A stretch of DNA of 64,000 bases, taken from the NCBI RefSeq assembly GCF_014696825.1, contig NZ_JACJQU010000006.1, forward strand, positions 24,542 through 88,541. The letters are read 5' to 3'. Shown piece by piece: positions 1 through 64,000 of the stretch. The DNA is from Anabaena sphaerica FACHB-251 (GTDB lineage Bacteria > Cyanobacteriota > Cyanobacteriia > Cyanobacteriales > Nostocaceae). How positions within the stretch are numbered: position 1 is the first letter of the stretch; every line of letters starts with the position of its first letter. The translations under genes were made by a program, and so were the position numbers. The notes beneath the pieces were generated by a model, which was given only the letters and a program-made list of their open reading frames with translations, did not search any database and was not told the origin of the DNA.

Positions 1-237
1 AAGCCCAAGAAATCAATTCGTTTTCCCGATCTTCGATGATGACTGCATCCCACTCAATGCTGCTGTCTAATGGACCACGGGTGATCCAGTGTGAACGCCT
101 ATCGTTGTATACTTTCACTTCTTTGAGATGCTTCATGAAGAGCGGCAAGTTCTCAAAGTTATGCCAAAAGCGGTAGAGTTCGTCTGCCCCTTTGTTAATC
201 GTCACTACCTTTTCAACTTTATTAGCATGGTTCATGA
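1..237 (-). CDS. Partial CDS (N-terminal part, continues off the left edge); SRPBCC / polyketide cyclase-dehydrase-like protein
   Basis: Reverse-strand translation from ATG at 237: MNHANKVEKVVTINKGADELYRFWHNFENLPLFMKHLKEVKV... resembles SRPBCC ligand-binding family. No stop before window edge. Confidence 0.45.
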
Positions 238-913
238 CCAGTGCCTCCGGTACTTGCTGTATATTTTTTTCTTGGAGTTTAGTGGGTCATGAACTATGGA
301 TTCAGCACCACCAATGGAAATTCCTTTTCAGATTAGACAAATTTGAGAGTTCAAACTCCAATATCATTTATAGGTAAAAATGAATTATTTATACCCTTTC
401 AATAGTCTTAGTTTTCAACTATTTTGATAGTCCAAAAGTAGTAATTGCCTATTTAGAGGTTTGTAGACAGGACTTCAGATCTATAAATTGTGTAGTTTCT
501 GATTCAGGATGATAGCAACCTAGAAACCCCTTTTTACTATAGGGATTCTCGGCTCTACAATCTTTGGCGGAGATGTCTAATATCAATACTGACTATTAGA
601 TATAGGACTCCTATTTGATTATTGAACAAGACTCAGTACACACGGAAAATCTTCTTACCTGTTCCCTGTTCTCTGTTGCCTGTTCCCTGCCTCTACGAAA
701 TATTCATAAATCAAATCGGATCAATATATGATATGTCCTAAAATTAAACTTCGCAAAAAAAAGTGGTAGAAGAATAAATTGAGTATCTACCACTTTCAGC
801 TAAATAGGTTATTCGGTTGAGCCTCACTTACAGGGTAAGTTGTCATCAATAAAGGAATAAACTACTCAATTTGTTCGGGCTTGAGTATTTGCGTCTTGGG
901 GCGGAACAAAATC

Positions 914-2083
914 TTAATTACTAATTCTTTTCCAAGTCAGTTCTCTTGTATTTTCATCCCAATACCAACGTAATAAACTAGCAGATTGATGGGGGGTAAG
1001 TGTGGGTAAATTCAGGGATTTTCTAGGTGCATCTGTAGCTAAGAAAATGGCTGTTTCAACATCACAAATCCCCCATTTTACCAAATTTTGTACTCCCGTC
1101 AATAAAGGTAAAGTTGTACCCGATAAAGTCCCATCTGCTAATCTAGCTGTACCATTTTTAACTGTAATTTTCCGATCATCCCAAGGATACACACCATCTG
1201 GTAATCCTAACGGTGCTAAAGCATCACTGACTAGAAATAAACCTTTACTAGCACGCAAGAGAATTTCTAACATGATGGGGACAACGTGCTGTCCATCAGC
1301 GATAAAACTAGACATCACATGGGGATGGTTCATAGCTGCACCTAATAATCCCGGTTCGCGGTGATGTAACGGTGGCATAGCATTGAAGGCATGAGTTACC
1401 ATTGTTGCACCGGCATCAAATGCTTGTTGTGCTTGTGCTGCTGTGGCTTGGGAATGTCCTAAACTAACAGTGATACCCAAGGAACACAAATAGGGGATCA
1501 CCTCCCCGGTGGGATCTAATTCTGGTGCTAGGGTGATGATTTTGACAACTGAGGCGTAGTTACCTAATACCCGCTTGACTTCGTTCATCGTCAAGGGTAA
1601 TAAATATTCTGCTGGATGTGCGCCTCGTTTACCATAATTCAAAAATGGTCCTTCGAGATGGACTCCGAGAATTTTTGCGCCGGATTTTTGATTATAGTTG
1701 GAGATGAGAGAGAGCGATCGCTGGATATTTTCTACAGAAGTCGTCACCAGAGTTGGTAAATAACCATCAACTCCTGCATCCCATAAAAACTGGGATATTT
1801 GATCTAACTGCTGGATATCTTTTTGCGTCAACTCAGGAAAAGCTAAACCTAGTCCCCCATTAATTTGTAAATCAACACCACCTAAAGATATCCAATCACC
1901 ACCGACATCCAAAATTTGTAAATCTTTTGGTGAAACTCGTTGACAAACTCTGCCCATGGGCAAAATTTGCTCAATTATACCATCTTCATTTACCCAAATC
2001 ATCTGCAAATCTTGATAACCGGGTACTCTTGCATTGATAATATCTACGTTTGACAGGATGGGATTTGGTGTTGCTTTGGTCAT
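914..2083 (-). CDS. nagA: N-acetylglucosamine-6-phosphate deacetylase (amidohydrolase superfamily)
   Basis: 389-aa ORF with NagA-like motifs (GGVDLQINGG, HLEGPF, HAFNAM, metal-binding His/Asp pattern). Confidence 0.75.
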   Translation of the reverse strand: MTKATPNPILSNVDIINARVPGYQDLQMIWVNEDGIIEQILPMGRVCQRVSPKDLQILDVGGDWISLGGVDLQINGGLGLAFPELTQKDIQQLDQISQFLWDAGVDGYLPTLVTTSVENIQRSLSLISNYNQKSGAKILGVHLEGPFLNYGKRGAHPAEYLLPLTMNEVKRVLGNYASVVKIITLAPELDPTGEVIPYLCSLGITVSLGHSQATAAQAQQAFDAGATMVTHAFNAMPPLHHREPGLLGAAMNHPHVMSSFIADGQHVVPIMLEILLRASKGLFLVSDALAPLGLPDGVYPWDDRKITVKNGTARLADGTLSGTTLPLLTGVQNLVKWGICDVETAIFLATDAPRKSLNLPTLTPHQSASLLRWYWDENTRELTWKRISN

Positions 2084-2153
2084 TACCCTAGCCAGAAACA
2101 GCTACATCTCAACCGATTGTAGATGGAAAAACTAGCAATTCAACTAAAATTGT

Positions 2154-2672
2154 ATGAGTCTTGAAATTGGTATTATCATGGGCAGTGATTCCGATTTGCC
2201 CACAATGAAAGATGCGATCGCTGTTTGTGAGGAATTTGGAATTGAATACGAAGTAGCCATAGTATCTGCCCATCGTACCCCAGAACGCATGGTGGAATAT
2301 GCCCAAACCGCACACCAACGAGGTATCAAAGTAATTATCGCTGGTGCTGGTGGTGCTGCCCATCTGCCTGGTATGGTAGCATCTTTAACCCCATTACCTG
2401 TAATTGGTGTTCCCGTAGCTACTCGCAATTTACAAGGTGTAGATTCTTTATATTCTATTGTGCAGATGCCAGCAGGTATTCCCGTTGCTACAGTGGCTAT
2501 TGGTAATGCTAAAAATGCCGGACTCTTAGCAGTGCAGATCCTCGCTACTCACCAACCAGAACTGCTGCAACAAGTCCAGGCATATCGTCAAAGCTTATGT
2601 GATATGGTAATGAATAAACAAAGCAAATTGCAAGAGTTGGGCTATCAACAATATTTACAGCAGATGTTTTAG
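2154..2672 (+). CDS. purE: N5-carboxyaminoimidazole ribonucleotide mutase
   Basis: 172-aa ORF; [13 protein letters not shown] ... [17 protein letters not shown] is the canonical PurE signature. Confidence 0.9.
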
Positions 2673-3435
2673 CTTTTAGCGATCGCCCTACCAATAGAAA
2701 ACGAATAGCAAAAAATGTAACTTCAGCTTACTTTTTTGCTAAAATTCTCCTACACTATTAGTTACCTTATAATGGCTGTTGAATTGCTTGCATAATAACT
2801 TTTTAATATATTAAATGATTAAATGATTAATAATTTATATACTTAAGAAATATATGCTTTGAAGGTACACTGCTAATAGCGGCAAATGCTGATATTGCCA
2901 GGGTGATACAGGATATATCGACCTTCCCTTATTTTATCTATCTAGAAGCATAATTTATATCAAAATCCAAAAAATTGTATTTTACGATACAGAACATTTA
3001 ACTGTATTAAATAAAATTTAACTTTATTAAATACACAATCAATCAAATTTATTTCCTTGTTGTTTCACCAACTCAAAGCAGGAGTTAATCTAACTAATTC
3101 CTGTATATTCTCGTTCTCAATCATTCATTATTCAATTAACTGCATTGTGCCAGATTAAAAACTGCACCTTGACGAGTGATCATCCTTCATGAGAAATAGG
3201 GAATTGTTAATAAAAACAAACTTCTCAGCCCTTTTAGCATAAGGGCTAATGCCTCTTATGCTATTCAAACTAAATGTGTTTTAGCAAAGATAAAAAACAT
3301 CTAGAAACTAAAACATCAAAACCATGAGTTTTCAGATTTATTAGCAAAAATCTTGTGCAATTACCCCAATTAAACTAATTTATTTGGGTAAGCCAAAGAA
3401 AATCAATTGAAGCTTTTCTAGCCATACAAACAGCA

Positions 3436-4902
3436 ATGAATAAACGCATTAGTCCCTTACACCGCCTACTAGCACTAGCTATAGGCTCAATGGTCTTTGC
3501 AATTTTCGCTCCCACAGTTGTACAAGCAGCAGATCCGCCAACAGTACAATCTTTAGCGGACACAACAACAAAATTACAAATTTCCATTGATACCACCTGG
3601 GTACTACTCACTGGCTTTTTAGTCTTCTTCATGCAAACCGGTTTCTCGATGTTAGAAGCAGGTTTACTGCGACAAAGAGGAGTAGTTAACGCCTTACTAG
3701 AGAACTTCGTTGATGCAGCCGTAACTATTTTGGTTTGGTGGGGTATTGGCTTTGGTATCGCTTTCGGTACAAGTGCGGGGGGTTTCATTGGCACAGATAC
3801 CTTTTTTCTGAGTCAATTACCCGGTGCAGATGGTAGCTACCCGATGGGCGCACCTGGTTCCACTGCTGCAATTAATACCTATACCTTATTCTTCTTCCAA
3901 TTTGCCTTTGCTGCTACCGCTAGTACCATCACTACCGGTTCAATGGCGGGAAGAACAGACTTTATCGGTGACTTAATTTACAGCGCCATCATGGGTGCAT
4001 TTAGTTACCCACTTATTGTTCACTGGGTCTGGAACTCCAACGGCTGGTTATTTAAAATGGGTTTCCTCGACTTTGCTGGTAGTACAGTAGTTCACACCGT
4101 TGGCGGTTGGACAGCGATAGTTGGGGCTTATTTACTTGGTCCTCGTCCTGGACGTACACCTTGGGGAACACTCCCACCTGCACACAATTTAGGTTTAGCA
4201 GCCTTGGGAACCATGATTTTGTGGTTTGGTTGGTACGGTTTCAACCCTGGTTCTACCCTCAGCACTGGTAATACTGGTTTAATTGGGTTAGTCATCCTCA
4301 ATACTACTTTAGGTGCTGGTGGTGGCGCTTTATCAGCCATGTTTTACCAGTTTTTCCGTTCCGGTAAATGGGACCTAGTTTATTGTTTGAATGGTTCTTT
4401 AGCTGGTTTAGTAGGAGTTACCGCCGGTTGTGCTTTTATTCTCCCTTGGGCTGCGGTTTTAATTGGCTTAACCGGGGGAATTTTAGTAGTGCTGGGAATT
4501 GACTTAATTGAAGCAATGCACATTGATGACCCTGTAAGTGCCTTTGCAGTTCACGGTATCAATGGCATGATGGGTACTTTAGCGATCGGTTTTTTAGGTC
4601 AAAAAGAACTCACTGGTGGTAAAGCTGGTCTACTTTTAGGTGGTGGTTTTGACTTACTGGGTGTGCAAATTTTGGGTCTAGTTGCTGTCAGTGCATTTAC
4701 TATAGCTTTTGCCTTTGCAATGTTCTTGGGATTAAAAGCTATTGGTAAATTCCGTGTTGATCCTGAAGCTGATAAAATCGGGATTGATGCTTACGAACAC
4801 GGCGCTACTGTTTGGCCTGATGTTTACGCAGTGGAAGAGTTTGTTGAAGAACAACAAAATCATTCTAAAAAGCCTCGCATTGGTGCTTTTGAGGGTGAAT
4901 AA
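3436..4902 (+). CDS. amt: Ammonium transporter (Amt/MEP family) with N-terminal signal peptide
   Basis: 488-aa ORF with many TM helices; Amt signature stretches (DFAGSTVVHTVGGW, GPRPGR, VHGINGMMGTLAIG). Confidence 0.9.
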   Translation: MNKRISPLHRLLALAIGSMVFAIFAPTVVQAADPPTVQSLADTTTKLQISIDTTWVLLTGFLVFFMQTGFSMLEAGLLRQRGVVNALLENFVDAAVTILVWWGIGFGIAFGTSAGGFIGTDTFFLSQLPGADGSYPMGAPGSTAAINTYTLFFFQFAFAATASTITTGSMAGRTDFIGDLIYSAIMGAFSYPLIVHWVWNSNGWLFKMGFLDFAGSTVVHTVGGWTAIVGAYLLGPRPGRTPWGTLPPAHNLGLAALGTMILWFGWYGFNPGSTLSTGNTGLIGLVILNTTLGAGGGALSAMFYQFFRSGKWDLVYCLNGSLAGLVGVTAGCAFILPWAAVLIGLTGGILVVLGIDLIEAMHIDDPVSAFAVHGINGMMGTLAIGFLGQKELTGGKAGLLLGGGFDLLGVQILGLVAVSAFTIAFAFAMFLGLKAIGKFRVDPEADKIGIDAYEHGATVWPDVYAVEEFVEEQQNHSKKPRIGAFEGE

Positions 4903-4939
4903 ATCTGATCTTGATTTAGTCATCATTGATAAATAATTA

Positions 4940-4980
4940 GATCCCCGATTTTTTGGAGAAGTCGGGGATTTTTATATTTC
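4940..4980 (+). terminator. Rho-independent terminator-like hairpin downstream of amt
   Basis: Stem ATCCCCGA/TCGGGGAT with 12-nt loop, followed by TTTTATATTT; 38 bp after amt stop. Confidence 0.55.
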
Positions 4981-5090
4981 ACGTAATCTCCGTTAGGATA
5001 TCCCGCAGGGTAGGCGCTAAGGAGCGAAGGAAGAAAGGAAGAGTTCGGTTACAATGAGAATAGGGAAACACGGAACCTAGATTTATTCTT

Positions 5091-5381
5091 ATGAATTTAC
5101 GAGATAAAATTATTGCTCAAATTCGGGAAATACCAGACTCTTTAGTTCAGGAAGTTAGTGATTTTATCGACTTTCTATTAATTAAGCATAGCGGTAATCA
5201 ATGGGAATTGTGGCTAGAGTTTAAAGAATCTCTGGATATTGAGGAATATGATTTTGCTGACTATTTATCTGATTTAGAAGATGATGAAATTAAACAGAAG
5301 AAACTGATTGATGAACAAGCCGCACGAGATGATTTTTGGGCTAAAAGAGATGCAGAAATAAAACAAAAAAATAATACATAA
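5091..5381 (+). CDS. Hypothetical small acidic protein (96 aa)
   Basis: Intact ORF with reasonable codon usage; no recognisable motif. Confidence 0.4.
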   Translation: MNLRDKIIAQIREIPDSLVQEVSDFIDFLLIKHSGNQWELWLEFKESLDIEEYDFADYLSDLEDDEIKQKKLIDEQAARDDFWAKRDAEIKQKNNT

Positions 5382-5385
5382 TTTG

Positions 5386-5462
5386 AGTAGGTTGGGTTAA
5401 GTGAAGCGCAACCCAACACCAAATTACTAAAAATTGGGTTTCCTTACGTCAACCCAACCTAC
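5386..5462 (+). terminator. Nested inverted repeats (GTAGGTTGGGTT ... AACCCAACCTAC with inner GGTTGGGTT/AACCCAAC hairpin) immediately after the 5091..5381 ORF
   Basis: Perfect 12-bp outer arms about 50 nt apart plus inner hairpin; directly follows stop codon. Likely terminator or structured RNA element. Confidence 0.4.
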
Positions 5463-5671
5463 TTTACTGTAGTTCTTTCCGTCTCAGAATATCAAAGATT
5501 GACTAGATTGCTAAAAGATGAATTTCAACAATTTTGTGATCAAATTGGTGAAAATGCTGAAGCCAAAGGTATGACAGAAGAAAAACTTAAAGAAATTCTT
5601 GAGAGTGATGATAAAAGTTAAACAATAACCTACTCTTTTCGTCTCTGCGCCTCTGCGTCTTTGCGTGAGCA

Positions 5672-6040
5672 TTATTCCATCACATCAAACCACACAGGGG
5701 ATAAATCATCAACCTGCCCATTGTAATTAATAGTAATTTCTTCACCTTTCCTGATATCTTTATAAGCAATAATCTCAATTATATTTTTAGCAAAATTCTT
5801 CACATACAAAGCATTAGGATGATAGGAATGATTAAAAAGTGACGCAAAGCCTAAAGCTATAGCGCCACTTTCTCCATGCCAACCAAAATAATAATTAAGT
5901 AAAACAGTTTTAGTAATTAACTTAACTTGTTGTTTAGGGATAACAATCACTGGGGCTGTTTCAATTAATTCGCCTTTAGCAAAATCTTGATGAGCAAATA
6001 TACCTCTACCTTTAACTTCTGTATCACGAAATACTAGCAT
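5672..6040 (-). CDS. SET-domain protein (putative lysine methyltransferase)
   Basis: 122-aa ORF; NHSYHPNA...GEEITINY is a SET-domain C-terminal signature. Confidence 0.55.
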   Translation of the reverse strand: MLVFRDTEVKGRGIFAHQDFAKGELIETAPVIVIPKQQVKLITKTVLLNYYFGWHGESGAIALGFASLFNHSYHPNALYVKNFAKNIIEIIAYKDIRKGEEITINYNGQVDDLSPVWFDVME

Positions 6041-6237
6041 ATTGCAATTCTATCTGATTACTCATTACTACAGATAGACGCAGAGAAAACGAAGACAAAT
6101 TTTTGTCACTGACTTACGGCTGCTATAGTCACTATAAAGTCAAGGATTAGAGATGTTATCAAAATTTCCGTAAAATTTAATTTTTTGGGGAATATTATGT
6201 GCAGAATGGAGAATATTCATGTTATTATAAATATCCC

Positions 6238-6711
6238 ATGCTAACTATCATTGGTTGTGGCAATCTCAATCGTAATGACGATGCTGTAGGCGTAATCATC
6301 GCCCAACGTTTACAGCAATATCTCGCCCAAAATACTCACCCCCAAGTCCGCGTTTTTGATTGTGGTACTGCGGGAATGGAAGTGATGTTTCAAGCGAGAG
6401 GAAGTGAAAAATTAATTATTCTTGATGCTAGTTGCACAGATTCCGAAGCAGGTGCTATATTTAAAGTCCCAGGGAAAGAACTAGAAGCTCTACCAGAACC
6501 TAGTTATAACCTGCATGATTTTCGTTGGGATCATGCTTTAGCTGCGGGGAGAAAAATCTTTAAAGATGATTTCCCCCAAGATGTGACTGTTTATTTAATT
6601 GAAGCTGCAAATCTTGGTTTTGGACTAGATTTAAGTCCTGCTGTTCAACATTCTGTTGATTTAGTTTTGGCAGAACTAATCACAATTATAAACCAGAATG
6701 TGACGGCATAA
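6238..6711 (+). CDS. hupW: Hydrogenase maturation protease (HupW/HoxW/HybD family)
   Basis: MLTIIGCGNLNRNDDAVGV... with conserved acidic residues and His. ORF track starts 13 codons earlier (6199) but MLTIIG is the family-typical start. Confidence 0.7.
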   Translation: MLTIIGCGNLNRNDDAVGVIIAQRLQQYLAQNTHPQVRVFDCGTAGMEVMFQARGSEKLIILDASCTDSEAGAIFKVPGKELEALPEPSYNLHDFRWDHALAAGRKIFKDDFPQDVTVYLIEAANLGFGLDLSPAVQHSVDLVLAELITIINQNVTA

Positions 6712-6758
6712 TTAACAATCTCAAATCCAAAATCCAAAATCCAAAATCCAAAATCTAG

Positions 6759-7163
6759 TTATGCCCAGTCACGGTAAACTGATAGTTCATCTACCCTCAT
6801 TTCAAACGGTACAGCGTTAGCTTCTGGGGGACAGACGCGAATTTTTGCACTGCTGACAATGCTATAAAGTAAACTGGCCATTGGCACGATTTTCTGCAAA
6901 ATTCGCCAGTTGGTAACTTGGTCTGGGCATTCAATTACTAAAGTCATAGCACTAGCATGAGTTGTCATATACCAACGACAATGAGACAACAGATTTTGAA
7001 GTGTGCGATCGCATCCTTGATAAAAGTAACGGCTAATAGAATACTCTAGCTGTTGTCTCAGGATAATATCGGCTGATGTTGCTTGCATAGGGTGCTTATC
7101 ATCAGCATTGAATTCTGATTCTCTTCTGGCCATTTCTCTTGATTTTCCTATTTTACTTACCAA
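6759..7163 (-). CDS. Hypothetical protein (134 aa), last gene of overlapping three-gene operon
   Basis: ORF overlaps upstream gene by 11 bp (translational coupling). Confidence 0.4.
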   Translation of the reverse strand: MVSKIGKSREMARRESEFNADDKHPMQATSADIILRQQLEYSISRYFYQGCDRTLQNLLSHCRWYMTTHASAMTLVIECPDQVTNWRILQKIVPMASLLYSIVSSAKIRVCPPEANAVPFEMRVDELSVYRDWA

Positions 7164-8439
7164 TTGCCATTACATAAAGAACATCCTTATTGGTTCCTAG
7201 AAACGCTTGGGCTTCATCATCATAAAAAGCACCAATACCACTACAATCTATTCCCCAATAATTGCTGGATAGATATACTCTCTGTCCGATCAAACCAGCT
7301 AATTGCACAGCAGTTTGATAACTCAAATAATCGGACACAAAAAACAAAGTTACAGCGCAGTCTTTAGCCAGCGCCTGATTAATGCACAAGTAACCTGTTT
7401 TTTCGCTAAATTCACCCGACTCAATGAGATTCCTACCGTTATATAAACCGGGTGTCATGCCTTCAACACGATGCACCGCCGAGTAAATTTCTATTTTCTC
7501 AAAATTTTCTGTTGGGATTGGTTGCTGTATATCTTGCCAAATTTGCCAATAGATTTTTTGATCAATAGACTGCCTTTGAAAACGTCGAATAGAACGCCTA
7601 TTCCAAACGTTCTCAAAAAACCGTTCTCGGTGAAAATTAAATTGAGGATGTTCTAGCTTTTGCTGGTGACTAGGTTGCATTGATGTTGCTTGATAGGCAT
7701 CTTCAATGAATTGATTAGCTTGAAAATAGTCAGTACCACAAACAAAAGGAACTGATAACCTCAAGCGTCTGACTGGATTTTCGTGTGTCTCTCCCGATAT
7801 CACACAACTACTAATAAACTCCTTATTCTCAAATCCTAAATCAGCATTGAGAGAGAGTTTATCAAAGTCAAAGATTAAGTTGATGTTTTTTTCATGAAGA
7901 TATGCTGAAGCTGCAATAGCACCCAAATGGTGTCCGCTATCCAATAAGCAATATCTAATGCTCCTGTCTTGATATTTCCAGCTAGACCTATGATAAACAC
8001 AACTAACTAAAAAAATGAAGCCATTGATACGTTTATTGGGTATAATATAACTTTCTAAACCATCATCAATTAATTCATAAATCAACGTCAGACAATTATT
8101 CTCAACTTCGAGATGGTAGATGCCGTCTATAAATCCTTCAACACCACGAATCTGGATATAAACTTCCGTCGGATATAACGCCCCCGCTGAGGGATTTACC
8201 CGTAATTGATAGGGTTCGTTTTTGTAAATCTTCTCAAAAGTAATGGCGCTTGTTAACCTGATAAAAGCATGAATGGGATTATCGGGAATTAATTTCACTC
8301 GCCGATAAAATTTGGGATAAACTTTAAAGGCGCGGGGTTGAGTTGAGGCATCCACATAATTTGGATTCATCTGCACCGATAGGTAAGAATGCTTGGTAGC
8401 CTGGTGAAAGGCTGTTCCAGAAAGCTTACTGTGTGGCAT
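7153..8439 (-). CDS. SagB/ThcOx-type dehydrogenase (nitroreductase-fold) family protein
   Basis: 428 aa; two nitroreductase-like halves, RSIRRF motif typical of the nitroreductase superfamily. Overlaps ankyrin gene by 14 bp. Confidence 0.5.
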   Translation of the reverse strand: MPHSKLSGTAFHQATKHSYLSVQMNPNYVDASTQPRAFKVYPKFYRRVKLIPDNPIHAFIRLTSAITFEKIYKNEPYQLRVNPSAGALYPTEVYIQIRGVEGFIDGIYHLEVENNCLTLIYELIDDGLESYIIPNKRINGFIFLVSCVYHRSSWKYQDRSIRYCLLDSGHHLGAIAASAYLHEKNINLIFDFDKLSLNADLGFENKEFISSCVISGETHENPVRRLRLSVPFVCGTDYFQANQFIEDAYQATSMQPSHQQKLEHPQFNFHRERFFENVWNRRSIRRFQRQSIDQKIYWQIWQDIQQPIPTENFEKIEIYSAVHRVEGMTPGLYNGRNLIESGEFSEKTGYLCINQALAKDCAVTLFFVSDYLSYQTAVQLAGLIGQRVYLSSNYWGIDCSGIGAFYDDEAQAFLGTNKDVLYVMAIGK

Positions 8440-8890
8440 TTTTAAGTAACCTTAAAACTTCTATATTGCTGGCAAAGTCAATTGCTTTATAGTCATCCAA
8501 ATTTTGCAAATTCATGTTAGGATTATGTTGTAATAGCAATCTCACTACTTCTGTCTTTCCAGCCGATGCACCATACATCAGGACAGTTGCGCCATTATCA
8601 TTTTGATTGTTAATATCGATGTTGGCATCTAGCAGCAAATTGATTAAATCGTAGCGATCGCCAAAACAAGCAAACCACAGAGCATTATTGTGATCATTGT
8701 TTGTGGCGTTGATATCCACACCCGCATCTATCAGTTGTTTCACAATCGCGTATAATCCCTCCCTGGTAGCTTTCATTAAAGGTGTATCACCATTTTCACC
8801 ACGCTGATTTAAATCCTCAGCGTTGTAACCTTTTGTGTTTAGCCATTGGCTAGTTGCTGCACTCAAATTTGGTTGATTTGTTTGACTCAT
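8426..8890 (-). CDS. Ankyrin-repeat protein
   Basis: 154 aa with 3-4 ANK repeats (G-TPLM-A...G....V..LI.AGADIN). Confidence 0.7.
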   Translation of the reverse strand: MSQTNQPNLSAATSQWLNTKGYNAEDLNQRGENGDTPLMKATREGLYAIVKQLIDAGVDINATNNDHNNALWFACFGDRYDLINLLLDANIDINNQNDNGATVLMYGASAGKTEVVRLLLQHNPNMNLQNLDDYKAIDFASNIEVLRLLKNATQ

Positions 8891-9365
8891 AATTAGTTTT
8901 AGAAAAACAACTAAAGTAAGAATTCAGGAGTCAGGAGTCAGGAGTCAAAATATTTGCTTGCATCAGGAATATAGAGGAGCAAGTTATTAAAGAAATTATC
9001 AAGCTCGACTTAAAAGCCCTGATTCCTACTGAATTTTGTATTCTGAATCCTTAACAACTAAAAACATAATGGTGAGCAAAGCCCACCATATTTAAAAATC
9101 CTATTAGAGTTCTGAAAAACCAGCAGTAGCTGTTGAACAATTGCAATACCAATTCTCTGTGAAGTTGCCACAAATTAGATCCCCCCAACCCCCCTTAAAA
9201 AGGGGGGCTAAGAGAAATTTTATTTATCACCCTGGAAGAGAAAAGGTTTGAGGGAGCGACAAGGTATGTACAACATTAACTGATAGTGCAGCGTGGCGTG
9301 AGCCACTGACAGAACTAAGATACAAACAGACCTTTCACTCTGTCACTTATCACCTACTAAGTCTG

Positions 9366-9962
9366 TTATCCTACAGCTACTGGTTGTGCTTCTTCAGAAA
9401 ACATCTTTCTAGCAGTTTTGCCTGGTTTTGGTACACCATAAAAAGTGGCTTCTGCTTCGAGTTCGTCTACTATATCCCAAGCTTCAATTGCGCGTTTAGA
9501 ATCTGCACCATAGTTAGCAGCAATTGAGCGAGCTTCAGAGATAGCTTTTTGAATCTCTTTGCGTAAGAATTTTAATTTTGGTTTATCGACAAAGTTACCC
9601 TTGGTGAGTATATCGGTAACAGAAATAATGCCTAATAATTCACCTTGGATAACCGGCGCACGCCACACACCAGTATTAGCAAATAACCGCGCTACATATT
9701 CAATATCTAGATCAGGATTGACAACAACGCAGGGTTTAGTCATCACCTCGTAAACATGAACCCGTTCGGGATCTCTGCCAAAAGCAGCAACTTTGCCTAC
9801 AATATCCATTTCTGTCACCATACCGTAAGCATCGCCACTGTGACGAGGTTCAACAACTAAAGCCCGCAGTTCTTTGAGCCTCATTAGTTTGACTGCTTCT
9901 GCTACGGTTGCGGAACCGCGAATAGTAGCAACATCTTGAGTCATAATTTGTTTGGCTCTCAT
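9366..9962 (-). CDS. CBS-domain pair protein
   Basis: 198 aa, tandem CBS motifs (IMTQDVATI...; GIISVTDIL). Confidence 0.65.
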   Translation of the reverse strand: MRAKQIMTQDVATIRGSATVAEAVKLMRLKELRALVVEPRHSGDAYGMVTEMDIVGKVAAFGRDPERVHVYEVMTKPCVVVNPDLDIEYVARLFANTGVWRAPVIQGELLGIISVTDILTKGNFVDKPKLKFLRKEIQKAISEARSIAANYGADSKRAIEAWDIVDELEAEATFYGVPKPGKTARKMFSEEAQPVAVG

Positions 9963-10735
9963 AATTCCTGCTCCTTAAGTTCGGTTTAGCGAATCAGTGA
10001 ATTACTTCTAAACTGCTGCGGTTTTTCCTAAACTTTATCTCGGTAGCCTGCACCTTAATCAATAGAAATTGAATTGTGAGGCGTTATATTTACTGGCTAA
10101 AAAAGCAATTACTTTAATTAGATATTCCTGAGCCGGAGTGTTAAAAATCCTAGAGATTTTAATGAATCCGGTGATTTTGGGAATAAGGTTTACGCAGTTT
10201 CTCTATATTTTTATCTAGCTTTCTTACTCTTTACCTTTGTTGTAGGTTAACCAGGAATCAAGTAAGAATGTTTGTGCTAACTCTGTAACCGCTTTTTGTT
10301 GAGGTTTAGGTTCACTGCCAACAATTTAGCTTACTTATATATTATCACTCTGATAAGCTGGAATTATGAATGATTTATAAAGATCCACCCATTTTTGACC
10401 ATAAATCTGATTAAAAAATTGTTAAATGGACTACAGAAGCAGGAAATTATAGTCCATGTTTTAGATATTGGATATTACGATTTGTTATATGATTTATTGG
10501 TTATACAATATAGAAATTGCCATTAAAATAATATGAAATTTAGCTGATCAAAATAATATCCTCGATTTCTTTAATAAGTGGAGGATATAAATTTTTGCCA
10601 AATATAGTTATAACTTGTAGTCAAGTGATACCGTTTTTGGTTATTCTACTTGTAGATTAGGTATTAATAATCTGGGCTAACTGATCAATATATTAAATAC
10701 TGACCACGTATACCTGCAATTGCAACTGTGAGTCT

Positions 10736-11200
10736 ATGCTGTTACCAATAGAAGTAGCAAATCAAACTTTATATGACCAAGATTATTATCTTTGGTTGCG
10801 GACAACTATTAATCAGCTTCGTGCTGGGCAATTTTCATCTGTGGATTTAGAGAATTTGATTGAAGAATTAGAAACTATGGGGAGAAGTCAAAAGCGAGCT
10901 ATAGAAAGTTTATTAATTAGATTACTCGAACATCTGCTCAAACTTAAATATTTGGATAGTGAAAGAGAGCGTAAGGAAGGACATTGGAAAGGGGAAATCA
11001 GGACTTTTCGGAGACAGATAAAAAAAGAACTTAAAGATAGTCCTAGTCTGAAACCTTACATTTTAGAAATCTTTGATGAATGTTATGAAGAAGCAAGAAA
11101 AGAAGGCAGCGATAGGTCACAACTTCCCCTGGATACATTTCCGATCAATCCTATTGGTTCTTTAGAGCAGGTTTTAGATGATAACTGGTTTGCTGGATAG
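10736..11200 (+). CDS. DUF29 family protein (common in cyanobacteria)
   Basis: 154 aa; DYYLWL..T...L..G....VDLENLIEELE.MGRS.KRA.ES.L..LL.HLLK is the DUF29 signature. Confidence 0.6.
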   Translation: MLLPIEVANQTLYDQDYYLWLRTTINQLRAGQFSSVDLENLIEELETMGRSQKRAIESLLIRLLEHLLKLKYLDSERERKEGHWKGEIRTFRRQIKKELKDSPSLKPYILEIFDECYEEARKEGSDRSQLPLDTFPINPIGSLEQVLDDNWFAG

Positions 11201-11246
11201 GAATAATACTAAAATTTTTGCTAATTGGTATAAAGACACTATACAA

Positions 11247-11385
11247 TAGACATCTCCGGTAATTAAATGTGCGTGGTTTGAAACCCTTGTAGAGACGTTC
11301 CGGCGGAACGTCTCTACCATATTTCCGGAGAGACGTTCCGGCGGAACGTCTCTACCATATTTCCGGAGAGGTCTAATAAATTATT
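11247..11385. mobile_element. MITE copy 1 (TA-flanked; TIRs GACATCTCCGG...CCGGAGAGGTC); internal tandem duplication of palindrome GTAGAGACGTTCCGGCGGAACGTCTCTAC
   Basis: Near-identical copies at 56851..56941 and 38152..38253, partial copies at 539..579 and 38060..38087; TA dinucleotide on both flanks. Confidence 0.7.
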
Positions 11386-11411
11386 CTATAACTCTGATCT
11401 TAAGAATATAT

Positions 11412-13250
11412 ATGGATAGCTATCAGATAAAGCTAGAGCTTACTAAAACTCATCATGATGCCTGTTTTAGCTTTGACCTAAACCCTCGCTTTGGAGATAT
11501 TATTAATGGTAATATATCTTCTAAACAGGTAAAATCACCGTTTGCAAAGGATATTAGTGCTGGCAAAAATACCTATGTTTATGATGCTCATACATACCAT
11601 ACCAAAGTTCCACCACAAGGAATTAAACCATTGATTGAGTATTATACCAATCCTGGTGATGTTGTTTTAGATCCATTTTGCGGTTCAGGGATGACAGGAG
11701 TAGCAGCAACAGAGTTAGGACGTAAAGCCCTACTATCAGATTTGTCTCCCGCAGCAGCATTTATAACTTATAACTTAAACACACCGATAGATGCTGATCT
11801 ATATCTAAATGCAATTAATGAAATTTTAAATCGAGCAGCTTCTCTTGAAAAAAAACTTTATACAACCTACTGTCGAGATTGTGGTTCACCAGCCAAAGTT
11901 TTATATACAGTTTGGAGCTACGGCTTAATATGTCAAAATTGTCAGCAAGAGTTTATATTTTGGGATGTCGGACGTGATGAAAAAGCGTCAGTGAGAGAAA
12001 GCAAAATAAAAAAAGAAGTGAACTGTCCTCACTGTAATGTATTGTTAAAGAGACGTAACCTCAAACGCACGCAACGTTATCCTGTAGCGGTCGGTTATAA
12101 ATGTTGTGGTAGCCGACTAAAAGAAAGTTGTGTACCTTTAAATAATTTCGATTGTGAATTAATCAACTCAATAGAACAATCGCCAATGCCTAAAAATTTG
12201 TGGTATCCACAAAATACTATTCCTGAAGGAGTAAATACACGGCAACCAATTCTGGCGGGAATTAAAACTATTGACCAATGTTATACTCGTCGCGCTTTAT
12301 ATGCAATGTCATTTCTCTGGCAAGAAGCATCAAGCTGGCCTGATATAAAAGTCAGAGATAAACTTTTGTTCACACTTACATCCCTATACCAAAGGATAAC
12401 CGTATTCAGTGAATTTCGTTTTTGGGGGGGCAGTGGTAATACTGCTAATTTTCATGTACCAACCGTAATGAATGAGCAAAATGTTTTTCAGGTCTTTAAA
12501 AGAAAAGCTCAAACCATTAGTTGGTATTTTCGTGAGTCTGCTCATATTCCTCGTACAGTTCGAGTCAGTACACAATCTGCGTGCAATTTAAAGCAAATAC
12601 CAGATAAATCAGTCGATTATGTTTTCACTGATCCGCCTTTTGGAGCTAATATCAATTACTCAGAAATGAATTTGCTTTGGGAAAGCTGGCTTCAGCATTG
12701 GACTGATAATAAAGAAGAAGCAATAGTCAATCCAGTTCAAGGTAAAAGCTATCAAGAATATAAGAATTTACTTCTCAAAGCATTTTCTGAAATTAAACGA
12801 GTCTTGAAAGATGGTAGTTGGTTAACAGTTGCCTTTCATAACTCGTCTGAAAAAGCATGGGTTGTGATTCAAGAAGCTTTAGCTGATGCTGGGTTTCAAA
12901 TTAAAGGAACTCAGATTTTTGATAAGAAACATGGTACTTTTAAGATGTTTGTTTCTGATAATGCGGTTGGCTATGATTTAATTATTAATTGCCAAAAATC
13001 ACATTCATTAAAAGTTATTTCTCAACCTATGCTAGAAGTCAGGGAGCAGGCGAGGGAGTTTATTAAGGAATATTTAGCTAATGGGAATATTTTGACAAAA
13101 GACTTTCTGCACGTTGCCCGTCAGTCTGAATTTGATTACCGACGCTTATATTCTGCTTGGCTGGCTAAAACTGTAAAAGAAAGTTTAGTTTCTATAGATT
13201 TTGAAACTTTTAGAGAAATAGTTGATCAAGTACAAGTGGAAAAAAAATAG
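11412..13250 (+). CDS. Site-specific DNA (amino) methyltransferase, N6-adenine/N4-cytosine type, with Cys-rich zinc-ribbon target-recognition region
   Basis: 612 aa. Motif X/I near N-terminus (HTKVPPQG...GDVVLDPFCGSGMTGVAA), several CxxC pairs (CRDCG, CQNCQ, CPHCN, CCGS), then motif IV TDPPFGANI at about residue 398. Stop codon abuts next ATG. Confidence 0.75.
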   Translation: MDSYQIKLELTKTHHDACFSFDLNPRFGDIINGNISSKQVKSPFAKDISAGKNTYVYDAHTYHTKVPPQGIKPLIEYYTNPGDVVLDPFCGSGMTGVAATELGRKALLSDLSPAAAFITYNLNTPIDADLYLNAINEILNRAASLEKKLYTTYCRDCGSPAKVLYTVWSYGLICQNCQQEFIFWDVGRDEKASVRESKIKKEVNCPHCNVLLKRRNLKRTQRYPVAVGYKCCGSRLKESCVPLNNFDCELINSIEQSPMPKNLWYPQNTIPEGVNTRQPILAGIKTIDQCYTRRALYAMSFLWQEASSWPDIKVRDKLLFTLTSLYQRITVFSEFRFWGGSGNTANFHVPTVMNEQNVFQVFKRKAQTISWYFRESAHIPRTVRVSTQSACNLKQIPDKSVDYVFTDPPFGANINYSEMNLLWESWLQHWTDNKEEAIVNPVQGKSYQEYKNLLLKAFSEIKRVLKDGSWLTVAFHNSSEKAWVVIQEALADAGFQIKGTQIFDKKHGTFKMFVSDNAVGYDLIINCQKSHSLKVISQPMLEVREQAREFIKEYLANGNILTKDFLHVARQSEFDYRRLYSAWLAKTVKESLVSIDFETFREIVDQVQVEKK

Positions 13251-14231
13251 ATGCGCCGACCTTTAACAATGCCAGCTTTTACCATAGAAGAATATGAGCA
13301 AGCACATAAATTTCTAGCCATTAAAGTAGCTTACATGATGGGTCGCAAATTTGAAGAAGGAGATTGGTCTGATGTTTACTGTCGAGCGAAGGGAATTCCG
13401 AAAGTTGGTTGGTCAAATTTAAATATTGATGTCATGTATGGTTTGTTAGGAGTAGAACATAAAATGCTTTGCTATCGTTCAAAACCTGACTTAAGAGATG
13501 CTTGTGGTACAACATTGATGCATCCCGCAGCTACAAGATCAATCCGCATACCCGCCAATGATACAGACCCTAATGAAGTAATGCGTGATGTTCTGGGACA
13601 ATATGCCGAACTTATTAACCGACGAAGAGAGAGAGTGCGTCAACAAGCAAATTCTATAGGAGAGCCTGATATGCGAGTTGGATGGTTACTTTGGCAAGAA
13701 AGTTTACAACAGTTCTTATATTTTGAAGAGGAAATGCTCATTCCTAATCCAGAAGATTACTATGCTGTATGGAAACCATCTGGTGGAGGTTCAAGAAAAG
13801 AGAGCAAAAATTTGTGGATTTATGAAGCAGAAACAGATAAAAAGAGATATTCTGTGACAACTTCAGCAGGCGCTAAAATTCAACCATATTTTGATATTCC
13901 ATCTCCAACAGATCCCAATATTTATATATTCACTGTAATTGGGGAAGTTGTAGATACTGGTTTGATTAGAGTGTGGTTAACAGAAGCGACTAAGAAAGAA
14001 TTAGAGAGACTAATTAGTTCACTTGACACGACAGTTATGAGTGAAACAATTTTGGATGTAGTTGCTGAACTTTCTGAAATACCATCTGCTGAATTTGAGA
14101 ATTTTGAAACTGGTTACTCCTTAGTTATAACCAGAGAAGCTTATGCTGCATTACAAGAAAAATTACCGGGAGTTAATGATGATCACTGCTTTAGGTTGTT
14201 AGGTCAATATTTGCAGCATCATAATGACTGA
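13251..14231 (+). CDS. Putative Type II restriction endonuclease (PD-(D/E)xK candidate), cognate to upstream methyltransferase
   Basis: 326 aa, ATG directly after MTase stop (TAGATG). Possible PD...ExK arrangement (NIDVMYGLLGVEHKM). Low GC like the MTase. Family not recognised. Confidence 0.4.
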   Translation: MRRPLTMPAFTIEEYEQAHKFLAIKVAYMMGRKFEEGDWSDVYCRAKGIPKVGWSNLNIDVMYGLLGVEHKMLCYRSKPDLRDACGTTLMHPAATRSIRIPANDTDPNEVMRDVLGQYAELINRRRERVRQQANSIGEPDMRVGWLLWQESLQQFLYFEEEMLIPNPEDYYAVWKPSGGGSRKESKNLWIYEAETDKKRYSVTTSAGAKIQPYFDIPSPTDPNIYIFTVIGEVVDTGLIRVWLTEATKKELERLISSLDTTVMSETILDVVAELSEIPSAEFENFETGYSLVITREAYAALQEKLPGVNDDHCFRLLGQYLQHHND

Positions 14232-14310
14232 AATGTTCCTTGTTGCTCTTGCTAAGTATTAACTATCTAGGTAAATAAATGTTAATAATGGTGCAATAAG
14301 TTTGGATAAT

Positions 14311-14562
14311 TTAACCCTCAATCACACGCACATAAATAGCCCGTGCTGTTTCCCTATCTATAGTCATAGGTATATTACCAGCTTTAATCACAAAAGCCGG
14401 AAAGTGTTGGTCTACAATAATTGAAGTTCCTGTTTTTATGCCCATTGATATAAGCTTTTTTCTAATGAGTTCATCCTGAGTTTTACAGACGGTAACAATT
14501 CCCTGTTCACCAGGTTTCAGCAATTCTAAAGAACAACCCATCACACTAAAACGAGTAAACAT
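14311..14562 (-). CDS. feoA: FeoA-domain small protein
   Basis: 83 aa; LKPGEQGIV...GIKTG...P SH3-like FeoA pattern. Confidence 0.55.
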   Translation of the reverse strand: MFTRFSVMGCSLELLKPGEQGIVTVCKTQDELIRKKLISMGIKTGTSIIVDQHFPAFVIKAGNIPMTIDRETARAIYVRVIEG

Positions 14563-14670
14563 AGCACGATAATAATTAAAAGTGAAAATTGAAATGATGA
14601 AAGATGATAAACATCCTCCATCATGATTAAAGTAGCGGTTTAGGAATCCTAAAAATCTACTAACTTGAGA

Positions 14671-14970
14671 TTAAGCAAGGTAAGGTTCTTGGTGGGTTTT
14701 GATTGTGCAGTTAGAGCGGGGGTAGGTAACACACAACAGAGCGAATCCTTTGCCCATTTGTTCATCATCTAGGAAGGATTGATCATCTTGATTGATTTCA
14801 CCTTCAACTACTTTACCTACACAGCTAGAGCAAGCACCAGAGTGACAAGAAAAAGGTAATTCAATACCAGCTTCTTCTGCACCATCGAGAATTGTGGTTT
14901 CTTCATCGATTTCAATTGTGGTGTCGATGTTTTCTTTTTTGCTGATTAATCTTACTTGATATGCAGCCAT
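14671..14970 (-). CDS. fdxH: Heterocyst [2Fe-2S] ferredoxin
   Basis: 99 aa, MAAYQVRLI...[20 protein letters not shown]...[25 protein letters not shown], near-identical to known FdxH. Confidence 0.9.
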
Positions 14971-15167
14971 TTTCTGGTTCTCCTCAAACGTGAATAGAAT
15001 TACTTTGGTAAATTGGTTAAGTCTCCCCTTTTTAGGGCGGGGAAATGCTCCCTTCCGTACACAAAAAAGATGTAGAGTATGTCTACGGAAAACTTGTAAA
15101 CTTGTAGGTGATTGAATGGAACTTAGGAAAGTTTCTATATTTATTTTTCCCTAAGTTCCAAATTTTT

Positions 15168-15542
15168 TTAGCTGCAAGGTACACCGTTAGGTGAACAATC
15201 GCCAGCTTTAAAAGACTTGCCACAACCGCAGGTGTCAGTTGCATTGGGATTGGAAAACTTAAAACCGCTGTCCATTACTCCCTCAACAAAATCCATTACC
15301 ACACCTTCTAATAACGGCGCACTTTGAGCATCAACGTAAACCAACACATTTCCTTGTTGGCTGACAATATCACCTGGTTGGGGCTTACTTGTAATTTCAA
15401 TTCCATACTCATAGCCACTGCAACCACCATCTTTAACGGAGATGCGGACACCTTTTGTAGAGCTATTAGATTCCTCAGTTGCGGAACCTCTTAAAAAAGC
15501 CCGCAGACGAAATTCTGCCTTTTCTGTTAAAGTAACAGTCAT
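15168..15542 (-). CDS. hesB: HesB/IscA-type Fe-S cluster assembly accessory protein
   Basis: 124 aa, C-terminal CGCGKSF motif; position between hesA and fdxH. Confidence 0.85.
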   Translation of the reverse strand: MTVTLTEKAEFRLRAFLRGSATEESNSSTKGVRISVKDGGCSGYEYGIEITSKPQPGDIVSQQGNVLVYVDAQSAPLLEGVVMDFVEGVMDSGFKFSNPNATDTCGCGKSFKAGDCSPNGVPCS

Positions 15543-15613
15543 TTTGTTTCCTGTTCTGTAGCGATTATTCTGATTTTCAGATGTGGGTTATTTATTGTTT
15601 TTGTGGTGCAACT

Positions 15614-16396
15614 TCACACCGATATAGATTGAGATTGGGAATATCTCCAAGGTGCAGTATTACCGCAGACCGGACAATTGCGATCGCGTTGAGAACGACG
15701 TTTAGCAAACTCCATCCGCTGCAAATCAATTGTTAACAACTCTGACAAAAGTGGTTGACTAAAACCAGTAATCAGCTTGATAGCTTCCAACGCTGTTAGA
15801 CAAGCCAAAGTCCCAGAAACAGCCCCTAGAACTGAAAAACCACGTCGATCCCAATCCGGCTTTTCTGGAAACAGACAGGACAAACAAGGAGTCACACCAG
15901 GAATAATCGTGGTTAGATAAGCCTCCATCCCATCCATAGCAGCCTCTACCATCGGCTTACGCCAACGCACACAAGCTTCATTTAGCAAATTGCGCTCGGC
16001 GAAATTGTGGGCGCAGTCCAGAGCCATATCAGCAGATTGCACTAACGAGTCTACATTTTCTGGGGTAATGTAATCATGAATTGCTTCAATCTGGACATTA
16101 GGATTAATCCCTTCCAGAGTTTCTTTGGCTTTGAATACTCTTGGTTTTCCCACCCAATCGTCAGTCATTAAAACTTGACGATTCATGTCATCCATCCGCA
16201 AATCACCACCCCGGACTAGGATGAGCCGCCCAACACCTGCTACTGCTAAGTAAAGCGCTGCTGTCCCACCTAATCCCCCCACACCAGTCACCAGAACCGT
16301 CGCTGACTTCAGGCGCTTTTGAGCCGCTTCGCCAAAATTAGGGAGCATCATTTGGCGACTATAACGCTCTAATTCGGTAGGCGTTAGGTTGATCAA
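15614..16396 (-). CDS. hesA: HesA (MoeB/ThiF-type E1-like) protein
   Basis: 260 aa with GVGGLGG nucleotide-binding motif and CxxC pairs; nif-cluster context. Confidence 0.85.
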   Translation of the reverse strand: MINLTPTELERYSRQMMLPNFGEAAQKRLKSATVLVTGVGGLGGTAALYLAVAGVGRLILVRGGDLRMDDMNRQVLMTDDWVGKPRVFKAKETLEGINPNVQIEAIHDYITPENVDSLVQSADMALDCAHNFAERNLLNEACVRWRKPMVEAAMDGMEAYLTTIIPGVTPCLSCLFPEKPDWDRRGFSVLGAVSGTLACLTALEAIKLITGFSQPLLSELLTIDLQRMEFAKRRSQRDRNCPVCGNTAPWRYSQSQSISV

Positions 16397-16406
16397 TTTA
16401 TACCTC

Positions 16407-16724
16407 CTAATCAGAAGTGATTTCTGTCAACGTGACTACATTTTTCGGCTTATCATTAAACACCTTGAACAGCTTTTGTTCGTGGGGTGTTGATTCCATA
16501 AAAACCTGATAAGCTTTTTGCAAAGCTAAACAATATTGAGTTAATTTTTCTTCTGAACTCAAGTTAGGAAATTTATCATCAATTTCATACATATATTGAG
16601 AAAACTTTTTCAATATATGCAGACGATTGACATTTACAAATTTTTGGTCATAAGGCAGTTGAAAAAAGATAAAAAATTCTTCTGCATCTACGAGCTTCTT
16701 GAATTCTTCAATAGTTCCACTCAT
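16407..16724 (-). CDS. nifW: Nitrogenase-stabilizing/protective protein NifW
   Basis: 105 aa; size, sequence (FFIFFQLPYD..) and position before hesA. Confidence 0.75.
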   Translation of the reverse strand: MSGTIEEFKKLVDAEEFFIFFQLPYDQKFVNVNRLHILKKFSQYMYEIDDKFPNLSSEEKLTQYCLALQKAYQVFMESTPHEQKLFKVFNDKPKNVVTLTEITSD

Positions 16725-16921
16725 TGAGCATCCTCCATTTTTTTTAGCTGTTGCTTGAGTTCATCCAACTGTCGGTAGATTTCATAAGTCTCAGCCGCAA
16801 CATCCATAAGTTTTTTGTAATCTGTTGGCAGCCCTTCAGCTAAATCATGCAGATCCATCTTCATTTGACCTGCTTTACTATTTAGCTTTCTAATTTTTAC
16901 TGTAAGTTCCTCAATCGTCAT
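16721..16921 (-). CDS. Small nif-cluster protein (DUF683-like), 66 aa
   Basis: Conserved small ORF between nifX-associated gene and nifW; 4-bp overlap with nifW start. Confidence 0.5.
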   Translation of the reverse strand: MTIEELTVKIRKLNSKAGQMKMDLHDLAEGLPTDYKKLMDVAAETYEIYRQLDELKQQLKKMEDAQ

Positions 16922-16937
16922 TGGTTATTAGTGATTA

Positions 16938-16976
16938 GTCATTGGTCATTGGTCATTGGTCATTGGTCATTGGTAA
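16938..16976. repeat. STRR heptamer array (CATTGGT)x5 (STRR2-type TTGGTCA)
   Basis: Perfect tandem heptamers in intergenic DNA. Confidence 0.85.
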
Positions 16977-17091
16977 CTGGAGATTCAATTGTGTATTTTA
17001 GATTGGGATTGGGAATTGTATTTAATTAAATTAACTCCCATCTTAAATCTAAAACTTTCTTCCCTAGTCCCCAATCACCAATCCCCAAGTA

Positions 17092-17568
17092 TTAAATATT
17101 TCCTACTTCGGGGAAACGTTTAGCTAGATCAATGCCTTTTTGGACAAAGTTTTCTCCCTCTTCATTTAATTTTTCTAGGGAGTCGAAACCGTAGCGATGA
17201 GCATCACGTAAGGTTTTTACAGCTAACAATAACCGACCAGAAAATACTAACGCCCAGCCAAATCCTTCATGACCTAAATCAACTACCACATTAGAAATGA
17301 GTCCGGTTTCTTTTTCAATGCTGGCAGCTACAGCACGGAAAAAGGCGTTGATCCGAGAAATAGTTGCTGGATCAACTTCACCTTCAACGGAAATTTCCCG
17401 TTTCTTTTGTTTAGTAACAACAAAAGGTTTTAGAATCAATTCATCAGACCAACTCCGGTAAAAACCATAGCTATCTTGCGCCCGGATTTGTTGGACTAAG
17501 CTCTTGAGAAAAGGTGAAGTTATTGGTGTGCTTGTAGTAGTTCCGTTGACGTTGTTATTTTCATTCAT
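17092..17568 (-). CDS. NifX-associated nitrogen-fixation protein (NafY C-terminal-like / DUF269 region)
   Basis: 158 aa, overlaps nifX stop by 4 bp; conserved nif-cluster position. Confidence 0.65.
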   Translation of the reverse strand: MNENNNVNGTTTSTPITSPFLKSLVQQIRAQDSYGFYRSWSDELILKPFVVTKQKKREISVEGEVDPATISRINAFFRAVAASIEKETGLISNVVVDLGHEGFGWALVFSGRLLLAVKTLRDAHRYGFDSLEKLNEEGENFVQKGIDLAKRFPEVGNI

Positions 17569-17984
17569 ACTGTTGCTTCGTTTTCAATTTCATCTGCAAA
17601 GGTTGATGTTTTTGGTTGTAGAGCTTTACGCAACCAAGGTGGGGGATTTCCTTTGAGAGTTTGGACTAATTTAGTCAGGATTTCTTCAATCTTTTCTTCT
17701 TCTGATTTCGCCTTGACTGGAGTCACACCCTTCTTGATTAAACGAGCGGCTGCACTACCACCAATAGCGACAACATAAACAATTGTGCAATCATTTAAAG
17801 CCTCAAGTTTAGGGGTAATTTTATCTTCATTACCATCTTCTTTGAGGTCGCCTTCAAATTTCAGAGTTTCTAGGAATTGATATCCATGATCTGAAATTTC
17901 ATAGACATCAATTTCTTTAGCCCAACCAAAGTGAGCATTAATATGAACTCGGTCAGTAGTCGTAAAGGCAATTTTCACTTTCAT
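17565..17984 (-). CDS. nifX: FeMo-cofactor carrier NifX
   Basis: 139 aa, dinitrogenase FeMo-co binding fold family (NifX/NafY); position after nifN. Confidence 0.85.
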   Translation of the reverse strand: MKVKIAFTTTDRVHINAHFGWAKEIDVYEISDHGYQFLETLKFEGDLKEDGNEDKITPKLEALNDCTIVYVVAIGGSAAARLIKKGVTPVKAKSEEEKIEEILTKLVQTLKGNPPPWLRKALQPKTSTFADEIENEATV

Positions 17985-18155
17985 TTGTCCTTTATAAGTG
18001 GGAATGGGAAATAAGGAATAGGCAAGATTTGATTAATTTCTCGTTTCCATACTCTGTATGGGAATGAATGTTAAAAGGTTCTGCCTTTTGTGATGTCAGA
18101 GTCAGAGACTCTGTGATGGCATTCCTAGTCAGAGACTAGGAACGAGATCAATCAT

Positions 18156-19487
18156 TTATTCTTTATTAATGATTGGTTGCCATTGCTTCATCATTAATGA
18201 CTCTTCATGTGCTACAAACAGGTTTCCTATACCAAATAGAACTTCCATCGTGCCGCGATAGCCTACTTTAGTAAAGAGACCATTTCCTAAACGGTCATAG
18301 ATAGGAATTCCTAAACGATAGAGAGGAATGGAAAGACGTTTAGATATGGTATTTACATTAGAATTACCAATCAACAAATCAGAACCTACCGCTAAATCTT
18401 CCAAATCTTCCAAATCGCCGATAGTGACATTTTTGATGGGAAGATGTTCTAATAAAGGCGATCGCGTCGTTGTTACAGCAGCATGAATAGAAGCCCCCAT
18501 TGACTGTAAAAACTGCACAGTAGACCACATTAAATCCGGTTCCAAAGCCAAAGAAACTCTTTTAGCACCAAAATAAAAATGAGTATCCAACATCGCATCT
18601 TGCAACTGACGACGTTGACGGCGATATTTTTCTGGTACGGGATTACCACTCAAAACAGATAAAGCTTGAAGAAACTCATCTACAGCTTCTAAACCTGTCA
18701 AATCCCGAAAAACTTCGTAATCTGTATTAAAACGTTCTTGGAGAATTTTTGCTGCACTCCGCATACTTTCACCCAAAGCCAAAGTGAAAGCAGAACTACC
18801 TAAAGAACGCAGTTGTTTTAGAGTCGTACCGCTAACAGTTACTGCACTATAATCATCTTCCAAATGACCATCTAAAGAAGCACCCAAATCAGGAACAAAA
18901 ATTGGTTCCAGTCCAAAAGATGTCACCATCTCCCGAACTTCCTGCACATCCCCAGGAGTGAAAGCTGAACCTGCCAAAATTGTAATTTGTTCAGGTTTAA
19001 TTCCTCCAGCTTTGGGAACTTCCTTGACAATACTTTCTACAGCAACTGCAAAACCATCTTGCAATGCACCTTTAAAATCAGGAGTCGGAGCAAAAACAAT
19101 TGCTAAATGATCTAACTCTGGATGACGTTTCCGAATATCTTTCAAGAAACGTTCAATATCATCTCCTCTGGTTTCTGTTAACCCAGTCGTACATAAACCA
19201 ATAATTTCTGGTTTCGCTTTTTCTACTAAAGTTAAAATAGCTTGTTCAACATTTTCTTCACCACCCAAAATGGTAGTAACTTCCGTCATCGCGGTAGTAG
19301 CAAGAGGAATGGCTTCCCGAAAATGTCGAACTAAAACTACCTTAGCAAAAGCAGTACAACCTTGAGAACCATGAAATAAAGGCATAGTTCCCTTTAATCC
19401 CAAAAAAGCCAAAGATGCACCTAAAGCTTGACTTTGTTTGAGAGGATTAACAGTAACAGACTTATTGGGAACAGTGACAATTGCCAT
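18156..19487 (-). CDS. nifN: Nitrogenase FeMo-cofactor biosynthesis protein NifN
   Basis: 443 aa, NifN/NifK-like fold; follows nifE. Confidence 0.9.
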   Translation of the reverse strand: MAIVTVPNKSVTVNPLKQSQALGASLAFLGLKGTMPLFHGSQGCTAFAKVVLVRHFREAIPLATTAMTEVTTILGGEENVEQAILTLVEKAKPEIIGLCTTGLTETRGDDIERFLKDIRKRHPELDHLAIVFAPTPDFKGALQDGFAVAVESIVKEVPKAGGIKPEQITILAGSAFTPGDVQEVREMVTSFGLEPIFVPDLGASLDGHLEDDYSAVTVSGTTLKQLRSLGSSAFTLALGESMRSAAKILQERFNTDYEVFRDLTGLEAVDEFLQALSVLSGNPVPEKYRRQRRQLQDAMLDTHFYFGAKRVSLALEPDLMWSTVQFLQSMGASIHAAVTTTRSPLLEHLPIKNVTIGDLEDLEDLAVGSDLLIGNSNVNTISKRLSIPLYRLGIPIYDRLGNGLFTKVGYRGTMEVLFGIGNLFVAHEESLMMKQWQPIINKE

Positions 19488-19526
19488 AAATTAATCTCAA
19501 TAATCTCAAATAAAACGTAAGAAAGT

Positions 19527-19559
19527 AGGAGTTCAGGAGTCAGGAGTCAGAAGTCAGGA
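19527..19559. repeat. STRR-like heptamer array (AGGAGTC/AGAAGTC)
   Basis: Tandem heptamers between nifE and nifN. Confidence 0.8.
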
Positions 19560-19657
19560 TATCGCCACGTTCTACGATCAGAAAAAAGAAAAAAGAATTA
19601 ATCTTTACCCTGCTCCTCTGCTCCTTGTCCTCTTCACTGTCACCTGTCACTTAAAAT

Positions 19658-21025
19658 TTACTCCCAAGGAGCAGGCTTACGAATTTGTTCCCAAATGGGA
19701 CTATATAAAGCCTCATACAATTCTCTGGCCATTTCCACCATTCCCATATAACCTGCATAGGGATGATGACGTTCTTGGTTAATATCTAAAAAGGGAATTC
19801 TTGCCTTTAAAGCCGTGTACTGATTTCGACCACCAGCTATTAACATATCGGCTTTAGTATCTCTTACCAACTTCAGCAATTCTTGGGCATTTCCTTTTTC
19901 TAACATAATGCCATCATTGCCCAACAAATTCTTGATTTTGGCTTTATCTTCTTCTGTACTTTTTCTGGTACTTGTGGCAACAACTTCAATTCCTAAATCC
20001 TTAGCAGCGGAAATAATTGACCAACTTTTCACACCGCCAGTATATAAAACCACTCGCTTACCCTTGAGGCGTTCTCGATAGGGAGCAAGAGCAATATCTA
20101 AAGCCGCAGTTTCATCGGCAATTAACTTTTCTGTCCGTGCTTGTAAATCAGGATCACCTAATTTAGCAGCAACAGTTCGCAGACAACGATTAATATCATC
20201 AATTCCGTAAAAAGACTCTTCAATGTAAGGAATGCCATAACGTTCCTGCATTTTCCGCGCCATGTTTAATAATGCCCGTGAGCAAATCATCACATTTAAT
20301 TTAGCGCGGTGAGCATAAGTAATTTCTTGATAGCGAGCATCACCAGTGATTTTCGATAATACGCGAATGCCTAACTTTTCAAATAAAGGCAAAACGCCCC
20401 ACATTTCGCCAGCAATATTGTACTCACCAATCAAATTAATATCATAAGGTGTAGTATATTCAGGTTCAGCAGTGCCAACTACATAATCTAGTAAAGCTTC
20501 ACCACCAAAGCGATTACCTAGATTTTTACTGCCAATAAATCCCGGAGCAATTACTGGAACAACAGGAGTACCAATTTTCTCAGCCGCCACCTTACAAACT
20601 GCATCAATATCATCACCAATTAAAGCAGTTACGCAAGTAGCGTAAACAAAAACAGCCGCAGGTTTGTAGCGGTCATTAACTTCCAAAATTGCCTTATAAA
20701 GCTTTTTCTCACCACCGAAAATCACATCATTTTCACCAATATCAGTGGTAAAACCAGTCTTATAAAGCATTGGACCAGAGGAGAGACTACCACGACTACC
20801 CCAAGAGTTGCCAGCACAAGCAATAGGTCCATGTACTAAATGAGCAGCATCAGTAATAGGTACTAATGCAATCATCGCTCCATCAAAAGCACAACCCCCT
20901 TGAGCAGCACCTGGTTGAGCTTGTTGTGTACAAGATTTGTTTTTCTTTTCTCCTTGTTTATTTTGATTATGTTCGCATCCTGACTCACTAAGTAACTCGT
21001 TAATTTTGCTTTGGGTAATTTTCAT
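19658..21025 (-). CDS. nifE: Nitrogenase FeMo-cofactor scaffold NifE
   Basis: 455 aa, [20 protein letters not shown]...; NifD-like fold. Confidence 0.9.
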
Positions 21026-21278
21026 CTCTCTTCTCGCGCTGGATGGCAGTTATTAATTGAAATGTGAGCAAACTTAAATAGACTTCCTGCAAAATTCCTC
21101 TTTACACAAGATTTACACAGATAAAGTTTCAGAAAAGATGTCTATTTATCTGTAACTGAATTTTCATAACATCAATCCTTGATAATTGTCATTTGGGTTT
21201 TTTGAATACTAATGACTAATGATCAATGATTAATAACCAAACAGTAAGGGGTAATGGGTAATGAGTAATAACTAATGT

Positions 21279-21605
21279 TTAGCAAATATATTTAGTCACA
21301 TCTTCGCCACATTCATCAGCAAGATATGACAAAGCCCGAAATCGTAGAGCGACAACCTCGTTATACAAAGGATTGATTTTGCAAAGTGCTGGAATATGGA
21401 AAGTGCGCCCGAATAAATTAATATCTCGCTCGAAGGGACAGCAGCAGGGAATTACCCGACAAATTAGATGAGCGAGGCGAGAATTTTTGATTTGAATTCC
21501 ATCTACCAATCGTCGTAGAGGGTTAAGGATATCGAAAGAGCCGGGTTTTTTATAGTTAGGTGGATGATAGTTAGGGTGAGGATGGGAGTGATGAATAGAT
21601 GCCAT
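21279..21605 (-). CDS. Mo-dependent nitrogenase C-terminal-domain-like small protein (between nifK and nifE)
   Basis: 108 aa Cys-rich (CRVIPCCCPFERD) ORF in conserved position. Confidence 0.45.
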   Translation of the reverse strand: MASIHHSHPHPNYHPPNYKKPGSFDILNPLRRLVDGIQIKNSRLAHLICRVIPCCCPFERDINLFGRTFHIPALCKINPLYNEVVALRFRALSYLADECGEDVTKYIC

Positions 21606-21765
21606 AAGACAAACCTAAGATAACTACAATTAAGAAAACATTCAGGGAGGTAAAAATTGGGAATTATTGGGAATTGGGAATTGGGAAATAATACCCAATC
21701 CCCATATATTCTTGAATCTTGTTTGTGGGTGGGGAAACCCCAACCCTACATACTGAGTGAAGAAA

Positions 21766-23301
21766 TTACCGAACTAAGTCGTAAGAAATATCGGTTTGAC
21801 CAGGAATATTGGTGGTGCGATCTATTTCTTCAAAGAGAGTGTTAACAATCCAGCTAAGTAAGTTAATCACGCCTTTGTAACCAACGGTAGCGTAACGGTG
21901 GTAGTGGTGACGATCCATGATAGGATAACCAATTCTTACCAAAGGTACACCGCAATCACGCCACAGGTACTTACCGTAGGAGTTACCAATTAACAGGTCT
22001 ACTGGTTCTGTGAACAACAATGATCTCATGTGCCACAAGTCTTTACCACCCCAGATTTTAGCGGACTTACCGAACACGCTAGAATCTAACAATGCTTGCA
22101 GTTCTTTCTCAAATACTTCATTGGTGTTGTGAACCAAGATATGTACTGGTTCAGCACCCATTTCCAACATGAAACCAACTACGCTGTAAACTAAGTCAGG
22201 ATCACCGTAGATAGCGAAACGCTTACCATGCAACCAAGCATGAGAGTCGGTCATAGCGTCAACTGCACGACCACGTTCAATTTCCAATTCTTCAGGAATA
22301 GCCTTACCAGTCAATTCGCTGAGTTTCATCAAGAACTCGTCAGTTCCCTTGATACCCCAAGGACGAGAAACACAAACGTCTTGCTTCCATTCCTTAGCGA
22401 TGTATTCACGGGTCTTGGAAGTGGAGTAAGCTTGGAGAGCAACAGTAGCCTTAGCGTTGATGGAATCTGCTGCATCTTCTAGCTTAGTACCACCTGGGTA
22501 CATATTGAATTCACCATCGCAAGGTGAGTCAACATAATCGCTGTTATCAGACAACAAGGTGTAGTCAATACCCATCAAAGAAGCAATCCGCTTAACTTCG
22601 CGGTTGTTTTCTACGTAGGTATCAAAACCAGGGATGAAGTTGATTTTACCGTTGCTCTTAGCTGTCTTCTTACCTGCGGTCAGGGTAGAAAGAATTCCCT
22701 TCATCATGTTGTCGTAACCAGTGATGTGGGAACCAACGAAGCTAGGTGTGTGAGCAAAAGGTACTGGTAAATCTTGAGGAACTGAACCAGCTTCTTTAGC
22801 GTTACCGATGAAAGACTGTAAGTCATCACCGATAACTTCTGCCATACAGGTGGTGCAAACTGCAATCATCTTGGGATTGTATAGCTTGTAGGAGTTAGCC
22901 AAGCCATCAATCATGTTTTGCAGACCACCGAACACAGCAGCGTCTTCTGTCATGGAAGAAGAAACGCCGGAGAATGGTTCTTTATAGTGACGGGTTAAGT
23001 GGGTACGGAAGTAAGCCACACAACCTTGAGAACCTTGAACGAAGGGAAGAGTACCTTCAAAACCTACAGCCGCAAACATAGCGCCTAGAGGTTGACAACC
23101 TTTAGCGGGGTTAACGGTTAAAGCTGTACGTTCAAAGTTCTTTTCACGATATTCCCAGCTTTTTGTCCATTCGGCAACCCGTTGAACTTCTTCAGAAGGG
23201 TGAGCATTTTCAAACTGTTTCTTGTTTTCAAACAGTTGTTGGTATTCTGGCTGATGGAATAGCTCAACGTGGTCTTGAATCTTGTCTGGATTCTGAGGCA
23301 T
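21766..23301 (-). CDS. nifK: Nitrogenase MoFe protein beta subunit NifK
   Basis: Start set at [24 protein letters not shown] (the ORF track extends 30 codons upstream); 511 aa. Confidence 0.9.
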
Positions 23302-23517
23302 TTCTAGTTCTCCAAGCTTGCTGTGTGTTGTGTTTGCGGTCGGTGGGGTGTCCTTGCCCGTTTTTGGTGGAGAGTGGGGAATGTGGCTCAAAATTCAGAA
23401 TGCAAAATCCAAAACTTAGAATTTTTAATTTTGAATCTTGAATTCCCAACTCCCCCCTGGGGACAAACCCCAGGCTTTCCCTGTACGGGCAGGGTTTGCC
23501 CCTACTATTTCTGTTCT

Positions 23518-23664
23518 CTAAACGGAAGCTTTAGCTTTAGCCTTAGCTTGAGCTTTTTTGTTCCAGGGAGCGCCGATTAATCCCCAGGTTGGGCTGTTGA
23601 GCGCCAAATCCATGTCACGAGCGAAGATTGCGAATCCGTCGTAACCGTGGTAAGGACCGGAGTA
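23518..23664 (-). CDS. nifD: nifD 3' segment (codons for ...[48 protein letters not shown]), separated from the rest of nifD by the nifD element
   Basis: Reverse translation in frame gives canonical NifD C-terminus ending at TAG (23518-23520). The shared TACTCCG core at 23658..23664 matches 38490..38496. Confidence 0.85.
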
Positions 23665-23942
23665 TTTCTTTTGCTGGTTTAATAGCTTTTGACTTCGCTA
23701 TGTTTGCAGTGAGCTATGTCAGCGATAAACTATGTTTGCAGCTAACACATTTATTTTTAGTCTAAATATAGTCTAATACCAAGCTCTCGTTCCCTGTCTG
23801 AGCCGGGGAATGCCTCAGTTAGAGACTCTGCCTCCGCTGACGACAGTCGAGGTAGAACCTCATCATTTGCATTCCCAGCCAGAGTCTGGGAACGAGAAAA
23901 TTAAGTTTCGCGCAAAGGCGCAGAGGAGTAAAGGCGCAAAGG

Positions 23943-25244
23943 ATGAAAGAACAGCTATTATGGGAATTAGAACAAGTAAATCTGCGTTTGAAGTCTGCAA
24001 AGACCAGAGTAACAATTCGAGAATCTAATGGATGTCTGCAATTACGGGCAACTTTACCCATTAAGCCAGGAGATGAGGATACAAGGGGAACTGGGAAAAA
24101 GCAATACAATCTCAGTTTGAATATTCCCGCAAATTTACCAGGATTGAAAACTGCGGAGGAGGAAGCTTATGAGTTAGGGAAGTTAATTGCTAGAAAAAGT
24201 TTTGTTTGGAATGATAAATATTTAGGAAATGAGGCAATTAAAAAGGATTTACGAACTATTGGTGAGTTATTGGTAAGGTTTGAGGAAGAATATTTTAAAA
24301 CCCATAAACGCACGACTAAAAGTGAACATAGTTTTTTTTATTATTTTTCTCGAATTAAGCGTTATACAAATGCTGATGATTTGGCAAATGGGGAAGTTTT
24401 AATTCAAGCGATTGAGAAAATAGATAAGGAATGGGCTAGATATAATGCTGTGAGGGCTATTTCTGTTTTTTGTCAACTTTTTAAAATTGATATTAATTTA
24501 ACTAGTTATTCTAAAGTTCCTGAAAGTAATTCTCGGAATGTTCCTACTGATAAGGAAATAGTTACTGGATTTTACAAGTTTGATGAATATCTAAATAATC
24601 GCGGTAAACAAGTTAATCAAGATGTGAAAGATAGTTGGCAACTTTGGCGATGGATTTATGGAATGTTAGCGGTTTTTGGTCTACGTCCCAGGGAACTTTT
24701 TGTTAATCCTCATATTGATTGGTGGTTGAGTAATGAAAATACAGATTTAACTTGGAAGGTTGATAAAGATTGTAAAACTGGTGAAAGGGAAGCTTTACCT
24801 TTATATAAGGAATGGATTGATGAATTTGATTTAAGGAATCCGAAGTATTTAGAAATGTTGGTAACAGCAATTAGTAAAAAAGACCAAAATAATCATGCAG
24901 AAATCACGGCTTTAATTCAAAGGGTGAGTTGGTGGTTTAGAAAAATTGGTTTAGATTTTAAACCCTATGATTTACGTCATGGTTGGGCAATTCGAGCGCA
25001 TATTTTGGGAGTTCCTATTAAGGCTGCGGCGGATAATTTGGGTCATAGTGTCCAAATTCATACGAAAACTTATCAACGTTGGTTTTCTTTAGATATGCGG
25101 AAGTTAGCAATAAATCAGGCTTTGAGTAAGCGGAATGAAGTGGATTTGATTAAGGATGAAAATACTGGGTTGAAAATGGAGAATGAACGGTTGAAGATTG
25201 AGGTAGAGAAGTTGAGGATGGAAATGGTTTATAAACGGAGTTAA
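23943..25244 (+). CDS. xisA: XisA-family site-specific tyrosine recombinase (nifD-element excisase)
   Basis: 433 aa, paralogous to the 40635..41990 ORF (LPIKPGD...TAEEEA.ELGKLIARK.FVWNDKYLG; WQLWRWIYGMLA.FGLRP; RHGWAIRAH.LG.PIKAAADNLGHSV). Sits about 280 bp inside the nifK-proximal border. Confidence 0.8.
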   Translation: MKEQLLWELEQVNLRLKSAKTRVTIRESNGCLQLRATLPIKPGDEDTRGTGKKQYNLSLNIPANLPGLKTAEEEAYELGKLIARKSFVWNDKYLGNEAIKKDLRTIGELLVRFEEEYFKTHKRTTKSEHSFFYYFSRIKRYTNADDLANGEVLIQAIEKIDKEWARYNAVRAISVFCQLFKIDINLTSYSKVPESNSRNVPTDKEIVTGFYKFDEYLNNRGKQVNQDVKDSWQLWRWIYGMLAVFGLRPRELFVNPHIDWWLSNENTDLTWKVDKDCKTGEREALPLYKEWIDEFDLRNPKYLEMLVTAISKKDQNNHAEITALIQRVSWWFRKIGLDFKPYDLRHGWAIRAHILGVPIKAAADNLGHSVQIHTKTYQRWFSLDMRKLAINQALSKRNEVDLIKDENTGLKMENERLKIEVEKLRMEMVYKRS

Positions 25245-25260
25245 GTAATGCACCATAACA

Positions 25261-25602
25261 CTATTTAAATGCTTCAATTTGATCCGAATAAACATTAATT
25301 AGCTTGTGATCAATAACTAACATTTCAATCTCTGGACAAACTCTAGCTAGAAATGAGTGAAATTCACGTTTTCGCATATTCCCAAAACGTAGATGCACTA
25401 TTTTAGGTGGAGAAGAATCAACCATCAAGCGATCTGAAAAATCAGCATCTTTAGTAACAATCACCAATTCTTTTTCCTTTGCATACTCCCAGATTTGGGT
25501 ATCACTTGGACTATTCCCTAAAATAGAAACATGAATGACGGGTAAAGATGGAGTAAATTGGACTTTAGTGGGAAGTTTTTCATCAAATAAAAACCCATTC
25601 AT
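25261..25602 (-). CDS. DUF5615 (PIN-like) protein, putative toxin of DUF433/DUF5615 pair
   Basis: Start chosen at MNGFLFDEK so that ATG overlaps stop of upstream DUF433 gene (ATGA-type coupling); ORF track extends to 25659. Confidence 0.55.
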   Translation of the reverse strand: MNGFLFDEKLPTKVQFTPSLPVIHVSILGNSPSDTQIWEYAKEKELVIVTKDADFSDRLMVDSSPPKIVHLRFGNMRKREFHSFLARVCPEIEMLVIDHKLINVYSDQIEAFK

Positions 25603-25823
25603 GCAATTTTTCTCACTTCGTAATGATTCCCCATCAATTTTGCCGCGAATTGGATGCAAGCATAAATATCTTCTCTTTCTAAAGATGGGTATTCTTCTAG
25701 AACTTCTTCGATAGAATCACCTGCACCTAAAAATTCTATAATTGTTTGTACAGAAATTCGAGTGTTTGTAATAACAGGTCTGCCATTGCAAATATCTGGA
25801 TGAATAGTTATTCGCTTTTCCAT
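25599..25823 (-). CDS. DUF433 protein, putative antitoxin
   Basis: 74 aa; ICNGRPVITNTRISVQTIIEFL..G.SIEEVLEEYP.L.REDIYA DUF433 signature. Confidence 0.65.
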   Translation of the reverse strand: MEKRITIHPDICNGRPVITNTRISVQTIIEFLGAGDSIEEVLEEYPSLEREDIYACIQFAAKLMGNHYEVRKIA

Positions 25824-25974
25824 AACGATTTTTCCTTTTTATAGACCTAGTGTTAAGTAGATAACAATAATATTATTTTACATCATTGTTAGCAAATTGT
25901 CATCATTTTTGAATAAAAGTTATTTTTTTCGGATTAAGTTTAGTTAGTGAACAAGAGAAGTTAAGTTGTATTAA

Positions 25975-26069
25975 TAAAGATGGAAATACAGGGTTGGAAA
26001 ATGGAGAATGAAAGGTTGAAGATTGAGGTAGAGAAGTTGAGGATGGAGATGGTTTATAAACGCAGTTAA
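25975..26069 (+). repeat. approx 95-bp duplicate of the xisA 3' end (approx 90% identical to 25150..25244)
   Basis: Direct alignment: ...GGTTGAAGATTGAGGTAGAGAAGTTGAGGATGGA.ATGGTTTATAAACG.AGTTAAG in both. Flanks the DUF433/DUF5615 cassette. Confidence 0.8.
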
Positions 26070-26141
26070 GTTTGGGTAATCAAGAATTTCATTTTTGTGT
26101 GATGTGGTATAATTAGTTTATCAACAATAATCAAAATCTTT

Positions 26142-26400
26142 ATGCAAGCTACTGATATTGGGACACTAATTATTAAATCATCAGACACTTTAGGGGGTCG
26201 TCCTCGGATTGCTGGTACTAGAGTTTCTGTGCAACGAATTACAGCTTGGTACAAAAGTCGAGATACTCCTTCTGGAAACATTTGTCTCCCCAGGTTTTGT
26301 AAATCTGGTATCTCTGGAGGACATTGAATAATGGGATGAGTCAAAGTTAGAATTTGACCTTCACTAAGACATCTCTCCCTGTCTACATGATAGAAAATTG
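26142..26400 (+). pseudogene. Degenerate second DUF433 gene (frameshift after about 50 codons) with decayed downstream partner
   Basis: GGRPRIAGTRVSVQRI is the DUF433 core. Alternative frame continues ...PGFVNLVSLEDIE*, indicating a frameshift. Confidence 0.5.
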
Positions 26401-26534
26401 GCATTTTTATCAATCTTTATCTAAATAATCTTATTAGTATAGCTTGCGTTGTTGCCTAGTACAATATACTATACTAACAAGACTTAGCTAAAATCTAGGA
26501 ATATAATCTACTTTGTGAAATAATATCTTTTGTT

Positions 26535-27053
26535 ATGAGTGATATCAAATCTGGTAGCATCGAATTTCATGATTACCCATCTTTAGAATCAGATGAAGAG
26601 TACAAATTTGAGGTTCTACATTCTGGTCAAGTAATTGGGATTGCTCACGTCAAATGTATGCAGGATCAACAGGGAAAGTTTTGGCATCTAGATAACTTGT
26701 TCGTTCAGATAAAACATCGTAATCATGGATATGGAACTAAATTGCTTAATCATCTTCGCCATTACCTTTGGAGCATGGATAGACTAAGAATTCGAGTTCA
26801 CCCGGCTATTGGACAACAAGCAATGGAGGCGTTAGTCGAGAAATTACAACACAATAAGGAAATATACACTGAGGAAGAACTAGACGCTATGGATAAAGAA
26901 CTGTATCTGGCAATGCAGCAACCTGATTTTTGGCAAAAGCAAGCAGAGATAAGCGAGACTCAAGATAGTAAAGAACTTGTTGAATGGTATCGTAAGCGCG
27001 AATTTACACATGATGACCCGGATGGAAAGCATCTATGGTGTTATTCTGAATAA
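26535..27053 (+). CDS. GNAT-family N-acetyltransferase
   Basis: 172 aa; V..HR..GYGTKLL..L acetyl-CoA-binding motif region. Confidence 0.5.
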   Translation: MSDIKSGSIEFHDYPSLESDEEYKFEVLHSGQVIGIAHVKCMQDQQGKFWHLDNLFVQIKHRNHGYGTKLLNHLRHYLWSMDRLRIRVHPAIGQQAMEALVEKLQHNKEIYTEEELDAMDKELYLAMQQPDFWQKQAEISETQDSKELVEWYRKREFTHDDPDGKHLWCYSE

Positions 27054-27157
27054 AATGTGATCGCATTTCTTCTATATGGGAGTGCGATCAGACTTTCCTA
27101 AATCCCAATACCAAAAAACTGCTTAAATAAAATAAGCTAACCGTTATATGTCAGGAT

Positions 27158-28291
27158 ATGCTAGAAAAAGTAATACTTCATAATTTCAAAAGTCATAAAT
27201 CTACAGAACTTAATTTCGATAGTTCTCGATTACATGGACTCGTAGGAAAAAACAGTGCTGGTAAAACAACTGTTCTACAAGCATTGCATAATCTAAGTAG
27301 GCTTGCTGCTTCACAATTTAAAAATATTTTTCAGTATGATAAATCACCTGAATTTCTCACAACAATGGGGAAAAAAAATATGTCTGTCACTGCTAGTGGT
27401 TTTTGGGGATCTACCAATCGGCAGAATTGGCAAGCTTCTTATAGTTGGAAGCAGCAAAATATTGATTATTGGCATCCAACAGCATCATGGAACATAGATA
27501 AAAAAGAATATAGTTTGGAAGGATGGAAAAAATCATTAAGTGAAGCTCCATATCCAATTCCGCAATCTTTGAAATATGCTGTTTACCTCAAATTAGTTGC
27601 AAGTAATCTTGCCAAAGCAGCTTACAGTGAAGAAATTACGCCAAGAGTTGAGTTTGATGGTTCGTTATTAGCACCAACTTTAGATTTTTTGCGTAATGAA
27701 GCTCCAGATAAATTTCAATTAATAGAAGAAAAATTGAGTCGGATTGTCCCAAATGTACGCAGAATTGGCATCAAGCGAGCAAAAGTTTCAGTCATTCGTA
27801 AACGTTTAATCGAAGTTGATGGTAAGTCTATTTCTTATGATGAAACTCAGGAAATGGCAGGTCAAGAAGTTATATTAGATATGAATACAGGTGAACGTAT
27901 TCCAGCCCATGCAATTAGCGAAGGAACAATGTTAACTTTAGGATTATTAACTGTATTAATGAATCCTAATCAACCTAATTTAGTTTTATTAGATGATGTA
28001 GAACAGGGACTTCATCCTAAAGCACAACGTGAGTTAATGACTGTTTTTAAAGAAATCATTGCTGAAAATCCCAACTTGCAAATTATTTTCTCTACTCATT
28101 CTCCTTATATTATTGATGAACTTGTTCCTTCTCAAGTCCATATATTAAATAACAGTAATTCAGGTTTCACAATTGCCAAACGTTTGGATGAACATCCTGA
28201 TGTAGAATGGGCAAAAGAAACATTAACAACTGGTGAATTTTGGGATGCTGAAGGTGAAGATTGGGTGGTAGAAGGAGAAGTCAGTGATTGA
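27158..28291 (+). CDS. ABC-type AAA ATPase (AAA_21/AAA_15-like; OLD/PARIS AriA-like)
   Basis: 377 aa; Walker A GKNSAGKTT at N-terminus, Walker B LVLLDDVEQGLHP and STHSP H-loop at C-terminus. Stop overlaps start of next gene. Confidence 0.75.
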   Translation: MLEKVILHNFKSHKSTELNFDSSRLHGLVGKNSAGKTTVLQALHNLSRLAASQFKNIFQYDKSPEFLTTMGKKNMSVTASGFWGSTNRQNWQASYSWKQQNIDYWHPTASWNIDKKEYSLEGWKKSLSEAPYPIPQSLKYAVYLKLVASNLAKAAYSEEITPRVEFDGSLLAPTLDFLRNEAPDKFQLIEEKLSRIVPNVRRIGIKRAKVSVIRKRLIEVDGKSISYDETQEMAGQEVILDMNTGERIPAHAISEGTMLTLGLLTVLMNPNQPNLVLLDDVEQGLHPKAQRELMTVFKEIIAENPNLQIIFSTHSPYIIDELVPSQVHILNNSNSGFTIAKRLDEHPDVEWAKETLTTGEFWDAEGEDWVVEGEVSD

Positions 28292-29060
28292 GTTTATTGT
28301 CATAGTTGAAAGTGGTGCAGATGCCAGAACAGCGACTAAATTAGCCGAGCGCGTTTTAAAGGAAAAATTCGATTGGTTAGATGATGATATTCTGCAACAT
28401 TGTTTTCAGTGGACTGGTTTAGAGGAAGGGACAGAATTTTCTTGCTGGAGAGACATTATAAAAATAATTGATGATGCAAAATCACAAATAAAATATAAAC
28501 CTTCCAGATTTTTAGGACATGATAGTAAGGGTGTACCCTTGAAAGCTGATGGAGCAGCATCTATCAAGATTCTTAATTTGGTAAGGTTTCTGCAAAAAAC
28601 TCGACAGATTAAAGCTGTTATATTTATCCGTGATTTAGATAATCAACCGGAACGTAAAGAAGGAATTGAACAAGCACGTTCAGAACATATTAATAAAACC
28701 TCGAAATTAGAAATTGTCATTGGTGCGGCTGATCCAAAACGTGAAGCATGGGTTTTAAATGGCTTTATTCCCTTTAATCAACAAGAGGAACAAATTCTAG
28801 AAGAAATCAAAAATAAATTGAGTTTTGATCCTTGCATAGAGTCTCACAGATTACGTGCTACTTCAGAGAAAGAACCTGAACGAATGAGAAATGTAAAAGT
28901 AGTAGTTGAACAGCTAACAGGAAACGATATGGAACGGGAAAAGCAGTGTTGGGAAGATACAGATTTAAAACATCTACGAGAAAGGGGAGTTGATACGGGT
29001 TTAACAGATTATATTCAAGAAGTTGAGGAACGATTAGCTGCAATTATTTTGTCTGATTAA
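28284..29060 (+). CDS. TOPRIM-like small partner protein (OLD C-terminal/AriB/DUF4276-like candidate nuclease)
   Basis: 258 aa; N-terminal beta-strand plus Glu (IVIVESG) and later DxD (AVIFIRDLDN), the catalytic layout of TOPRIM. 8-bp overlap with ATPase gene. Confidence 0.45.
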   Translation: MIEFIVIVESGADARTATKLAERVLKEKFDWLDDDILQHCFQWTGLEEGTEFSCWRDIIKIIDDAKSQIKYKPSRFLGHDSKGVPLKADGAASIKILNLVRFLQKTRQIKAVIFIRDLDNQPERKEGIEQARSEHINKTSKLEIVIGAADPKREAWVLNGFIPFNQQEEQILEEIKNKLSFDPCIESHRLRATSEKEPERMRNVKVVVEQLTGNDMEREKQCWEDTDLKHLRERGVDTGLTDYIQEVEERLAAIILSD

Positions 29061-29147
29061 ACTGAGTAAAAGCTATTATAAAATGATACAACATATCAAA
29101 ATTATCAAATCTCTAGGAAATAGTAGGTTACTAATTTTTAATTGGTA

Positions 29148-29552
29148 TTAACCTTTATTCCCAGCCCAAAGAATAGCAGTATCTTGATACTCTTTAAACA
29201 TTGAATCCGCTGTCACCAGAATCATACTTTCCATCTGTGCTTGTGCAATGAGCATTCTGTCAAAAGGATCTCCATGATGCAAAGGTAAAGCCACCGTTCT
29301 GAGTGCATGGGAAGCTGTAATTTCCAAAGATTTCGCCCCCAATTTCATCATGCGGCTAGAAATGTAACTATCCAGTGGTTCTGGTAATGGTAACTTACCA
29401 ATTGCAACTTTTATCCCCATTTCCCACACACTAGCAACAGAAAACCATAGTTCATTGCTTTCATCAGCAATATGTGCGATCGCCTCTTCATGCAAACGCT
29501 CAGGTTCAGCAAACCACCATAAAAAACACTGTGTATCCAGTAAAAGCTTCAC
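29148..29552 (-). CDS. vapC: PIN-domain ribonuclease toxin VapC
   Basis: 134 aa; MKLLLDTQ... PIN acidic residues; 4-bp overlap with upstream antitoxin. Confidence 0.8.
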   Translation of the reverse strand: MKLLLDTQCFLWWFAEPERLHEEAIAHIADESNELWFSVASVWEMGIKVAIGKLPLPEPLDSYISSRMMKLGAKSLEITASHALRTVALPLHHGDPFDRMLIAQAQMESMILVTADSMFKEYQDTAILWAGNKG

Positions 29553-29794
29553 TCCTCATTCCCCTCAAACGCTGCTAAAATGTCCTCTGCTAAAGGTGCA
29601 TTAAAGTCTTCTGGAATTACAAATTTTCCTCGATCTTGTCCTAAACTATCCCGTCGTTGAGACGAGACACTAAACGGAACTAATTTAGCGATGGGAATAC
29701 CCCGGTTACAAATAATGATTTCTTCCCCATGTTCTACACGGGATAATAGACGTGAAAGATTCGTTTTAGCTTGATGGATATTTACGGTTTCCAC
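29549..29794 (-). CDS. Phd/YefM-type antitoxin
   Basis: 81 aa; METVNIHQAKTNLSRLL..V..GEEIIICNRG.P.AKLVP. Confidence 0.7.
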   Translation of the reverse strand: METVNIHQAKTNLSRLLSRVEHGEEIIICNRGIPIAKLVPFSVSSQRRDSLGQDRGKFVIPEDFNAPLAEDILAAFEGNEE

Positions 29795-30097
29795 AGGTTT
29801 TTAGCTAAGTCTACAAACTTAGTTTACTTTGATTCTCAGATTTTGGCAAGAATTAAAAAGTTACGATCAACACTAACTTATCTTAACTCTGTAGCGATCG
29901 CCTATTACTGGTAAATTTCTGTAAATGTTACACTGTAGGCGATCGCATTTTAATCGAAATCATGGCAGACATATCTTTTACTGACAAAAGCAACATCTCT
30001 GAAATCATTAATTACTTTAACGTTGTTTCCGAAATCATCTCATTTATCAGTGTATATATAGTGTATCCAGTAATTATCAACCATTTAACAGGAAACT

Positions 30098-30496
30098 ATG
30101 CAAAATTTTTTTCAAAAGTTACTCCAATTGCCATCTGGTGAATGGAATCAAATACAAAAAGAAGCACTAATTGATTTGTGTCTTTTGGGAATGTACTCAG
30201 ATGACAGGATTTCACTAGCTGAACAAGATTTTATTGAAGATGAATATACACAACTAAAGTGGGAATCTGGAATCTCATTTAGTGGATATTTGCAGAGAAC
30301 AATTCCCAAAATTAGAAGTGTGAAAAATAATTCTCAAAAAACAAACGAGTTACTTCAGGATATCGCTAACCGCTTGCAAGATGATAAATTAAAATCCCAG
30401 GCTGTTGCTGAACTAGAAAAGCTTTTATCTACTGATGGAATTATAAATTTAGAAGAAAAATTTCTCAGTAAAGTCAAAACAGTTATGGGTATTTAA
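30098..30496 (+). CDS. Hypothetical protein, TerB-like (132 aa)
   Basis: Weak resemblance to TerB/DjlA N-terminal domain; intact ORF. Confidence 0.35.
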   Translation: MQNFFQKLLQLPSGEWNQIQKEALIDLCLLGMYSDDRISLAEQDFIEDEYTQLKWESGISFSGYLQRTIPKIRSVKNNSQKTNELLQDIANRLQDDKLKSQAVAELEKLLSTDGIINLEEKFLSKVKTVMGI

Positions 30497-30645
30497 CCCT
30501 GTGCTACATCTACACATTTGACAATATGCTACATTTAGAATGGGATAGTAAAAAAGTCACAAAGCTACAGTTTAGGTTCTATCTACCTAACTGGTGCGCC
30601 AAACCATAGTATGAGCGTATACCGCCGAGTGCTTTAAACTATATC

Positions 30646-30725
30646 GTTTGATTAGCTCAGTTGGTAGAGCAGTTGACTCTTAATTGATCAATGCGTCACA
30701 GGTTCGACTCCTGTATCAAACCCCA
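30646..30725 (+). tRNA. tRNA-like gene 1 (perfect acceptor and D/T arms, enlarged/aberrant anticodon region, CCA encoded)
   Basis: GTTTGAT-TA-GCTCAGTTGGTAGAGC ... ACAGGTTCGACTCCTGT-ATCAAAC-C-CCA. Anticodon arm cannot be folded canonically (about 4 extra nt). Confidence 0.45.
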
Positions 30726-30800
30726 GGAAGTTAGCTCAATTGGTAGAGCAGTTGACTATTAATCAACCTGTAGCAGGTTCGATTCCTGCACTTTCAACCA
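30725..30800 (+). tRNA. tRNA-like gene 2 (76 nt cloverleaf, anticodon loop CTATTAA, A1:A72 mismatch, CCA encoded)
   Basis: AGGAAGT-TA-GCTCAATTGGTAGAGC-A-GTTGA-CTATTAA-TCAAC-CTGTA-GCAGGTTCGATTCCTGC-ACTTTCA-A-CCA. Unusual anticodon AUU. Confidence 0.45.
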
Positions 30801-31198
30801 ACCCTGTCCGGGTTACAGGACACTACTTATGGGAAGTAGCAAGTGGCAAAGGAGAAATCCTGCGGTTCAACTCCGCAATTATCACCAACTCTGCGGTGCA
30901 AGTATTTTGCTTGTCTTCATTACTCGCAAGAGTAACGTTTGCAAGCAGCAGTTAATGAGTTCGCGCAACTGCATTCCTCCCTAACTTGAGTATATCCTTC
31001 AACTTGCCAATGGCAAAACAAAGTTTATTTGCCAAAAGCAAAATGAACGGTATATTTGATGGTTGTTCTTTAATTGAGTAGCTACGGAGCAGCTTAGTTA
31101 AAATTACATCTATCTTCATCCAGTTTTTGAGTAGCTTTTGCCCACCCAACGACTGTAACACTTACTTGCATTTGCAGAGTTTCTAAAAATTTTGTATT

Positions 31199-32803
31199 AT
31201 GGCATATTACAAAAAGCTAGAATCAATATCAAAATTAGTCACTAACTTACTAAAAAATATCCTCCAAAATACTATTATGTGGAAAAACTTTTACATTAAA
31301 CCTAACGAAATTGGCATTTTATATCACCGCAGCGACTTTAAGAAAGTTTTACAACCTGGTGAATATACTTATTTTGGTCGTCATTGGCTAGTTAAAACTT
31401 ATGACCTCAATGAAGCAGAAGCGGATATTGAAAACCTAGAATTATTGTTGCGAAATCATGGAACAGAACTAGAACAATATCTACTAATTGTTAAAACTAC
31501 ATTTAACGAAGCTGCTTTAGTCCGTTTGGGTCAGAATTGGATAAGTATTGCTCCTAATCAATTACGGGCTTTTTGGCGAGGTTTTATAGAAGTAGAATTC
31601 CATCTTTTCAACTTAGAAGAAAACTGGGAATTGCCTAATTCTTTTGTCCAGCAATTGCGATCATTTGCGTTAAATGGACTGAAGAAATTCCAAATCTTTG
31701 AGTATGAGATTGGTTTACTATATGTACAAAATAATTTTACCCGACCTCTAGAACCAGGAGAGTATGCCTTTTGGTCAATAGATAAGACAGTAGCGGTGCG
31801 GAGTATTAGCCGGATTGTCCCTAACCCCGATTTTCCTCTAGAAGATATACTAATTGAAAAACATCCTGATTTTGTTGCTGCTTACTGTGAAATTGTGGAA
31901 TTACTGCCTTCGCAAGTTGCAATTGTGCGCTATCGAGGTAAGGTAATTTCTATTTTACCACCCACAAGCCGCAAACTATTTTGGCAAGGTGTGGCAGTGG
32001 AAATTATTGATATTAGCACAGATGCAAAATTATCACCTGCATTAATTTCTGAATTGGTGGAAGGAACAGCAGAAGTAAAAACACTGAGTCGAAACTATTT
32101 ACATATTTGTCAAGTTCCTCCCCAACATATTGGACTATTATATATTAATCAGGAATTTCAAACACAATTACAACCAGGATTAAATGCTTGGTGGTCATTT
32201 GGACGTTCTTGGCAAACGGAAACTATTGATTTGCGATTGCAAAACATGGAAGTTTCCGGTCAAGAAATCCTCTCTAAAGACAAAGTACCTTTGCGGTTAA
32301 ATTTAACTGCTGGTTTTCGCATTCAAGACCCATTAAAAGCAAAAAATGGGTTATCAGATATTACTGGATTCTTGTACAAAGAGTTGCAATTTGCTTTGCG
32401 TGGTGCAGTGGGTGAACGGACTTTAGATGCTTTGTTAGAAGATAAAGGCGCAATTGATAGCAGTATCTCTGAATATATTCGTCAAAAAGCCGCAGACTAT
32501 GGAATTGAAGTTGATTCTGTAGGTGTGAAAGATATTATTTTACCTGGAGAAATTAAGGCAATTTTGAGTAAGGTTGTTGAAGCTGAAAAAGCTGCTCAAG
32601 CAAATGTTGTCAGACGTAGAGAAGAGACTGCTGCCACTCGGAGTATGTTAAATACTGCGAAGGTGATGGAAGATAATCCGGTGGCGTTGCGGTTGAAGGA
32701 ATTGGAAGTTTTAGAACGTATTGCGGAGAAGATTGATCGGATTCAGGTAAATGGTAGTTTGGATAGTATTTTGACAGATTTGATTCGCATGAATCCGCAG
32801 TGA
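31199..32803 (+). CDS. SPFH/Band-7 (flotillin/slipin-like) domain protein with triplicated N-terminal module
   Basis: 534 aa; three repeats of a PGEY.FW...W motif block, then C-terminal SPFH region (GVKDIILPGEIKAILSKVVEAEKAAQANVVRRREETAA...). Confidence 0.6.
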   Translation: MAYYKKLESISKLVTNLLKNILQNTIMWKNFYIKPNEIGILYHRSDFKKVLQPGEYTYFGRHWLVKTYDLNEAEADIENLELLLRNHGTELEQYLLIVKTTFNEAALVRLGQNWISIAPNQLRAFWRGFIEVEFHLFNLEENWELPNSFVQQLRSFALNGLKKFQIFEYEIGLLYVQNNFTRPLEPGEYAFWSIDKTVAVRSISRIVPNPDFPLEDILIEKHPDFVAAYCEIVELLPSQVAIVRYRGKVISILPPTSRKLFWQGVAVEIIDISTDAKLSPALISELVEGTAEVKTLSRNYLHICQVPPQHIGLLYINQEFQTQLQPGLNAWWSFGRSWQTETIDLRLQNMEVSGQEILSKDKVPLRLNLTAGFRIQDPLKAKNGLSDITGFLYKELQFALRGAVGERTLDALLEDKGAIDSSISEYIRQKAADYGIEVDSVGVKDIILPGEIKAILSKVVEAEKAAQANVVRRREETAATRSMLNTAKVMEDNPVALRLKELEVLERIAEKIDRIQVNGSLDSILTDLIRMNPQ

Positions 32804-32922
32804 TAATATCAATCTTGTAGAGTGCGTCAGACAAATAACCTAGTAATAAGATGATTAACTTCTAATCTGACGCACCCTACTTGATTTACTTACACAATTT
32901 CTGTATAATAATATAGTTTGCA

Positions 32923-33738
32923 TTGGAAAATATAGCTTTGGATATTACCACAGAATTAAGAAATACAGAAAATTCTTTAAGAGATCTATACACTTACATC
33001 CTCTCTAACAAATTTGGTGAGGAATGGCATTTAAAGTGTGGAGTTAGTAGTGACCGAATAGATAAATGGAAAGCTCGAAAAGATTTAGAACATAAAAATT
33101 TCGGTTATAGCGATCCACGATTGATTTATTACGCTGATTTTTATGATCTAAAAACAATTCTTAAACACAATTGGCAACACGACTTATCCAAAGTATTTGG
33201 CAAATTGAAGGAACTAGAGGTTTTATTAGATATCCTAGAGGAATTAAGAAACCCTGATGCTCATAGAAGAAACTTACTCCCATACCAAAAATATTTAGCT
33301 ATGGGTATTAGCGGTAAAATTAGAACAGAAATTACAGGATATTTTAGTAAAATGGAAACTGGCGAATCATATTATCCAAGAATTGAATGTGTACAAGATA
33401 GCCTTGGAAATTCATGGGCAATAGGTGAGCAAAATACCCTATTTACAAATGAAGTGCTTAGACCAGGCAATGAAATTCAGTTTAATGTATCTGCTACAGA
33501 TCCTCTTGGTGAAACAATAGAGTTTACTGTTATGCCTGTATCATCCCCATGGGAATTTGAATGGAAAGAAAATGGCGATTTTTCACTTGTAATAAAAAAA
33601 CAATACGTGGGAAAAATTTTCTGGATTTGTATAGCAGTGCGATCCAAAAGGGAGTTTCATGCAATGTCTGAAGTTGGCCTAGGTTCAGTAGATGATACCG
33701 TTAAATTTGGATATGAAGTTCTCCCTCCTAAAAGATAA
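32923..33738 (+). CDS. HEPN-domain protein (Swt1-like; Rx4H motif RNPDAH)
   Basis: 271 aa; LEELRNPDAHRR matches the HEPN R-x4-6-H catalytic motif; very AT-rich. Confidence 0.5.
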   Translation: MENIALDITTELRNTENSLRDLYTYILSNKFGEEWHLKCGVSSDRIDKWKARKDLEHKNFGYSDPRLIYYADFYDLKTILKHNWQHDLSKVFGKLKELEVLLDILEELRNPDAHRRNLLPYQKYLAMGISGKIRTEITGYFSKMETGESYYPRIECVQDSLGNSWAIGEQNTLFTNEVLRPGNEIQFNVSATDPLGETIEFTVMPVSSPWEFEWKENGDFSLVIKKQYVGKIFWICIAVRSKREFHAMSEVGLGSVDDTVKFGYEVLPPKR

Positions 33739-33746
33739 TACTAACA

Positions 33747-34499
33747 ATGCTAGAAGATTATTTTGTTAAATTAGTAGTTCTTTTCTGCTGGCTAATATTT
33801 CCTATTTTATGGTATTGTTATAGGATTGATTTTTTTCTAAATATTTCAATTTGGTGGAAGAAAAAAGATGAAAAAGATGTTGTTCTACCTGCCTGCATTT
33901 TTTTTATACTTCCTTTTGCAATTCTAATAACTTATCAGAACTTTTATGAACTCATAACAAATTTCCACAAAGATGATGTTACCAGCAAAGTATTGGAAAC
34001 TTCTTTCAAGCTAATTCCGATAGCAGCAATAGGAGCATATTTTGTGGATAAAATCAAGAAAAATGAAGAAATTCAACTATCAAGAGATATCTTATCTCAT
34101 GAGTTATTTCAAAACTATCTTGCTACTCGAAATACTATATTTCTCTTGAAGATGTCTAAATCACCAGGCGGAAATGTCTCAGGAAATCCAATCAAAGATT
34201 TCCAGACTTTATGGTCTAACAGAGCATATGATAATAGTCGAAATTCAATTATTAGGATGAAAGGAAATATCTATGGAAGCTTAAGTGAACTTTACCAAAG
34301 TGCTAGTTTGATTATCAACAAATATACTGGTGATGATAGTTGTATTTCTTATTCTTCTGCATTTGAGAATCAAGAATTTGTATTTCGACTAGACTTGTTA
34401 ATTAATGATATTTACAACAACTTGATTTTACTAGATAACAAGTCAGAAATTGGATTATTGACACGGCGAGAGGTAGAACAGATGAAAGTAGAAAAATAA
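33747..34499 (+). CDS. Membrane protein (2-4 N-terminal TM helices) of unknown function, adjacent to HEPN gene
   Basis: 250 aa, hydrophobic N-terminus, very low GC; 9-bp gap from HEPN gene. Confidence 0.4.
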   Translation: MLEDYFVKLVVLFCWLIFPILWYCYRIDFFLNISIWWKKKDEKDVVLPACIFFILPFAILITYQNFYELITNFHKDDVTSKVLETSFKLIPIAAIGAYFVDKIKKNEEIQLSRDILSHELFQNYLATRNTIFLLKMSKSPGGNVSGNPIKDFQTLWSNRAYDNSRNSIIRMKGNIYGSLSELYQSASLIINKYTGDDSCISYSSAFENQEFVFRLDLLINDIYNNLILLDNKSEIGLLTRREVEQMKVEK

Positions 34500-34597
34500 T
34501 GCAAAGTTTAAACATCAATCAAACCATAACCGATTGGTCATCAATATGGATATTTTTGGAAGTTGCTATAATCAAAACAAACCTGAAAAATCCTGAT

Positions 34598-35180
34598 ATG
34601 ATAGCCATTCCCCAACAACCGCAAAAAATGACCATTGAGGAATATCTTACATGGGAACTTGACCAGGATATTCGCTATGAATACATCAACGGCGAAGTTT
34701 TCGCCATCACTGGTGGTACAATTCCCCACAATGATATTGCTCTAAATCTTTACAGACCTCTATATTCTCATCTCCGTCCTAGAGGTTGTCGAGTTAATGT
34801 GTCAGAGGTGAAAGTACAAGTTACCCCTAAAAGCCCATACTTCTATCCTGATCTTATCGTTAGTTGTCACCCTGATGACCTCAACGCCCGCAAATTTATT
34901 CAAAATCCTAAATTAATCGTTGAAGTTCTTTCCCCTGGTACAAGTGGTAAAGATAGAGGTGAAAAATTCAGATATTATTTATTTAACAATGCCCAGTTTG
35001 CAAGAATACATCTTGATTGATTCTGAAAAAATATCTGTTGAACGTTACTGTCGGGGAGAAGGACGAATGTGGCTTTATTATCCTTACACTACTGGAGACA
35101 TCATCACTTTATCAAGTGTTGAATTTGAATTTCCGATTGAAATGCTTTATGATGGTGTTGGGTTGGAAACTGAAGAATAA
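34598..35180 (+). pseudogene. Uma2-family (DUF820) putative restriction-endonuclease-like gene with frameshift
   Basis: MTIEEYLTWELDQDIRYEYINGE...SPGTSGKDRGEKFRYY in one frame. Continues ...LQEYILIDSEKISVERYCRGEGRMWLYYPY...FEFPIEMLYDGV in another frame (shift near 34975-35000). Confidence 0.6.
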
Positions 35181-35248
35181 CACTACAATTAACATACTTT
35201 ATCAAATAAATCTTACTGTAAAATAAAATTTAGTGACTTATTACGATT

Positions 35249-35827
35249 ATGGCAAAACGTAAAAAAAGCAATTTTCAGTGGATTAAAGAAACTCTGGAAT
35301 TAAAGCCAGATCATCATTGGGAATCTCCCCCAGAATATAATATTTTTGTAGCAGGTAGAGGGGCTGTGCGGTTTAATGTTCCTCGCGGTTGGATATCGGA
35401 ACCACAGGAAAAATCATTTAAGTTCATGGATAAAAAACCACCTGATGATGATTGTTGTTTAGAGGTATCGTACAATCATTTACCACCTAATGATTGGACT
35501 TTATTTCCCCTCAAATCAACTTTGAAGAAAATCATGGAAGATGATAGCCGTGATGTAATTGAAAGGGGAGAAGTGATTACTGTCAAGCGGCAAACTGCGC
35601 GGATTATGTGGTGCGAAATTAAGTTTATTGACACTCAAGCCGAACCCAGGGAGGCTTTTTCACGGACTTGTGTTGGTTTAGGTTCTAATATTCAGTGTTT
35701 GATTACCTTTGATTATTGGGCAGATCAAGCAGAGCAATTAATACCTGTTTGGGATGAAGTTATGCGTAGTTTAACATTGGGATTATATATTCGTGATCCT
35801 AGAACTGGTTTAGCTTTCCCTGATTGA
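35249..35827 (+). CDS. Hypothetical protein (192 aa)
   Basis: Intact ORF, no recognisable motif. Confidence 0.35.
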   Translation: MAKRKKSNFQWIKETLELKPDHHWESPPEYNIFVAGRGAVRFNVPRGWISEPQEKSFKFMDKKPPDDDCCLEVSYNHLPPNDWTLFPLKSTLKKIMEDDSRDVIERGEVITVKRQTARIMWCEIKFIDTQAEPREAFSRTCVGLGSNIQCLITFDYWADQAEQLIPVWDEVMRSLTLGLYIRDPRTGLAFPD

Positions 35828-35982
35828 AATGCCGAGAAAACAACCTAAGCTTGAGTTTCTTCATCACAAGTGGAAATTGTTAGTTTGAAAAGTTGTGGAT
35901 TTTAGTCAACATTATGTTCAAGATTTTGGGTAAACTGGAAGCGACAAAACAACCCATTGCACAGATTAGTAATTTAATATTC

Positions 35983-36498
35983 ATGACAAATCCCACCGCA
36001 ACTCTGGAAACGTCTCTTGGTACTATTACTCTTGAGCTATTCACCGACGTTATGCCCATAACGGCTGGAAACTTCATCAAATTGGCTAAAAGTGGCTTTT
36101 ATGATGGTCTGCATTTCCACCGTGTGATTAAAAACTTCATGGTGCAGTTTGGTTGTCCTCACAGTAAAGATCCTAGCTCTCCTCGTGCAGGGACAGGTAA
36201 TGGTCCTGATGGGTGCATTCAAGATGAGCATCCCGCAGATGGGAAAATTTCCAATGAACCAGGAACTCTATCTATGGCTAATACGGGGGCCCCTAATAGT
36301 GGGAGTTGCCAGTTTTTCATCAACACTGTTCACAACTCCTATTTAGATTGGTTTACACCCGGTCCATCCAAGCATCCTGTTTTTGGTCGAGTTACTGAAG
36401 GTATGGATGTATTGAAAGCCATTGAAACCACTCCAACGGGACAAGGCGATCGCCCAAAAACTCCAGTTAAAATGATCAAAGTTACCATTCACGAATAA
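35983..36498 (+). CDS. Peptidyl-prolyl cis-trans isomerase, cyclophilin type
   Basis: Cyclophilin signatures ([40 protein letters not shown]); start set at MTNPTATLE. Confidence 0.85.
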
Positions 36499-36689
36499 AC
36501 TAAAGGATTGGTGCGGAGAAACCCTCCGCACACCGCTATCTTCAGGCAACATCCCCTCTTTCTCATTAAAAGATAAAATTGGGTTAATCAAACCCAACAC
36601 AATTTGATTTCAGATTTCATTAAATTGTGTATGGATCAATATTTAATTTCCTCAATATCTTCATGCTTTTGAAGTTGCTTCACCCCAGA

Positions 36690-36860
36690 TAGAACGCCAG
36701 TTAGCATTTCGAGATTACATGATTGCTCATTCTGAAAACGCACAGAAATACAGTGATCTCAAACGTGAACTTGCAAAAAAGTATCCTGATAATATTGAGA
36801 GCTACATGGATGGAAAAGACTGGTTGATTATAGATAGAAAAGCAGCAGAGTGGAGAAAAA
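36690..36860 (+). pseudogene. Fragment of GrpB-family (UPF0157) gene, C-terminal 50 codons only
   Basis: RDYMIAHSENAQKYSDLKRELAKKYPDNIESYMDGKDWLI matches GrpB C-termini; no upstream ORF. Confidence 0.45.
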
Positions 36861-37632
36861 TATGCTAGGAGCGATCGCAGGTGATATTATTGGCTCATTG
36901 TATGAAATTAATAATATTAAAACTAAGGATTTTCTTCTTTTAAACCCCGATAGTATTTTTACAGATGATACAGTTTTAACAGTAGCAGTAGCCGATAAAC
37001 TTCTAGATCATAGCGACTATGAAGAAATATTTAAATCCTATTATCATCGCTATTCAGCTAGAGGCTATGGCAAAAGTTTTCATCGGTGGGCTAAAGGTGA
37101 AATTGTCGGAGCTTATAATAGTTATGGCAACGGTTCAGCCATGAGAGTAAGTCCTGTTGGCTATGCTTTTGATAATTTAGAACAAGTATTAGCAGAAGCA
37201 AAAATTAGTGCAGAAATAACTCATAACCATCCTGAAGGCATCAAAGGAGCGCAAGCAGTAGCAGCAATTATTTTTTTAGCACGAACAGGTACAAGCCGAG
37301 AAGAAATTAAATCATATACTGAAACTAATTTTGGTTATGAGTTGAATCAAAGTTTAGATGAAATTCGCCCTACTTATAAGTTTGATGTTAGTTGTCAGGG
37401 AAGTGTACCCCAAGCAATTATCGCTTTTTTAGAATCAACAGATTTTGAAGATGCAATTAGAAATGCTATTTCCATTGGTGGTGATAGTGATACAATTTCT
37501 TGTATCACAGGAGGAATTGCCGAAGCCTTTTATGGAAGTGTGCCGACATTTATAGCAGAATATGCTATTTCTAAAATCACAAAACATCTTTATGGAACCA
37601 TAGAGAAATTTCAAAAAAAATACTGTAATTAA
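36850..37632 (+). CDS. ADP-ribosylglycohydrolase family protein (ARH/DraG fold)
   Basis: 260 aa; N-terminal GAIAGDIIGS, TDDT, C-terminal GGDSDT metal-binding motifs characteristic of the ADP-ribosylglycohydrolase family. Confidence 0.7.
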   Translation: MEKNMLGAIAGDIIGSLYEINNIKTKDFLLLNPDSIFTDDTVLTVAVADKLLDHSDYEEIFKSYYHRYSARGYGKSFHRWAKGEIVGAYNSYGNGSAMRVSPVGYAFDNLEQVLAEAKISAEITHNHPEGIKGAQAVAAIIFLARTGTSREEIKSYTETNFGYELNQSLDEIRPTYKFDVSCQGSVPQAIIAFLESTDFEDAIRNAISIGGDSDTISCITGGIAEAFYGSVPTFIAEYAISKITKHLYGTIEKFQKKYCN

Positions 37633-37636
37633 AGCA

Positions 37637-38002
37637 ATGCAAAAATGGTTTCGCTATTCCCTATTAGCAACTGCAATTATGAACTTGGCCGGAGCAGTCA
37701 TATTTGCACTACCGATTTATGGTAAGGGTGATGTCTTCGGGTTGCCGAATGCTCACCCACTGTATCTTTGGATTATATCTTCTTGGATTCTCATCTTTGG
37801 TGTAGCCTATTTTTGGTTGGCACTTACGGCAAAGCCAGAGCGTTTATACATTGCAGTAGTAGCAGCTTGTAAATTAGCGATCGCTTTTATTTTCTTTGCC
37901 TTTTGGATGACAGGTGATTTACCATTTATAACTGCATCTGCTGGAGGTGGAGATTTCTTTTTTGCAATCATCTTCATCTATTGGCTTTTTCAGAGGCGGT
38001 GA
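37637..38002 (+). CDS. Small membrane protein (121 aa, 3-4 TM helices)
   Basis: Hydrophobic ORF. Confidence 0.4.
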   Translation: MQKWFRYSLLATAIMNLAGAVIFALPIYGKGDVFGLPNAHPLYLWIISSWILIFGVAYFWLALTAKPERLYIAVVAACKLAIAFIFFAFWMTGDLPFITASAGGGDFFFAIIFIYWLFQRR

Positions 38003-38151
38003 ACTCTAGATTTTGTGGCGTTGCTGATTTTAGGGATGAAAATAATTTTGCATACGTTCAAGACCTTTGTAGAGACGTTCCATGGAACGTCTCTACCTCC
38101 AAAAATCATACCCTAATTCAGCAACGCCGATTTTGTTAGCTCCCTCTATAT

Positions 38152-38253
38152 TAGACATAGTAGTGAAAATTAAATGTGCGTGGTTTGAAATCCTTGTAGA
38201 GACGTTCCTCATGTAGGGATTCTCGGCTCTACAATCTTTACCGGAGATGTCTA
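38152..38253. mobile_element. MITE copy (diverged left TIR), TA-flanked, near nifD-element border; plus solo 28-bp palindrome GTAGAGACGTTCCATGGAACGTCTCTAC at 38060..38087
   Basis: Shares AAATGTGCGTGGTTTGAAA.CCTTGTAGAGACGTTCC and CCGGAGATGTC-TA end with copies at 11247 and 56851. Confidence 0.6.
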
Positions 38254-38489
38254 TTTAGTCTAAGAACCAACCAGATAAAAAAGTTTTTCTATTTAACATT
38301 TTTGATTTAAGCCAAATTTAAGCCAAATCTCAAAACTAGACTCAATCTGAGTTATACTCTATGCAGTATCAAACAAACATTGTTACTCACAAACATAATC
38401 AATTTAATTTAGGCTAAAAATTAACTTCTCTTAATTCCACCACCAAAAAACCTGAAGTTAACGCACCTTTCAACCAACATTACTAGGTT

Positions 38490-39852
38490 CGGAGTAATCC
38501 CAAGAGTGCATTTGACGGAAAGGTAAGCCCATCTTTTGGAAGACATACTTCTCTTTCACACCAGAAGCAACTAAGTCTGGCTTCAATGCTTTGATGAATT
38601 CTTCAAATTCGTAAGCGGTAACGTCGTCATAAACGATAGTTCCGTTTTCGATGTAGTTGGTAGTACGTTTATAGTCGTCATTATGAGCGAACTCATAACC
38701 AGTACCAATCATCTTCATTCCCAAATCTTGGAACGCGGGAACAACGTGACGGGGACGTAGACCACCAACCATCATTGCTACAGTCTTACCTTCCAAGCGG
38801 GGGCGATACTTAGAAACGATCGCATCCATTGTGGGTTGGTACTTAGCAATTACTTTTTCAGCATTTGCTTGGATTTTTTCGTCAAACTTGGAAGCAATTT
38901 CGCGTAAAGATGCAGCAATCTTGGTAGGACCGAAGAAATTATACTCAAGCCAGGGTATACCATAAGCTTCTTCCATGTGACGGCTGATGTAGTTCATCGA
39001 GCGGTAACAGTGGATGAGGTTCATCTTCACGTTGGGGGTCATCAACATTTCGTTGATTGTACCGTCACCAGACCATTGAGCAACAACGCGCAAACCGATT
39101 TCTTCTAACAGAATACGGCTGGCCCAAGCATCACCACCGATGTTGTAGTCACCAATGATGGCTACATCATAAGGAGTTCCTTCAAACTTCAATGTACCGT
39201 CTTTCTTAGCCTTGTCTGCTCTGGGGAATACCCAGTCACGAATCATGTCGTTAGCAATGTGGTGTCCTAAAGACTGAGACACACCACGGAAACCTTCACA
39301 ACGGACAGGAACAACAGGCTTACCAATTGCTTTAGCAGACTTCTTAGCTACTGCTTCAATGTCATCCCCAATTAGACCAATGGGACATTCAGATTGAATA
39401 GAAACCCCACGATTTAAGGGGAATAATACGTCTAATTCTTCAATTAACTTGGTCAGTTTCTTGTCTCCACCGAACACGATGTCGCGTTCTTGGAAGTCGG
39501 AGGTGAAGTGCATTGTACCGAAGGTATCGACACCAGTTACACCTAAGTAGTAGTTACGACGACCAGACCAAGACCAGTAACCGCAACCTACAGGACCGTG
39601 GCTGATGTGGATCATGTCCTTAATAGGACCCCAAACCACACCTTTAGAACCTGCGTAAGCACAACCACGAGCGGTCATTACACCAGGAAGGGATTTGATG
39701 TTAGACTTAACACCGCAATCAGCCTTACCTTCTTCGTATACGTTTAAGTGCTTCTCGCGCTTTTTAGCAGCTTTTTCGGGGTAAGCTTTCAGAACTTCTT
39801 TAACTAGTTCTTTTCTTTGTTCAACAATCTTCTTGTCATCGGTCGAAGCCAT
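38490..39852 (-). CDS. nifD: nifD 5' segment (nitrogenase MoFe protein alpha subunit, first about 454 codons)
   Basis: [41 protein letters not shown]...HSWDYS, then frame runs into the element (EPSNVG*). Confidence 0.9.
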
Positions 39853-39997
39853 TTTCTGTCTCTCTTGCTCCTAAAGCAACGGGGATATGGATGGGATGGG
39901 TGGGATGGGGACTTAATGTCCCCTATGGGGAGGGAAAGGAAGGTAAAAAGGAAATTATGTAGAGTTTTCCTTTTTCCCTGACCTAACTTATAGATTT

Positions 39998-40480
<483 letters not shown>

Positions 40481-40634
40481 TTAACAGCCGGAAAATGTTT
40501 ATTTTCTACAATGTTTGCTGCAATCATTGTTTTGAGTAAACAGTTTTTTTATTAGGGTAAATCTAGGGTATTTATATTATTAAAAATCAAGGACGCATTT
40601 GCCAATTTTATATAAATAATTGGATTGAGGCAGA

Positions 40635-41990
40635 ATGCAAGCAGTAGAAAATCAAGAAAATCATCTGACGGCAAAATTAGCAACAGAATTAAAGGCAATT
40701 AATGGTAGACTAAGAGCCGCTAGGGTGAGTGTTTCTGTCAGAAAATCTGGTAATTCATTACAGTTGAGAAGTACCCTTCCTATTAAACCAGGTGATATTG
40801 ATAAAAACGGTATAGGCACAAAGCAATATGATATTTCTTTGGGGATACCATTCAGTTTTGATGGTTTAAATACTGCGGAAGAGGAAGCTAATGAGTTAGG
40901 AAAATTGATTGCTAGGAAACAATTTGTATGGAATGATAAATATTTAGGCAAAACAAGATTTAAAGCCAAATTTATAACAATTGGAGAGTTGATTTCTGAG
41001 TTTGAGCAAAACTATTTCCAAACTAGAAAACGCACGCTCAAAAGTAACAATACTTTTAATAGTTATTTCTATATTGCTAAAACACATTTGCCAAAGGATA
41101 AGTTAGCGATAGATGCTAATTTTATTGATGCTGTGAAATCTTGCCCTTCATCGGATAGTGTGAAAAATGAATTAATTAAGGTGATTAGGGTTTTGTGTAA
41201 ATGTTCTGGTTTAGAGGTTCCAGAATTGAGTAATTTAAAAATTAAAGCTATTTCTCAACGTAAACGTGATATACCCACTGATGCAGAAATAGAACAAGAA
41301 TATCTGAAGTTTGAAAATTATGCTATTAATCGTTCTAGTAAGTTGATAACTAGGGAAGATAGAAATAATTGGAAATTGTGGAGATGGATTTATGGAATGT
41401 TAGCGACTTATGGATTAAGACCAATTGAAATTTTTGTTAATCCTGATTTAAATTGGTGGTTATCTTCAGAAAATGTGATGAATACATGGCGTGTTAATGA
41501 AGAATGTAAAACGGGAGCAAGGGAAGCTTTACCATTATATCCGCGTTGGGTAGAAACTTTTAATTTAAAAACAGATACAGAAGCAATTAATTTATTAAAA
41601 GCGAAAATTAAAAATAAAGTTACGAGTAGAGAAATAAACTCTGCGCGACATGGTACAGATAGATGGTTTAGATTTGTGGGTGTGAATTTTCAACCTTATG
41701 ATTTACGTCACGCTTGGGCAATTAGAGCGCATTTAATGGGTATTCCCATTAAAGCTGCTGCTGATAATTTGGGTCATTCTGTGAATATGCACACTTCGAT
41801 TTATCAAAAGTGGTTTAGTTTGGAAAATCGTAAGGTTGCGATTGAGGAAGCGATTAAGAAAAAATCGAAGTCGGAAGATTTACAGGATATGGTGATTAGA
41901 TTGGAACAGGAAAATGAGAAGTTGAAAATTGAGAATGAGAGATTGAGGTTAGAAATGGGAAATCAAAGTTTAATGAGAGTGATTAATTAA
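40635..41990 (+). CDS. XisA/XisC-family site-specific tyrosine recombinase (candidate nifH-element excisase)
   Basis: 451 aa, clear paralogue of the 23943..25244 protein, including C-terminal RHAWAIRAHLMGIPIKAAADNLGHSV...YQKWFSL and coiled-coil tail. Confidence 0.8.
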   Translation: MQAVENQENHLTAKLATELKAINGRLRAARVSVSVRKSGNSLQLRSTLPIKPGDIDKNGIGTKQYDISLGIPFSFDGLNTAEEEANELGKLIARKQFVWNDKYLGKTRFKAKFITIGELISEFEQNYFQTRKRTLKSNNTFNSYFYIAKTHLPKDKLAIDANFIDAVKSCPSSDSVKNELIKVIRVLCKCSGLEVPELSNLKIKAISQRKRDIPTDAEIEQEYLKFENYAINRSSKLITREDRNNWKLWRWIYGMLATYGLRPIEIFVNPDLNWWLSSENVMNTWRVNEECKTGAREALPLYPRWVETFNLKTDTEAINLLKAKIKNKVTSREINSARHGTDRWFRFVGVNFQPYDLRHAWAIRAHLMGIPIKAAADNLGHSVNMHTSIYQKWFSLENRKVAIEEAIKKKSKSEDLQDMVIRLEQENEKLKIENERLRLEMGNQSLMRVIN

Positions 41991-42050
41991 ATAATACGTA
42001 ATCGCTTACGAAGAGAGATTTCAGCCCCAAAAACGGGGCGATGCTGTAAG

Positions 42051-43778
42051 CTATGGACAGTGATAAATTTTGTAATCATAGCCATAAATCCCAGGTAAAG
42101 CTTGGGTATCAGCAATACATTTCTTAACCTCTTCAGCTACAGGTGCATGAAAATTAACTAACCATAAATCTAAAGGTCGTGGTAAAGATTTTAAAGTATT
42201 TTCTAGAGCTTTTGTAGAAGTCTTGGGATCTTTTGCTTGATGAGCTAAAAGAAATTGGGAAATAACTTGTGAACCAGAAAATTTTAATTTCCAGGCTATA
42301 CCCATCATTTCACCAGTTTGGACTAAGCTTTTGTGGGTTGTGGCAATGAGAACTGGAACCTGCGAATTTTGCTCAATCAATGGAACTAACAAATCAGGAC
42401 GGTAGTATTTACGATAACCAAGATTAGACGTAACAGTAATGGCGCTTATTAATCCCATCAACCAAATGAGAGTAACGGCTTTTTTTCCCGTGATTCCCCA
42501 TTTACCGATATCTTGATTTTGATAACAAACTGCTAAACTAGCTCCTAATAAAATGATGACAGTGGGAAAGTAAACAAAGTTGTAACGAGCGCCCCGTGTG
42601 ATGTCAATACCTAGAATATAGGTAAATATAAAGAATAAAGCGATCGCTCCCAATACTACCCCAGCTAACACCTGAGTCATTAAACTATTTTCAGGTTGTT
42701 GTAGCTGCAATTTAAACCCACTAACTAAAATCGGTGTTGCCCAAATAAAGAAAATCAACATTACTAACCCAGAGAAAATCACAATTGTGAGTTGTGGTGC
42801 TTCTACTGGCAGCAAAGATATCATTGTAATCCATGCTGCTAAAGCCTGAAAAATAGGGTTTACCCAATCTAGTCCAACGCGCGAAACTTGAATCCAATCA
42901 GTCATACTACTGCGATACGGATTCTGTAAAAAGCTGGGCAACCATACTAAACCTGCTACACCAGTACCAACTGCAACAGCATAAATACGCCACCACAGAG
43001 GTGAATAGGAAATGGGGAGGTGAGGAGAATTTATCTTTACCTTTGCCTGTGTTTGGTGATACCAAGGTAGCAGGATTAAAACCAAAGCTTCAGCGCAGAG
43101 GGTGAGGGTGAAGAAATAGTGAGTAGCAATTCCTAAAGCGTTAATTCCTAGCCAGGAAATTGCTACGGTGATAGGTAATTGTGTATGGTTTTGTAGGTGA
43201 CGTATGGCAATTACTAAGCAAGCTAAGGAAGCCATCACCCACAAAATTGCCAATGTATAATGACGGGCTTCTTGTGCTATAAAAATACCGTAGGGTGAGA
43301 CTGCCATCATAGCAGCGGCCATCTGTCCCACTAATCGAGAACGAAAGGCTAACCTACCTAATATATACGCGAAGGGAATTGAGGCTGCACCTAGTAAAGC
43401 CGGAAGTGAACGCGCTCCAAACAGGGATATTAAGCCTTCTGGATGGGGAAATAGCTTCATCCACAGATGAGCTAGGACAAAATACAGTGGTGGATGGTTA
43501 TCTTGTGTGATTATGGTATGAATCACATCCCCAATACTAGCTGCTGGGTTTGGTTGGAGTGGTTGCAATAAAATATTAGGTGCGATCGCTTGATCAAGGG
43601 GTACTTGTAAAAAATTATTCCCCAGACTAAACACCAAGGTGGCAAATTCATCAGTCCAAGGAGGCTTTCCCGTCAAATTAGCTAAACGTAAGCTAAGACC
43701 AATAATAAACCAAATTAGTAATAGCAGCGGATGAAACCAGCCAGCATAGACAGTAGAGCGCCAATTAAACAATTGCAT
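42051..43778 (-). CDS. GT-C fold membrane glycosyltransferase (family 39/83, PMT/ArnT-like)
   Basis: 575 aa, more than 10 TM helices, DE motif in first periplasmic loop (KPPWTDEFATL). Confidence 0.6.
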   Translation of the reverse strand: MQLFNWRSTVYAGWFHPLLLLIWFIIGLSLRLANLTGKPPWTDEFATLVFSLGNNFLQVPLDQAIAPNILLQPLQPNPAASIGDVIHTIITQDNHPPLYFVLAHLWMKLFPHPEGLISLFGARSLPALLGAASIPFAYILGRLAFRSRLVGQMAAAMMAVSPYGIFIAQEARHYTLAILWVMASLACLVIAIRHLQNHTQLPITVAISWLGINALGIATHYFFTLTLCAEALVLILLPWYHQTQAKVKINSPHLPISYSPLWWRIYAVAVGTGVAGLVWLPSFLQNPYRSSMTDWIQVSRVGLDWVNPIFQALAAWITMISLLPVEAPQLTIVIFSGLVMLIFFIWATPILVSGFKLQLQQPENSLMTQVLAGVVLGAIALFFIFTYILGIDITRGARYNFVYFPTVIILLGASLAVCYQNQDIGKWGITGKKAVTLIWLMGLISAITVTSNLGYRKYYRPDLLVPLIEQNSQVPVLIATTHKSLVQTGEMMGIAWKLKFSGSQVISQFLLAHQAKDPKTSTKALENTLKSLPRPLDLWLVNFHAPVAEEVKKCIADTQALPGIYGYDYKIYHCP

Positions 43779-44129
43779 CTGTTCTCAATTATGATCTTCA
43801 CCTGCTAACAATAACTCAATGCTAGGCTTATGAACTCTCTACCAAATTAGATAAAAATCATCAGATAGCAGGACTGTAAGAGGATGTTTGAAAAGTTTTG
43901 AATGTATAAATAAACCCCTCTCCAAACCTCTCCCCGACGCGGGGAGAGGCTTTGAAACCCCCATTCCCTCGTAGGGAAGGGGGGTTAGGTTGCTGAAGAT
44001 TATTGGTTTCATCTAATACTTTTCAAACAACCTCTAAGCGTTAGGTAAGTTACCGCAGATATGGCTATCACTCCACAAATGTCAAAGGTACAAAGAAGAA
44101 AAGTTACTTTATTGTGGAACTTATTTCTT

Positions 44130-44340
44130 AAAGGTTACTCTAAATCTTCTCTCAGGAGGCGATTTTTGATCATCAATATAATCTTCAAACTGTATAAGTG
44201 ATAAACCTGCATCTACAAATTTCATGACTTCATCTTTAGTCAATGGATAAGGTACTTTTTCTAGTGCATCTTCCACATTTCTACCCCGACAAATGACAAG
44301 TAATATTCCTCCAGGAGCAAGGAAATTTGCTATAATCCTA
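44130..44340 (-). pseudogene. C-terminal fragment of a class I SAM-dependent methyltransferase gene
   Basis: ...FLAPGGILLVICRGRNVEDALEKVPYPLTKDEVMKFVDAGLSLIQFEDYIDDQKSPPERRFRVTFKK*, no N-terminal catalytic part. Confidence 0.45.
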
Positions 44341-44459
44341 ATTTTAGCATTAAATCACCTACTTTGACCCACTAAATGCGATCGCTCTGCCCAAAGCATC
44401 AAAAATGCGATCGCTTTATTTGATTATTGATGATTATTTTTTCTAGACCGCACCTCGAA

Positions 44460-44852
44460 AGCCAAATCTGCACGATAAAAGCACACATCAAACTCTGCAA
44501 AAAAATTCATGTGTCCAAGTATGACGGGTGCTTCTCTAGATTCTGTCCAAGCAAATGCAAGCAAAACAGGCGAAAATTCAGCAATGGTAGCTGATAAAAC
44601 TAATCCCCGTGCTGGGAAATGGGCTAAATTCCCGATTAACTAAATTGGAACTTTTTGCTGTTCCCAAATTGCTCCTAGTTGCAGACCTATTTCATAGGGT
44701 AATACATTAACGCTTGCACCTGTATCTAGCAAAGCCATAACTTCAACAGAATTGTTTTTGTGAGTTAATGTTAATGGTAAATAAGGCATATTGCTGGAAA
44801 CACCAGGAGTATTACTTCGCTCAATAAAGGGAAATCTTTTACTTTCAAGCAT
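44460..44852 (-). pseudogene. Retropepsin-like (clan AA) aspartic protease gene, apparently interrupted by stop/frameshift at 44640
   Basis: ALLDTGASVNVLP (DTGA catalytic motif) in the 70-aa ORF; downstream frame continues with ...FFAEFDVCFYRADL typical of family C-terminus. Confidence 0.4.
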
Positions 44853-45105
44853 AGCCTTCTTCCTTTGCTGCTGTTAGCATATCAGATAATGCTTGAGCCG
44901 CTTCATGGGCATGATATGGAGACCAAACAACGGCTTCAGTAGATGCTAATTGTTCCAGCAGCAAGTTTTCCTGTTCTTTATGATCAGGTGATTCTAAATT
45001 GCATCCTTCTTCTTTTGCTACAGCTAATAATAGAAAATGAATAAGACGCAATTTATCTTGGTGGGATAGCTGACTAACAGTAGGTAGCAATTCATTTAGT
45101 GGCAT
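44845..45105 (-). CDS. Hypothetical small protein (86 aa) upstream of and overlapping retropepsin-like gene
   Basis: ORF overlap of 8 bp suggests operon. Confidence 0.35.
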   Translation of the reverse strand: MPLNELLPTVSQLSHQDKLRLIHFLLLAVAKEEGCNLESPDHKEQENLLLEQLASTEAVVWSPYHAHEAAQALSDMLTAAKEEGYA

Positions 45106-45311
45106 AGCGCAAGTTATGACAGAATGAAATCATAATTCTAAGATAACAGCATTCTAATCGCACTCCACAAACCACAACATCGGAAATGCGTTAGCGAAGC
45201 TTACCGAAGGTATCGCACTCCATAACCTAAAACACCGGAAATGCGTTAGCGAAGCTTACCGAAGGTATCGCACCCATAACCCACAACACCGGAAAAGCCA
45301 TCCTGTTAATA

Positions 45312-48300
45312 TCAATCTTTTACTAATCCCAAATCTGGTAAATTATTAACAATTTCCACCGTTTCTAAACTCACAGTAATTACCTGTTTAATTAACCTAA
45401 CAATATATTCTTCATCATCAAGACGATTTGGATCATTTGTAATTCCGCTACGTTTATCTGTGGTAACTTGATATTGGTCTATAATCCAATCTAAAGCGGA
45501 ACGGTTGCCTAAGCGATATGCAAATACTTCTGGGGGTATACCTGTTAAGGTGAGAAAGTCGTTATATTTGATTTGGGTTTTATCTTTAGAAAGGCGCATT
45601 TTTTCTACACGCCAATCAATGGGTAAGTCTTTATTTTCTAAATGTTTAAGGCGATATTCTGGCTGTTTTTCATAGTTAACATGAATTTCTGCTAGTCGTT
45701 TTCCTGCTGTTGCAAAAGGATGAAATTCTGGTGCAAAGGGAATGCGGGGAAGTTCTCGTTTTAGGTTTGCTGCGTAGCGTTCCCGGTAGTGGGGATGATG
45801 CAGCACTGCATAGATATAATAGAATATATCCCATTTGGTGATTGTTTCATCCTGGTAATGGTTTTGATATTGTTTTAATACCCAATCTGTAATATTTTCT
45901 TGGCGGTTTGTTCCGTCTTCGTGGTAGGTGTAGAAAGAAAACCATTGAGGAACTGTACCAATACCTAAAAAATTAAGGTCAGGAATTTTATTACTGAAAA
46001 GAGTAGCAAATGATTGTTGCGCTCCAAGACCTGTAACACATATAAAACAATTTTCTTCTTCTATTTGGGAAGTTGGAGAAATAGATGGAAATTGATATCT
46101 TCTTTCATTAAGATGTCTATCAAAATATAAGAATGTATTAGTAAAAGGTCGATATAGAGAATGACGTAAATATCGCTCCTCGAAAGCGATACAAGTTTCT
46201 CTCTTAACATAAGTTCTTAAACCATCTGACCAACTTATTTGATGGTCATCTAAATTCACAAAATTATTAATGCTTATTTCTCTATCCTTCCGATTTTTCC
46301 ATCGAAATATATGATCGTTATAAAAATCAATAGTTTTCTGCATATTTTTAGCAAGTTCATCAGCGTTAAAGTTATATGCCCAAGCATCACGGCTTGTTTT
46401 GACTCCTCCGCTATAAAGCTTAAAGATTGCATAAGCCGCTATACCGTCAGTTGCTTTTGCTTCCTTTGTTCCAAGGGGTGTAAAATCCTGATACTCATCT
46501 TTTAAATCGTCTGTTAACCAATTATTTTTATTGTCTGGCTGTAACTCTTTCCATTCTGTGCTGACTACTGTTTTCAGCTTTTCAATAATTTCAAATTTCT
46601 CTTTTCTAGTCGCTCTAAAATCAACCTCATGATAAAATATTTTATGCTCAGTTGAACCTGTTTTTCTGACAAGAAAAGTTATTGATACTCCCACCATCGC
46701 AGCTAATCCAAAAACTGTATGCTGCTCACCTAGAGGAATACCATCACGCATTGAATCTTTGCGTATATCTCCTTGTAAATTAAATATATAAATATTATCA
46801 AAATCATTTTGTAGATGCTTTCGCATTCCATCAAAAGCCAATTTATCTAAAAAACTGCTATTGGTTACAAAAGCAACAACGCCATCATTTTTAAGCCGAT
46901 CAGATGCCCAACGAATTGCTTTAACATAAGGATCGGAAAGAGCATTTTTATTCGTTGCTTTTGAATCCTTAGAGTAGGTTTCACTTACGCGCTTATCCAT
47001 TACTAGATACTTACGATTTCGATTGTTTATATCCTCTGATTGATAAGCATTATAGGGAGGGTTGCCAATAATTACGAAAATAGGAGATTGCTTTTGTCTC
47101 TCAACACGCTTTGTATTTTCTGTAGAAAAAAGTGCTAAACTTAGTTGTTTGGCTTCAGCTAAATCAAAAGTATCAACTAAACAAATTCCTTCAAAAGATT
47201 TATATTCCCCAGCTTGCTCAAAATACTCATGCTCAATATTCATCGAAGCAATATAATAAGGTAATAACATCACCTCATTACAATGTAACTCATGTTCATA
47301 TTTATAAGGTAAAGCCGATTTTTGAATTTCGGCAATTTCTCGCATTATCCGAATAATAAAATTACCCGTTCCCACAAAAGGATCAAGAATATGTACACCC
47401 TTATCAACCAACGATTTACCAAACTCTCTCTGTAAAATATCCTCAACACTTTTCACCATAAAATTAACAATTGGTTGAGGAGTATAAACAATTCCGTGAG
47501 TATCTGCAACTTTCACAGAAAAACCTTGAAAAAATCGCTCATAAATTTTATTGAGAAAATCCTGTTTTTGGGAAAAATTATCAATAGTTGCGGCGGTTTC
47601 TTCAATTGCACCATAAAACCGATCTAAACTGCTTAAAAAATGACTGCGACTAAAAGATTTAGAAGTTAAAGCATTAATCACCTTTTCAATTTCTACAGCA
47701 ATAATATTCCGTTGTGCAAAATCAGGATTATTAAACACACTTCTAAAAATGCGCTCAGTCAATAAATGCTGAATCAACATTTCCTCAACTGCTGCTTCTG
47801 AAAGATTGGGATTAATTGACTGACGACAAAGTTGTAAAAATTCTGCAAAAGCATCAATAAATTTTTTATTTTTCTTACTCTGTTCTCGAATTAATTCTAA
47901 TAATGCCGTTGCGTTTTCCTTAACTCGAAAACCAAACTCATTAGATGCTTTTTCCCATTGTTCAATTGCTGGAGGACGATATTCAAAAAACTGCCGAACT
48001 ACATCTACTAAATTTTGTGGGTTAGTAATATCTTCATCCATTACCAGTTTACCATCCTGGTAAAGAATAGCCCTTTCTGGTTGTTGAAAAATAATATTAT
48101 CTTTAGGATAATCAACAGCCAATTTTTTCTGTACTTCTTTCTTTAAATTATCCTTACTATCCTTAGCTTCCCAATAAGCACGAGGCAAGTTAAAATCATC
48201 AACTAAAGCCCCATCAACACGAAGCGGTTGTTTTTTCGGTCTTTTAATAGCATACTCTTGTACAAGAGTCCATTTAAACTGTTGACAGCAAGACTCAAGC

Positions 48301-48422
48301 AACTTTTGAAAAGCAGCTTTTACCGCAGTTTCATGAACCACACCCAATTTTTTAAAATTTTCTAACTCTTCGTAATATTGCTTAATAGGTTTGTGGGTTG
48401 GTTTGAGATTAAGACTAGACAT
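45312..48422 (-). CDS. Type IIG/IIL restriction-modification fusion enzyme (MmeI-like: N-terminal PD-ExK-like nuclease region plus N6-adenine MTase)
   Basis: 1036 aa; N-terminal D...EAK region (RVDGALVDDFNLPRAYWEAKDSKDNL); MTase motif I LDPFVGTGNF and motif IV GNPPYN; long C-terminal TRD. Confidence 0.65.
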   Translation of the reverse strand: MSSLNLKPTHKPIKQYYEELENFKKLGVVHETAVKAAFQKLLESCCQQFKWTLVQEYAIKRPKKQPLRVDGALVDDFNLPRAYWEAKDSKDNLKKEVQKKLAVDYPKDNIIFQQPERAILYQDGKLVMDEDITNPQNLVDVVRQFFEYRPPAIEQWEKASNEFGFRVKENATALLELIREQSKKNKKFIDAFAEFLQLCRQSINPNLSEAAVEEMLIQHLLTERIFRSVFNNPDFAQRNIIAVEIEKVINALTSKSFSRSHFLSSLDRFYGAIEETAATIDNFSQKQDFLNKIYERFFQGFSVKVADTHGIVYTPQPIVNFMVKSVEDILQREFGKSLVDKGVHILDPFVGTGNFIIRIMREIAEIQKSALPYKYEHELHCNEVMLLPYYIASMNIEHEYFEQAGEYKSFEGICLVDTFDLAEAKQLSLALFSTENTKRVERQKQSPIFVIIGNPPYNAYQSEDINNRNRKYLVMDKRVSETYSKDSKATNKNALSDPYVKAIRWASDRLKNDGVVAFVTNSSFLDKLAFDGMRKHLQNDFDNIYIFNLQGDIRKDSMRDGIPLGEQHTVFGLAAMVGVSITFLVRKTGSTEHKIFYHEVDFRATRKEKFEIIEKLKTVVSTEWKELQPDNKNNWLTDDLKDEYQDFTPLGTKEAKATDGIAAYAIFKLYSGGVKTSRDAWAYNFNADELAKNMQKTIDFYNDHIFRWKNRKDREISINNFVNLDDHQISWSDGLRTYVKRETCIAFEERYLRHSLYRPFTNTFLYFDRHLNERRYQFPSISPTSQIEEENCFICVTGLGAQQSFATLFSNKIPDLNFLGIGTVPQWFSFYTYHEDGTNRQENITDWVLKQYQNHYQDETITKWDIFYYIYAVLHHPHYRERYAANLKRELPRIPFAPEFHPFATAGKRLAEIHVNYEKQPEYRLKHLENKDLPIDWRVEKMRLSKDKTQIKYNDFLTLTGIPPEVFAYRLGNRSALDWIIDQYQVTTDKRSGITNDPNRLDDEEYIVRLIKQVITVSLETVEIVNNLPDLGLVKD

Positions 48423-48725
48423 ATAATTAAAAGTGACGTAATAATATTAGCATATTATACAGAATAATTTTGATATTATTACTTGGGTCGCGAAAGTATA
48501 AAAACTTAATATTTTCTCTCTGCGCCTCTGCGTCTCTGCGTGAGGTAACACATTTATCAAAAATCATGTATCCCCCTTGACACAAGGTAAAAAATAGGGT
48601 AAAAAAACCATAAACCCTGAACAAAAACCCCATTTACCCAAAAATTCCCAGGGCAAAAATAGGGAACAAAAAAAACAAAATCCTCAACCAATTGCATCAA
48701 CAAAAACCCTAAATAATCCCCCTTA

Positions 48726-49274
<549 letters not shown>

Positions 49275-49359
49275 CTACAGACAATTTGGTTGTGTTCATA
49301 GTGTTTATTGGGTTGTAAGAATTACTAGTTTGTCATTTATCAATTGTTCTTTATCATTT

Positions 49360-49393
49360 ACTAATGACTAATGACCAATGACCAATGACTAAT
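49360..49393. repeat. STRR heptamer array (ACTAATG/ACCAATG) upstream of nifH
   Basis: Tandem heptamers in nifU-nifH intergenic region. Confidence 0.8.
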
Positions 49394-49395
49394 TT

Positions 49396-50310
49396 CTAAA
49401 CTGCTTCAACGATGATATCTTTGCTGATGCGATCGCGTAACCTTGATTCAATCGCAATCTTTAAAGTTGCAGTGCTGCTAGAACATGAACCGCAAGCACC
49501 TTTGAGAATAACTTGTACTTTATCGCCTACTATATCGTAGAGTTCAACATCTCCCCCGTCGGCGATTAATACGGGTCGGACTTCTTCATCTAATACTTTT
49601 TGAATGAGGGCAATCTTTTGAACATTAGTTAATGGTCTTTGTTGCCCTTCATTAAACATTGAACTAGGAATTTCTGTAGTAGTTTTCGCGCCGTTGGTGT
49701 TGAGATTTTGTTTGGCGGTTTCCTGCTTTACTTCTCTTATTATATCATCGATTTTCGCTAAACAGGAACCGCATCCGCCACCAGCTTTTACATAATTTGT
49801 TACTTGTTCTGCACTGAGAAGATTATTTTGAGCAACTGCCTTTCTAATCTTAGTATCAGTAATACTAAAACAAGTACAAATTAGAGTTCCTTCATCGTCG
49901 TCATCATGGGCAGCTAAAGGAATGCCTCTATAATTAAATATAGCAGCTTCTAAAGCTTCTTGACCCATAACGGAACAGTGCATTTTTGCTTCAGGTAAAC
50001 CACCTAAATATGCAGCGATTTCTTTATTGGTGACTTTCAAAGCTTCATCTAAAGTCAATCCTTTAACCATTTCAGTCAAAGCACTAGAAGAAGCGATCGC
50101 ACTGGTACAACCAAAAGTTTGAAAACGAGCATCAAGAATTTTATCAGATGCAACTTCAACTTTCAAATGTAATCTTAAAGCATCACCGCAAGCAATACTT
50201 CCGACTTCACCAGTTGCAACCTTAATACCAGCTTCGCCAGTTTCTTCAATCGCGCCTTGATTCTTGGGATCGTAAAACAACTCTAATACTTTATCAGTGT
50301 AGTCCCACAT
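49396..50310 (-). CDS. nifU: Fe-S cluster scaffold NifU
   Basis: 304 aa; N-terminal IscU-like domain, central CxxC-rich region, C-terminal Nfu domain (GACGSCSSS). Confidence 0.9.
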   Translation of the reverse strand: MWDYTDKVLELFYDPKNQGAIEETGEAGIKVATGEVGSIACGDALRLHLKVEVASDKILDARFQTFGCTSAIASSSALTEMVKGLTLDEALKVTNKEIAAYLGGLPEAKMHCSVMGQEALEAAIFNYRGIPLAAHDDDDEGTLICTCFSITDTKIRKAVAQNNLLSAEQVTNYVKAGGGCGSCLAKIDDIIREVKQETAKQNLNTNGAKTTTEIPSSMFNEGQQRPLTNVQKIALIQKVLDEEVRPVLIADGGDVELYDIVGDKVQVILKGACGSCSSSTATLKIAIESRLRDRISKDIIVEAV

Positions 50311-50414
50311 AGTTGATTGTAGATTTTGGATTTTAGATTGTTGTTCTTAGATTTCTGTTTGGTAATTGATGATTGGGTAGGGATGATGAGGATATTAGGT
50401 AGCTTGAGATTTTT

Positions 50415-50448
50415 CCCAGTCCCCAGTCCCCAATCCCCAGTCCCCAAT
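50415..50448. repeat. STRR1 array (CCCCAGT/CCCCAAT)
   Basis: Tandem heptamers between nifS and nifU. Confidence 0.85.
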
Positions 50449-51666
50449 CTACCGATTTACTAAAGTGTGTTCCTGCTGTTGTAACCAACCCGCGTCATCA
50501 TTTTTGAAGGGAGATAAAGCGCGGAGACGTTCAACAATTTCCGGCATTACTGCAATTACTTGGTCAATTTCAGCTTCTGTGGTGTAGCGACAAAGACTGA
50601 AGCGAATCGAACCATGTAACGTAGTGTAAGGTAAACCCATTGCTCGTAAAACGTGAGATGGTTCAAGAGAACCCGAAGTACAAGCAGAACCAGAAGAAGC
50701 ACAAATACCATGCTTATTTAGAAGTAACAGAATTGCTTCACCTTCGATATATTTGAAACCGATATTTGTGGTGTTTGGCAATCTATTTTTCACATCACCA
50801 TTCACTGCACAGTCGGGAATTTTAGCAAGTAAGGATTGTTCCAAGCGATCGCGCAACTTTCTTTCTCTCTTAGTTGCTTCTTCCAAGTGGAACATTTCCA
50901 ATTCCGCAGCTTTACCTAAAGCGACAATTGCGGGAACATTCTCTGTACCTGCTCTGCGTCCTCTTTCTTGATGTCCACCAATTAATAAAGGACGGAATCT
51001 CACCCCACGTCTTACATACAAAGCACCAATACCTTTTGGAGCGTGAATTTTATGACCAGACATGGTTAACATATCTATGGTGCTGGTCTTCATATTCAAG
51101 GGTATTTTACCTACCGCTTGTACTGCATCGACGTGAAAGATTGCTCCATATTCTTTAACTCTAGCACCAATTTCTTCAATTGGAAAAATTGTGCCGGTTT
51201 CGTTATTGGCATACATCACTGTTACCAAAGCGGTGTTACCAGTGAGAGAAGCTTCTAACTCATTCAAGTCTATTTGTCCCTTTTCATTAACTGACAAATA
51301 TGTAACTTGATAACCTTGAGTTTCTAATTGTTTGCAGACATTTAAAACTGCGGGATGTTCTACCTGAGTTGTGATGATGTGGCGTTTTTCTGGTTGAGCT
51401 AATAATGCAGCACGAATAGCAGCATTATCACCTTCAGTTCCACAACTGGTAAAAACGATTTCTGATTCATCTGCACCCAGCAAAGCTGCAACTTGTTCTC
51501 TAGCTACTTTCACACTTTTGCCAATTTGTCCGCCAAAGGTGTGCATACTAGAAGGATTAGCGTAGTAGTCCGTTAGATAAGGTAGCATTACCTCGACGAC
51601 TTCAGGATCTACTTTAGTTGTTGCATTATTATCGAGATAGATGCAATTCTTTAACATTTCCGTCAT
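50449..51666 (-). CDS. nifS: Cysteine desulfurase NifS
   Basis: 405 aa class V aminotransferase; SGHKIHAPKG PLP-lysine region; SSGSACTSG active-site Cys loop. Confidence 0.9.
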   Translation of the reverse strand: MTEMLKNCIYLDNNATTKVDPEVVEVMLPYLTDYYANPSSMHTFGGQIGKSVKVAREQVAALLGADESEIVFTSCGTEGDNAAIRAALLAQPEKRHIITTQVEHPAVLNVCKQLETQGYQVTYLSVNEKGQIDLNELEASLTGNTALVTVMYANNETGTIFPIEEIGARVKEYGAIFHVDAVQAVGKIPLNMKTSTIDMLTMSGHKIHAPKGIGALYVRRGVRFRPLLIGGHQERGRRAGTENVPAIVALGKAAELEMFHLEEATKRERKLRDRLEQSLLAKIPDCAVNGDVKNRLPNTTNIGFKYIEGEAILLLLNKHGICASSGSACTSGSLEPSHVLRAMGLPYTTLHGSIRFSLCRYTTEAEIDQVIAVMPEIVERLRALSPFKNDDAGWLQQQEHTLVNR

Positions 51667-51783
51667 TAGTTATTACTTATTAGTTATTACTTATTGGGTT
51701 TTGGTAATTGGTGATTGGTAATAGGTAATAGCTAAAAACTTCTTTACTGTCACCTGTTACCTGTTACCTGTCACCTGTCACCT
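51664..51783. repeat. Compound STRR arrays (TTATTAC/TTGGTAA then CACCTGT/TACCTGT) between fdxN and nifS
   Basis: Several tandem heptamer families back to back. Confidence 0.8.
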
Positions 51784-52120
51784 AAACCACTACTTGTTGC
51801 TTTTTCAATTGTTCAGAGAACTTCTGGGAATAAGTGTTATACCAGCATTCCCAATAATCTTGTTTATTGGTTAACTTCGCTAAGACGCTGTTGTATTTAG
51901 AAAACCAACTTTCCCAATAATCACTTGGTTGTTTCACGCAACCATTCGCAGTGGGACAAACTGCTTTACATTGAGGTACAGTGTGAATACTACCAACGCA
52001 GTTTGTACAAAGTTCAGAGTCAATCAAATAATGATCATCTACTATCTTGACTGCACCAGTGGGACATACAGACAAACAGAGCTTGCAGGAAATACATTGG
52101 CTAGTAATAGTGTAAGCCAT
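51782..52120 (-). CDS. fdxN: Bacterial-type 2[4Fe-4S] ferredoxin FdxN, uninterrupted
   Basis: 112 aa, MAYTITSQCISCKLCLSVCPTGA...CTNCVGSIHTVPQCKAVCPT; continuous ORF (no fdxN element). Confidence 0.85.
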   Translation of the reverse strand: MAYTITSQCISCKLCLSVCPTGAVKIVDDHYLIDSELCTNCVGSIHTVPQCKAVCPTANGCVKQPSDYWESWFSKYNSVLAKLTNKQDYWECWYNTYSQKFSEQLKKQQVVV

Positions 52121-52237
52121 GACTATTCTCCTTATGGGGCGTTGGGCTGTAGTAATGGTGGCATAGAGAAGGCAAAAGTGAGAAGTGAAAAGAATAGAAT
52201 TCTTCTGACTTTTGACTTTTGACTTCCTACATATTCA

Positions 52238-53677
52238 TTACTGATTAGCCGTTACATACTGCTCGTAAAACTCTAAAGCAACTTTCTCGATTACGTCGTA
52301 AGCTTCTACAGTCTGGATGCCAGCTTCGTGCAGTTTCTCTTTAGGACAATTACCTATTTTAGAAACTAAAACTGCTTTACAATCTGCGATCGCTTTCATT
52401 ATATTTTCTGCGGTCGCTTCTTCACCGTATCCACCTTGACAATATTGATCAATCTTGCGATGACTGACAAATTTTACCTCATTACCATCCACTTCGTAGA
52501 CTTGGAATTCCTTCACATGACCGAAGTGTTGGTTAACTAATCCACCACCTTTAGTTGCTACTGCAACTAGGATTTTAGGACTATTAGCAGCTTTCTTGCC
52601 GGTTTGTACCTTGGCTTTTGCTAGTTTAATTTCTTCTCTAAATTTCTCAATTCCTTCATGAACTTCCTGGCGTGTTTCCAGATTGTATTCTGGAGACATT
52701 TCCAAGAATTTATCTTTAGTGAATTCTTGGCTGCGGTCTTCTCCTAATAATCCTACCGCATCTGCTCGACACTGGCGACAGTGACGCATCATTTTCATGT
52801 TACCAGAGCAGTTATCTTGAACTTCTTTGAGTTCTTTCCCTGTGGGTCCACGTTGACCGGTTAAACCGAAGTGTGTTCCATGTTCTGGTGCAGAAATTAG
52901 CGGCATGATGTTGTGCAGGAATGCACCTCTTTCACGAATTGCTTTGTTAACTTCTACCAAATGTTTGTCATTAATTCCGGGAATCATCACCGAATTAACT
53001 TTGCATAAGATATCAGCTTCTTTGAGAGCTTGCAATCCTTCCAACTGCTTTTCTAGGAGAATCTTCGCCCCTTCAATTCCTCTGTAACGCTTGCGTTTAT
53101 AGTGAACCCAAGAATAGATTTGTGCGCCTATTTCTGGGTCGATGGTGTTAAGGGTGATAGTAACGTGATCTATATTTAATTGTTTGATGCGATCAACATA
53201 TTCAGTCAACATCAAACCGTTAGTAGATAAGCACAGTTTAATATCTGGTGCTTTATCTGCAATCAACTCAAAAGTACGGAATGTTTTTTCTGGATTTGCT
53301 AAAGGATCACCAGGTCCAGCAACTCCCAAAACTGTCATTTGGGGAATTTTACCCGCTATCACCAATACTTTATGTGCGGCTTCTTCTGGTGTGAGTAATT
53401 CGCTTACTACTCCAGGACGGCTTTCATTAGCACAGTCATACTTGCGGTTACAATAGTTGCATTGAATGTTGCAAGCTGGGGCAACTGCAACGTGCATCCG
53501 TGCGTAATGGTGGTGAGCTTCTTCGCTATAACAGGGATGTTTGGCGATGCGTTCTATGAGCTTTTCGTCCATTTCTGGGGTTGTGCTGCTATCGCAACCG
53601 CAACCACCTGATTTAGCTTGGTTGATATTAGGTTCCTGTTCGGAGGAGGTGAGGAGTCCTGTAGCCGGTAGTGTCAT
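52238..53677 (-). CDS. nifB: Nitrogenase FeMo-cofactor biosynthesis radical-SAM protein NifB
   Basis: Start set at MTLPATGLL (ORF track extends 42 codons upstream); [14 protein letters not shown] radical-SAM motif; C-terminal NifX-like domain. Confidence 0.9.
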
Positions 53678-53848
53678 TGAATTTCGCAAGGGTCGGTGGA
53701 CTAGATGGCCACTGTGGGAGATGCCGTTGCTACTTCCAATGCCTATGAATTGAAAGTCGCGTCTGATACTCACGTTGCCCGCAGGTGTTAACAATAATAC
53801 CAATTTTGGATAATTACTGTGATTAGCAATTTTGGTGAATTTTCATCC

Positions 53849-53882
53849 AAAATCCCAAATCTCAAATCTCAAATCCAAAATT
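53849..53882. repeat. STRR-like array (AAATCCC/AAATCTC) in nifB upstream region
   Basis: Tandem heptamers. Confidence 0.75.
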
Positions 53883-54831
53883 GATACAATGGCAGGCAGA
53901 AAATGCTTGGGGTTCGGCTGGTGTGTGTCAACTGTGGGTCTTGGGTTGAGACGACCCAACGGGTCATCTCTACGTGTGTACAGCCGCGACTTCCATTCAC
54001 TTCAGGCATGGTGCTATCTCATCCCTCCACTCACTTTTAGCTTCTAACTTTGTTAAGGAGCGTTAAGTGATTGGCGATAAATGATTTATAGCAGCACTTT
54101 CTAGATGGGTGAATGGTTGTATGAGGATAGGATTTATTGGATTTATTATGTATGTACTCAAATCTAGAAATCCCAATCTTTGTCAGGATTACAAAAATTA
54201 AATAATATTTTTTCGGGTAGGGGTGCTAGTATTTTTCGATTGGGGTACGAGTATTTATGATGTGGGGTTCAGGATTTGGTTGTACTCATTCAAAACCCAA
54301 TACCTGTCAGGAATTGGGTGATATTTGGGTTGATTTTGCCTTACATTCATCATGTACTCAATTAACCCTCAAATCCTACTAAAAGCTTTAATTTGCAAGG
54401 GATTGGAGGTGAAAAACTGGAGTAGGATAAGCCTTACTAATCCAGTAACGTGCAAAATTCAATTCTGTATACAACATATCATTTTTTTTCAGATAAAAAT
54501 GCAGTTTATATTCTTTTAACTTTTCGATAGTCAATGATGTTAATTGCATTTCTAAGATGATGCTGGTTCAACATTAGGGCTTTAATAAAATCATAACTCT
54601 TAATGCAGATAATTTGCAAGTAATATCATCTTGATTAGGGCAGGGAATAGGCAAGAAGGAATAGAGAATAAGGAATAGAGAACAGGGAATGAGAAATAAT
54701 GTCAAATTAGGAAATGGACAATGGGGAAAGAAATTAATTGTGTTGAACTTTTAGCGATCACCTCCGGTGCTGCGCTCCGCGCAATCGCTACACTGTAATT
54801 ATGGCGAACAAGTCAAAAGAGGGGAAAGTCC

Positions 54832-55776
54832 ATGAAAGCTGTTGTTATCCGTCACTATGGTGATGCTGAGGTGTTGCAGTATGAAGAGGTGGAACAACCG
54901 AAAATCAAACCCGACCACTTACTTGTTAAGGTTCACGCTAGTAGTGTTAACCCCATTGACTGGAAAACCCGCAAGGGAATGCTGAGTATTTTAACTGGAA
55001 ACAACTTTCCCCTAATTCTGGGTTTTGATGTCGCTGGGGAAGTGGTGGAAGTTGGTTCACAGGTGACGCGCTTCAAACCTGGAGATGCTATTTATGGCAG
55101 TACCAGCTTTCCTGGGGGCGCTTATGCAGAGTTCGCCGCTATCCCAGAAAATTTGGCGGCTCCCAAACCAAATAATTTGACTTATGAAGAAGCAGCCACC
55201 ATACCATTAGCGGCGCTAACGGCTCTACAGGCATTGCGAGACTTGGGTAATATCAAATCAGGTCAAAATGTATTGATTAATGGCGCTTCGGGCGGTGTGG
55301 GCATTTTTGCGGTGCAAATTGCTAAGGCGTTGGATGCCGAGGTGACTGGTGTTTGCAGTACCAAAAATTTGGATTTGGTGAGGTCGTTGAATGCAGATTT
55401 AGTTATTGACTATACGCAACAGGATTTTACTGAAGGTAATGTGCAGTACAATATTATTTTTGATGCAGTTGCTAAACGAGCATTTTCTAATTGCAGAAAA
55501 GTTTTAAAGCCAAATGGAGTTTATATTTCAACTCTCCCCACACCGGAAGTAATTATACAGGGTGTTTTAACAGCGTTTCTTCCTGGACAAAAAGCTAAAT
55601 TTGTGTTGGAGAAGCCTAATAGTAAAGATTTGGTTTATTTAAAAGATTTGATTGAAGCTGGTAAACTGCGGACGGTGATTGATCGCACATATCCTTTACA
55701 AGAATTAATAGAAGCACATCGGTATAGTGAAGGAGAGCGTGCGGTGGGAAAAATTGCAATTGTAATTACACATTGA
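54832..55776 (+). CDS. Zinc-type alcohol dehydrogenase-like / NADPH:quinone oxidoreductase (MDR superfamily)
   Basis: 314 aa; GASGGVGIFAVQIAKALDA nucleotide-binding motif, GroES-like N-terminal domain. Confidence 0.8.
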   Translation: MKAVVIRHYGDAEVLQYEEVEQPKIKPDHLLVKVHASSVNPIDWKTRKGMLSILTGNNFPLILGFDVAGEVVEVGSQVTRFKPGDAIYGSTSFPGGAYAEFAAIPENLAAPKPNNLTYEEAATIPLAALTALQALRDLGNIKSGQNVLINGASGGVGIFAVQIAKALDAEVTGVCSTKNLDLVRSLNADLVIDYTQQDFTEGNVQYNIIFDAVAKRAFSNCRKVLKPNGVYISTLPTPEVIIQGVLTAFLPGQKAKFVLEKPNSKDLVYLKDLIEAGKLRTVIDRTYPLQELIEAHRYSEGERAVGKIAIVITH

Positions 55777-55887
55777 GTTAAGTTTCGCGCAATCTCCGTC
55801 AGGAGATCCCGGAGGGTAGATGCTAAGGAGCAAAGGCGCAAAGTTATAGCAGTGTTCAAAGTAACAGGAAGATGTCAAATAGCTATA

Positions 55888-55952
55888 AGATCCCCGACTT
55901 CTTTTTTTATCTTGTAAATAAATTATCAATTGATGTTAGAAGTCGGGGATCT
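55888..55952. repeat. 15-bp perfect inverted repeat AGATCCCCGACTTCT ... AGAAGTCGGGGATCT (35-nt spacer); same palindrome family as the amt terminator hairpin
   Basis: Compare 4940..4970 AGATCCCCGA...GAAGTCGGGGAT. An adjacent about 55-bp repeat (55785..55837) resembles 4985..5041. Confidence 0.6.
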
Positions 55953-56376
55953 GGGGATGCTATAATATTGAACCAATAGGCATTTCTGAAATTTAAGAAT
56001 TAGAATCAAAAGCGAGTTGATTTTCACAATCAGCTTCAGAACTGAAGGTAAAGTCAAGACGTAATCCCAAGTTTTGAGGATTTAATGAAATACCAACTAA
56101 GTCATCACTTTTTAAATCTTCAAGAAAATATAATAACATAAGATAATATCATTGTTGATTTATTCACAAATTGAAAAGATATGATAGAGCAAGAATTTCT
56201 GGTATTTTGGTTTAAGTGATGAACAAATTGCAGAGGCACTAGATTTACCTTTGGAGGTTGTAAAGCTGGTAGACTCGGAATAATAAAGCTTTTAATTTTT
56301 AAGGTGATTTTTCCTTGGTATTTTTCCACTGTACGCAATCAATGTTATAATTACATTAATTCTTAAGTATCCTATT

Positions 56377-56661
56377 ATGAGCCAAATTCTAACTCTGGAA
56401 CTAAGTGATAAAATAGCGATCGCTATTCAGCAACAAGCTAATAATATCGGTATTTCTCCAGAAAGTTTAGCAACAGCATTGCTAGAACAACATTTTAGTC
56501 GAGTTTTGGTAGTACCTACAGATGCACAAAAAGAATTAGCACGGGCAAAATTTGAACGTCATTTTGGCACACTCAATATTCATAATAGTACAAATATTGA
56601 TAATGAAACCATTGATACAGACTTAGTTAAAGAGTATGCTAATAACCACGAGGAGGATTAA
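56377..56661 (+). CDS. Putative antitoxin (ribbon-helix-helix-like) of vapBC-type pair
   Basis: 94 aa; immediately precedes PIN gene (stop/start overlap ATG at 56661). Confidence 0.5.
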   Translation: MSQILTLELSDKIAIAIQQQANNIGISPESLATALLEQHFSRVLVVPTDAQKELARAKFERHFGTLNIHNSTNIDNETIDTDLVKEYANNHEED

Positions 56662-57154
56662 TGCTAATTGATACCTCTGGGTTACTTTGTTTACATTATC
56701 CAACTGAGCCACTTCATAGTCTAGCTTGTAGTGCATACAAAAAGGCTACAGTTAGGGTAACTCACAGTTACATCATTGCTGAATATGTTGCTTTAGCAAA
56801 TGCCAGACGCTTTCCTCGCTCATCCATACTTGCTTTTGTTGTTGACTTATTAGACCTCTCCGGAAATATGGTAGAGACGTTCCGGCGGAACGTCTCTACA
56901 AGGGTTTCAAACCACGCACATTTAATTACCGGAGATGTCTATTGGATAACCCAGATATTGAAACGGTTTGGATTAATGAATCATTGTACAGAAAAGCAAT
57001 TGAGCTATTGATGATAAGGCAGGATAAAAGTTACTCTTTATGCGACTCCATCAGCTTTGTACTGATGCGTGAAAGAAGTATTAACGAAGCTTTAACAACA
57101 GATCGACACTTTGAGCAAGAAGGCTTTATTCGTTTACTGCATCCAGAATCATAA
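56661..57154 (+). pseudogene. vapC: PIN-domain VapC-like toxin gene disrupted by MITE insertion (56851..56941)
   Basis: MLIDTSGLL...ILAFVVDLL | MITE | (L)DNPDIETVWINESLY...TDRHFEQEGF. Removing the 87-bp MITE plus 2-bp TA duplication restores a 134-codon in-frame PIN ORF. Confidence 0.7.
56851..56941. mobile_element. MITE copy inserted at a TA in the vapC-like gene (TIRs GACCTCTCCGG...CCGGAGATGTC, TA duplication)
   Basis: Reverse complement matches 11243..11330 almost base for base. Confidence 0.8.
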
Positions 57155-57187
57155 TAAACATATTCATTATTTTAACTGATCAGAATA

Positions 57188-57724
57188 TCATCGTTGCTGA
57201 GTCATTGCCATCACAGTTGCAACAGTCAATGCTGAAATGTTACCAAGGGTGGGAAGTGTATCATTATCGGCATAAATAAGTGGTAACTCTTGATTTTCCC
57301 ACACCCAAATTTGCTTTCTTTGAATATCAATTAACCAAGCAAGCTGTGTCCCTTTACTCAAGCAGTGCAGGATTTTTTGTTGTATATCTAATGTACTTTG
57401 ATCAGGAGAACGAATTTCAATTAACCAGTCAGGTGAACCTTGTAGCGGTCCATCTTCATTAGAAAGGCGCTCACTCTTAACAACTGAAATATCAGGTACA
57501 GGAGAAATGGGAGGTACAATACACCGCAGTTCTTGAATAGCTTCGTAGGCGGTAGTTTGGCTGTTAATGGCGTTAACAAGGTTACGTTGGAAGCGAGAAT
57601 AAAACAGCGTTGGCATGGGTTTTTGCTGGGCTTTTCCCTGGATAAACTCCCAAGCAGGAGAAGCTTCAATATTAGGTTGCTGAAGAAAATTGTCTAATGG
57701 GTTGGTGAAAGTAGATAATTGCAT
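57188..57724 (-). CDS. Uma2-family (DUF820) putative restriction-endonuclease-like protein
   Basis: 178 aa; ...DWLIEIRSPDQS...acidic/Lys pattern of Uma2 family. Confidence 0.55.
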   Translation of the reverse strand: MQLSTFTNPLDNFLQQPNIEASPAWEFIQGKAQQKPMPTLFYSRFQRNLVNAINSQTTAYEAIQELRCIVPPISPVPDISVVKSERLSNEDGPLQGSPDWLIEIRSPDQSTLDIQQKILHCLSKGTQLAWLIDIQRKQIWVWENQELPLIYADNDTLPTLGNISALTVATVMAMTQQR

Positions 57725-58279
57725 AATTGCTGTTATTGATTATTCACATTTTTGGCAAGTTTCAGTAAATTCAATATTTCCTTCTCAATAGATTCAAAAT
57801 GGAATATTCTCATCCTGTAAATCCTTTAATCCTGGACATCCTGATTCAGACAAAAATTATAACACAAGATAACTCAATAACATCCAGATCCCTATATTGC
57901 TATTTTGTATTCCCACATACAGCAAACAAAATCCTAAAACAAAATAAAGAAATCGGTTTTTTAACTACCAAAACTCTACACTAATAATAGTAACAGCAAC
58001 TACATAAAAACTATATTTCCTGTCATTAACATAACTTCTCTGAGCATAAGAGTACAACTTAATATATCTCAAAAAATCTTGCCTAAATCGCTGCCAGTCT
58101 CACAGGCAAATAGATTTACTTGAGTACAAAAAAGCTAAAACCCTAACCCATAAATACCAGTACCCCTGTCATAAAACACTAGTACCCCTACCCCTACATA
58201 AAATGTTAACTTCTGTTAAATAGGGGTTTAAACCTATTGAGTACAATCGTAATAAATTCAATATATTCAATCGGTATCT

Positions 58280-59086
58280 GTGGTTTTGTCTGCTTTCGAG
58301 TCACCTGATATAAGCAGAAAAATACAACATGGCTCTTTTAACCAGACAGTACCGATGCAACAGTCTCTAGACAGTATTAAAACCCAAACTGCAAATACAG
58401 ACTCGCAGAAAAATCAACGTTCTGGCGGTTTTTTTGAGCCATTAATGAGTGATTTTCGGATCATTTTTGAGCGTGATCCAGCCGCACGTAATTGGTTGGA
58501 GGTTATATTTTGTTATCCTGGATTTCATGCTCTTTGTTTCCATCGTCTCGCACACTGGTTACACATCCGTAAAGTGGGTTTTATCCCTCGTTTAATTTCT
58601 CACTTGGGACGATTTTTAACAGGTATTGAAATTCATCCAGGTGCAAAAATTGGTAAAGGTGTATTTATCGATCATGGTATGGGTGTTGTCATTGGTGAAA
58701 CTGCCATAGTCGGAGATTATGCACTCATTTATCAAGGTGTAACTCTGGGTGGCACAGGGAAAGAAAGCGGTAAACGTCATCCTACCTTGGGTAATAACGT
58801 TGTTGTGGGTGCGGGTGCGAAAGTATTAGGAAATATTCAAATTAGCGATCGCGTGCGGATAGGTGCAGGTTCCATAGTCTTGCGTGATGTTCCCCCAGAT
58901 TCTACCGTTGTTGGTATTCCTGGCCGCATTATTTCCCATAAACAAAGCAAACGTCTTTCTCCTTTAGAACATGGAAAACTACCTGATGTGGAAGCAGGTA
59001 TAATTCGTTCCTTGCTTTCCCGAATCGAAAAACTTGAACAACAACTGCAAACCATGAATAGTCATCAGCAGAACGAGGAACATTAA
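58280..59086 (+). CDS. cysE: Serine O-acetyltransferase (hexapeptide-repeat), nif-associated cysE homologue
   Basis: Left-handed beta-helix hexapeptides ([28 protein letters not shown]...GVTLGG); true start may be internal (M at IIFERDPAA region). Confidence 0.75.
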
Positions 59087-59089
59087 ATT

Positions 59090-59326
59090 ATGTTCTCACT
59101 AGGTGAACAAGTTTTGCAGATTCCTTTAAGTGATAGATGGCAAATTTATCACCGTTTGCAAGAGTTGATGATTGCTTGTTCTTGCCCTCCAGATGGTTCT
59201 TTACGCGTGCAAGTAAAGAGTTTGCAAGAAGCAATTCTTGTCCGCAGTGCAGTCATGCAATTTCTAGCTTCGCGCTGTGAGTTAGTAACATGGTTAGAAA
59301 CTTGTTGGAGTCACAGTATAGAGTAA
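59090..59326 (+). CDS. Hypothetical small protein (78 aa)
   Basis: Starts 4 bp after cysE stop. Confidence 0.35.
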   Translation: MFSLGEQVLQIPLSDRWQIYHRLQELMIACSCPPDGSLRVQVKSLQEAILVRSAVMQFLASRCELVTWLETCWSHSIE

Positions 59327-59626
59327 AAAGTGCATAACTGACTACAATTTACATCTTCTCAAATGTCTAATCAATACTATTTCAGAGCAGAATTCATGAT
59401 GCAAGCATAATTCATCCTCTACAAAAGTCGAAGTTATTGTTTACTCACAATTTAGCTTGCAGACTGAAAGAAATTAACCTAAGCTTAGGTTTCACTCTCT
59501 CTACTAAATCTGCTAAATCTCCAAATTCTCTGACATATTTCATTCTTGAACAAAGTGAAATTAGTAAGTAACCTTGGGGGTAGTATTTTGTTATCTTGTC
59601 TCGCTTGATATTTTCAAAGTCAAATT

Positions 59627-59824
59627 ATGGTAGACCGTAACAGCGATAAGAAATTACTGCAATTTTTGCATAATGAACTGGAACTTTCCCAAGCGGATAT
59701 TGCTGTTGCTTTGCGACACCGTGAGTTTGATAAAGGACCTATTCCTATGCTGCTTTGGCAGTATGGTTTTATCGATTTAGAACAGTTAGATAAGATTTTT
59801 GATTGGTTAGCAGAACACGCATAG
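59627..59824 (+). CDS. Hypothetical small protein (65 aa), cyanobacterial nif-region type
   Basis: Intact ORF upstream of nifV. Confidence 0.35.
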   Translation: MVDRNSDKKLLQFLHNELELSQADIAVALRHREFDKGPIPMLLWQYGFIDLEQLDKIFDWLAEHA

Positions 59825-60276
59825 GTTCAGTTATCAGTCATCAGTTCTCAGTTAAAATCTTTGCACTTAGATATGAAGCAAATATTTGTGAAACATCAAT
59901 TGTCTATACTGCTTATCAATGATCACCAAACAACTAAGGAGGGAGGGAAATACTATGATTACTAGTTTAATTGCTGGACTGAGTATTTTATTACTGACAG
60001 GATTTACTAATAGCTATATTAGTTACTGGCTATTTATAGAACATCACAATCATGACAGGAAAAAATCCTCATAAATTATACCAAAATTTGGTTTCCTATC
60101 ATACAGATGTGGTGTGAGTTATTAGGCAATAATTAAATATTATAAACTGTCTTTAATAACTCGTGTGATTTTTAGCAGTTATCTAGAAAATTTTAATATT
60201 TGTTTTATATCTATGATGGATAGGAATTGTAGCGTTAAAGGGTATTAGTAAAAACTCGGCTAGAGGGATATTTGAG

Positions 60277-61410
60277 ATGAGTCAAATTAGTATTAATGAT
60301 ACTACGTTACGTGATGGTGAACAGGCGGCAGGTGTTGCTTTTAACTTAGAAGAAAAAGTAGCGATCGCAAAATTTCTTGATGCCATTGGTGTTCCCGAAT
60401 TAGAAGTCGGTATACCAGCAATGGGAGAAGAAGAAATTCGCACAATTCAAGCAATTTCTGACTTAGATTTAGATGCAAAATTACTAGCTTGGAACCGCGC
60501 TGTTATCTCAGATATTAAAGCCTCTATTGCCTGTGGACTGGAAAGAGTACATATTGCTATTCCCGTTTCTGGTATACAAATTGCTGCTAAATTTCATGGT
60601 CAATGGAGAGTAAGTTTACAACGACTTAAAGACTGTATTAGCTTTGCGCTTGATCATGGTCTTTGGGTTGCAGTAGGGGGAGAAGATTCTTCTAGAGCAG
60701 ATGAAAACTTCCTCGAAGATGTAGCTTTATATGCTCAAGAATGGGGTGCATCAAGATTTCGTTTTTGTGATACAGTTGGAGTGCTTGATCCCTTCGGAAC
60801 TCACCTCAAAGTTAAACGATTAGTATCTACTTTATCAATTCCTGTAGAGATTCACACCCATAATGATTTTGGTCTAGCAACTGCTAATGCTATTGCTGGT
60901 ATTAAAGCTGGAGCAGTTTCTGTGAATACCACCGTTAATGGTTTAGGTGAAAGAGCAGGAAATGCAGCTTTAGAAGAAGTTGTCATGGCCATAAAATGTA
61001 TCTACGGTGTTAATTTAGGAATTGATACTCGACATTTATTAGGACTATCGCAATTAGTTGCTGCTGCTTCAGGTGCAAACGTCCCACCTTGGAAAGCAAT
61101 TGTTGGAAAAAATACCTTTGCTCACGAGTCGGGAATTCATGCTGATGGTGTCCTGAAAAACCCAGAAACCTATGAACCATTTTCACCAGAAGAAGTAGGT
61201 TGGGAACGTAGTTTAGTATTAGGTAAACATTCTGGAAGGCATTTATTATCTAACTTGTTAGCACAGTATGGCATCTTTTTGAATTCAGAAGAAACCCAAT
61301 CTGTTTTAGATGCAGTACGGCATGAATCAACACTGAAAAAACGCAGTATCACTACAGAAGAATTGTTGAATTTAGTACGTGAACAGAGGTATTCCCATGC
61401 AGCGCGATGA
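60277..61410 (+). CDS. nifV: Homocitrate synthase NifV
   Basis: 377 aa; LRDGEQ...; [13 protein letters not shown] (HxH metal site) of the HMGL-like family. Confidence 0.9.
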
Positions 61411-61684
61411 GGTAGAACTGAATTCTCAACCAATTTTTGAAATTGGTCAAAAAGTCCGAGTTAAGAAACTCATTAAAAATGATGGTACTTTTCCTGGTCG
61501 AGAAATTGGAGAAGTTTTAGCAAGAATTGGAGACGTTGGTTATGTATCCAGCATAGGAACTTTTTTACAAGCTTACTATATCTATGCTGTGCATTTTTTA
61601 GATACAGGGTACATCATCGGTTGTCGAAAAAGAGAACTAGAATCTGCTGAGGAAACACATGAAAGTAATGCTACGGATGAATGA
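61397..61684 (+). CDS. nifZ: NifZ
   Basis: [22 protein letters not shown]... NifZ signature; overlaps nifV 3' end. Confidence 0.8.
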
Positions 61685-61862
61685 TGCTGGAACTTTGGTG
61701 GCCTACGTCGCTAAAAAAGATCTGGAAGAAGAAGTAGTCAAACAGACAGATAGTGATGCAGGTAAAGTTCTCACTTTAGCTAATGGTTGGGAATTAGAAT
61801 TTAGTGAAATACCAGCTAAGGAAAAGCTACCCTTAACTGTTGAAGCTAAACGCCTTGCATAA
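61659..61862 (+). CDS. nifT: NifT/FixU
   Basis: 67 aa, [24 protein letters not shown]... Confidence 0.8.
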   Translation: MKVMLRMNDAGTLVAYVAKKDLEEEVVKQTDSDAGKVLTLANGWELEFSEIPAKEKLPLTVEAKRLA

Positions 61863-62083
61863 AATTATTACAAGTAACCGATAGAAGGTAAAAGGTAAAA
61901 GCATACAGCAGAAGTCAGGAGTCAGGAGTAAAAACAGCTTCATACTTGGTTTTTGGTTGAAATTTTGTACTTCATTTACCTGTAATCTGCTGTATTTTTT
62001 CCTCTTCCTTATTCCTTTAGATGAGCAACATTACCCCAGTAACGCGGGGTTTATTATTTTTATGGCAAATTTGGGTTATCAAT

Positions 62084-62650
62084 ATGGGTGAAAAGTATCA
62101 GACTTTATCGGAATTGAATCTTGAAGGACAGTTTTTAGGTTTTGTTGGTGATAAGCCGCAAAAATCTAAACACTTGCATTTGGCAATTCCTTCAGGAAAT
62201 GTGAAAATTAAAATACCTAAAGATTTGCGCTGTTCTCTGATTGCTTCTTTAGTACCTGGTGAACAAATTAGTATTGCTGCTATTAGTAAATTAAACCCAC
62301 GGACACGTAAACTGAAACTCACAGCTTATCAAGTCCAAGCATCTGGTTTTTGTCCGATTCATAATCGACTACCGGAAACTACCGCTAAAATTATGGTCTG
62401 TCAAAAATCTGGTTGTATGAAACGGGGTGGGAAAGGTTTATTATCAGAATTAGAAAAAACTTTGTGCGATCGCGGTTTGTTAGATAAGGTAGAAATCGAA
62501 CACACCGACTGTCAAAAACGTTGTAGTAGCGCACCCAACTGTGTTTTGATGTTGGGTAAAAAGCAATACAAAAAAGTGCATCCAGAAGCCATAGCTTCCT
62601 TGTTAGAGAATCATTTGAGAGGATGTTTTAAAAGTGAAGGAATAGTGTAA
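62084..62650 (+). CDS. Thioredoxin-like [2Fe-2S] ferredoxin-domain protein
   Basis: Cys pattern C...C...C...C (CQKSGC, CDRG, CQKRC) of NuoE-like Fdx fold in C-terminal half; start uncertain (ORF track 62021). Confidence 0.5.
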   Translation: MGEKYQTLSELNLEGQFLGFVGDKPQKSKHLHLAIPSGNVKIKIPKDLRCSLIASLVPGEQISIAAISKLNPRTRKLKLTAYQVQASGFCPIHNRLPETTAKIMVCQKSGCMKRGGKGLLSELEKTLCDRGLLDKVEIEHTDCQKRCSSAPNCVLMLGKKQYKKVHPEAIASLLENHLRGCFKSEGIV

Positions 62651-62918
62651 CAAAGCTGACAATTTTAAGCTGATTCTTCAAAATTAGCTTAAAATTCTTT
62701 TCCGGATCTGTCTAATTCAGTCTTGGATAAATCTTATATTAGAGGATATTTTAAAAGGGTATTTTGCTATCAAATTTAGCACAGTCAAGCATCTCAGTAC
62801 ATTAGTAAAACATTGATTTTCCGTTATATTTAAACTCAGTAATAACGGCAAATTCTACCTTTTGGTACTTTACAAACATCCTCTTAGTTCAATATCAATA
62901 ATTAAATTGTATAAGAGT

Positions 62919-64000
62919 GTGAGGACTAGAACTTTGACTAAATGCCAATTTGCTCATGTAATTTCCGCTAATTGGCTGCTGTTGACTGGAATAAATCTAT
63001 TAGGTTGCCTTTTCCTATCTACATCTATTGCCATTAAAGCTGCATCTGCGGTTGATAGAGTTGATGAATTAGTTACTAATGCCACGACTAAGGAATTATC
63101 AACTCAGCAAAAAGTAGCGTCAACTAAAGACATTAGCCAAAAATCCCCACAGTTAGCTATTGAACTGAATCAACCTTTGATTTTGCTCAAACAACCACAG
63201 ACTATCACCCAAAAGATAGATACTTTAACTAGCGTGGGTGATAACTTTGGTGAAGCCAAGAAACTTTATCCTACTCAGCCCCAGACCATCACCCAACAGA
63301 TAGATGTCTCTGGTAGTAGAGGAGATAAATTAGGAGATGTTAATCAATTACGCCAGGATTTATTAGTTGAACCCCTGTTTCAAATAACTCCTCCACAAAC
63401 TCCTCCACAAACTCCTCCACAAACTCCTCCACAAACTCCTTCACCCAAGCGAACCTACCAACCTGGGCTCAGTTTTGGCGCTCCAAGTGCTTTCGGGGCG
63501 GCATGGGGGGACTTATTTGTAGGAGCATCGGGCGCTACAGCAGGTAAAAGTAGGGACGGTAACCCAGACGCAAGTATGAGCGCAGGTTTTGGGTTGGGAG
63601 ATGCTTACAAATTGGGTGCTTTGGAATTCACCTTCAACAACGGTAGTGTCAAAAACCTCGGTTATAACGGCACTTTTGACCTCAAAGCTCACCGCGTTGT
63701 CTATGTTAAAGGCAACAATCAAGTTGCTGTAGCTGCTGGCTGGAATACCTTTGCCCAGTATGGTAATGAAGGAATTAGACCTTCCGGTGCTTATGGTGTA
63801 GTCACAACATACTCTCTTTTACAGCCTAACAATCCTGTTAATCCAATGGCTATCTCCTTTTCTCTAGGAGCAGGCGGTGGCGACTTCCGACAAGGTAATG
63901 AGAGTACCGGTGTATTTGCTGGAGTGGGTGTGCAAGTTCATCCCCAGATCGGTATGGGTTTCGGTTGGAGTGGAGTAGGTTTAAATGCTGGGGTTTCCGT
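62919..64000 (+). CDS. Partial CDS (runs off right edge); cyanobacterial outer-membrane porin (OprB-like) with signal peptide and (TPPQ)n linker
   Basis: GTG start, signal-like N-terminus, TPPQTPPQTPPQTPPQ repeat, then beta-barrel region (GLSFGAPSAFGAAWGDLFVGASG...). Confidence 0.55.
   Translation, partial: MRTRTLTKCQFAHVISANWLLLTGINLLGCLFLSTSIAIKAASAVDRVDELVTNATTKELSTQQKVASTKDISQKSPQLAIELNQPLILLKQPQTITQKIDTLTSVGDNFGEAKKLYPTQPQTITQQIDVSGSRGDKLGDVNQLRQDLLVEPLFQITPPQTPPQTPPQTPPQTPSPKRTYQPGLSFGAPSAFGAAWGDLFVGASGATAGKSRDGNPDASMSAGFGLGDAYKLGALEFTFNNGSVKNLGYNGTFDLKAHRVVYVKGNNQVAVAAGWNTFAQYGNEGIRPSGAYGVVTTYSLLQPNNPVNPMAISFSLGAGGGDFRQGNESTGVFAGVGVQVHPQIGMGFGWSGVGLNAGVS

Follow-up and report, generated by a model that had tools for sequence, protein, structure and literature searches.

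The nifD gene in the window, by which we mean the whole stretch of 64,000 nucleotides analysed here, is interrupted by a nifD element, as an earlier note on this DNA had observed. The presence of the element is confirmed; the interpretation placed upon it is, as a whole, partly supported. It is not new but an unremarkable representative of a class known for a long time, the nifD excision elements. More precisely, it is the “nifD-1355/1357” variant of the Anabaena/Dolichospermum lineage, an integrated and degenerate mobile element. Its anatomy can be read directly (Table 1), nifD can be restored in silico and orthologous elements occupy the same site. Taken as one whole, an XisA-type nifD element combined with a mosaic cargo and a slipin-linked RNA module is very probably the best explanation.

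Table 1. Features of the nifD element and its borders (positions in the window)
Feature	Position	Strand	Remarks
nifK	21766..23391	-	after nifD 3' portion
nifD 3' portion	23520..23657	-	ends ...ASV*; then nifK
nifK-proximal TACTCCG core	23658..23664	-	11-mer context GAAATACTCCG
nifD element	23665..38496		14,832 bp; GC 35.8% vs 39.2% in remaining window
Region upstream of xisA	23698..23747	+	two CTATGTTTGCAG direct repeats (23698, 23730); TGT-N9-ACA at 23733
xisA, tyrosine recombinase, 433 aa	23943..25244	+	Phage_integrase and PHROG integrase matches
DUF5615 (PIN-like) + DUF433 pair	25261..25823	-	Pfam
Decayed DUF433 remnant	26142..26327	+	profile positions 1-34 of 56; Pfam
GNAT acetyltransferase	26535..27053	+	Pfam; not in the earlier note
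ABC-type AAA_21/AAA_15 ATPase	27158..28291	+	resembles HEC-01A, AriA, AbiLi (Pfam, PADLOC)
ATPase partner, 258 aa	28284..29060	+	8-nt overlap with ATPase gene; large unannotated family
PIN toxin + Phd/YefM antitoxin	29148..29794	-	toxin 29148-29552, antitoxin 29549-29794; Pfam
Conserved non-coding locus, ~650 nt	30527..31183	+	adjoins slipin gene
Extended -10-like TGCTACATT	30527-35	+	first part of RNA locus
RNA locus 5' region	~105 nt after -10-like box	+	two covarying hairpins
tRNA-like unit 1	30646-30725	+	11-nt anticodon loop
tRNA-like unit 2	30725-30800	+	anticodon ATT
Hairpin GTCC..GGAC	between unit 2 and T-arm-like piece	+	RNA locus
T-arm-like GCGGTTCAACTCCGC	30862-76	+	RNA locus
Structured domain, ~290 nt	closing helix 30888-30904 / 31160-31181	+	RNA locus
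TrcR-operator-like TGTATTAT	31193..31200	+	slipin promoter position; 7/8 vs operator TGTAGTAT
Slipin/SPFH (Band_7) protein	31199..32803	+	Pfam
Swt1-like HEPN protein	32923..33738	+	weak HEPN_Swt1 Pfam match; RNPDAH motif; PDC-M34B-like (PADLOC)
250-aa protein next to HEPN gene	33747..34499	+	looks membrane-bound (hydrophobic N-terminal stretches by eye)
Uma2 pseudogene	34499..35180	+	two frames; 4-bp insertion near 34975 vs intact orthologues
Alr1449-family protein, 192 aa	35249..35827	+	~31/80 loci
Cyclophilin-type PPIase	35893..36498	+	Pfam
ADP-ribosylglycohydrolase	36850..37632	+	Pfam
121-aa hydrophobic protein, unknown family	37637..38002	+	ORF
Short palindromic repeat units, GTAGAGACGTTCC-type	38068..38240		repeat search
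nifD-5'-proximal TACTCCG core	38490..38496	-	context GGATTACTCCG, the classical 11-mer
nifD 5' portion	38497..39852	-	with 23520..23664 gives 500-aa NifD

On the minus strand, nifD breaks off after HSWDYS, and the insert spans 14,832 bp between exact copies of TACTCCG. The ORF of the 5' portion (38470..39852) terminates in ...HSWDYS|EPSNVG*, its frame is picked up at the second TACTCCG copy, and joining the two halves in silico yields an uninterrupted NifD. The earlier note had correctly recognised the break at the PCC 7120 site, the exact 7-bp core and the length of about 14.8 kb, and the low GC content of the element matches the trend of published elements. By itself the TACTCCG 7-mer is not significant: the window contains 4 copies with 2.7 expected, and this count of 4 is attained in 28 of 100 shuffles. 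It acquires significance because it is placed exactly at the ORF break, beside an XisA gene and with the same junction in 80 related loci.

The nifD-5'-side copy lies within the full 11-mer GGATTACTCCG, which is also the repeat of PCC 7120. Only the nifK-side copy departs from it (GAAATACTCCG, 9 of 11 positions in agreement), and it was therefore wrong to state that both flanks differ from the PCC 7120 sequence. An identical 11-mer is given for A. variabilis and S. hofmanni UTEX 2349 (Hilton et al. 2016, Table B). Among related loci, the nifD-5' side reads CGGAGTAATCC in all ~21 whose fetched sequence covered that junction; in the junction survey, members of the Anabaena clade have CGGAGTA|TT on the nifK side, and Nostoc, Calothrix and Scytonema retain the 11-mer there in full. 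The 7-bp state is seen in about 25 of the 80 loci, with the junction CGGAGTA|TTT on the plus strand. Nor is the short core a peculiarity of this genome, being the published state of the Anabaena/Dolichospermum lineage: TACTCCG is found at nifD position 1357 in four Anabaena strains (Hilton et al. 2016, Table B), and position-1357 elements measure 18.4 kb in A. circinalis 131C, 15.19 kb in A. cylindrica 7122, 20.7 kb in Anabaena sp. 90 and 58 kb in PCC 7108 (Hilton et al. 2016). This core is common to 25 of 32 interrupted nifD genes.

The xisA gene lies at the nifK end, with its start 278 bp inside the element edge, and runs in the direction opposite to nifD. Its product has the motifs LRHGWAIR and TYQRW and shares 79-95% identity with its positional counterpart, with nifK upstream, in 80 genomes. 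The direct repeats and the TGT-N9-ACA motif that precede it are candidate regulatory or arm sites. Its 3' end is duplicated (25123-25246 and 25948-26071, 81% identical), with the DUF5615/DUF433 cassette lying between the two copies.

The nifD element of Anabaena/Nostoc sp. PCC 7120, 11 kb in length and with XisA, was reportedly described by Golden et al. in 1985. With the element of PCC 7120 and A. variabilis ATCC 29413 the present one shares an identical nifD site (…WDYS|G), an oppositely oriented XisA at the nifK-proximal end and an Alr1449-family cargo gene. However, it is longer (14.8 kb vs 11 kb), divergence of the nifK-side copy has left it with an exact repeat of 7 bp instead of 11, and its cargo has been extended by TA pairs, an ATPase pair, HEPN and a slipin module; the slipin gene of PCC 7120, alr0740, lies outside its nifD element. 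No cyp110 P450 homologue occurs among the cargo annotations of the present element. The 3'-nifD element of A. cylindrica PCC 7122 / ATCC 29414 has the same 7-bp repeat, position 1357 and a comparable size, and its ATPase (Anacy_2207), band 7 (Anacy_2203) and hypothetical (Anacy_2200) groups are also represented here. It nevertheless belongs to another strain or species, the present XisA being ~92-95% identical to that of the nearest genomes in our collection. These three gene groups are common to such elements (Hilton et al. 2016, Table C); our ATPase and our Alr1449-family gene are probably the “ATPase” of nifD-1355 elements and the “hypothetical protein” group with alr1449 in that table. The TACTCCG element of A. 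cylindrica (15,190 bp) is 70.8% excised in heterocysts vs 0.4-0.5% in vegetative cells.

Part of the cargo lies outside defence. The two tRNA-like genes of the earlier note were recovered by ARAGORN, with Rfam scores of 56 and 61 bits, and are not defence cargo; both form part of a conserved non-coding locus beside the slipin gene. This locus matches no Rfam family except tRNA, and the pair is part of a larger conserved RNA, which appears to be undescribed. Its cloverleaf is kept while the anticodon is variable, compensatory base changes are retained in the locus, and the slipin-linked RNA locus is present across cyanobacterial orders. Slipin itself is ~80% identical across these orders and ~79% identical to the PCC 7120-like copy P0346; to judge from homologues, translation probably begins at M27 (31277), for a protein of 508 aa. 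The PCC 7120 homologue alr0740 is a member of the translational-stress regulon of TrcR, whose published operator is TGTAGTAT (PMC10272220) and which includes the trn tRNA array, rtcB and alr0739-alr0740. The present module resembles this regulon in its slipin, its operator-like sequence at the promoter position and its linked tRNA-type genes. It differs in being located within a developmentally excised element, and the passages on PCC 7120 considered here do not speak of any tRNA-like or structured RNA preceding alr0739/alr0740. The SPFH protein, listed in the earlier note among the cargo, is a conserved slipin and not a defence gene, and in this lineage the RNA-slipin module happens to lie within the nifD element.

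The annotation proposed for the cargo is for the most part correct. Pfam recovers the DUF433/DUF5615 pair, the second, decayed copy and the VapBC-type PIN and Phd/YefM pair that had been proposed, as well as the cyclophilin and the ADP-ribosylglycohydrolase; the latter was rejected as a DraG equivalog (47 bits vs a cut-off of 337). The same DUF433 remnant follows xisA in five relatives (L002, L009, L014, L017 and L019). For the supposed ABC-ATPase/TOPRIM pair, the ATPase is identified by Pfam and matches AriA/HEC-01A/AbiLi-type models with E values of 1e-20 to 1e-32. Its partner has no matching model in PADLOC, Pfam, NCBIfam or PHROG and is probably RloB/TOPRIM-like, judging from acidic residues (E9, D117 and E154 are invariant in the family, as is W156, and D119 is nearly so) and from weak RloB/Toprim matches in distant family members. 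A translationally coupled AAA_21/AAA_15 ATPase and small acidic-motif partner are also found in PARIS (AriA/AriB), AbiL (AbiLi/AbiLii) and the PADLOC candidate HEC-01; the likeness extends to the hypervariable internal segment of the ATPase (residues ~41-160), which is of the kind found in immune sensors. The HEPN protein likewise stands on its Swt1 match and RNPDAH motif, and its gene is patchily distributed across phyla, but the proposed membrane partner is conserved solely in one close relative, L146, which additionally carries GmrSD_N and another HEPN gene. In the sequence covered, the HEPN pair was confined to the present element and L146, and the glycohydrolase to the present element. 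The Uma2 gene is frameshifted, as described, with Pfam matches in two frames. The sequences taken for MITEs are indeed repeated (TGTAGAGACGTTCC...GGAACGTCTCTAC, 9 matches in the window vs 0.2 expected), their nature being that of short palindromic repeat units. The Alr1449-family gene is the most widely shared cargo gene of nifD elements; in L146 a 192-aa gene at the matching position is labelled PF27270.

What this cargo does can be read in several ways. TA-like pairs, possibly together with the ATPase-nuclease pair, could stabilise a selfish element, such that vegetative cells which excise it dilute the antitoxin and become inhibited. We regard this as possible rather than probable. Two intact TA-like pairs are present, related elements repeatedly carry such modules (PIN/Phd in 4-5 loci, DUF433/DUF5615 in 6), and excision in vegetative cells has been measured at the low level of ~0.5% in A. 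cylindrica. TA-mediated post-segregational killing is moreover established on genomic islands, HipAB on a Shewanella island being an example (PMC8978831). However, the toxins here are putative, and in most related nifD elements, of each of which 10 kb was examined, no recognisable TA pair was found, although these elements are maintained.

Somewhat more doubtful is a host-beneficial defence island, in which the TA, ATPase/TOPRIM and HEPN genes would guard vegetative cells and akinetes from phage and be discarded only in terminally differentiated heterocysts. About half of the cargo ORFs do fall into TA-like or defence-candidate families, and PADLOC returns the AriA/HEC-01A-like ATPase, a lone PDC-M34B-like HEPN and the pseudogenised PDC-S03/Uma2 gene, but no complete known defence system in the element. 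The AbiLi-like ATPase (E ~1e-30) with its hypervariable segment, the E…DxD…E signature of its partner with the RloB and Toprim matches of its distant kin, the patchy phylogenetic spread of the HEPN gene and the additional genes of L146 argue for such a role, as does a full-length type IIG restriction-modification enzyme in the neighbouring nifH element. Against it, one of the candidates, Uma2, has become a pseudogene, and a DUF433 gene survives as a remnant; the SPFH, cyclophilin and Alr1449 genes are outside defence, and nothing supports a defence role for GNAT or the glycohydrolase either. Growth was unaffected by the presence or absence of a nifD element in published work, as cited in Hilton et al. 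(2016). Since no complete system is recognised and several genes are unrelated to defence, the idea of a defence island serving vegetative cells and akinetes is plausible, though not proven. The same cargo genes fit stabilisation of the element or passive accretion equally well, and Nostocales genomes are very rich in TA and Uma2 genes.

That the cargo is neutral, the element being a tolerated landing pad where mobile genes gather and decay to the benefit of neither host nor element, would account for the Uma2 frameshift, the DUF433 remnant, the palindromic units and the highly variable content and size of related elements (3.4 to >11.6 kb), but is improbable, since the strong conservation of the ATPase partner (72-96%), Alr1449 (82-98%) and slipin (83-97%) across elements and the compensatory changes in the RNA locus indicate that at least some of the cargo is under purifying selection.

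In the preferred reading, that of an XisA-type element with mosaic cargo and a slipin-linked RNA module, XisA would, at a late stage of heterocyst differentiation, recombine the two TACTCCG-containing sites, freeing a 14.8-kb circle and leaving nifD intact again. The cargo is a recombining mosaic with no fixed gene set, built on a semi-conserved core (the ATPase and its 258-aa partner, the Alr1449-family gene, the slipin module and cyclophilin), to which selfish or immune-type modules have been added: two TA-like pairs, a horizontally acquired Swt1-HEPN and a now-dead Uma2. In vegetative cells these modules may act, probably both as stabilisers and as opportunistic anti-phage genes. As stabilisers, they would penalise vegetative cells that lose the non-replicating circle, and such addiction, if true, would explain how the element persists without benefit to its host.

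The nifD gene is interrupted at nucleotide ~1353-1357 (…HSWDYS/GPYHGY…). Its 5' part ends in …HSWDYS and runs on into the element sequence EPSNVG-stop, while the frame is picked up again on the other side of the insert, where nifK follows. Exact copies of TACTCCG lie 14,832 bp apart, both precisely at the ORF break; the 7-mer alone is not significant, as the window has four of them where 2.7 are expected. In silico, removal of one copy and the intervening DNA yields an uninterrupted 500-aa NifD, the junction then reading …GATTACTCCGGTCC…. A split of nifD after HSWDYS by an element of about 14.8 kb with a TACTCCG core, as claimed in the earlier note, is thus borne out. The accompanying statement that both flanks depart from the classical 11-mer is not: the nifD-side copy is this very 11-mer, GGATTACTCCG, and only the nifK-side copy, GAAATACTCCG, deviates, so that one flank differs and not both.

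Insertion site, TACTCCG repeats at both ends, place and orientation of xisA and the in-silico restoration of the nifD frame by precise excision together identify a XisA-type nifD element of the variant nifD-1355/1357. XisA, which matches the integrase family and contains the motifs RHGWAIR and TYQRW, is 79-95% identical to the product of the equally placed gene in 80 genomes, each representing a species, from Nostocales, Stigonematales-type strains and a few MAGs, its nearest relatives reaching 94-95%. The nifD-5' side of the junction reads CGGAGTAATCC, which is coding sequence, in all of the ~21 loci with that junction inside the fetched sequence. On the nifK side, CGGAGTA is followed by TT[TC] in ~25 loci of the Anabaena, Dolichospermum, Sphaerospermopsis and Cylindrospermum group, and the full 11-mer is found in Nostoc, Calothrix and Scytonema. 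Surveyed loci with both ends within reach have elements of 3.4-11.6 kb. The GC content of the present element is 35.8% versus 39.2% in the remaining window, low GC being also a property of published elements.

Some smaller sequence features accompany the element. Between its edge and xisA, two CTATGTTTGCAG direct repeats lie 32 bp apart together with a TGT-N9-ACA site; these may be regulatory or recombinase arm-binding sites. Most loci also conserve TGGTTTAATAG immediately within the junction. A short palindromic repeat unit (TGTAGAGACGTTCC / GGAACGTCTCTAC) has nine matches versus 0.2 expected, some in the element and others elsewhere in the window.

Much of this has precedents. Hilton, Meeks and Zehr (2016, PMC4874684) list the TACTCCG direct repeat at nifD position 1357 in four strains, with elements of 18.4 kb (A. 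circinalis AWQC131C), 15.19 kb (A. cylindrica PCC 7122), 20.7 kb (Anabaena sp. 90) and 58 kb (Anabaena sp. PCC 7108); in the same table, A. variabilis and S. hofmanni UTEX 2349 have GGATTACTCCG at position 1353. Their Table C names an “ATPase”, a “band 7 protein” and a “hypothetical protein”, including alr1449, as genes common to nifD-1355 elements. In A. cylindrica, the 15,190-bp TACTCCG element is precisely removed from 70.8% of heterocyst genomes versus 0.4-0.5% of vegetative ones, and the TACTCCG core is common to 25 of 32 interrupted nifD genes (preprint 10.1101/629832). The literature thus already contains the 7-bp core, the size class and some of the cargo, as well as a demonstration that such an element is excised. 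The earlier note correctly describes a known kind of element, to which it adds a modest and unproven functional gloss; as such, the element is one more catalogued case and leaves our understanding of these elements unchanged.

The neighbouring nifH is also split, by an 8,275-bp element between CCGTGAAG repeats, whose in-silico excision gives a 296-aa NifH. This is the known “nifH-429” variant.

Features of the nifD and nifH elements, in window coordinates (loci in other genomes in their own coordinates)
Feature	Position	Remarks
nifD 3' part	23664 to 23520	frame resumes at 23664, stops at 23520
TACTCCG copies	23658-23664; 38490-38496
CTATGTTTGCAG repeats, TGT-N9-ACA site	23698-23747
xisA	23943..25244	433-aa ORF; start 278 bp inside nifK-proximal end; opposite to nifD
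xisA 3'-end copies	25123-25246; 25948-26071	124-nt direct repeat, 81% identical
DUF5615/DUF433 pair	25261-25823	between the two xisA 3'-end copies
Decayed DUF433	26142-26327
GNAT acetyltransferase		nifD-element cargo
AAA_21/AAA_15 ATPase	27158-28291	top PADLOC models HEC-01A 1e-32, AriA 1e-29, AbiLi 3e-20
258-aa ATPase partner	28284-29060	8-nt overlap with ATPase gene
PIN + Phd/YefM pair	overlap 29549-29552	genes overlap by 4 nt
132-aa protein		no family match in Pfam, PADLOC, NCBIfam, PHROG
RNA locus	~30527-31183 (+)	conserved, non-coding
tRNA-like unit 1	30646-30725	Lys(CTT), 11-nt loop
tRNA-like unit 2	30725-30800	Asn(ATT)
Long-range closing helix	30888-30904 with 31160-31181	16 bp
TGTATTAT	31193-31200	TrcR-operator-like
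Band_7 (slipin) protein	31199..32803 (+)	534 aa as called; alongside tRNA-like pair
Swt1-type HEPN (weak)		PDC-M34B 4e-10; RNPDAH motif; 250-aa hydrophobic protein next
Uma2 (PDC-S03)		broken by 4-bp insertion relative to intact orthologues
Alr1449-family protein		192 aa; counterpart in L146, a related locus, labelled PF27270
Cyclophilin		nifD-element cargo
ADP-ribosylglycohydrolase		PHROG 6572 at 3e-57
121-aa hydrophobic protein		nifD-element cargo
nifD 5' part	38470..39852 (-)
Palindromic repeat copies	11288-11356; 38068-38097; 38195-38240; 56870-56900
CCGTGAAG repeats of nifH element	40453-60; 48728-35
XisA-like recombinase	40635-41990	nifH element
575-aa protein	42051-43778 (-)	nifH element; no family match
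Type IIG restriction-modification enzyme	45312-48422 (-)	nifH element; full-length, 1,036 aa; PADLOC 7e-248
RNA locus in other genomes	L143:3285-3930; L144:3120-3710; L145:2730-3330	also 15 Nostocales or metagenome loci

Scans with Pfam, PADLOC, NCBIfam and PHROG recover most of the cargo that had been named before: a DUF433/DUF5615 pair and a second, decayed DUF433, a VapBC-like type II toxin-antitoxin module in which a PIN toxin overlaps a Phd/YefM-type antitoxin, a frameshifted Uma2 gene, an ADP-ribosylglycohydrolase and a cyclophilin. Judged from gene content, this cargo is a mosaic. Within 10 kb of xisA in the 80 loci, the Alr1449 gene occurs ~31 times, the ATPase pair ~20, the slipin block and Uma2 ~10 each, DUF433/DUF5615 six, cyclophilin five and PIN/Phd four to five times, and neither the HEPN gene nor the glycohydrolase is present in any of the 80 over this range. 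The 3' end of xisA is duplicated and brackets the DUF5615/DUF433 cassette, an arrangement also present in two of the retrieved xisA loci (L003 and L006); it suggests insertion of the cassette at the stop codon of xisA. The glycohydrolase was considered as a DraG-like regulator of NifH and rejected (47 bits versus an equivalog cut-off of 337 for TIGR02662; absent from related elements in the range examined). A HEPN protein with a membrane partner had also been proposed. Both genes exist, but the two do not make up a conserved system. Members of the HEPN family are spread over different phyla (Microbulbifer 66%, Desulfobulbus 60%, archaea 49%); a single close cyanobacterial relative has the partner beside the HEPN gene, and it is absent in Microbulbifer and Desulfobulbus. 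The closely related locus L146 (JGI 3300043555, contig Ga0480305_000026, 47761-60387) has the same order of Band_7, HEPN, 249-aa protein, intact Uma2, Alr1449, cyclophilin and DUF433. L146 has GmrSD_N, a HEPN_MAE_28990 protein and a ParE toxin in addition; this neighbourhood therefore accumulates further defence and toxin-antitoxin genes in other strains.

The ATPase and its 258-aa partner had been read as an ABC-ATPase plus TOPRIM pair. Of the two PARIS components, an AriA-type ABC ATPase is present (AriA models at 1e-29 and 3e-26, HEC-01A scoring higher), while AriB, a DUF4435 TOPRIM protein, is not recognized, the partner having no match in PADLOC, Pfam or the other libraries scanned (NCBIfam, PHROG). 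The partner family comprises 1,084 cluster representatives at E ≤ 1e-3, with E9, D117, E154 and W156 invariant and D13 and D119 nearly so. In AbiL, the ATPase AbiLi goes with an RloB-like partner, AbiLii. Among 133 diverse members of the family, four match Pfam RloB (best 4e-5) and one Toprim (0.006), and the window protein matches neither; its high-confidence AF2 model (pLDDT 96.6) matches TOPRIM structures no better than generic Rossmann-like folds. The ATPase half of the claim thus stands and a TOPRIM partner is plausible but unproven. The ATPase had been described as exclusive to such elements (Hilton 2016). This is not upheld for the pair, since the partner has homologues in Coleofasciculus, Kamptonema and Microcoleus, all of them genera that form no heterocysts. 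ATPase residues ~41-160 are hypervariable, 22-57% identical to the closest relatives versus 87-100% elsewhere in the protein, and the window allele is here closer to Nostoc-type alleles. This suggests allelic exchange within the gene, a pattern typical of immune sensors evolving by exchange.

To what degree, then, does the element deserve to be called a defence island of vegetative cells and akinetes, if this is taken to mean at least one complete known or validated system? The PADLOC check that the earlier note had called for finds no complete known system in it. The matches are single components (the HEC-01A/AriA-like ATPase, PDC-M34B and the pseudogene PDC-S03) whose partners match nothing. 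By eye, immune-type and selfish modules are clearly over-represented in this single 64-kb window, but two defence candidates are decayed and several cargo genes are not defence genes. The reading is thus only partly supported. The same genes also fit a stabilisation of the element by post-segregational killing. In PCC 7120, the excised circle does not replicate. Because of this, and because excision occurs at a low level in vegetative cells (10.1101/629832), the stabilisation idea is attractive. Since both developmental excision elements of the window, that of nifD and that of nifH with its type IIG restriction-modification enzyme, carry immune-type or selfish modules, the question of why such apparently useless elements persist becomes testable.

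The most interesting content of the element is a side product of this analysis, a candidate new structured RNA encoded just upstream of the slipin gene. The SPFH protein and two tRNA-like genes announced in the earlier note are indeed found (Band_7; ARAGORN and Rfam), the latter as tandem units with Rfam tRNA scores of 56 and 61 bits and an encoded CCA end in both. Each folds into a cloverleaf with conserved tertiary positions and conserved acceptor, D and T arms. What they lack is a canonical anticodon loop (7 nt, U33, R37) and an anticodon kept among orthologues. The loop of unit 1 has 11 nt and unit 2 has the anticodon ATT (A34). Between loci the anticodon differs almost everywhere, the two units using CAT, TAT, TTT, CTC, CTT (with a 4-nt insert), TTA, GTT, ATT, CAA (with a long variable arm), GTA and TAA. 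A non-canonical loop, UGUAUCS (G33, C37), is conserved on covarying stems in unit 2 of both Chroococcidiopsis PCC 7203 and Gloeothece PCC 7424. In the alignments from which the structures were predicted, 98.2% of cells are paired, with compensatory changes at seven pairs, versus 33-42% when the 3' partners are slid. Because the cloverleaf is maintained while the anticodon varies and the unit 2 loop of these two strains is non-canonical, the units are, on comparative grounds, structurally selected tRNA-like domains and not ordinary decoding tRNAs.

The conserved flanks of the pair are non-coding; small ORFs in the spacer (30740-31161) were discarded as genes since their frames break between loci. 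The 5' region, ~105 nt from an extended -10-like TGCTA[CA]ATT (candidate promoter TGCTACATT), contains two covarying hairpins. On the 3' side follow a hairpin, a T-arm-like element and a multi-helix domain of ~290 nt, which a long-range helix closes. For this stretch RNAalifold gives 80 pairs, 20 of them with compensatory change, and 95.8% of cells paired versus 34-41% when slid, again scored on the alignments used for prediction. The ~290-nt domain is retained in Chroococcidiopsis, Gloeothece and PCC 7120-like Anabaena, one peripheral hairpin being deleted in the first two. The locus matches no Rfam 15 family other than tRNA, and no description of it was found in the literature searched. The tRNA-like pair and the slipin gene recur as a block in nine further loci among the 80, in six metagenome contigs and in three genomes that are more distant. 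A phage origin found no favour: viral contigs matched the D-arm motif only in ordinary tRNA-Asn genes and the junction motif nowhere, the 54 matches to the 15-mer CTCYCTAACTTGAGT are due to chance and lack surrounding homology, and in phage and plasmid collections nothing came up beyond generic tRNA-Asn similarity and similarity to the slipin C terminus. In Chroococcidiopsis thermalis PCC 7203 (L143; CP003597, 385543-395129), which does not belong to Nostocales, a reverse transcriptase (RVT_1) and a ParE toxin are neighbours of the module. There is thus a hint that it may itself be mobile.

The slipin gene provides a link to translational stress. In most loci examined, TGTAGTAT or a one-mismatch variant lies 12-18 nt past the closing helix; its window counterpart overlaps the ATG chosen by the ORF caller for the Band_7 gene. 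Homologues have 508 aa and the true start is therefore probably M27 (31277). According to the paper on the repressor TrcR (PMC10272220), TGTAGTAT is the operator of TrcR and overlaps -10 boxes. The homologous PCC 7120 operon of the TrcR translational-stress regulon, alr0739-alr0740, encodes a YdeI-like protein and the slipin; its genes are 71-fold and 42-fold up in ΔtrcR, and translation inhibitors induce them along with rtcB and the cryptic trn tRNA array. Between Nostocales and Chroococcidiopsis, Gloeothece and Oscillatoria, the slipin keeps 78-82% identity, a conservation exceeding that of NifK across the same loci. From Nostocales to Chroococcidiopsis and Gloeothece, the RNA locus directly precedes the TrcR-operator-like promoter. 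SPFH protein and tRNA-like genes are hence best viewed not as defence cargo but as a stress-related module of several cyanobacterial orders that is lodged here in the nifD element.

The ~650 nt of the RNA locus may give rise to a single large RNA with the two tRNA-like units as domains. Given that, in PCC 7120, the slipin operon responds to translational stress jointly with rtcB and the cryptic tRNA array, we propose that this RNA could be a tRNA-mimicking component of that response, with a role as a scaffold in processing or as a sensor or decoy for enzymes that act on tRNA, a proposal for and against which the scales are at present level. Riding on the nifD element, it would here be cut out of the heterocyst chromosome. 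As a candidate for a new, large bacterial RNA with a link to translational-stress biology, the locus would, if real, join tRNA mimicry to an SPFH protein and to the cyanobacterial stress response that involves cryptic tRNAs and RtcB.

Follow-up and report, generated by a model that had tools for sequence, protein, structure and literature searches.

We consider it rather probable that two overlapping genes, ORF A and ORF B, found in the nifD interruption element of the window (the whole 64,000-nt stretch of DNA analysed) form a divergent HEC-01/AbiL/PARIS-like module of an ATPase sensor and a TOPRIM effector, i.e., an autonomous, coupled two-gene conflict module carried as nifD-element cargo. 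[quoted passage not shown] The initial annotation had described a 377-aa and a 258-aa ORF with an 8-bp overlap, and both ORFs were recovered on the + strand at exactly the same coordinates:

27158..28291, + strand: ORF A, 377 aa, ATG start, ABC-type ATPase (AAA_21/AAA_15)
28272..28277, + strand: AAGGAG Shine-Dalgarno of ORF B, within the 3' end of ORF A (read from sequence)
28284..28291, + strand: A/B overlap of 8 nt, GTGATTGA, with the B start codon and the A stop codon (translational coupling)
28284..29060, + strand: ORF B, 258 aa, GTG start, TOPRIM-like putative metal-dependent nuclease of an uncatalogued family

Direct reading of the sequence gives a spacing of 6 nt between AAGGAG and the GTG of ORF B. 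Both ORFs are conserved over their full length in 80 genomes; of the 80 cyanobacterial loci, 73 keep both the pairing and an RTGNNTGA overlap of identical geometry (the 80 related loci were gathered with a shallow alignment, and the set is skewed to cyanobacteria). Because of this full-length conservation and the shared 8-nt overlap, we took A and B to be genuine genes, not ORFs arising by chance. The pairing is still present in relatives of about 35% identity, distant relatives show A/B overlaps of 4-11 nt, and decayed copies occur occasionally (loci L012, L028, and L063). A promoter and terminator scan was uninformative.

ORF A carries the motifs of an ABC ATPase, interrupted by a variable segment. 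Invariance in the list below refers to a set of 72 homologs, which includes five at 29-36% identity to ORF A:

27245..27268, + strand: Walker A/P-loop GKNSAGKT, residues 30-37 (K36); G30, N32, G35, and K36 invariant
27278..27601, + strand: hypervariable insert, residues ~41-148, putative sensor/specificity region (identity profile of 67 homologs)
27914..27928, + strand: ABC signature ISEGT, residues 253-257; S254, E255, and G256 invariant
27980..28003, + strand: Walker B LVLLDDVE, residues 275-282, then LHP; L285 and H286 invariant
28091..28102, + strand: H-loop STHS, residues 312-315; H314 invariant

The order of motifs, with Walker A near the N-terminus and the signature, Walker B and H-loop in the C-terminal part, agrees with the split ABC layout read earlier, and so do the Pfam scores, which lie above gathering for AAA_21 (3.1e-28, 100.2 bits, cutoff 27; residues 25-320 on profile positions 1-304, the whole profile) and for AAA_15 (6.9e-25, 88.9 bits, cutoff 32.1). 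An AbiEii type IV toxin was rejected as a reading of ORF A, the AAA_21 Pfam name being a naming artefact and an AbiEi-like partner being absent. Among PADLOC models, the best match is HEC-01A (PDLC04182, 1.4e-32); a second HEC-01A model (PDLC04175, 3.5e-30) is matched over its full length, residues 2-364 on profile positions 6-355 of 363. The AriA models follow at 1.1e-29 and 2.6e-26, behind HEC-01A and at a level similar to that of many defence ATPases of the AAA_15/21 type. PDC-M25A, mad3, AbiLi (3.1e-20), and PtuA are matched as well, and the closest solved structures are PtuA and an OLD nuclease. ORF A also matches the SMC_N, RecF, and Rad50 N-terminal models, as would be expected if the pair served RecF/SMC/SbcCD-type DNA repair or chromosome maintenance and had no conflict role, with B being TOPRIM-like in fold alone or no nuclease. 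We regard such a role as very unlikely: these matches are confined to residues 1-55, the generic N-terminal P-loop part, and the models matched over the full length are those of defence ATPases.

The insert of ORF A is sharply set off from its surroundings. Across 67 homologs the mean pairwise identity is 0.13-0.53 in the insert vs. 0.71-0.96 in the remainder of the protein. The segment is a mosaic, with 16-56% identity to relatives that are otherwise 90-100% identical and 61-100% identity to Nostoc alleles. At least 6 allele groups were found among 20 elements, and the insert is uncoupled from the phylogeny of B (rho 0.08). We concluded that the insert recombines and swaps alleles, with sharp boundaries. 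A variable insertion (IS1) in the PARIS ATPase has been proposed as the trigger recogniser (PMC11464382); the insert of A most likely recognises a trigger, e.g., a phage or mobile-element protein. A delimited insert with allele swapping offers a natural experiment on the evolution of trigger specificity. Such hypervariability is atypical of a housekeeping repair protein.

ORF B has no place in current catalogues. Direct scans gave no Pfam, PADLOC, or NCBIfam match even at E <= 10, and the Pfam comparison proposed initially for the 258-aa protein (DUF4435, DUF4276, and OLD TOPRIM) came back empty. The family is nonetheless large (1084 representatives at 50% identity, unannotated); since its members go unrecognised by the models of Pfam, NCBIfam, and PADLOC, the family escapes current defence-system finders. 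Three conserved motifs were located, with conservation and profile counts resting on 132 relatives:

28296..28322, + strand: TOPRIM motif 1, beta1 IVIV, then E9 and D13; E9 invariant, D13 at least 90% conserved
28626..28643, + strand: TOPRIM motif 2, IRDLDN, D117-x-D119; D117 invariant, D119 at least 90% conserved
28740..28754, + strand: REAWV, with candidate third acidic metal ligand E154; E154 and W156 invariant

B was said to open with a beta-strand and a Glu, with a DxD about 110 residues on. This description proved accurate: the N-terminus reads MIEFIVIVES (E9), and IRDLDN lies at residues 115-120, placing the strongly conserved D117 and D119 108 residues past E9. An AlphaFold2 (AF2) model built from the 132 sequences (a model from 20 close homologs was unusable, with pLDDT 49) shows, around motif 1, a strand spanning residues 2-8 followed by a helix that starts at residue 11, and a further strand at 109-117 that runs into D117. 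The Glu ending beta1 and the DxD after beta3 that mark a TOPRIM domain are present as E9 and D117/D119. E154, which comes after the next strand (143-149), may parallel AriB E122 (PMC11464382).

Sub-threshold matches of the B relatives fall almost solely on TOPRIM-type families and on PADLOC HEC-01B and PDC-M25B. HEC-01B is the model most often matched, weakly, by 29/132 relatives (best 3.7e-7). Below the Pfam gathering thresholds, RloB was matched by 13 relatives (best 4.1e-5; 12-13 bits in the cases examined vs. a cutoff of 31.5), DUF3226 by 5, DUF4276 by 3 (best 0.016), Toprim by 2, and the OLD-like TOPRIM family PF20469 by 1 (0.051). The TOPRIM-family matches, though below threshold, are collinear with B: the motif 1 region of one relative aligns where the profiles of OLD-like TOPRIM and DUF3226 begin, and RloB matches span motif 2. 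Other searches added little. Foldseek of the B model against PDB and BFVD gave noise alone (best E 0.028), the B-family HMM found nothing meaningful among PDB sequences, hhalign between the B family and P2 Old, represented by one sequence, gave no match (unsurprising at this sensitivity), and tblastn of B against plasmid and phage collections gave no match. We concluded that B is probably a divergent TOPRIM-like, two-metal nuclease whose candidate ligands are E9/D13, D117/D119, and E154. The initial reading as a TOPRIM nuclease is thus upheld by the Glu/DxD signature and the weak TOPRIM matches of relatives, and does not extend to a family match for B itself. That B matches no curated nuclease model, that an uncharacterised archaeal protein is its closest match in structure and that the pair stands among housekeeping genes in distant bacteria would suit a repair function. 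Against it, the invariant or near-invariant acidic quintet (E9, D13, D117, D119, and E154) points to catalysis, and a patchy distribution, residence in an excisable element and the decayed copies are uncharacteristic of housekeeping repair.

The preferred reading, a conflict module, draws on likenesses to several known systems, each of them incomplete. HEC-01, the PADLOC "Hma-embedded candidate 01", pairs the ABC ATPase HEC-01A with the TOPRIM protein HEC-01B (Payne et al., bioRxiv 10.1101/2024.01.29.577857) and, like A-B, consists of two genes with the TOPRIM-like protein separate. ORF A matches the HEC-01A model, but the window's B matches 0 PADLOC families at E <= 1. Because B is unmatched and the 29 matching relatives match weakly, we take the relationship as distant homology, not membership, and PADLOC would not call the A-B system, since B matches no HEC-01B model. 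HEC-01 is also defined by its embedding in Hma systems, whereas A-B is found by itself or within a nifD element. When assayed, HEC-01 conferred no defence, and E. coli was not protected by it, so that the likeness offers no proven function to carry over. AbiL, which joins the AbiLi ATPase to AbiLii (Pfam RloB), and RloA-RloB share with A-B the bicistronic arrangement of an AAA_15/21 ATPase followed by a TOPRIM-superfamily protein of ~200-260 aa. RloB is the Pfam family that B relatives match most often, and ORF A also resembles AbiLi. However, neither B nor the relatives examined reach the gathering score of RloB (PF13707), and the PADLOC AbiLii model found no match among the 132 relatives. 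B further differs in the ~45 residues inserted after motif 1, ahead of the DxD, and in a C-terminal helical half (residues ~160-258) outside the reach of the AbiL/RloB profiles.

PARIS (AriA ABC ATPase plus AriB, a DUF4435 TOPRIM protein) likewise keeps ATPase and TOPRIM in separate genes, and the five acidic residues of B follow the pattern of AriB E26, D30, D88, E90, and E122 (PMC11464382). The spacing from motif 1 to the DxD is 58 residues in AriB vs. 104 in B, and PARIS is typically a passenger of phages or P4-like satellites, while the phage and plasmid collections contained no relative of B. Membership in PARIS was rejected, as no DUF4435/AriB similarity was detected in B, nor, among the families listed, in its 132 relatives. 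Membership in MADS Mad3-Mad4 or the AAA plus DUF4276 modules was rejected too: ORF A scores 71 bits against NCBIfam MAD3 (cutoff 420), and DUF4276 appears in few relatives, at poor E values. PARIS and AAA plus DUF4276, both named as candidates initially, therefore lack their defining partner features here. In OLD proteins (P2 Old, class 1; Gabija GajA, class 2) the two domains are fused in one polypeptide; A-B is split in two genes, and with the solitary PF20469 match and the negative hhalign comparison, membership in fused OLD was set aside. Overall, the two-gene ATPase/TOPRIM-like architecture proposed in the initial annotation survives, while assignment to PARIS, DUF4276, or fused OLD does not.

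From these comparisons we infer nuclease activity, sequestration and release of B, and a defence or abortive phenotype for the module. B would be a toxic effector that A holds inactive in a complex, on the model of PARIS and of the TOPRIM toxins that AAA ATPases neutralise. Binding of a trigger by the insert of A, or a change in the nucleotide state of A, would free or activate B, and active B may then cleave nucleic acid, tRNA or DNA, resulting in cell arrest.

The pair had been placed inside a nifD element flanked by GNAT and VapBC genes, and all the parts were located in the window:

21766-23391, - strand: nifK, flank of the element
23658-23664 and 38490-38496: TACTCCG repeats, bounds of the element
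from 23664, - strand: nifD C-terminal remnant, where the reading frame resumes
23665..38489: nifD interruption element carrying the pair, ~14.8 kb, TACTCCG repeats at both ends
23943-25244, + strand: xisA (XisA tyrosine recombinase), nifK-proximal end, opposite in orientation to nifD
26535-27053: GNAT gene, flank of the pair
29148-29794, - strand: Phd/PIN genes, flank of the pair
38470-39852, - strand: nifD N-part, 460-aa ORF ending at the repeat

The claim of very low GC was overstated, the content being 0.348 in the pair and 0.358 in the element vs. 0.387 in the remaining window. With a site near nt 1355, the TACTCCG direct repeat and a nifK-proximal XisA on the opposite strand, the element belongs to the "nifD 1355" variant, as does the A. 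cylindrica PCC 7122 element (15.19 kb, TACTCCG, GC 0.35; Hilton et al., 2016, PMC4874684, Table B). Besides A-B, it holds two TA pairs. The cargo of this element and the neighbouring nifH element comprises TA, HEPN, and RM genes. Hilton et al. (2016) (PMC4874684, Table C) listed an "ATPase found exclusively in elements" in six nifD-1355 elements and named neither a function nor a partner gene for it. ORF A is this ATPase: Tol9009DRAFT_00060800 of Scytonema hofmanni UTEX 2349, which adjoins xisA (…60810), corresponds to our locus L017 and is 88% identical to A. The ATPase was said to be absent outside elements (PMC4874684), whereas we found it widespread outside, in non-heterocystous cyanobacteria and other bacteria. 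The partner gene B and the defence-type identity of the ATPase are new relative to that work.

In heterocyst-forming cyanobacteria the pair is a long-standing nifD-element cargo beside xisA, and elsewhere it is a stand-alone chromosomal module. xisA lies 0.1-4.7 kb upstream of the pair in 22/25 Nostocales loci vs. 3/37 loci elsewhere; in many Nostoc elements the distance is as small as 92-420 bp, in the same orientation. A ~5.4 kb nifD element with little beyond xisA, A, and B still keeps the pair, and XisA, B, and the core of A co-diverge (rho 0.5-0.6). Such linkage would be expected if A-B were mainly a TA-like addiction or stabilisation module of the element, with B as stable toxin and A as neutraliser. 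Vegetative cells losing the element by premature XisA excision would die, to the benefit of the element and not of host phage resistance. The two further TA pairs on the same element fit this scheme, and so do the AAA-neutralised RloB/TOPRIM_OLD toxins (NetFlax D29:D44), pairs that act as TA in experimental neutralisation assays (PMC10440598). The nifD element can be lost without growth cost in the laboratory (PMC4874684), so that something else must explain its persistence. A mainly addictive role is nevertheless unlikely in our judgement, as the pair is common outside xisA elements (34/37 loci in non-heterocystous cyanobacteria) and among housekeeping genes of other bacteria, many nifD elements without it persist, that of PCC 7120 included, and a hypervariable sensor-like insert is unexpected in a plain addiction module. 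Defence and addiction can coexist.

The close, co-oriented linkage to xisA could also mean that the pair aids developmental rearrangement, as an accessory to XisA excision or in processing the excised circle in heterocysts; some recombination systems do use nucleases and ATPases. In the PCC 7120 nifD element, however, xisA alone is enough for excision, and excision is normal in nifD elements that lack the pair. Moreover, A-B is widespread where xisA, nif genes, and heterocysts are absent, and in one strain (locus L004) it sits in another nifD element variant with a different integrase. An excision accessory was therefore rejected, and we hold any such role to be extremely improbable.

For the conflict module that we prefer, a stronger version is possible, if doubtful: A-B would be a working system of phage defence or abortive infection whose sensor insert is swapped as a cassette and which is inherited together with xisA in nifD elements across Nostocales, heterocyst interruption elements would be domesticated defence/addiction islands, and B would found a new TOPRIM effector family of at least 1000 clusters at 50% identity. 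[quoted passage not shown] Elements of the nifD type sit in genes that need repair in every heterocyst, and what heterocystous cyanobacteria gain from them has been debated ever since they were discovered. A-B gives nifD-element cargo a concrete, testable candidate function; should the pair act against cyanophages or keep the element in place, the persistence of nifD elements would be partly explained, and the combined TA/HEPN/RM and A-B cargo would, if the stronger version is true, supply a selective reason for this decades-old puzzle.

The two reading frames and their overlap were exactly as the initial annotation had placed them, and its reading of the ATPase, with Walker A near the N-terminus and Walker B and H-loop towards the C-terminus, was borne out.

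Genes and motifs of the A-B pair
27158..28291, plus strand: ORF A, ATPase, 377 aa, ATG start
28284..29060, plus strand: ORF B, putative nuclease, 258 aa, GTG start
A residues 30-37: Walker A, GKNSAGKT
A residues 253-257: ABC signature, ISEGT
A residues 275-282: Walker B, LVLLDDVE
A residues 312-315: H-loop, STHS

The frames share 8 nt, GTGATTGA, and a Shine-Dalgarno sequence (AAGGAG) lies within the 3' end of ORF A, 6 nt before the GTG of B. A matched Pfam AAA_21 end-to-end over the profile (100 bits) and AAA_15 (89 bits), and its sequence makes it a firm member of these ABC ATPases, the layout first proposed. K36, S254-E255-G256, H286 and H314 are unchanged in 72 homologs, five of them just 29-36% identical. 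The top PADLOC model was HEC-01A (1.4e-32; full-length match 3.5e-30); AriA was matched at 1.1e-29, and PDC-M07A, PDC-M25A, mad3, PtuA, AbiLi, NsnB and Old were also among the best models. The NCBIfam equivalogs MAD3 and PtuA were matched, but far under their cutoffs. The solved structures nearest by sequence are PtuA (Septu and retron systems) and a Thermus OLD nuclease.

B itself gave no match in Pfam, PADLOC or NCBIfam. Despite these blank scans it is not an orphan: it has 528 matches in a 90%-clustered collection, all labelled "hypothetical" and lacking Pfam domains (UniRef names one of them "DUF4276 family protein"), and an exhaustive profile search gave 1084 representatives at 50% identity (745 at E <= 1e-10), nearly all full-length at about 250 aa. 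The predicted opening strand and Glu (N-terminus MIEFIVIVES) and the later DxD (IRDLDN, residues 115-120) are both present. Across 132 aligned diverse members (identity to B 32-65%), E9, D117, E154 and W156 are invariant, and conservation reaches 90% or more at further positions that include D13, R23, D119 and R124. The confident AlphaFold2 model from this alignment (pLDDT 96.6, pTM 0.93) places E9 after strand 2-8, D117 at the end of strand 109-117 and E154 after strand 143-149. When the 132 relatives were scanned singly, Pfam gave RloB in 13 (best 4.1e-5), DUF3226 in 5, DUF4276 in 3, Toprim in 2 and OLD-like TOPRIM in 1, together with the unrelated GGDEF_2 in 3; RloB and DUF4276 are Toprim-superfamily members (PMC12065111). 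Of the families named for checking, DUF4435, DUF4276 and OLD TOPRIM, B itself matched none, and its relatives matched the last two weakly. PADLOC gave HEC-01B in 29, PDC-M25B in 24 and PDC-M31B in 6, the first two being partner genes of systems also matched by A. In the cases examined the weak matches were collinear, the OLD-like TOPRIM and DUF3226 profiles beginning at the beta1-Glu region and the middle of RloB coinciding with the DxD region. From motifs, modelled secondary structure and weak profiles, B is very probably a divergent member of the TOPRIM superfamily that retains an intact metal-binding signature; the proposed nuclease signature stands to that extent, with no curated family for B itself.

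The pattern E9-x3-D13 ... D117-x-D119 ... E154 repeats that of E26, D30, D88, E90 and E122 in AriB of PARIS, reported as a two-metal site (PMC11464382), with about 45 more residues in B between motifs one and two. By analogy, the pair would work like the OLD/PARIS/AbiL/HEC-01 kind. A-B does not qualify as PARIS (B lacks DUF4435), MADS3-4 (no DUF4276, MAD3 far under cutoff), fused OLD (the two genes are separate), AbiL (RloB under threshold) and, strictly taken, HEC-01 (HEC-01B model unmatched by B). The initial "PARIS/OLD-like" label holds for the kind of module and fails for PARIS, DUF4276 and fused-OLD membership, and its alternative, a variant or undescribed member, agrees with the absence of any fitting named system and with the uncatalogued effector family. 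We concluded that the observation is confirmed and its interpretation partly supported: A-B is best described as a known kind of module in variant form, with an uncatalogued effector family.

B directly follows an A homolog (56-94% identical) in essentially all adequately long loci among 80 drawn from different species of cyanobacteria. The 8-nt overlap RTGNNTGA occurs in 73 of the 80; GTG is the usual B start codon in Nostocales and ATG that of the others. Distant B members (~35-42% identical; metagenomes and non-cyanobacterial genomes) likewise lie behind an ATPase gene of the AAA_15/AAA_21 kind (344-410 aa) that overlaps them. An MmeI-type methyltransferase/restriction gene adjoins one of these pairs, and others are two-gene insertions amid housekeeping genes. 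This pairing, kept at such divergence and in varied surroundings, indicates that A-B is an autonomous, ancient two-gene unit. Neither 72,556 plasmids nor 50,697 phage genomes gave a tblastn match to B. Decayed A copies (residues 299-377 in L012, 7766-8754; 1-89 in L028, 6479-7497; 201-353 in L063, 3306-4600), with B truncated at the N-terminus in L012 and L028, indicate that erosion occasionally removes the module. In a distant lineage (L081, 3910-9343; L082, 1130-6563; B 35% identical) a third overlapping gene, 1206 aa and without Pfam match, follows A-B and may represent a three-gene variant. At L089 (1-1504) the gene that overlaps the start of a distant B relative is cut off by the contig end. 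Its precomputed Pfam matches are Sigma54_activat and AAA_5, not AAA_15/21, and it resembles A in no more than its final 30 residues; here another ATPase class may have taken the place of A.

The placement of the pair within a nifD element was upheld by nifK, the split nifD, xisA and the 7-bp core TACTCCG at both borders (23658-23664 and 38490-38496; longer border sequence GGATTACTCCG at 38490-38500).

The nifD element (about 14.8 kb) and its flanks
21766-23391, minus strand: nifK
from 23664, minus strand: nifD C-terminal frame resumes
23943-25244: xisA (XisA recombinase)
25261-25823, minus strand: DUF433/DUF5615 pair
26535-27053: GNAT gene (Pfam)
29148-29794, minus strand: Phd/PIN pair (Pfam)
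31199-32803: SPFH/band 7 cargo, recorded as shared by nifD elements (Hilton et al., PMC4874684)
32923-33738: Swt1-like HEPN cargo, PDC-M34B-like
34499-35020: Uma2 nuclease cargo, PDC-S03-like
35893-36498: cyclophilin cargo
36850-37632: ADP-ribosylglycohydrolase cargo
38470-39852, minus strand: nifD N-terminal 460 codons

The GNAT and Phd/PIN genes correspond to the flanking GNAT and VapBC genes first noted; "very low GC" was an overstatement, the pair at 0.348 and the element at 0.358 comparing with 0.387 in the remainder of the window. Element ORFs at 30098-30496, 33747-34499, 35249-35827 and 37637-38002 had no family match. Forty residues of the XisA C-terminus recur at 25947-26066 (plus strand), ~700 bp past xisA, with 77.5% identity to residues 394-433. 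This duplicate brackets the DUF433/DUF5615 pair and resembles a scar left when a cassette entered the 3' end of xisA; at 26142-26327 there is also a DUF433-like fragment.

A second gene of the window, nifH, is split by an element of ~8.3 kb (39998-49163).

The nifH element
39998-40414, minus strand: nifH C-part
40635-41990: XisA-like tyrosine recombinase (integrase), 48% identical to XisA
42051-43778, minus strand: 575-aa ORF without family match
45312-48422, minus strand: full-length Type IIG restriction-methyltransferase (PADLOC REase_MTase_IIG 5.9e-192; Pfam Type_ISP_C, ISP_coupler, N6_Mtase)
48723-49163, minus strand: nifH N-part

Both elements therefore bear defence-type cargo. The restriction-modification gene here and the further conflict-type genes of the nifD element (DUF433/DUF5615, Phd/PIN, Swt1-like HEPN, Uma2) support a conflict role for A-B.

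Of the 25 Nostocales-named loci whose upstream sequence reaches 5 kb or more, 22 have a XisA gene (78-95% identical) in the same orientation as A, 92-4702 bp before it, and nifK lies farther out. The complete Richelia sinica element measures just ~5.4 kb and consists of xisA, A and B plus two small ORFs. Hilton et al. 2016 described an "ATPase" common to six nifD-1355 elements, "found exclusively in elements", without proposed function (PMC4874684); because their entry Tol9009DRAFT_00060800, beside xisA, is our locus L017, this ATPase is the ortholog of ORF A. B is absent from their listing; the element of PCC 7120 is without this ATPase (PMC4874684). Our literature search found no paper linking nifD-element genes to defence systems. 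XisA, B and the A core agree in their pairwise identities (Spearman 0.51-0.60), consistent with their inheritance together inside the element. A role of A-B in assisting XisA excision, which this association might suggest, is unlikely since the pair is abundant without xisA (xisA lies upstream in only 3 of 37 loci of other cyanobacteria, including Microcoleus, Coleofasciculus, Kamptonema and Phormidium, those 3 being MAG contigs that also bear nifK) and elements without A-B excise normally. In Dolichospermum sp. UHCC 0259 (L004, 1353-9511), A-B and the same Phd/PIN pair lie behind nifD residues 1-309 on the same strand, beside an integrase only 50% identical to XisA; these genes appear to occupy a different element variant (insertion near nt ~900) in opposite orientation relative to nifD, which suggests cargo exchange between variants. 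A MAG labelled Leptolyngbyaceae (L032, 1157-16759) carries nifK, xisA (80%), A-B and the nifD N-part in nifD-element order; as the family is non-heterocystous, either the contig was mis-binned or this nifD element belongs to a lineage other than Nostocales.

A is a mosaic: residues ~31-148 are just 16-56% identical to its closest relatives (L001, L002 and L004) and 61-100% identical to Nostoc and Scytonema alleles, the remaining sequence being 90-100% identical to those relatives. Across 67 cyanobacterial homologs (370 to 402 aa), mean pairwise identity is 0.13-0.18 at residues 101-140, 0.39-0.53 at 41-100 and 0.71-0.96 elsewhere. Insert and B identities are uncoupled (rho 0.08), and at least 6 insert allele groups occur among 20 element copies, four of them inside one B group at least 85% identical. 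The window allele (27248-27601) groups with Nostoc/Scytonema and the rest of A, B and XisA with Dolichospermum/Anabaena, which is evidence of a recent cassette exchange limited to about 350 nt. The position right after Walker A is that of insert regions proposed as trigger-specificity determinants in defence ABC ATPases (PMC11464382), and the insert is the strongest indirect evidence pointing to a module in an arms race.

In PARIS an AriA hexamer sequesters AriB, which a trigger frees to dimerize and cleave tRNA (PMC11464382), and RloB/TOPRIM_OLD toxins are neutralised by AAA ATPases (PMC10440598). By analogy, A oligomers would keep B inactive, the insert would sense an invader-derived trigger, and freed or activated B would cut a nucleic acid and cause cell arrest; the conserved translational coupling would set the A:B stoichiometry. 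The named candidate nearest to A-B, HEC-01, did not protect E. coli from the phages tried (Payne et al., bioRxiv 10.1101/2024.01.29.577857). A serious rival is that A-B serves the nifD element as a TA-like addiction module, which is compatible with defence. Three features stand out against the familiar architecture of A-B: the large, unannotated B family, a sensor insert that resembles a cassette, and a close link to xisA in nifD elements that had been under-appreciated.

What the first reader, a model, noticed from the sequence alone, without database searches (positions are those of the whole stretch)
45312..48422. MmeI-like single-chain restriction-modification enzyme carried on the nifH element
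A 1036-aa ORF combines an N-terminal D-(x)n-EAK nuclease-like region with gamma-type amino-MTase motifs (LDPFVGTGNF ... GNPPYN) and a long C-terminal region. This is the Type IIG/IIL organisation. It sits next to fragments of a SAM-MTase and a retropepsin-like gene, suggesting repeated insertions and decay inside the element. If active, it methylates the whole vegetative genome while its own gene is deleted from heterocysts on excision.
Basis: partly seen in the sequence, partly recalled or inferred. Interest (0 to 1): 0.55.

Follow-up and report, generated by a model that had tools for sequence, protein, structure and literature searches.

The report
DrdV-type restriction enzyme on nifH element
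An intact gene for a one-protein cut-and-methylate anti-virus enzyme of a known, structurally solved type sits inside the 8.3-kb DNA element that interrupts the nitrogenase gene nifH in this Anabaena; the enzyme is ordinary, but related nifH elements often carry a different defence gene at the same spot.

Summary
Window 45312..48422 (-) is an uninterrupted 1036-aa ORF inside an 8,275-bp element that splits nifH at nt 429 and is bounded by CCGTGAAGGT repeats. [quoted passage not shown] All five DrdV nuclease active-site residues and the methyltransferase motifs are invariant, and the nuclease domain is under strong purifying selection (dN/dS 0.05). "MmeI-like" is right for architecture but not for family: MmeI models and the MmeI structure are not matched. 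The database labels "helicase" and "Type ISP" are wrong, because there is no ATPase domain. The nifH-429 element is documented, and a close relative excises in Anabaena cylindrica heterocysts, but its RM cargo has not been described in the papers I read. The same gene occupies the same slot beside the nifH 5' fragment in at least four other Nostocales. Other members of the element family carry different defence genes there: an N6_N4 methyltransferase with or without a DpnII-type nuclease, a true MmeI-family enzyme, or a NERD/UvrD pair. One element has no cargo. A hypervariable centre (aa 556-825) suggests swapped specificity. Verdict: new member of a known kind, in a moderately interesting context.

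The parts
45312..48422 (-). Intact 1036-aa gene for a DrdV-family Type IIL restriction-modification enzyme
   Evidence: ORF. PDB 7lo5_A (DrdV) E=4e-207 over residues 13-1029; family profile E=2e-296. PADLOC REase_MTase_IIG full length, E=6e-192. Foldseek top hit DrdV, E=3e-60.
47928..48422 (-). N-terminal PD-(D/E)XK nuclease domain (aa 1-165), with active-site residues E31, D70, E85, K87, K100
   Evidence: These residues align to DrdV E25, D64, E79, K81, K94 (alignment; residues named in the DrdV paper). All are invariant in 19- and 24-sequence alignments. The model domain superposes on the isolated DrdV nuclease chains 7lvv_C/D with TM 0.90-0.91 and rmsd 1.7 A. dN/dS is 0.05 against the UHCC 0204 orthologue.
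47568..47927 (-). Helical coupler/connector (aa 166-285)
   Evidence: Pfam ISP_coupler at residues 167-282, E=3e-18; dN/dS 0.08.
46653..47567 (-). Gamma-class N6-adenine methyltransferase domain (aa 286-590), with motif I D347-P-F-V-G-T-G353 and motif IV N454-P-P-Y457
   Evidence: Pfam N6_Mtase and Eco57I. The motifs are invariant. NPPY aligns to DrdV N448/Y451, which contact the flipped adenine.
45312..46652 (-). C-terminal target-recognition domain (aa 591-1036, plus stop)
   Evidence: Pfam Type_ISP_C at residues 665-1009, E=3e-102. It aligns to the LlaGI/LlaBIII TRDs.
45948..46757 (-). Hypervariable centre (aa 556-825) between conserved arms; probable specificity cassette
   Evidence: blastn homology to relatives stops at 46755 and resumes at 45947. 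Amino-acid identity here is 36-66%, against 72-98% elsewhere. dS is 1.56 here and 0.20 in the nuclease domain.
48726..48735 (-). Direct repeat CCGTGAAGGT at the nifH 5' junction (recombination core)
   Evidence: It matches the CCGTGAAG repeat at nifH position 429 in Hilton et al. 2016, Table B.
40451..40460 (-). Direct repeat CCGTGAAGGT at the nifH 3' junction
40635..41990 (+). XisA/XisC-type tyrosine recombinase of the nifH element (451 aa)
   Evidence: Weak Phage_integrase hit. It is 80-93% identical to recombinases at the same end of nifH elements in other Nostocales. Homologues carry PF27551 XisAC_N and PF27132 XisAC_2nd.
48723..49163 (-). nifH 5' fragment (146 codons, then a stop inside the element)
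   Evidence: Fer4_NifH profile positions 1-138, E=6e-78.
39998..40450 (-). nifH 3' fragment
   Evidence: Fer4_NifH profile positions 152-270, E=1e-45; junction read.
44124..44342 (-). 3' remnant of a SAM-dependent methyltransferase gene
   Evidence: tblastn against the intact 233-aa gene of L004: aa 161-233, 75% identity, E=3e-34.
44424..44852 (-). Aspartic-protease-like (DTGA) frame with one in-frame stop at 44640-44642; probable pseudogene
   Evidence: Frame translation. The family hits are weak and below cutoff.
45157..45298 (+). About 2.6 copies of a 55-bp tandem repeat, 14 bp downstream of the RM stop codon
   Evidence: Homologous sequence lies upstream of the RM gene in Cuspidothrix (L064:2011-2098).
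42051..43778 (-). 575-aa multi-pass membrane protein gene; cargo specific to this copy of the element
   Evidence: ORF. No Pfam or NCBIfam hit. Absent from the other nifH elements compared.

Best explanation
[quoted passage not shown] By homology with DrdV (inferred, not shown here), a monomer bound at a short asymmetric site flips out one adenine and slowly methylates one strand, which protects the host. [quoted passage not shown] The recognition sequence is unknown and is probably not DrdV's CATGNAC, because three of the four named base-contact positions differ. The gene is cargo in a variable slot of a documented mobile element: the nifH-429 XisA-type excision element, bounded by CCGTGAAGGT repeats. 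The slot abuts the nifH 5' fragment and is co-oriented with nifH. Its most likely role is ordinary defence of the vegetative filament. When the recombinase removes the element during heterocyst differentiation, the gene leaves the chromosome with it. This should be harmless, because heterocysts do not replicate their DNA. Shown here: the ORF, domains, catalytic residues, selection, element borders, and conservation of the cargo. Inferred: enzymatic activity, the multi-site licensing mechanism, the specificity, and excision in this strain.
For: Full-length collinear match to DrdV (7lo5_A, E=4e-207, residues 13-1029), rising to E=2e-296 with a family profile. Foldseek ranks DrdV first (E=3e-60), and the nuclease domain superposes on the DrdV nuclease chains with TM 0.90-0.91 and rmsd 1.7 A. 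DrdV active-site residues D64, E79, K81 (mutation abolishes catalysis), E25 and K94 correspond to D70, E85, K87, E31 and K100, all invariant. NPPY and motif I are invariant. No helicase domain is found. Purifying selection against the UHCC 0204 orthologue gives dN/dS 0.05 (nuclease), 0.08 (coupler) and 0.12 (MTase). More than 7,999 homologues of about 1,030 aa were found. Element: repeats and restored NifH frame; the same position and repeat appear in Hilton 2016 Table B; excision of such an element was shown in A. cylindrica heterocysts. The same RM gene sits directly after the nifH 5' fragment, with the same recombinase (80-93% identical) at the far end, in Anabaena UHCC 0204, Anabaena FACHB-1237, Dolichospermum planctonicum NIES-80 and Umezakia ovalisporum. 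The DrdV mechanism is described in bioRxiv 10.1101/2021.01.06.425610.
Against: There are no activity or methylome data for this strain. The charged residues that form DrdV's dimer and nuclease-nuclease interfaces are not conserved: K8/R12/D15/E41/R46 become Q15/E19/N22/Q47/T52; D224/E230/D231 become N231/Q237/R238; K251/R252/K259 become S260/H261/R268 (my mapping from the alignment). The same assembly geometry is therefore not guaranteed. The promoter-like site upstream (48502-48475) is no better than chance. Neighbouring cargo genes are decaying, so the slot is not uniformly maintained. The AlphaFold model is only moderate overall (pLDDT 65, pTM 0.45), and the TRD centre is unresolved. In several sister elements the gene is split into two ORFs, and their activity is unknown.
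Confidence: 0.8

Rival explanations
1. The gene helps to stabilise the element. If a vegetative cell lost the nifH element, it would lose methylation while residual enzyme remained, and it would be damaged (post-segregational killing). The RM cargo would then enforce retention of the element in the dividing lineage. Excision in terminal, non-replicating heterocysts would stay harmless.
For: RM or other defence genes recur in the same slot of this element family although they are unrelated to each other. A small fraction (3-12%) of DNA from vegetative cultures of A. cylindrica already shows the excised state, so loss is a realistic risk for the element. The logic that excision is safe in heterocysts follows from their terminal state (established knowledge).
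Against: Nuclease and methyltransferase sit in one polypeptide, so they dilute together. In DrdV, cleavage needs three to four site-bound molecules while methylation needs one. Cleavage should therefore fall faster than methylation as the enzyme is diluted (inference). Elements with little or no such cargo persist: Gloeotrichia has a 3-kb element with only the recombinase and a 200-aa gene, and Anabaena sp. 90 has only small hypothetical genes. Defence genes accumulate on many mobile elements without being addictive.
Confidence: 0.12
2. The ORF is intact but no longer restricts. It acts only as a methyltransferase, or it is a recently silenced relic in a decaying element.
For: Adjacent genes are a remnant and a probable pseudogene. 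Sister elements carry split versions. Anabaena sp. 90 is reported to have 13 disrupted RM genes (PMC3542288). No convincing promoter was found.
Against: There are no stops or frameshifts in 3,108 nt. All nuclease catalytic residues are invariant. The nuclease domain is the most constrained part of the protein, at 98% identity and dN/dS 0.05, which is not expected if only methylation mattered.
Confidence: 0.1
3. It is a Type ISP enzyme or a helicase, as public annotation says ('DEAD/DEAH box helicase', 'type ISP restriction/modification enzyme'). That would make it an ATP-driven translocating nuclease-methyltransferase.
For: Source names. Pfam Type_ISP_C and ISP_coupler hits. Strong matches to LlaGI and LlaBIII.
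Against: The LlaGI and LlaBIII matches cover only query residues 185-1031, which correspond to positions 578 and 742 onward in those chains, downstream of their ATPase modules. No helicase or ATPase domain was found by Pfam, NCBIfam or PADLOC. At 1036 aa, against 1,406-1,578 aa, there is no room for one. The DrdV paper states that DrdV shares the MTase-TRD with Type ISP but lacks translocation.
Confidence: 0.01
4. It is a member of the MmeI family proper.
For: There is a weak MmeI_Mtase hit.
Against: MmeI_Mtase scores 20.9 bits, below its cutoff of 27, and MmeI_N, MmeI_hel, MmeI_TRD and MmeI_C give no hits. The MmeI structure is not found by sequence or by profile at E<=10, nor among the top 50 fold matches. 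A genuine MmeI-family protein in the Sphaerospermopsis nifH element hits all of those Pfam models, which shows what a member looks like.
Confidence: 0.02

Closest known systems
DrdV (Deinococcus wulumuqiensis; PDB 7LO5/7LVV), Type IIL RM enzyme
   Same: Same length class (1029 vs 1036 aa) and the same four-domain order. It is collinear over the whole chain (E=4e-207). All five nuclease active-site residues and the NPPY adenine pocket are identical. The nuclease fold superposes at 1.7 A.
   Different: Base-contact positions differ: DrdV K486 stays K, but K488 becomes A, D803 becomes N, and K807 becomes V with a 3-aa insertion (alignment; contacts named). The target is therefore probably not CATGNAC. 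The salt-bridge residues of the oligomer interfaces are not conserved. The host and genomic context also differ: a cyanobacterial developmental excision element.
Type ISP enzymes LlaGI / LlaBIII (PDB 5FFJ, 4XQK)
   Same: The coupler, methyltransferase and TRD are homologous (E=1e-158 and 2e-147; Pfam Type_ISP_C, ISP_coupler).
   Different: There is no RecA-like ATPase/translocase module, and the N-terminal nuclease is DrdV-type. Cleavage therefore cannot be by translocation and collision.
MmeI and BpuSI (Type IIL/IIG prototypes)
   Same: Same logic and domain order: a single chain with an N-terminal PD-ExK nuclease, a gamma-class MTase and a TRD. For MmeI, one-strand methylation and a need for multiple sites are reported.
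   Different: No detectable sequence-family relationship. BpuSI is only a distant fold match (rank 13, 11% identity), and MmeI is not in the top 50.
nifH-429 excision element of Anabaena cylindrica PCC 7122 / ATCC 29414, Anabaena sp. 90 and A. circinalis AWQC310F
   Same: Same insertion point (nifH nt 429) and the same CCGTGAAG core repeat. A tyrosine recombinase sits at the 3'-nifH end on the opposite strand. GC content is below the genome average.
   Different: Size and cargo differ: 5.7-7.8 kb there, 8.3 kb here. The Anabaena sp. 90 copy has only small hypothetical genes. An RM enzyme in this element is not mentioned in those papers: 'restriction' and 'methylase' occur zero times in Hilton 2016, text and supplements.
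Type I hsdS-style specificity swapping
   Same: Conserved arms flank a hypervariable recognition segment. Extra partial copies of the arms lie nearby in some loci (L064, L069, L070).
   Different: Here the variable segment lies within a single-chain enzyme, or between two ORFs in the split relatives. No invertase or inverted repeats were examined, so active shuffling is not shown.

Membership tests
Type IIL restriction-modification enzymes (class) | Single polypeptide with an N-terminal PD-(D/E)XK nuclease carrying the catalytic D...ExK | tested here: met
   D70, E85 and K87 (plus E31 and K100) are invariant. The fold matches the DrdV nuclease domain with TM 0.90-0.91.
Type IIL restriction-modification enzymes (class) | Gamma-class N6-adenine methyltransferase (motif I before motif IV NPPY) in the same chain | tested here: met
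   Pfam N6_Mtase and Eco57I. D347-G353 and N454-Y457 are invariant.
Type IIL restriction-modification enzymes (class) | C-terminal target-recognition domain in the same chain; no separate S subunit | tested here: met
   Type_ISP_C at residues 665-1009, E=3e-102, within the single ORF.
Type IIL restriction-modification enzymes (class) | No ATP-dependent motor domain | tested here: met
   No helicase or ATPase hit in Pfam, NCBIfam or PADLOC.
Type IIL restriction-modification enzymes (class) | Methylates one strand of an asymmetric site and cuts at a fixed distance; needs multiple sites | not testable with these tools
   This needs a methylome and cleavage assays. It is known for DrdV.
DrdV family | Full-length collinear homology to DrdV, including the nuclease domain | tested here: met
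   E=4e-207 over residues 13-1029; profile E=2e-296; Foldseek E=3e-60.
DrdV family | Charged residues of the DrdV dimer and nuclease-nuclease interfaces (a property of DrdV itself; not shown to define the family) | tested here: inconclusive
   The residues are not conserved (mapping; residues listed). The family has its own invariant residues in the same helices, for example R238 and N239.
MmeI family | Matches to the MmeI-specific domain models (MmeI_N, MmeI_hel, MmeI_Mtase, MmeI_TRD, MmeI_C) | tested here: not met
   Only MmeI_Mtase is hit, at 20.9 bits, below its cutoff of 27. A true member in L095/L096 hits all of them.
MmeI family | Detectable sequence or fold relationship to the MmeI structure | tested here: not met
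   Absent at E<=1 (sequence) and E<=10 (family profile), and not in the top 50 Foldseek hits.
Type ISP enzymes | RecA-like SF2 ATPase/translocase between the nuclease and the methyltransferase | tested here: not met
   The matches to LlaGI and LlaBIII start after their ATPase modules, and there is no ATPase domain.
Type ISP enzymes | Coupler-MTase-TRD module | tested here: met
BREX PglX/BrxX methyltransferase | No nuclease domain; encoded with brxA/B/C/Z/L genes | tested here: not met
   A nuclease domain is present. PADLOC's best hits are REase_MTase_IIG. The ORFs I scanned in the element give no brx-family hit. BrxX and PglX are only distant fold hits, at ranks 35 and 42.
nifH-429 XisA-type heterocyst excision element | Interrupts nifH at about nt 429, with CCGTGAAG direct repeats | tested here: met
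   The repeat starts at nifH nt 429 by my count. CCGTGAAGGT lies at both junctions. It matches Hilton Table B.
nifH-429 XisA-type heterocyst excision element | XisA/XisC-type tyrosine recombinase at the end next to the nifH 3' fragment, on the opposite strand | tested here: met
   40635..41990 (+). It falls in a discrete clade at >=78% identity, with the next relatives at about 50% (nifD XisA). Homologues carry XisAC_N and XisAC_2nd.
nifH-429 XisA-type heterocyst excision element | Precise excision during heterocyst differentiation | not testable with these tools
   Shown for the A. cylindrica element. Here, only the restored reading frame can be shown.

The most novel reading that the evidence does not exclude
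The nifH-429 developmental excision elements are dedicated carriers of interchangeable restriction-modification or defence modules, held in one fixed slot that abuts the nifH 5' fragment and is co-oriented with nifH. These modules help the element persist. Loss of the element from dividing vegetative cells would be penalised by the RM system. Excision in terminal, non-replicating heterocysts costs nothing. This would explain why such 'useless' interruptions of nif genes are so stable.
Probability: 0.12. Interest if true: 0.7.

Novelty: new member of a known kind. Interest (0 to 1): 0.4.

Why it matters
The enzyme itself adds a cyanobacterial member to a family that already has a solved structure and a worked-out mechanism. 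It also corrects a common mis-annotation ('helicase', 'Type ISP'). Three things matter more. First, it is a likely barrier to genetic manipulation of Anabaena and Dolichospermum strains, with a specificity that should differ between strains, because the recognition segment is swapped even between sister elements. Second, it shows that the variable cargo of the nif-interrupting excision elements, which has no assigned function in the papers I read, is often RM or defence genes in this element family. That gives a concrete, testable idea about why the elements persist and where they come from. Third, the family offers natural fused and split versions, and many alternative recognition cassettes between conserved arms. 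These are useful raw material for specificity engineering of Type IIL enzymes.

Tried and rejected
- Exact-sequence look-up of the protein on public contigs found nothing. The organism came from the cluster name instead.
- MmeI-family membership was rejected.
- Type ISP or helicase identity was rejected.
- I first suspected that the two-ORF relatives were simply broken genes, or genes interrupted by introns. In the nine loci I inspected, both halves are open, the break is at the same domain boundary, and in most the second ORF has its own Met start. Where an ORF lies in the gap, it is a toxin-antitoxin gene by Pfam (ParD, ParE, DUF5615/PIN_10, DUF4926). I did not run an RNA-family search on those gaps. 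My guess that one gap ORF is HicB-like got no Pfam support.
- Promoter and terminator scans around the gene were no better than shuffled sequence.
- There is no NtcA-type GTAN8TAC site near the RM gene or the recombinase, and the whole-window count is at chance.
- There is no Rfam family in 39900-49300.
- No extra RM fragments or silent cassettes exist anywhere in the window.
- Structure prediction from a 24-sequence alignment gave only a moderate model (pLDDT 65). I used it only for the nuclease domain and for ranking folds.
- I did not try to infer the recognition site from site avoidance, because 64 kb is too little sequence.


Full report
**1. The observation**

Window 45312..48422 (minus strand) is an uninterrupted ATG-initiated ORF of 1036 aa.
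- D70 ... E85-A-K87
- HILDPFVGTGNF
- IIGNPPYN

nifH is split. A 146-codon 5' part lies at 48723..49163, and a 3' part ends at 39998. Both are clear Fer4_NifH matches, covering profile positions 1-138 and 152-270. Reading the two junctions shows a 10-bp direct repeat, CCGTGAAGGT, at 48726..48735 and 40451..40460. Recombination between the copies would restore ...AMPIREG|KAQEIY.... The interrupting element is therefore 8,275 bp. Its GC content (about 0.33-0.39 per kb) is at or below that of the flanking nif genes.

**2. What the protein is**

Domain searches:
- Pfam finds Type_ISP_C (residues 665-1009, E=3e-102), ISP_coupler (167-282), N6_Mtase and Eco57I. MmeI_Mtase scores only 20.9 bits, below its cutoff of 27, and the other MmeI-specific models give no hits.
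- PADLOC's best full-length model is REase_MTase_IIG (E=6e-192).

Comparison with solved structures:
- The best match by far is 7LO5/7LVV, at E=4e-207 and collinear over residues 13-1029. Foldseek labels this entry 'cryoEM structure DrdV-DNA complex'.
- LlaGI and LlaBIII (Type ISP) match only residues 185-1031. That region lies downstream of their ATPase modules.
- A profile built from 19 family members gives DrdV E=2e-296. It still does not find MmeI or BpuSI at E<=10.
- An AlphaFold model built from 24 homologues is only moderate overall (pLDDT 65), but the nuclease domain is confident.
- Foldseek ranks DrdV first (E=3e-60), then LlaGI and LlaBIII. The isolated DrdV nuclease-domain chains superpose on the model with TM 0.90-0.91 and rmsd 1.7 A. 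BpuSI is a distant 13th, BrxX/PglX are further down, and MmeI is not in the top 50.

The protein is therefore a DrdV-family Type IIL enzyme. It resembles MmeI in architecture and logic but does not belong to that family. It lacks a motor domain, so it is not a Type ISP enzyme. The public names for it and its relatives ('DEAD/DEAH box helicase', 'predicted helicase', 'type ISP restriction/modification enzyme') are mis-annotations.

**3. Is it likely to be active?**

The DrdV paper (bioRxiv 10.1101/2021.01.06.425610) names the nuclease active site as D64 and E79 (metal ligands), K81 (mutation abolishes catalysis), K94 and E25. It names N448 and Y451 in the adenine pocket.
- In the alignment, these residues correspond to D70, E85, K87, K100, E31, N454 and Y457 of the window protein.
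- All are invariant in a 19-sequence alignment reaching down to 50% identity, and in a second 24-sequence alignment.

Against the orthologue in the nifH element of Anabaena sp. UHCC 0204, dN/dS by domain is as follows:

| Region | dN/dS | Note |
|---|---|---|
| Nuclease | 0.05 | 98% aa identity |
| Coupler | 0.08 | |
| Methyltransferase | 0.12 | |
| TRD | 0.44 | |

The nuclease is the most constrained part. That argues that restriction, and not only methylation, is being maintained.

The family is very large: at least 7,999 hits at E<=1e-20. The best 120 are nearly all 1,020-1,046 aa long.

**4. Specificity**

Of the base-contact residues named for DrdV, K486 is retained, but K488 becomes A, D803 becomes N, and K807 becomes V next to a 3-residue insertion (my reading of the alignment; residues named). 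The target is therefore probably not CATGNAC.

The gene is also a mosaic:
- Its first 1.7 kb (about 84% nt identity) and last 0.64 kb (about 91%) are conserved with relatives.
- The centre (45948..46757, aa 556-825) has almost no DNA homology with them.
- At protein level, the centre is 36-66% identical, against 72-98% elsewhere, in every relative compared.
- Between the window and UHCC 0204, dS is 1.56 in the centre and 0.20 in the nuclease domain.

This is the pattern expected of a recognition cassette exchanged by recombination between conserved arms. It predicts different recognition sequences even in sister elements.

**5. The element and its cargo**

The insertion point and repeat match the 'nifH 429, CCGTGAAG, tyrosine recombinase at the end' variant listed by Hilton et al. 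2016 (PMC4874684, Table B). That variant occurs in A. circinalis AWQC310F, A. cylindrica PCC 7122 and Anabaena sp. 90. The 5,736-bp A. cylindrica copy was shown by heterocyst genome sequencing and qPCR to be excised in about 100% of heterocyst genomes and in 3-12% of DNA from vegetative cultures (bioRxiv 10.1101/629832). The element is therefore known.

Its RM cargo has not been described in the papers I could read. 'Restriction' and 'methylase' occur zero times in Hilton's text and supplements. The Anabaena sp. 90 paper discusses RM systems and nifH elements separately, and its copy of the element contains only small hypothetical genes.

**6. The cargo is shared**

The 79%-identical protein of Anabaena sp. 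UHCC 0204 lies immediately after a 145-aa nifH fragment and is followed by:
- DUF433 and UPF0175 genes
- an intact 220-aa SAM methyltransferase (as called on the contig; the longest ORF is 233 aa), whose 3' remnant is window 44124..44342
- a Uma2 gene
- a recombinase 93% identical to the window's

The same arrangement, with recombinases 80-85% identical, occurs in Anabaena sp. FACHB-1237, Dolichospermum planctonicum NIES-80 and Umezakia ovalisporum. Close homologues in Microcoleus and in metagenomic contigs sit in ordinary, non-nif contexts, so the gene also moves independently of the element.

**7. The slot is variable**

The recombinase defines a discrete clade: about 65 clusters at >=78% identity, then a drop to about 50% for nifD-type XisA. 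I sampled that clade without reference to the RM gene, and confirmed positions relative to the nifH fragments by tblastn.

| Lineage (loci) | Cargo beside the nifH 5' fragment |
|---|---|
| Dolichospermum, Aphanizomenon (L086-L094) | 245-aa N6_N4 methyltransferase; an HTH protein in most copies; a DpnII/MboI-type nuclease in one copy (L093) |
| Sphaerospermopsis kisseleviana (L095-L097) | N6_N4 MTase-Mrr fusion, a TaqI_C-type methyltransferase, and a genuine MmeI-family enzyme |
| Nostoc sp. CENA543 (L099, L100) | NERD-UvrD/TOTE pair plus HicA |
| Gloeotrichia (L101) | None: a minimal 3-kb element with the recombinase and a 200-aa gene |

In every case the gene next to the nifH 5' fragment is on the nifH strand. 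The sample is small: five informative lineages found through the recombinase, plus five (including the window) found through the RM gene. It suggests that the slot preferentially holds RM or defence genes.

**8. Mechanism proposed**

Shown here: an intact DrdV-type gene with all catalytic residues, under purifying selection, on a nifH-429 element.

Inferred from DrdV:
- Monomers bound at an asymmetric site slowly methylate one adenine on one strand.

Caveat: the charged residues that form DrdV's two oligomer interfaces are not conserved in this protein (my mapping), so the assembly contacts may differ.

Inferred context:
- The gene protects vegetative filaments.
- It leaves the chromosome with the element in heterocysts. 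This should be harmless, because heterocysts are terminal and do not replicate DNA.

An addiction role, with the RM system penalising loss of the element from vegetative cells, is attractive given section 7. I rate it as unlikely for this enzyme for three reasons:
- The nuclease and the methyltransferase dilute together.
- Cleavage needs higher-order assembly than methylation does.
- Elements with empty slots persist.

**9. Comparison, novelty and score**

- The enzyme is a new member of a known kind (the DrdV family, Type IIL).
- The element is a documented variant.
- What appears to be new is that the two are linked, and that the slot holds interchangeable defence modules.
- I score interest at 0.4. 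The core finding is ordinary and well explained, and the context offers a testable idea about why nif-interrupting elements persist.

Noticed in passing
L070:10001-14667, L071:10001-13717, L075:10001-13186, L064:2363-6252, L073:10001-13383, L076, L077, L083, L084 (relatives; not in the window): Many relatives encode the enzyme as two ORFs that break at the same domain boundary, equivalent to window aa ~587-595. The N-ORF (~590 aa: nuclease, coupler, MTase) ends '...GVSVNI(L/F)VKK*'. The C-ORF (~445-470 aa: TRD) in most has its own Met start, 'M(K/R)KAKIYYARMDEFW'. The gap is 66-1,571 nt. Several gaps hold toxin-antitoxin genes by Pfam (ParD, ParE, DUF5615/PIN_10, DUF4926). This may be a functional two-subunit variant of a Type IIL enzyme, with a TA insertion hot spot.
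   Followed up: partly
L064:6638-6808 and 7099-7182; L069:10829-11296; L070:12520-12693: Extra partial copies of the conserved arms of the RM gene (aa 524-587 and the last 28-156 aa) lie near the gene in some loci. They could be scars of cassette exchange, or silent cassettes. There are none in the window.
   Followed up: partly
L073:8518-13386 (MAG chromosome OY970166): An uninterrupted 298-aa nifH, apparently outside a nif cluster, is followed 587 bp later by the split form of the same RM gene (5' part 83% nt identical to the window's). No recombinase lies within 10 kb. How the RM gene came to lie beside an intact nifH paralogue is unexplained.
   Followed up: partly
L086-L102 (nifH-429 elements of Dolichospermum, Aphanizomenon, Sphaerospermopsis, Nostoc CENA543, Gloeotrichia): The slot beside the nifH 5' fragment holds unrelated RM or defence genes in different lineages, always on the nifH strand: an N6_N4 MTase with or without a DpnII/MboI nuclease; an MTase-Mrr fusion, a TaqI_C MTase and an MmeI-family enzyme; or a NERD-UvrD/TOTE pair. 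Gloeotrichia has an empty 3-kb element.
   Followed up: partly
window ~23500-38500: A second excision element appears to interrupt nifD. The nifD 5' part is at 38470..39852 (-), a XisA-like 433-aa recombinase is at 23943..25244 (+), and nifK is at 21766..23391 (-). Its cargo includes an AAA_21/AbiEii-type ATPase (27158..28291), a Band 7 protein (31199..32803), a weak HEPN_Swt1-like protein (32923..33738), a cyclophilin and an ADP-ribosylglycohydrolase. I did not map its borders.
   Followed up: partly
window 45157-45298: About 2.6 tandem copies of a 55-bp unit begin 14 bp after the RM stop codon. The unit occurs nowhere else in the window. In Cuspidothrix (L064:2011-2098) the homologous sequence lies upstream of the RM gene. 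Its function is unknown.
   Followed up: partly
window 42051-43778 (-): A 575-aa multi-pass membrane protein gene has no Pfam or NCBIfam hit. Among the nifH elements compared, it is present only in this copy.
   Followed up: no
window 44424-45105 (-): This is a two-gene cassette. An 86-aa ORF (44845..45105) overlaps by 8 nt the start of a DTGA aspartic-protease-like frame, which carries a single in-frame stop (44640-44642). The 5' part of the cassette has homologues upstream of the RM gene in L070 (9854-9966) and L064 (2194-2328), so it seems to be mobile.
   Followed up: partly
L071:6444-8646; L092-L094: In Dolichospermum planctonicum NIES-80 and some Aphanizomenon contigs, the nifH 5' fragment is split a second time, at about codon 49-54. 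That is consistent with the second nifH element variant (position ~143-150, serine recombinase) reported for Anabaena sp. 90.
   Followed up: no
L101:1-8188 (Gloeotrichia echinulata): The DNA next to the nifH 3' fragment, probably a nifD element, carries another N6_Mtase/Type_ISP_C protein (>1,012 aa, 26% identical to the window enzyme). It is followed by a 1,258-aa SNF2-type helicase and an AAA_15/AAA_21 ATPase. This is a different multi-gene system built on the same MTase-TRD module.
   Followed up: no
window 48427-48633 (-): The 300-bp spacer between the nifH junction and the RM start contains a GC-rich repeat-like stretch (...CGCAGAGACGCAGAGGCGCAGAGAG...). It is partly conserved, as a 62-aa ORF, upstream of the UHCC 0204 orthologue. 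It is probably non-coding, and any role in regulation is untested.
   Followed up: no
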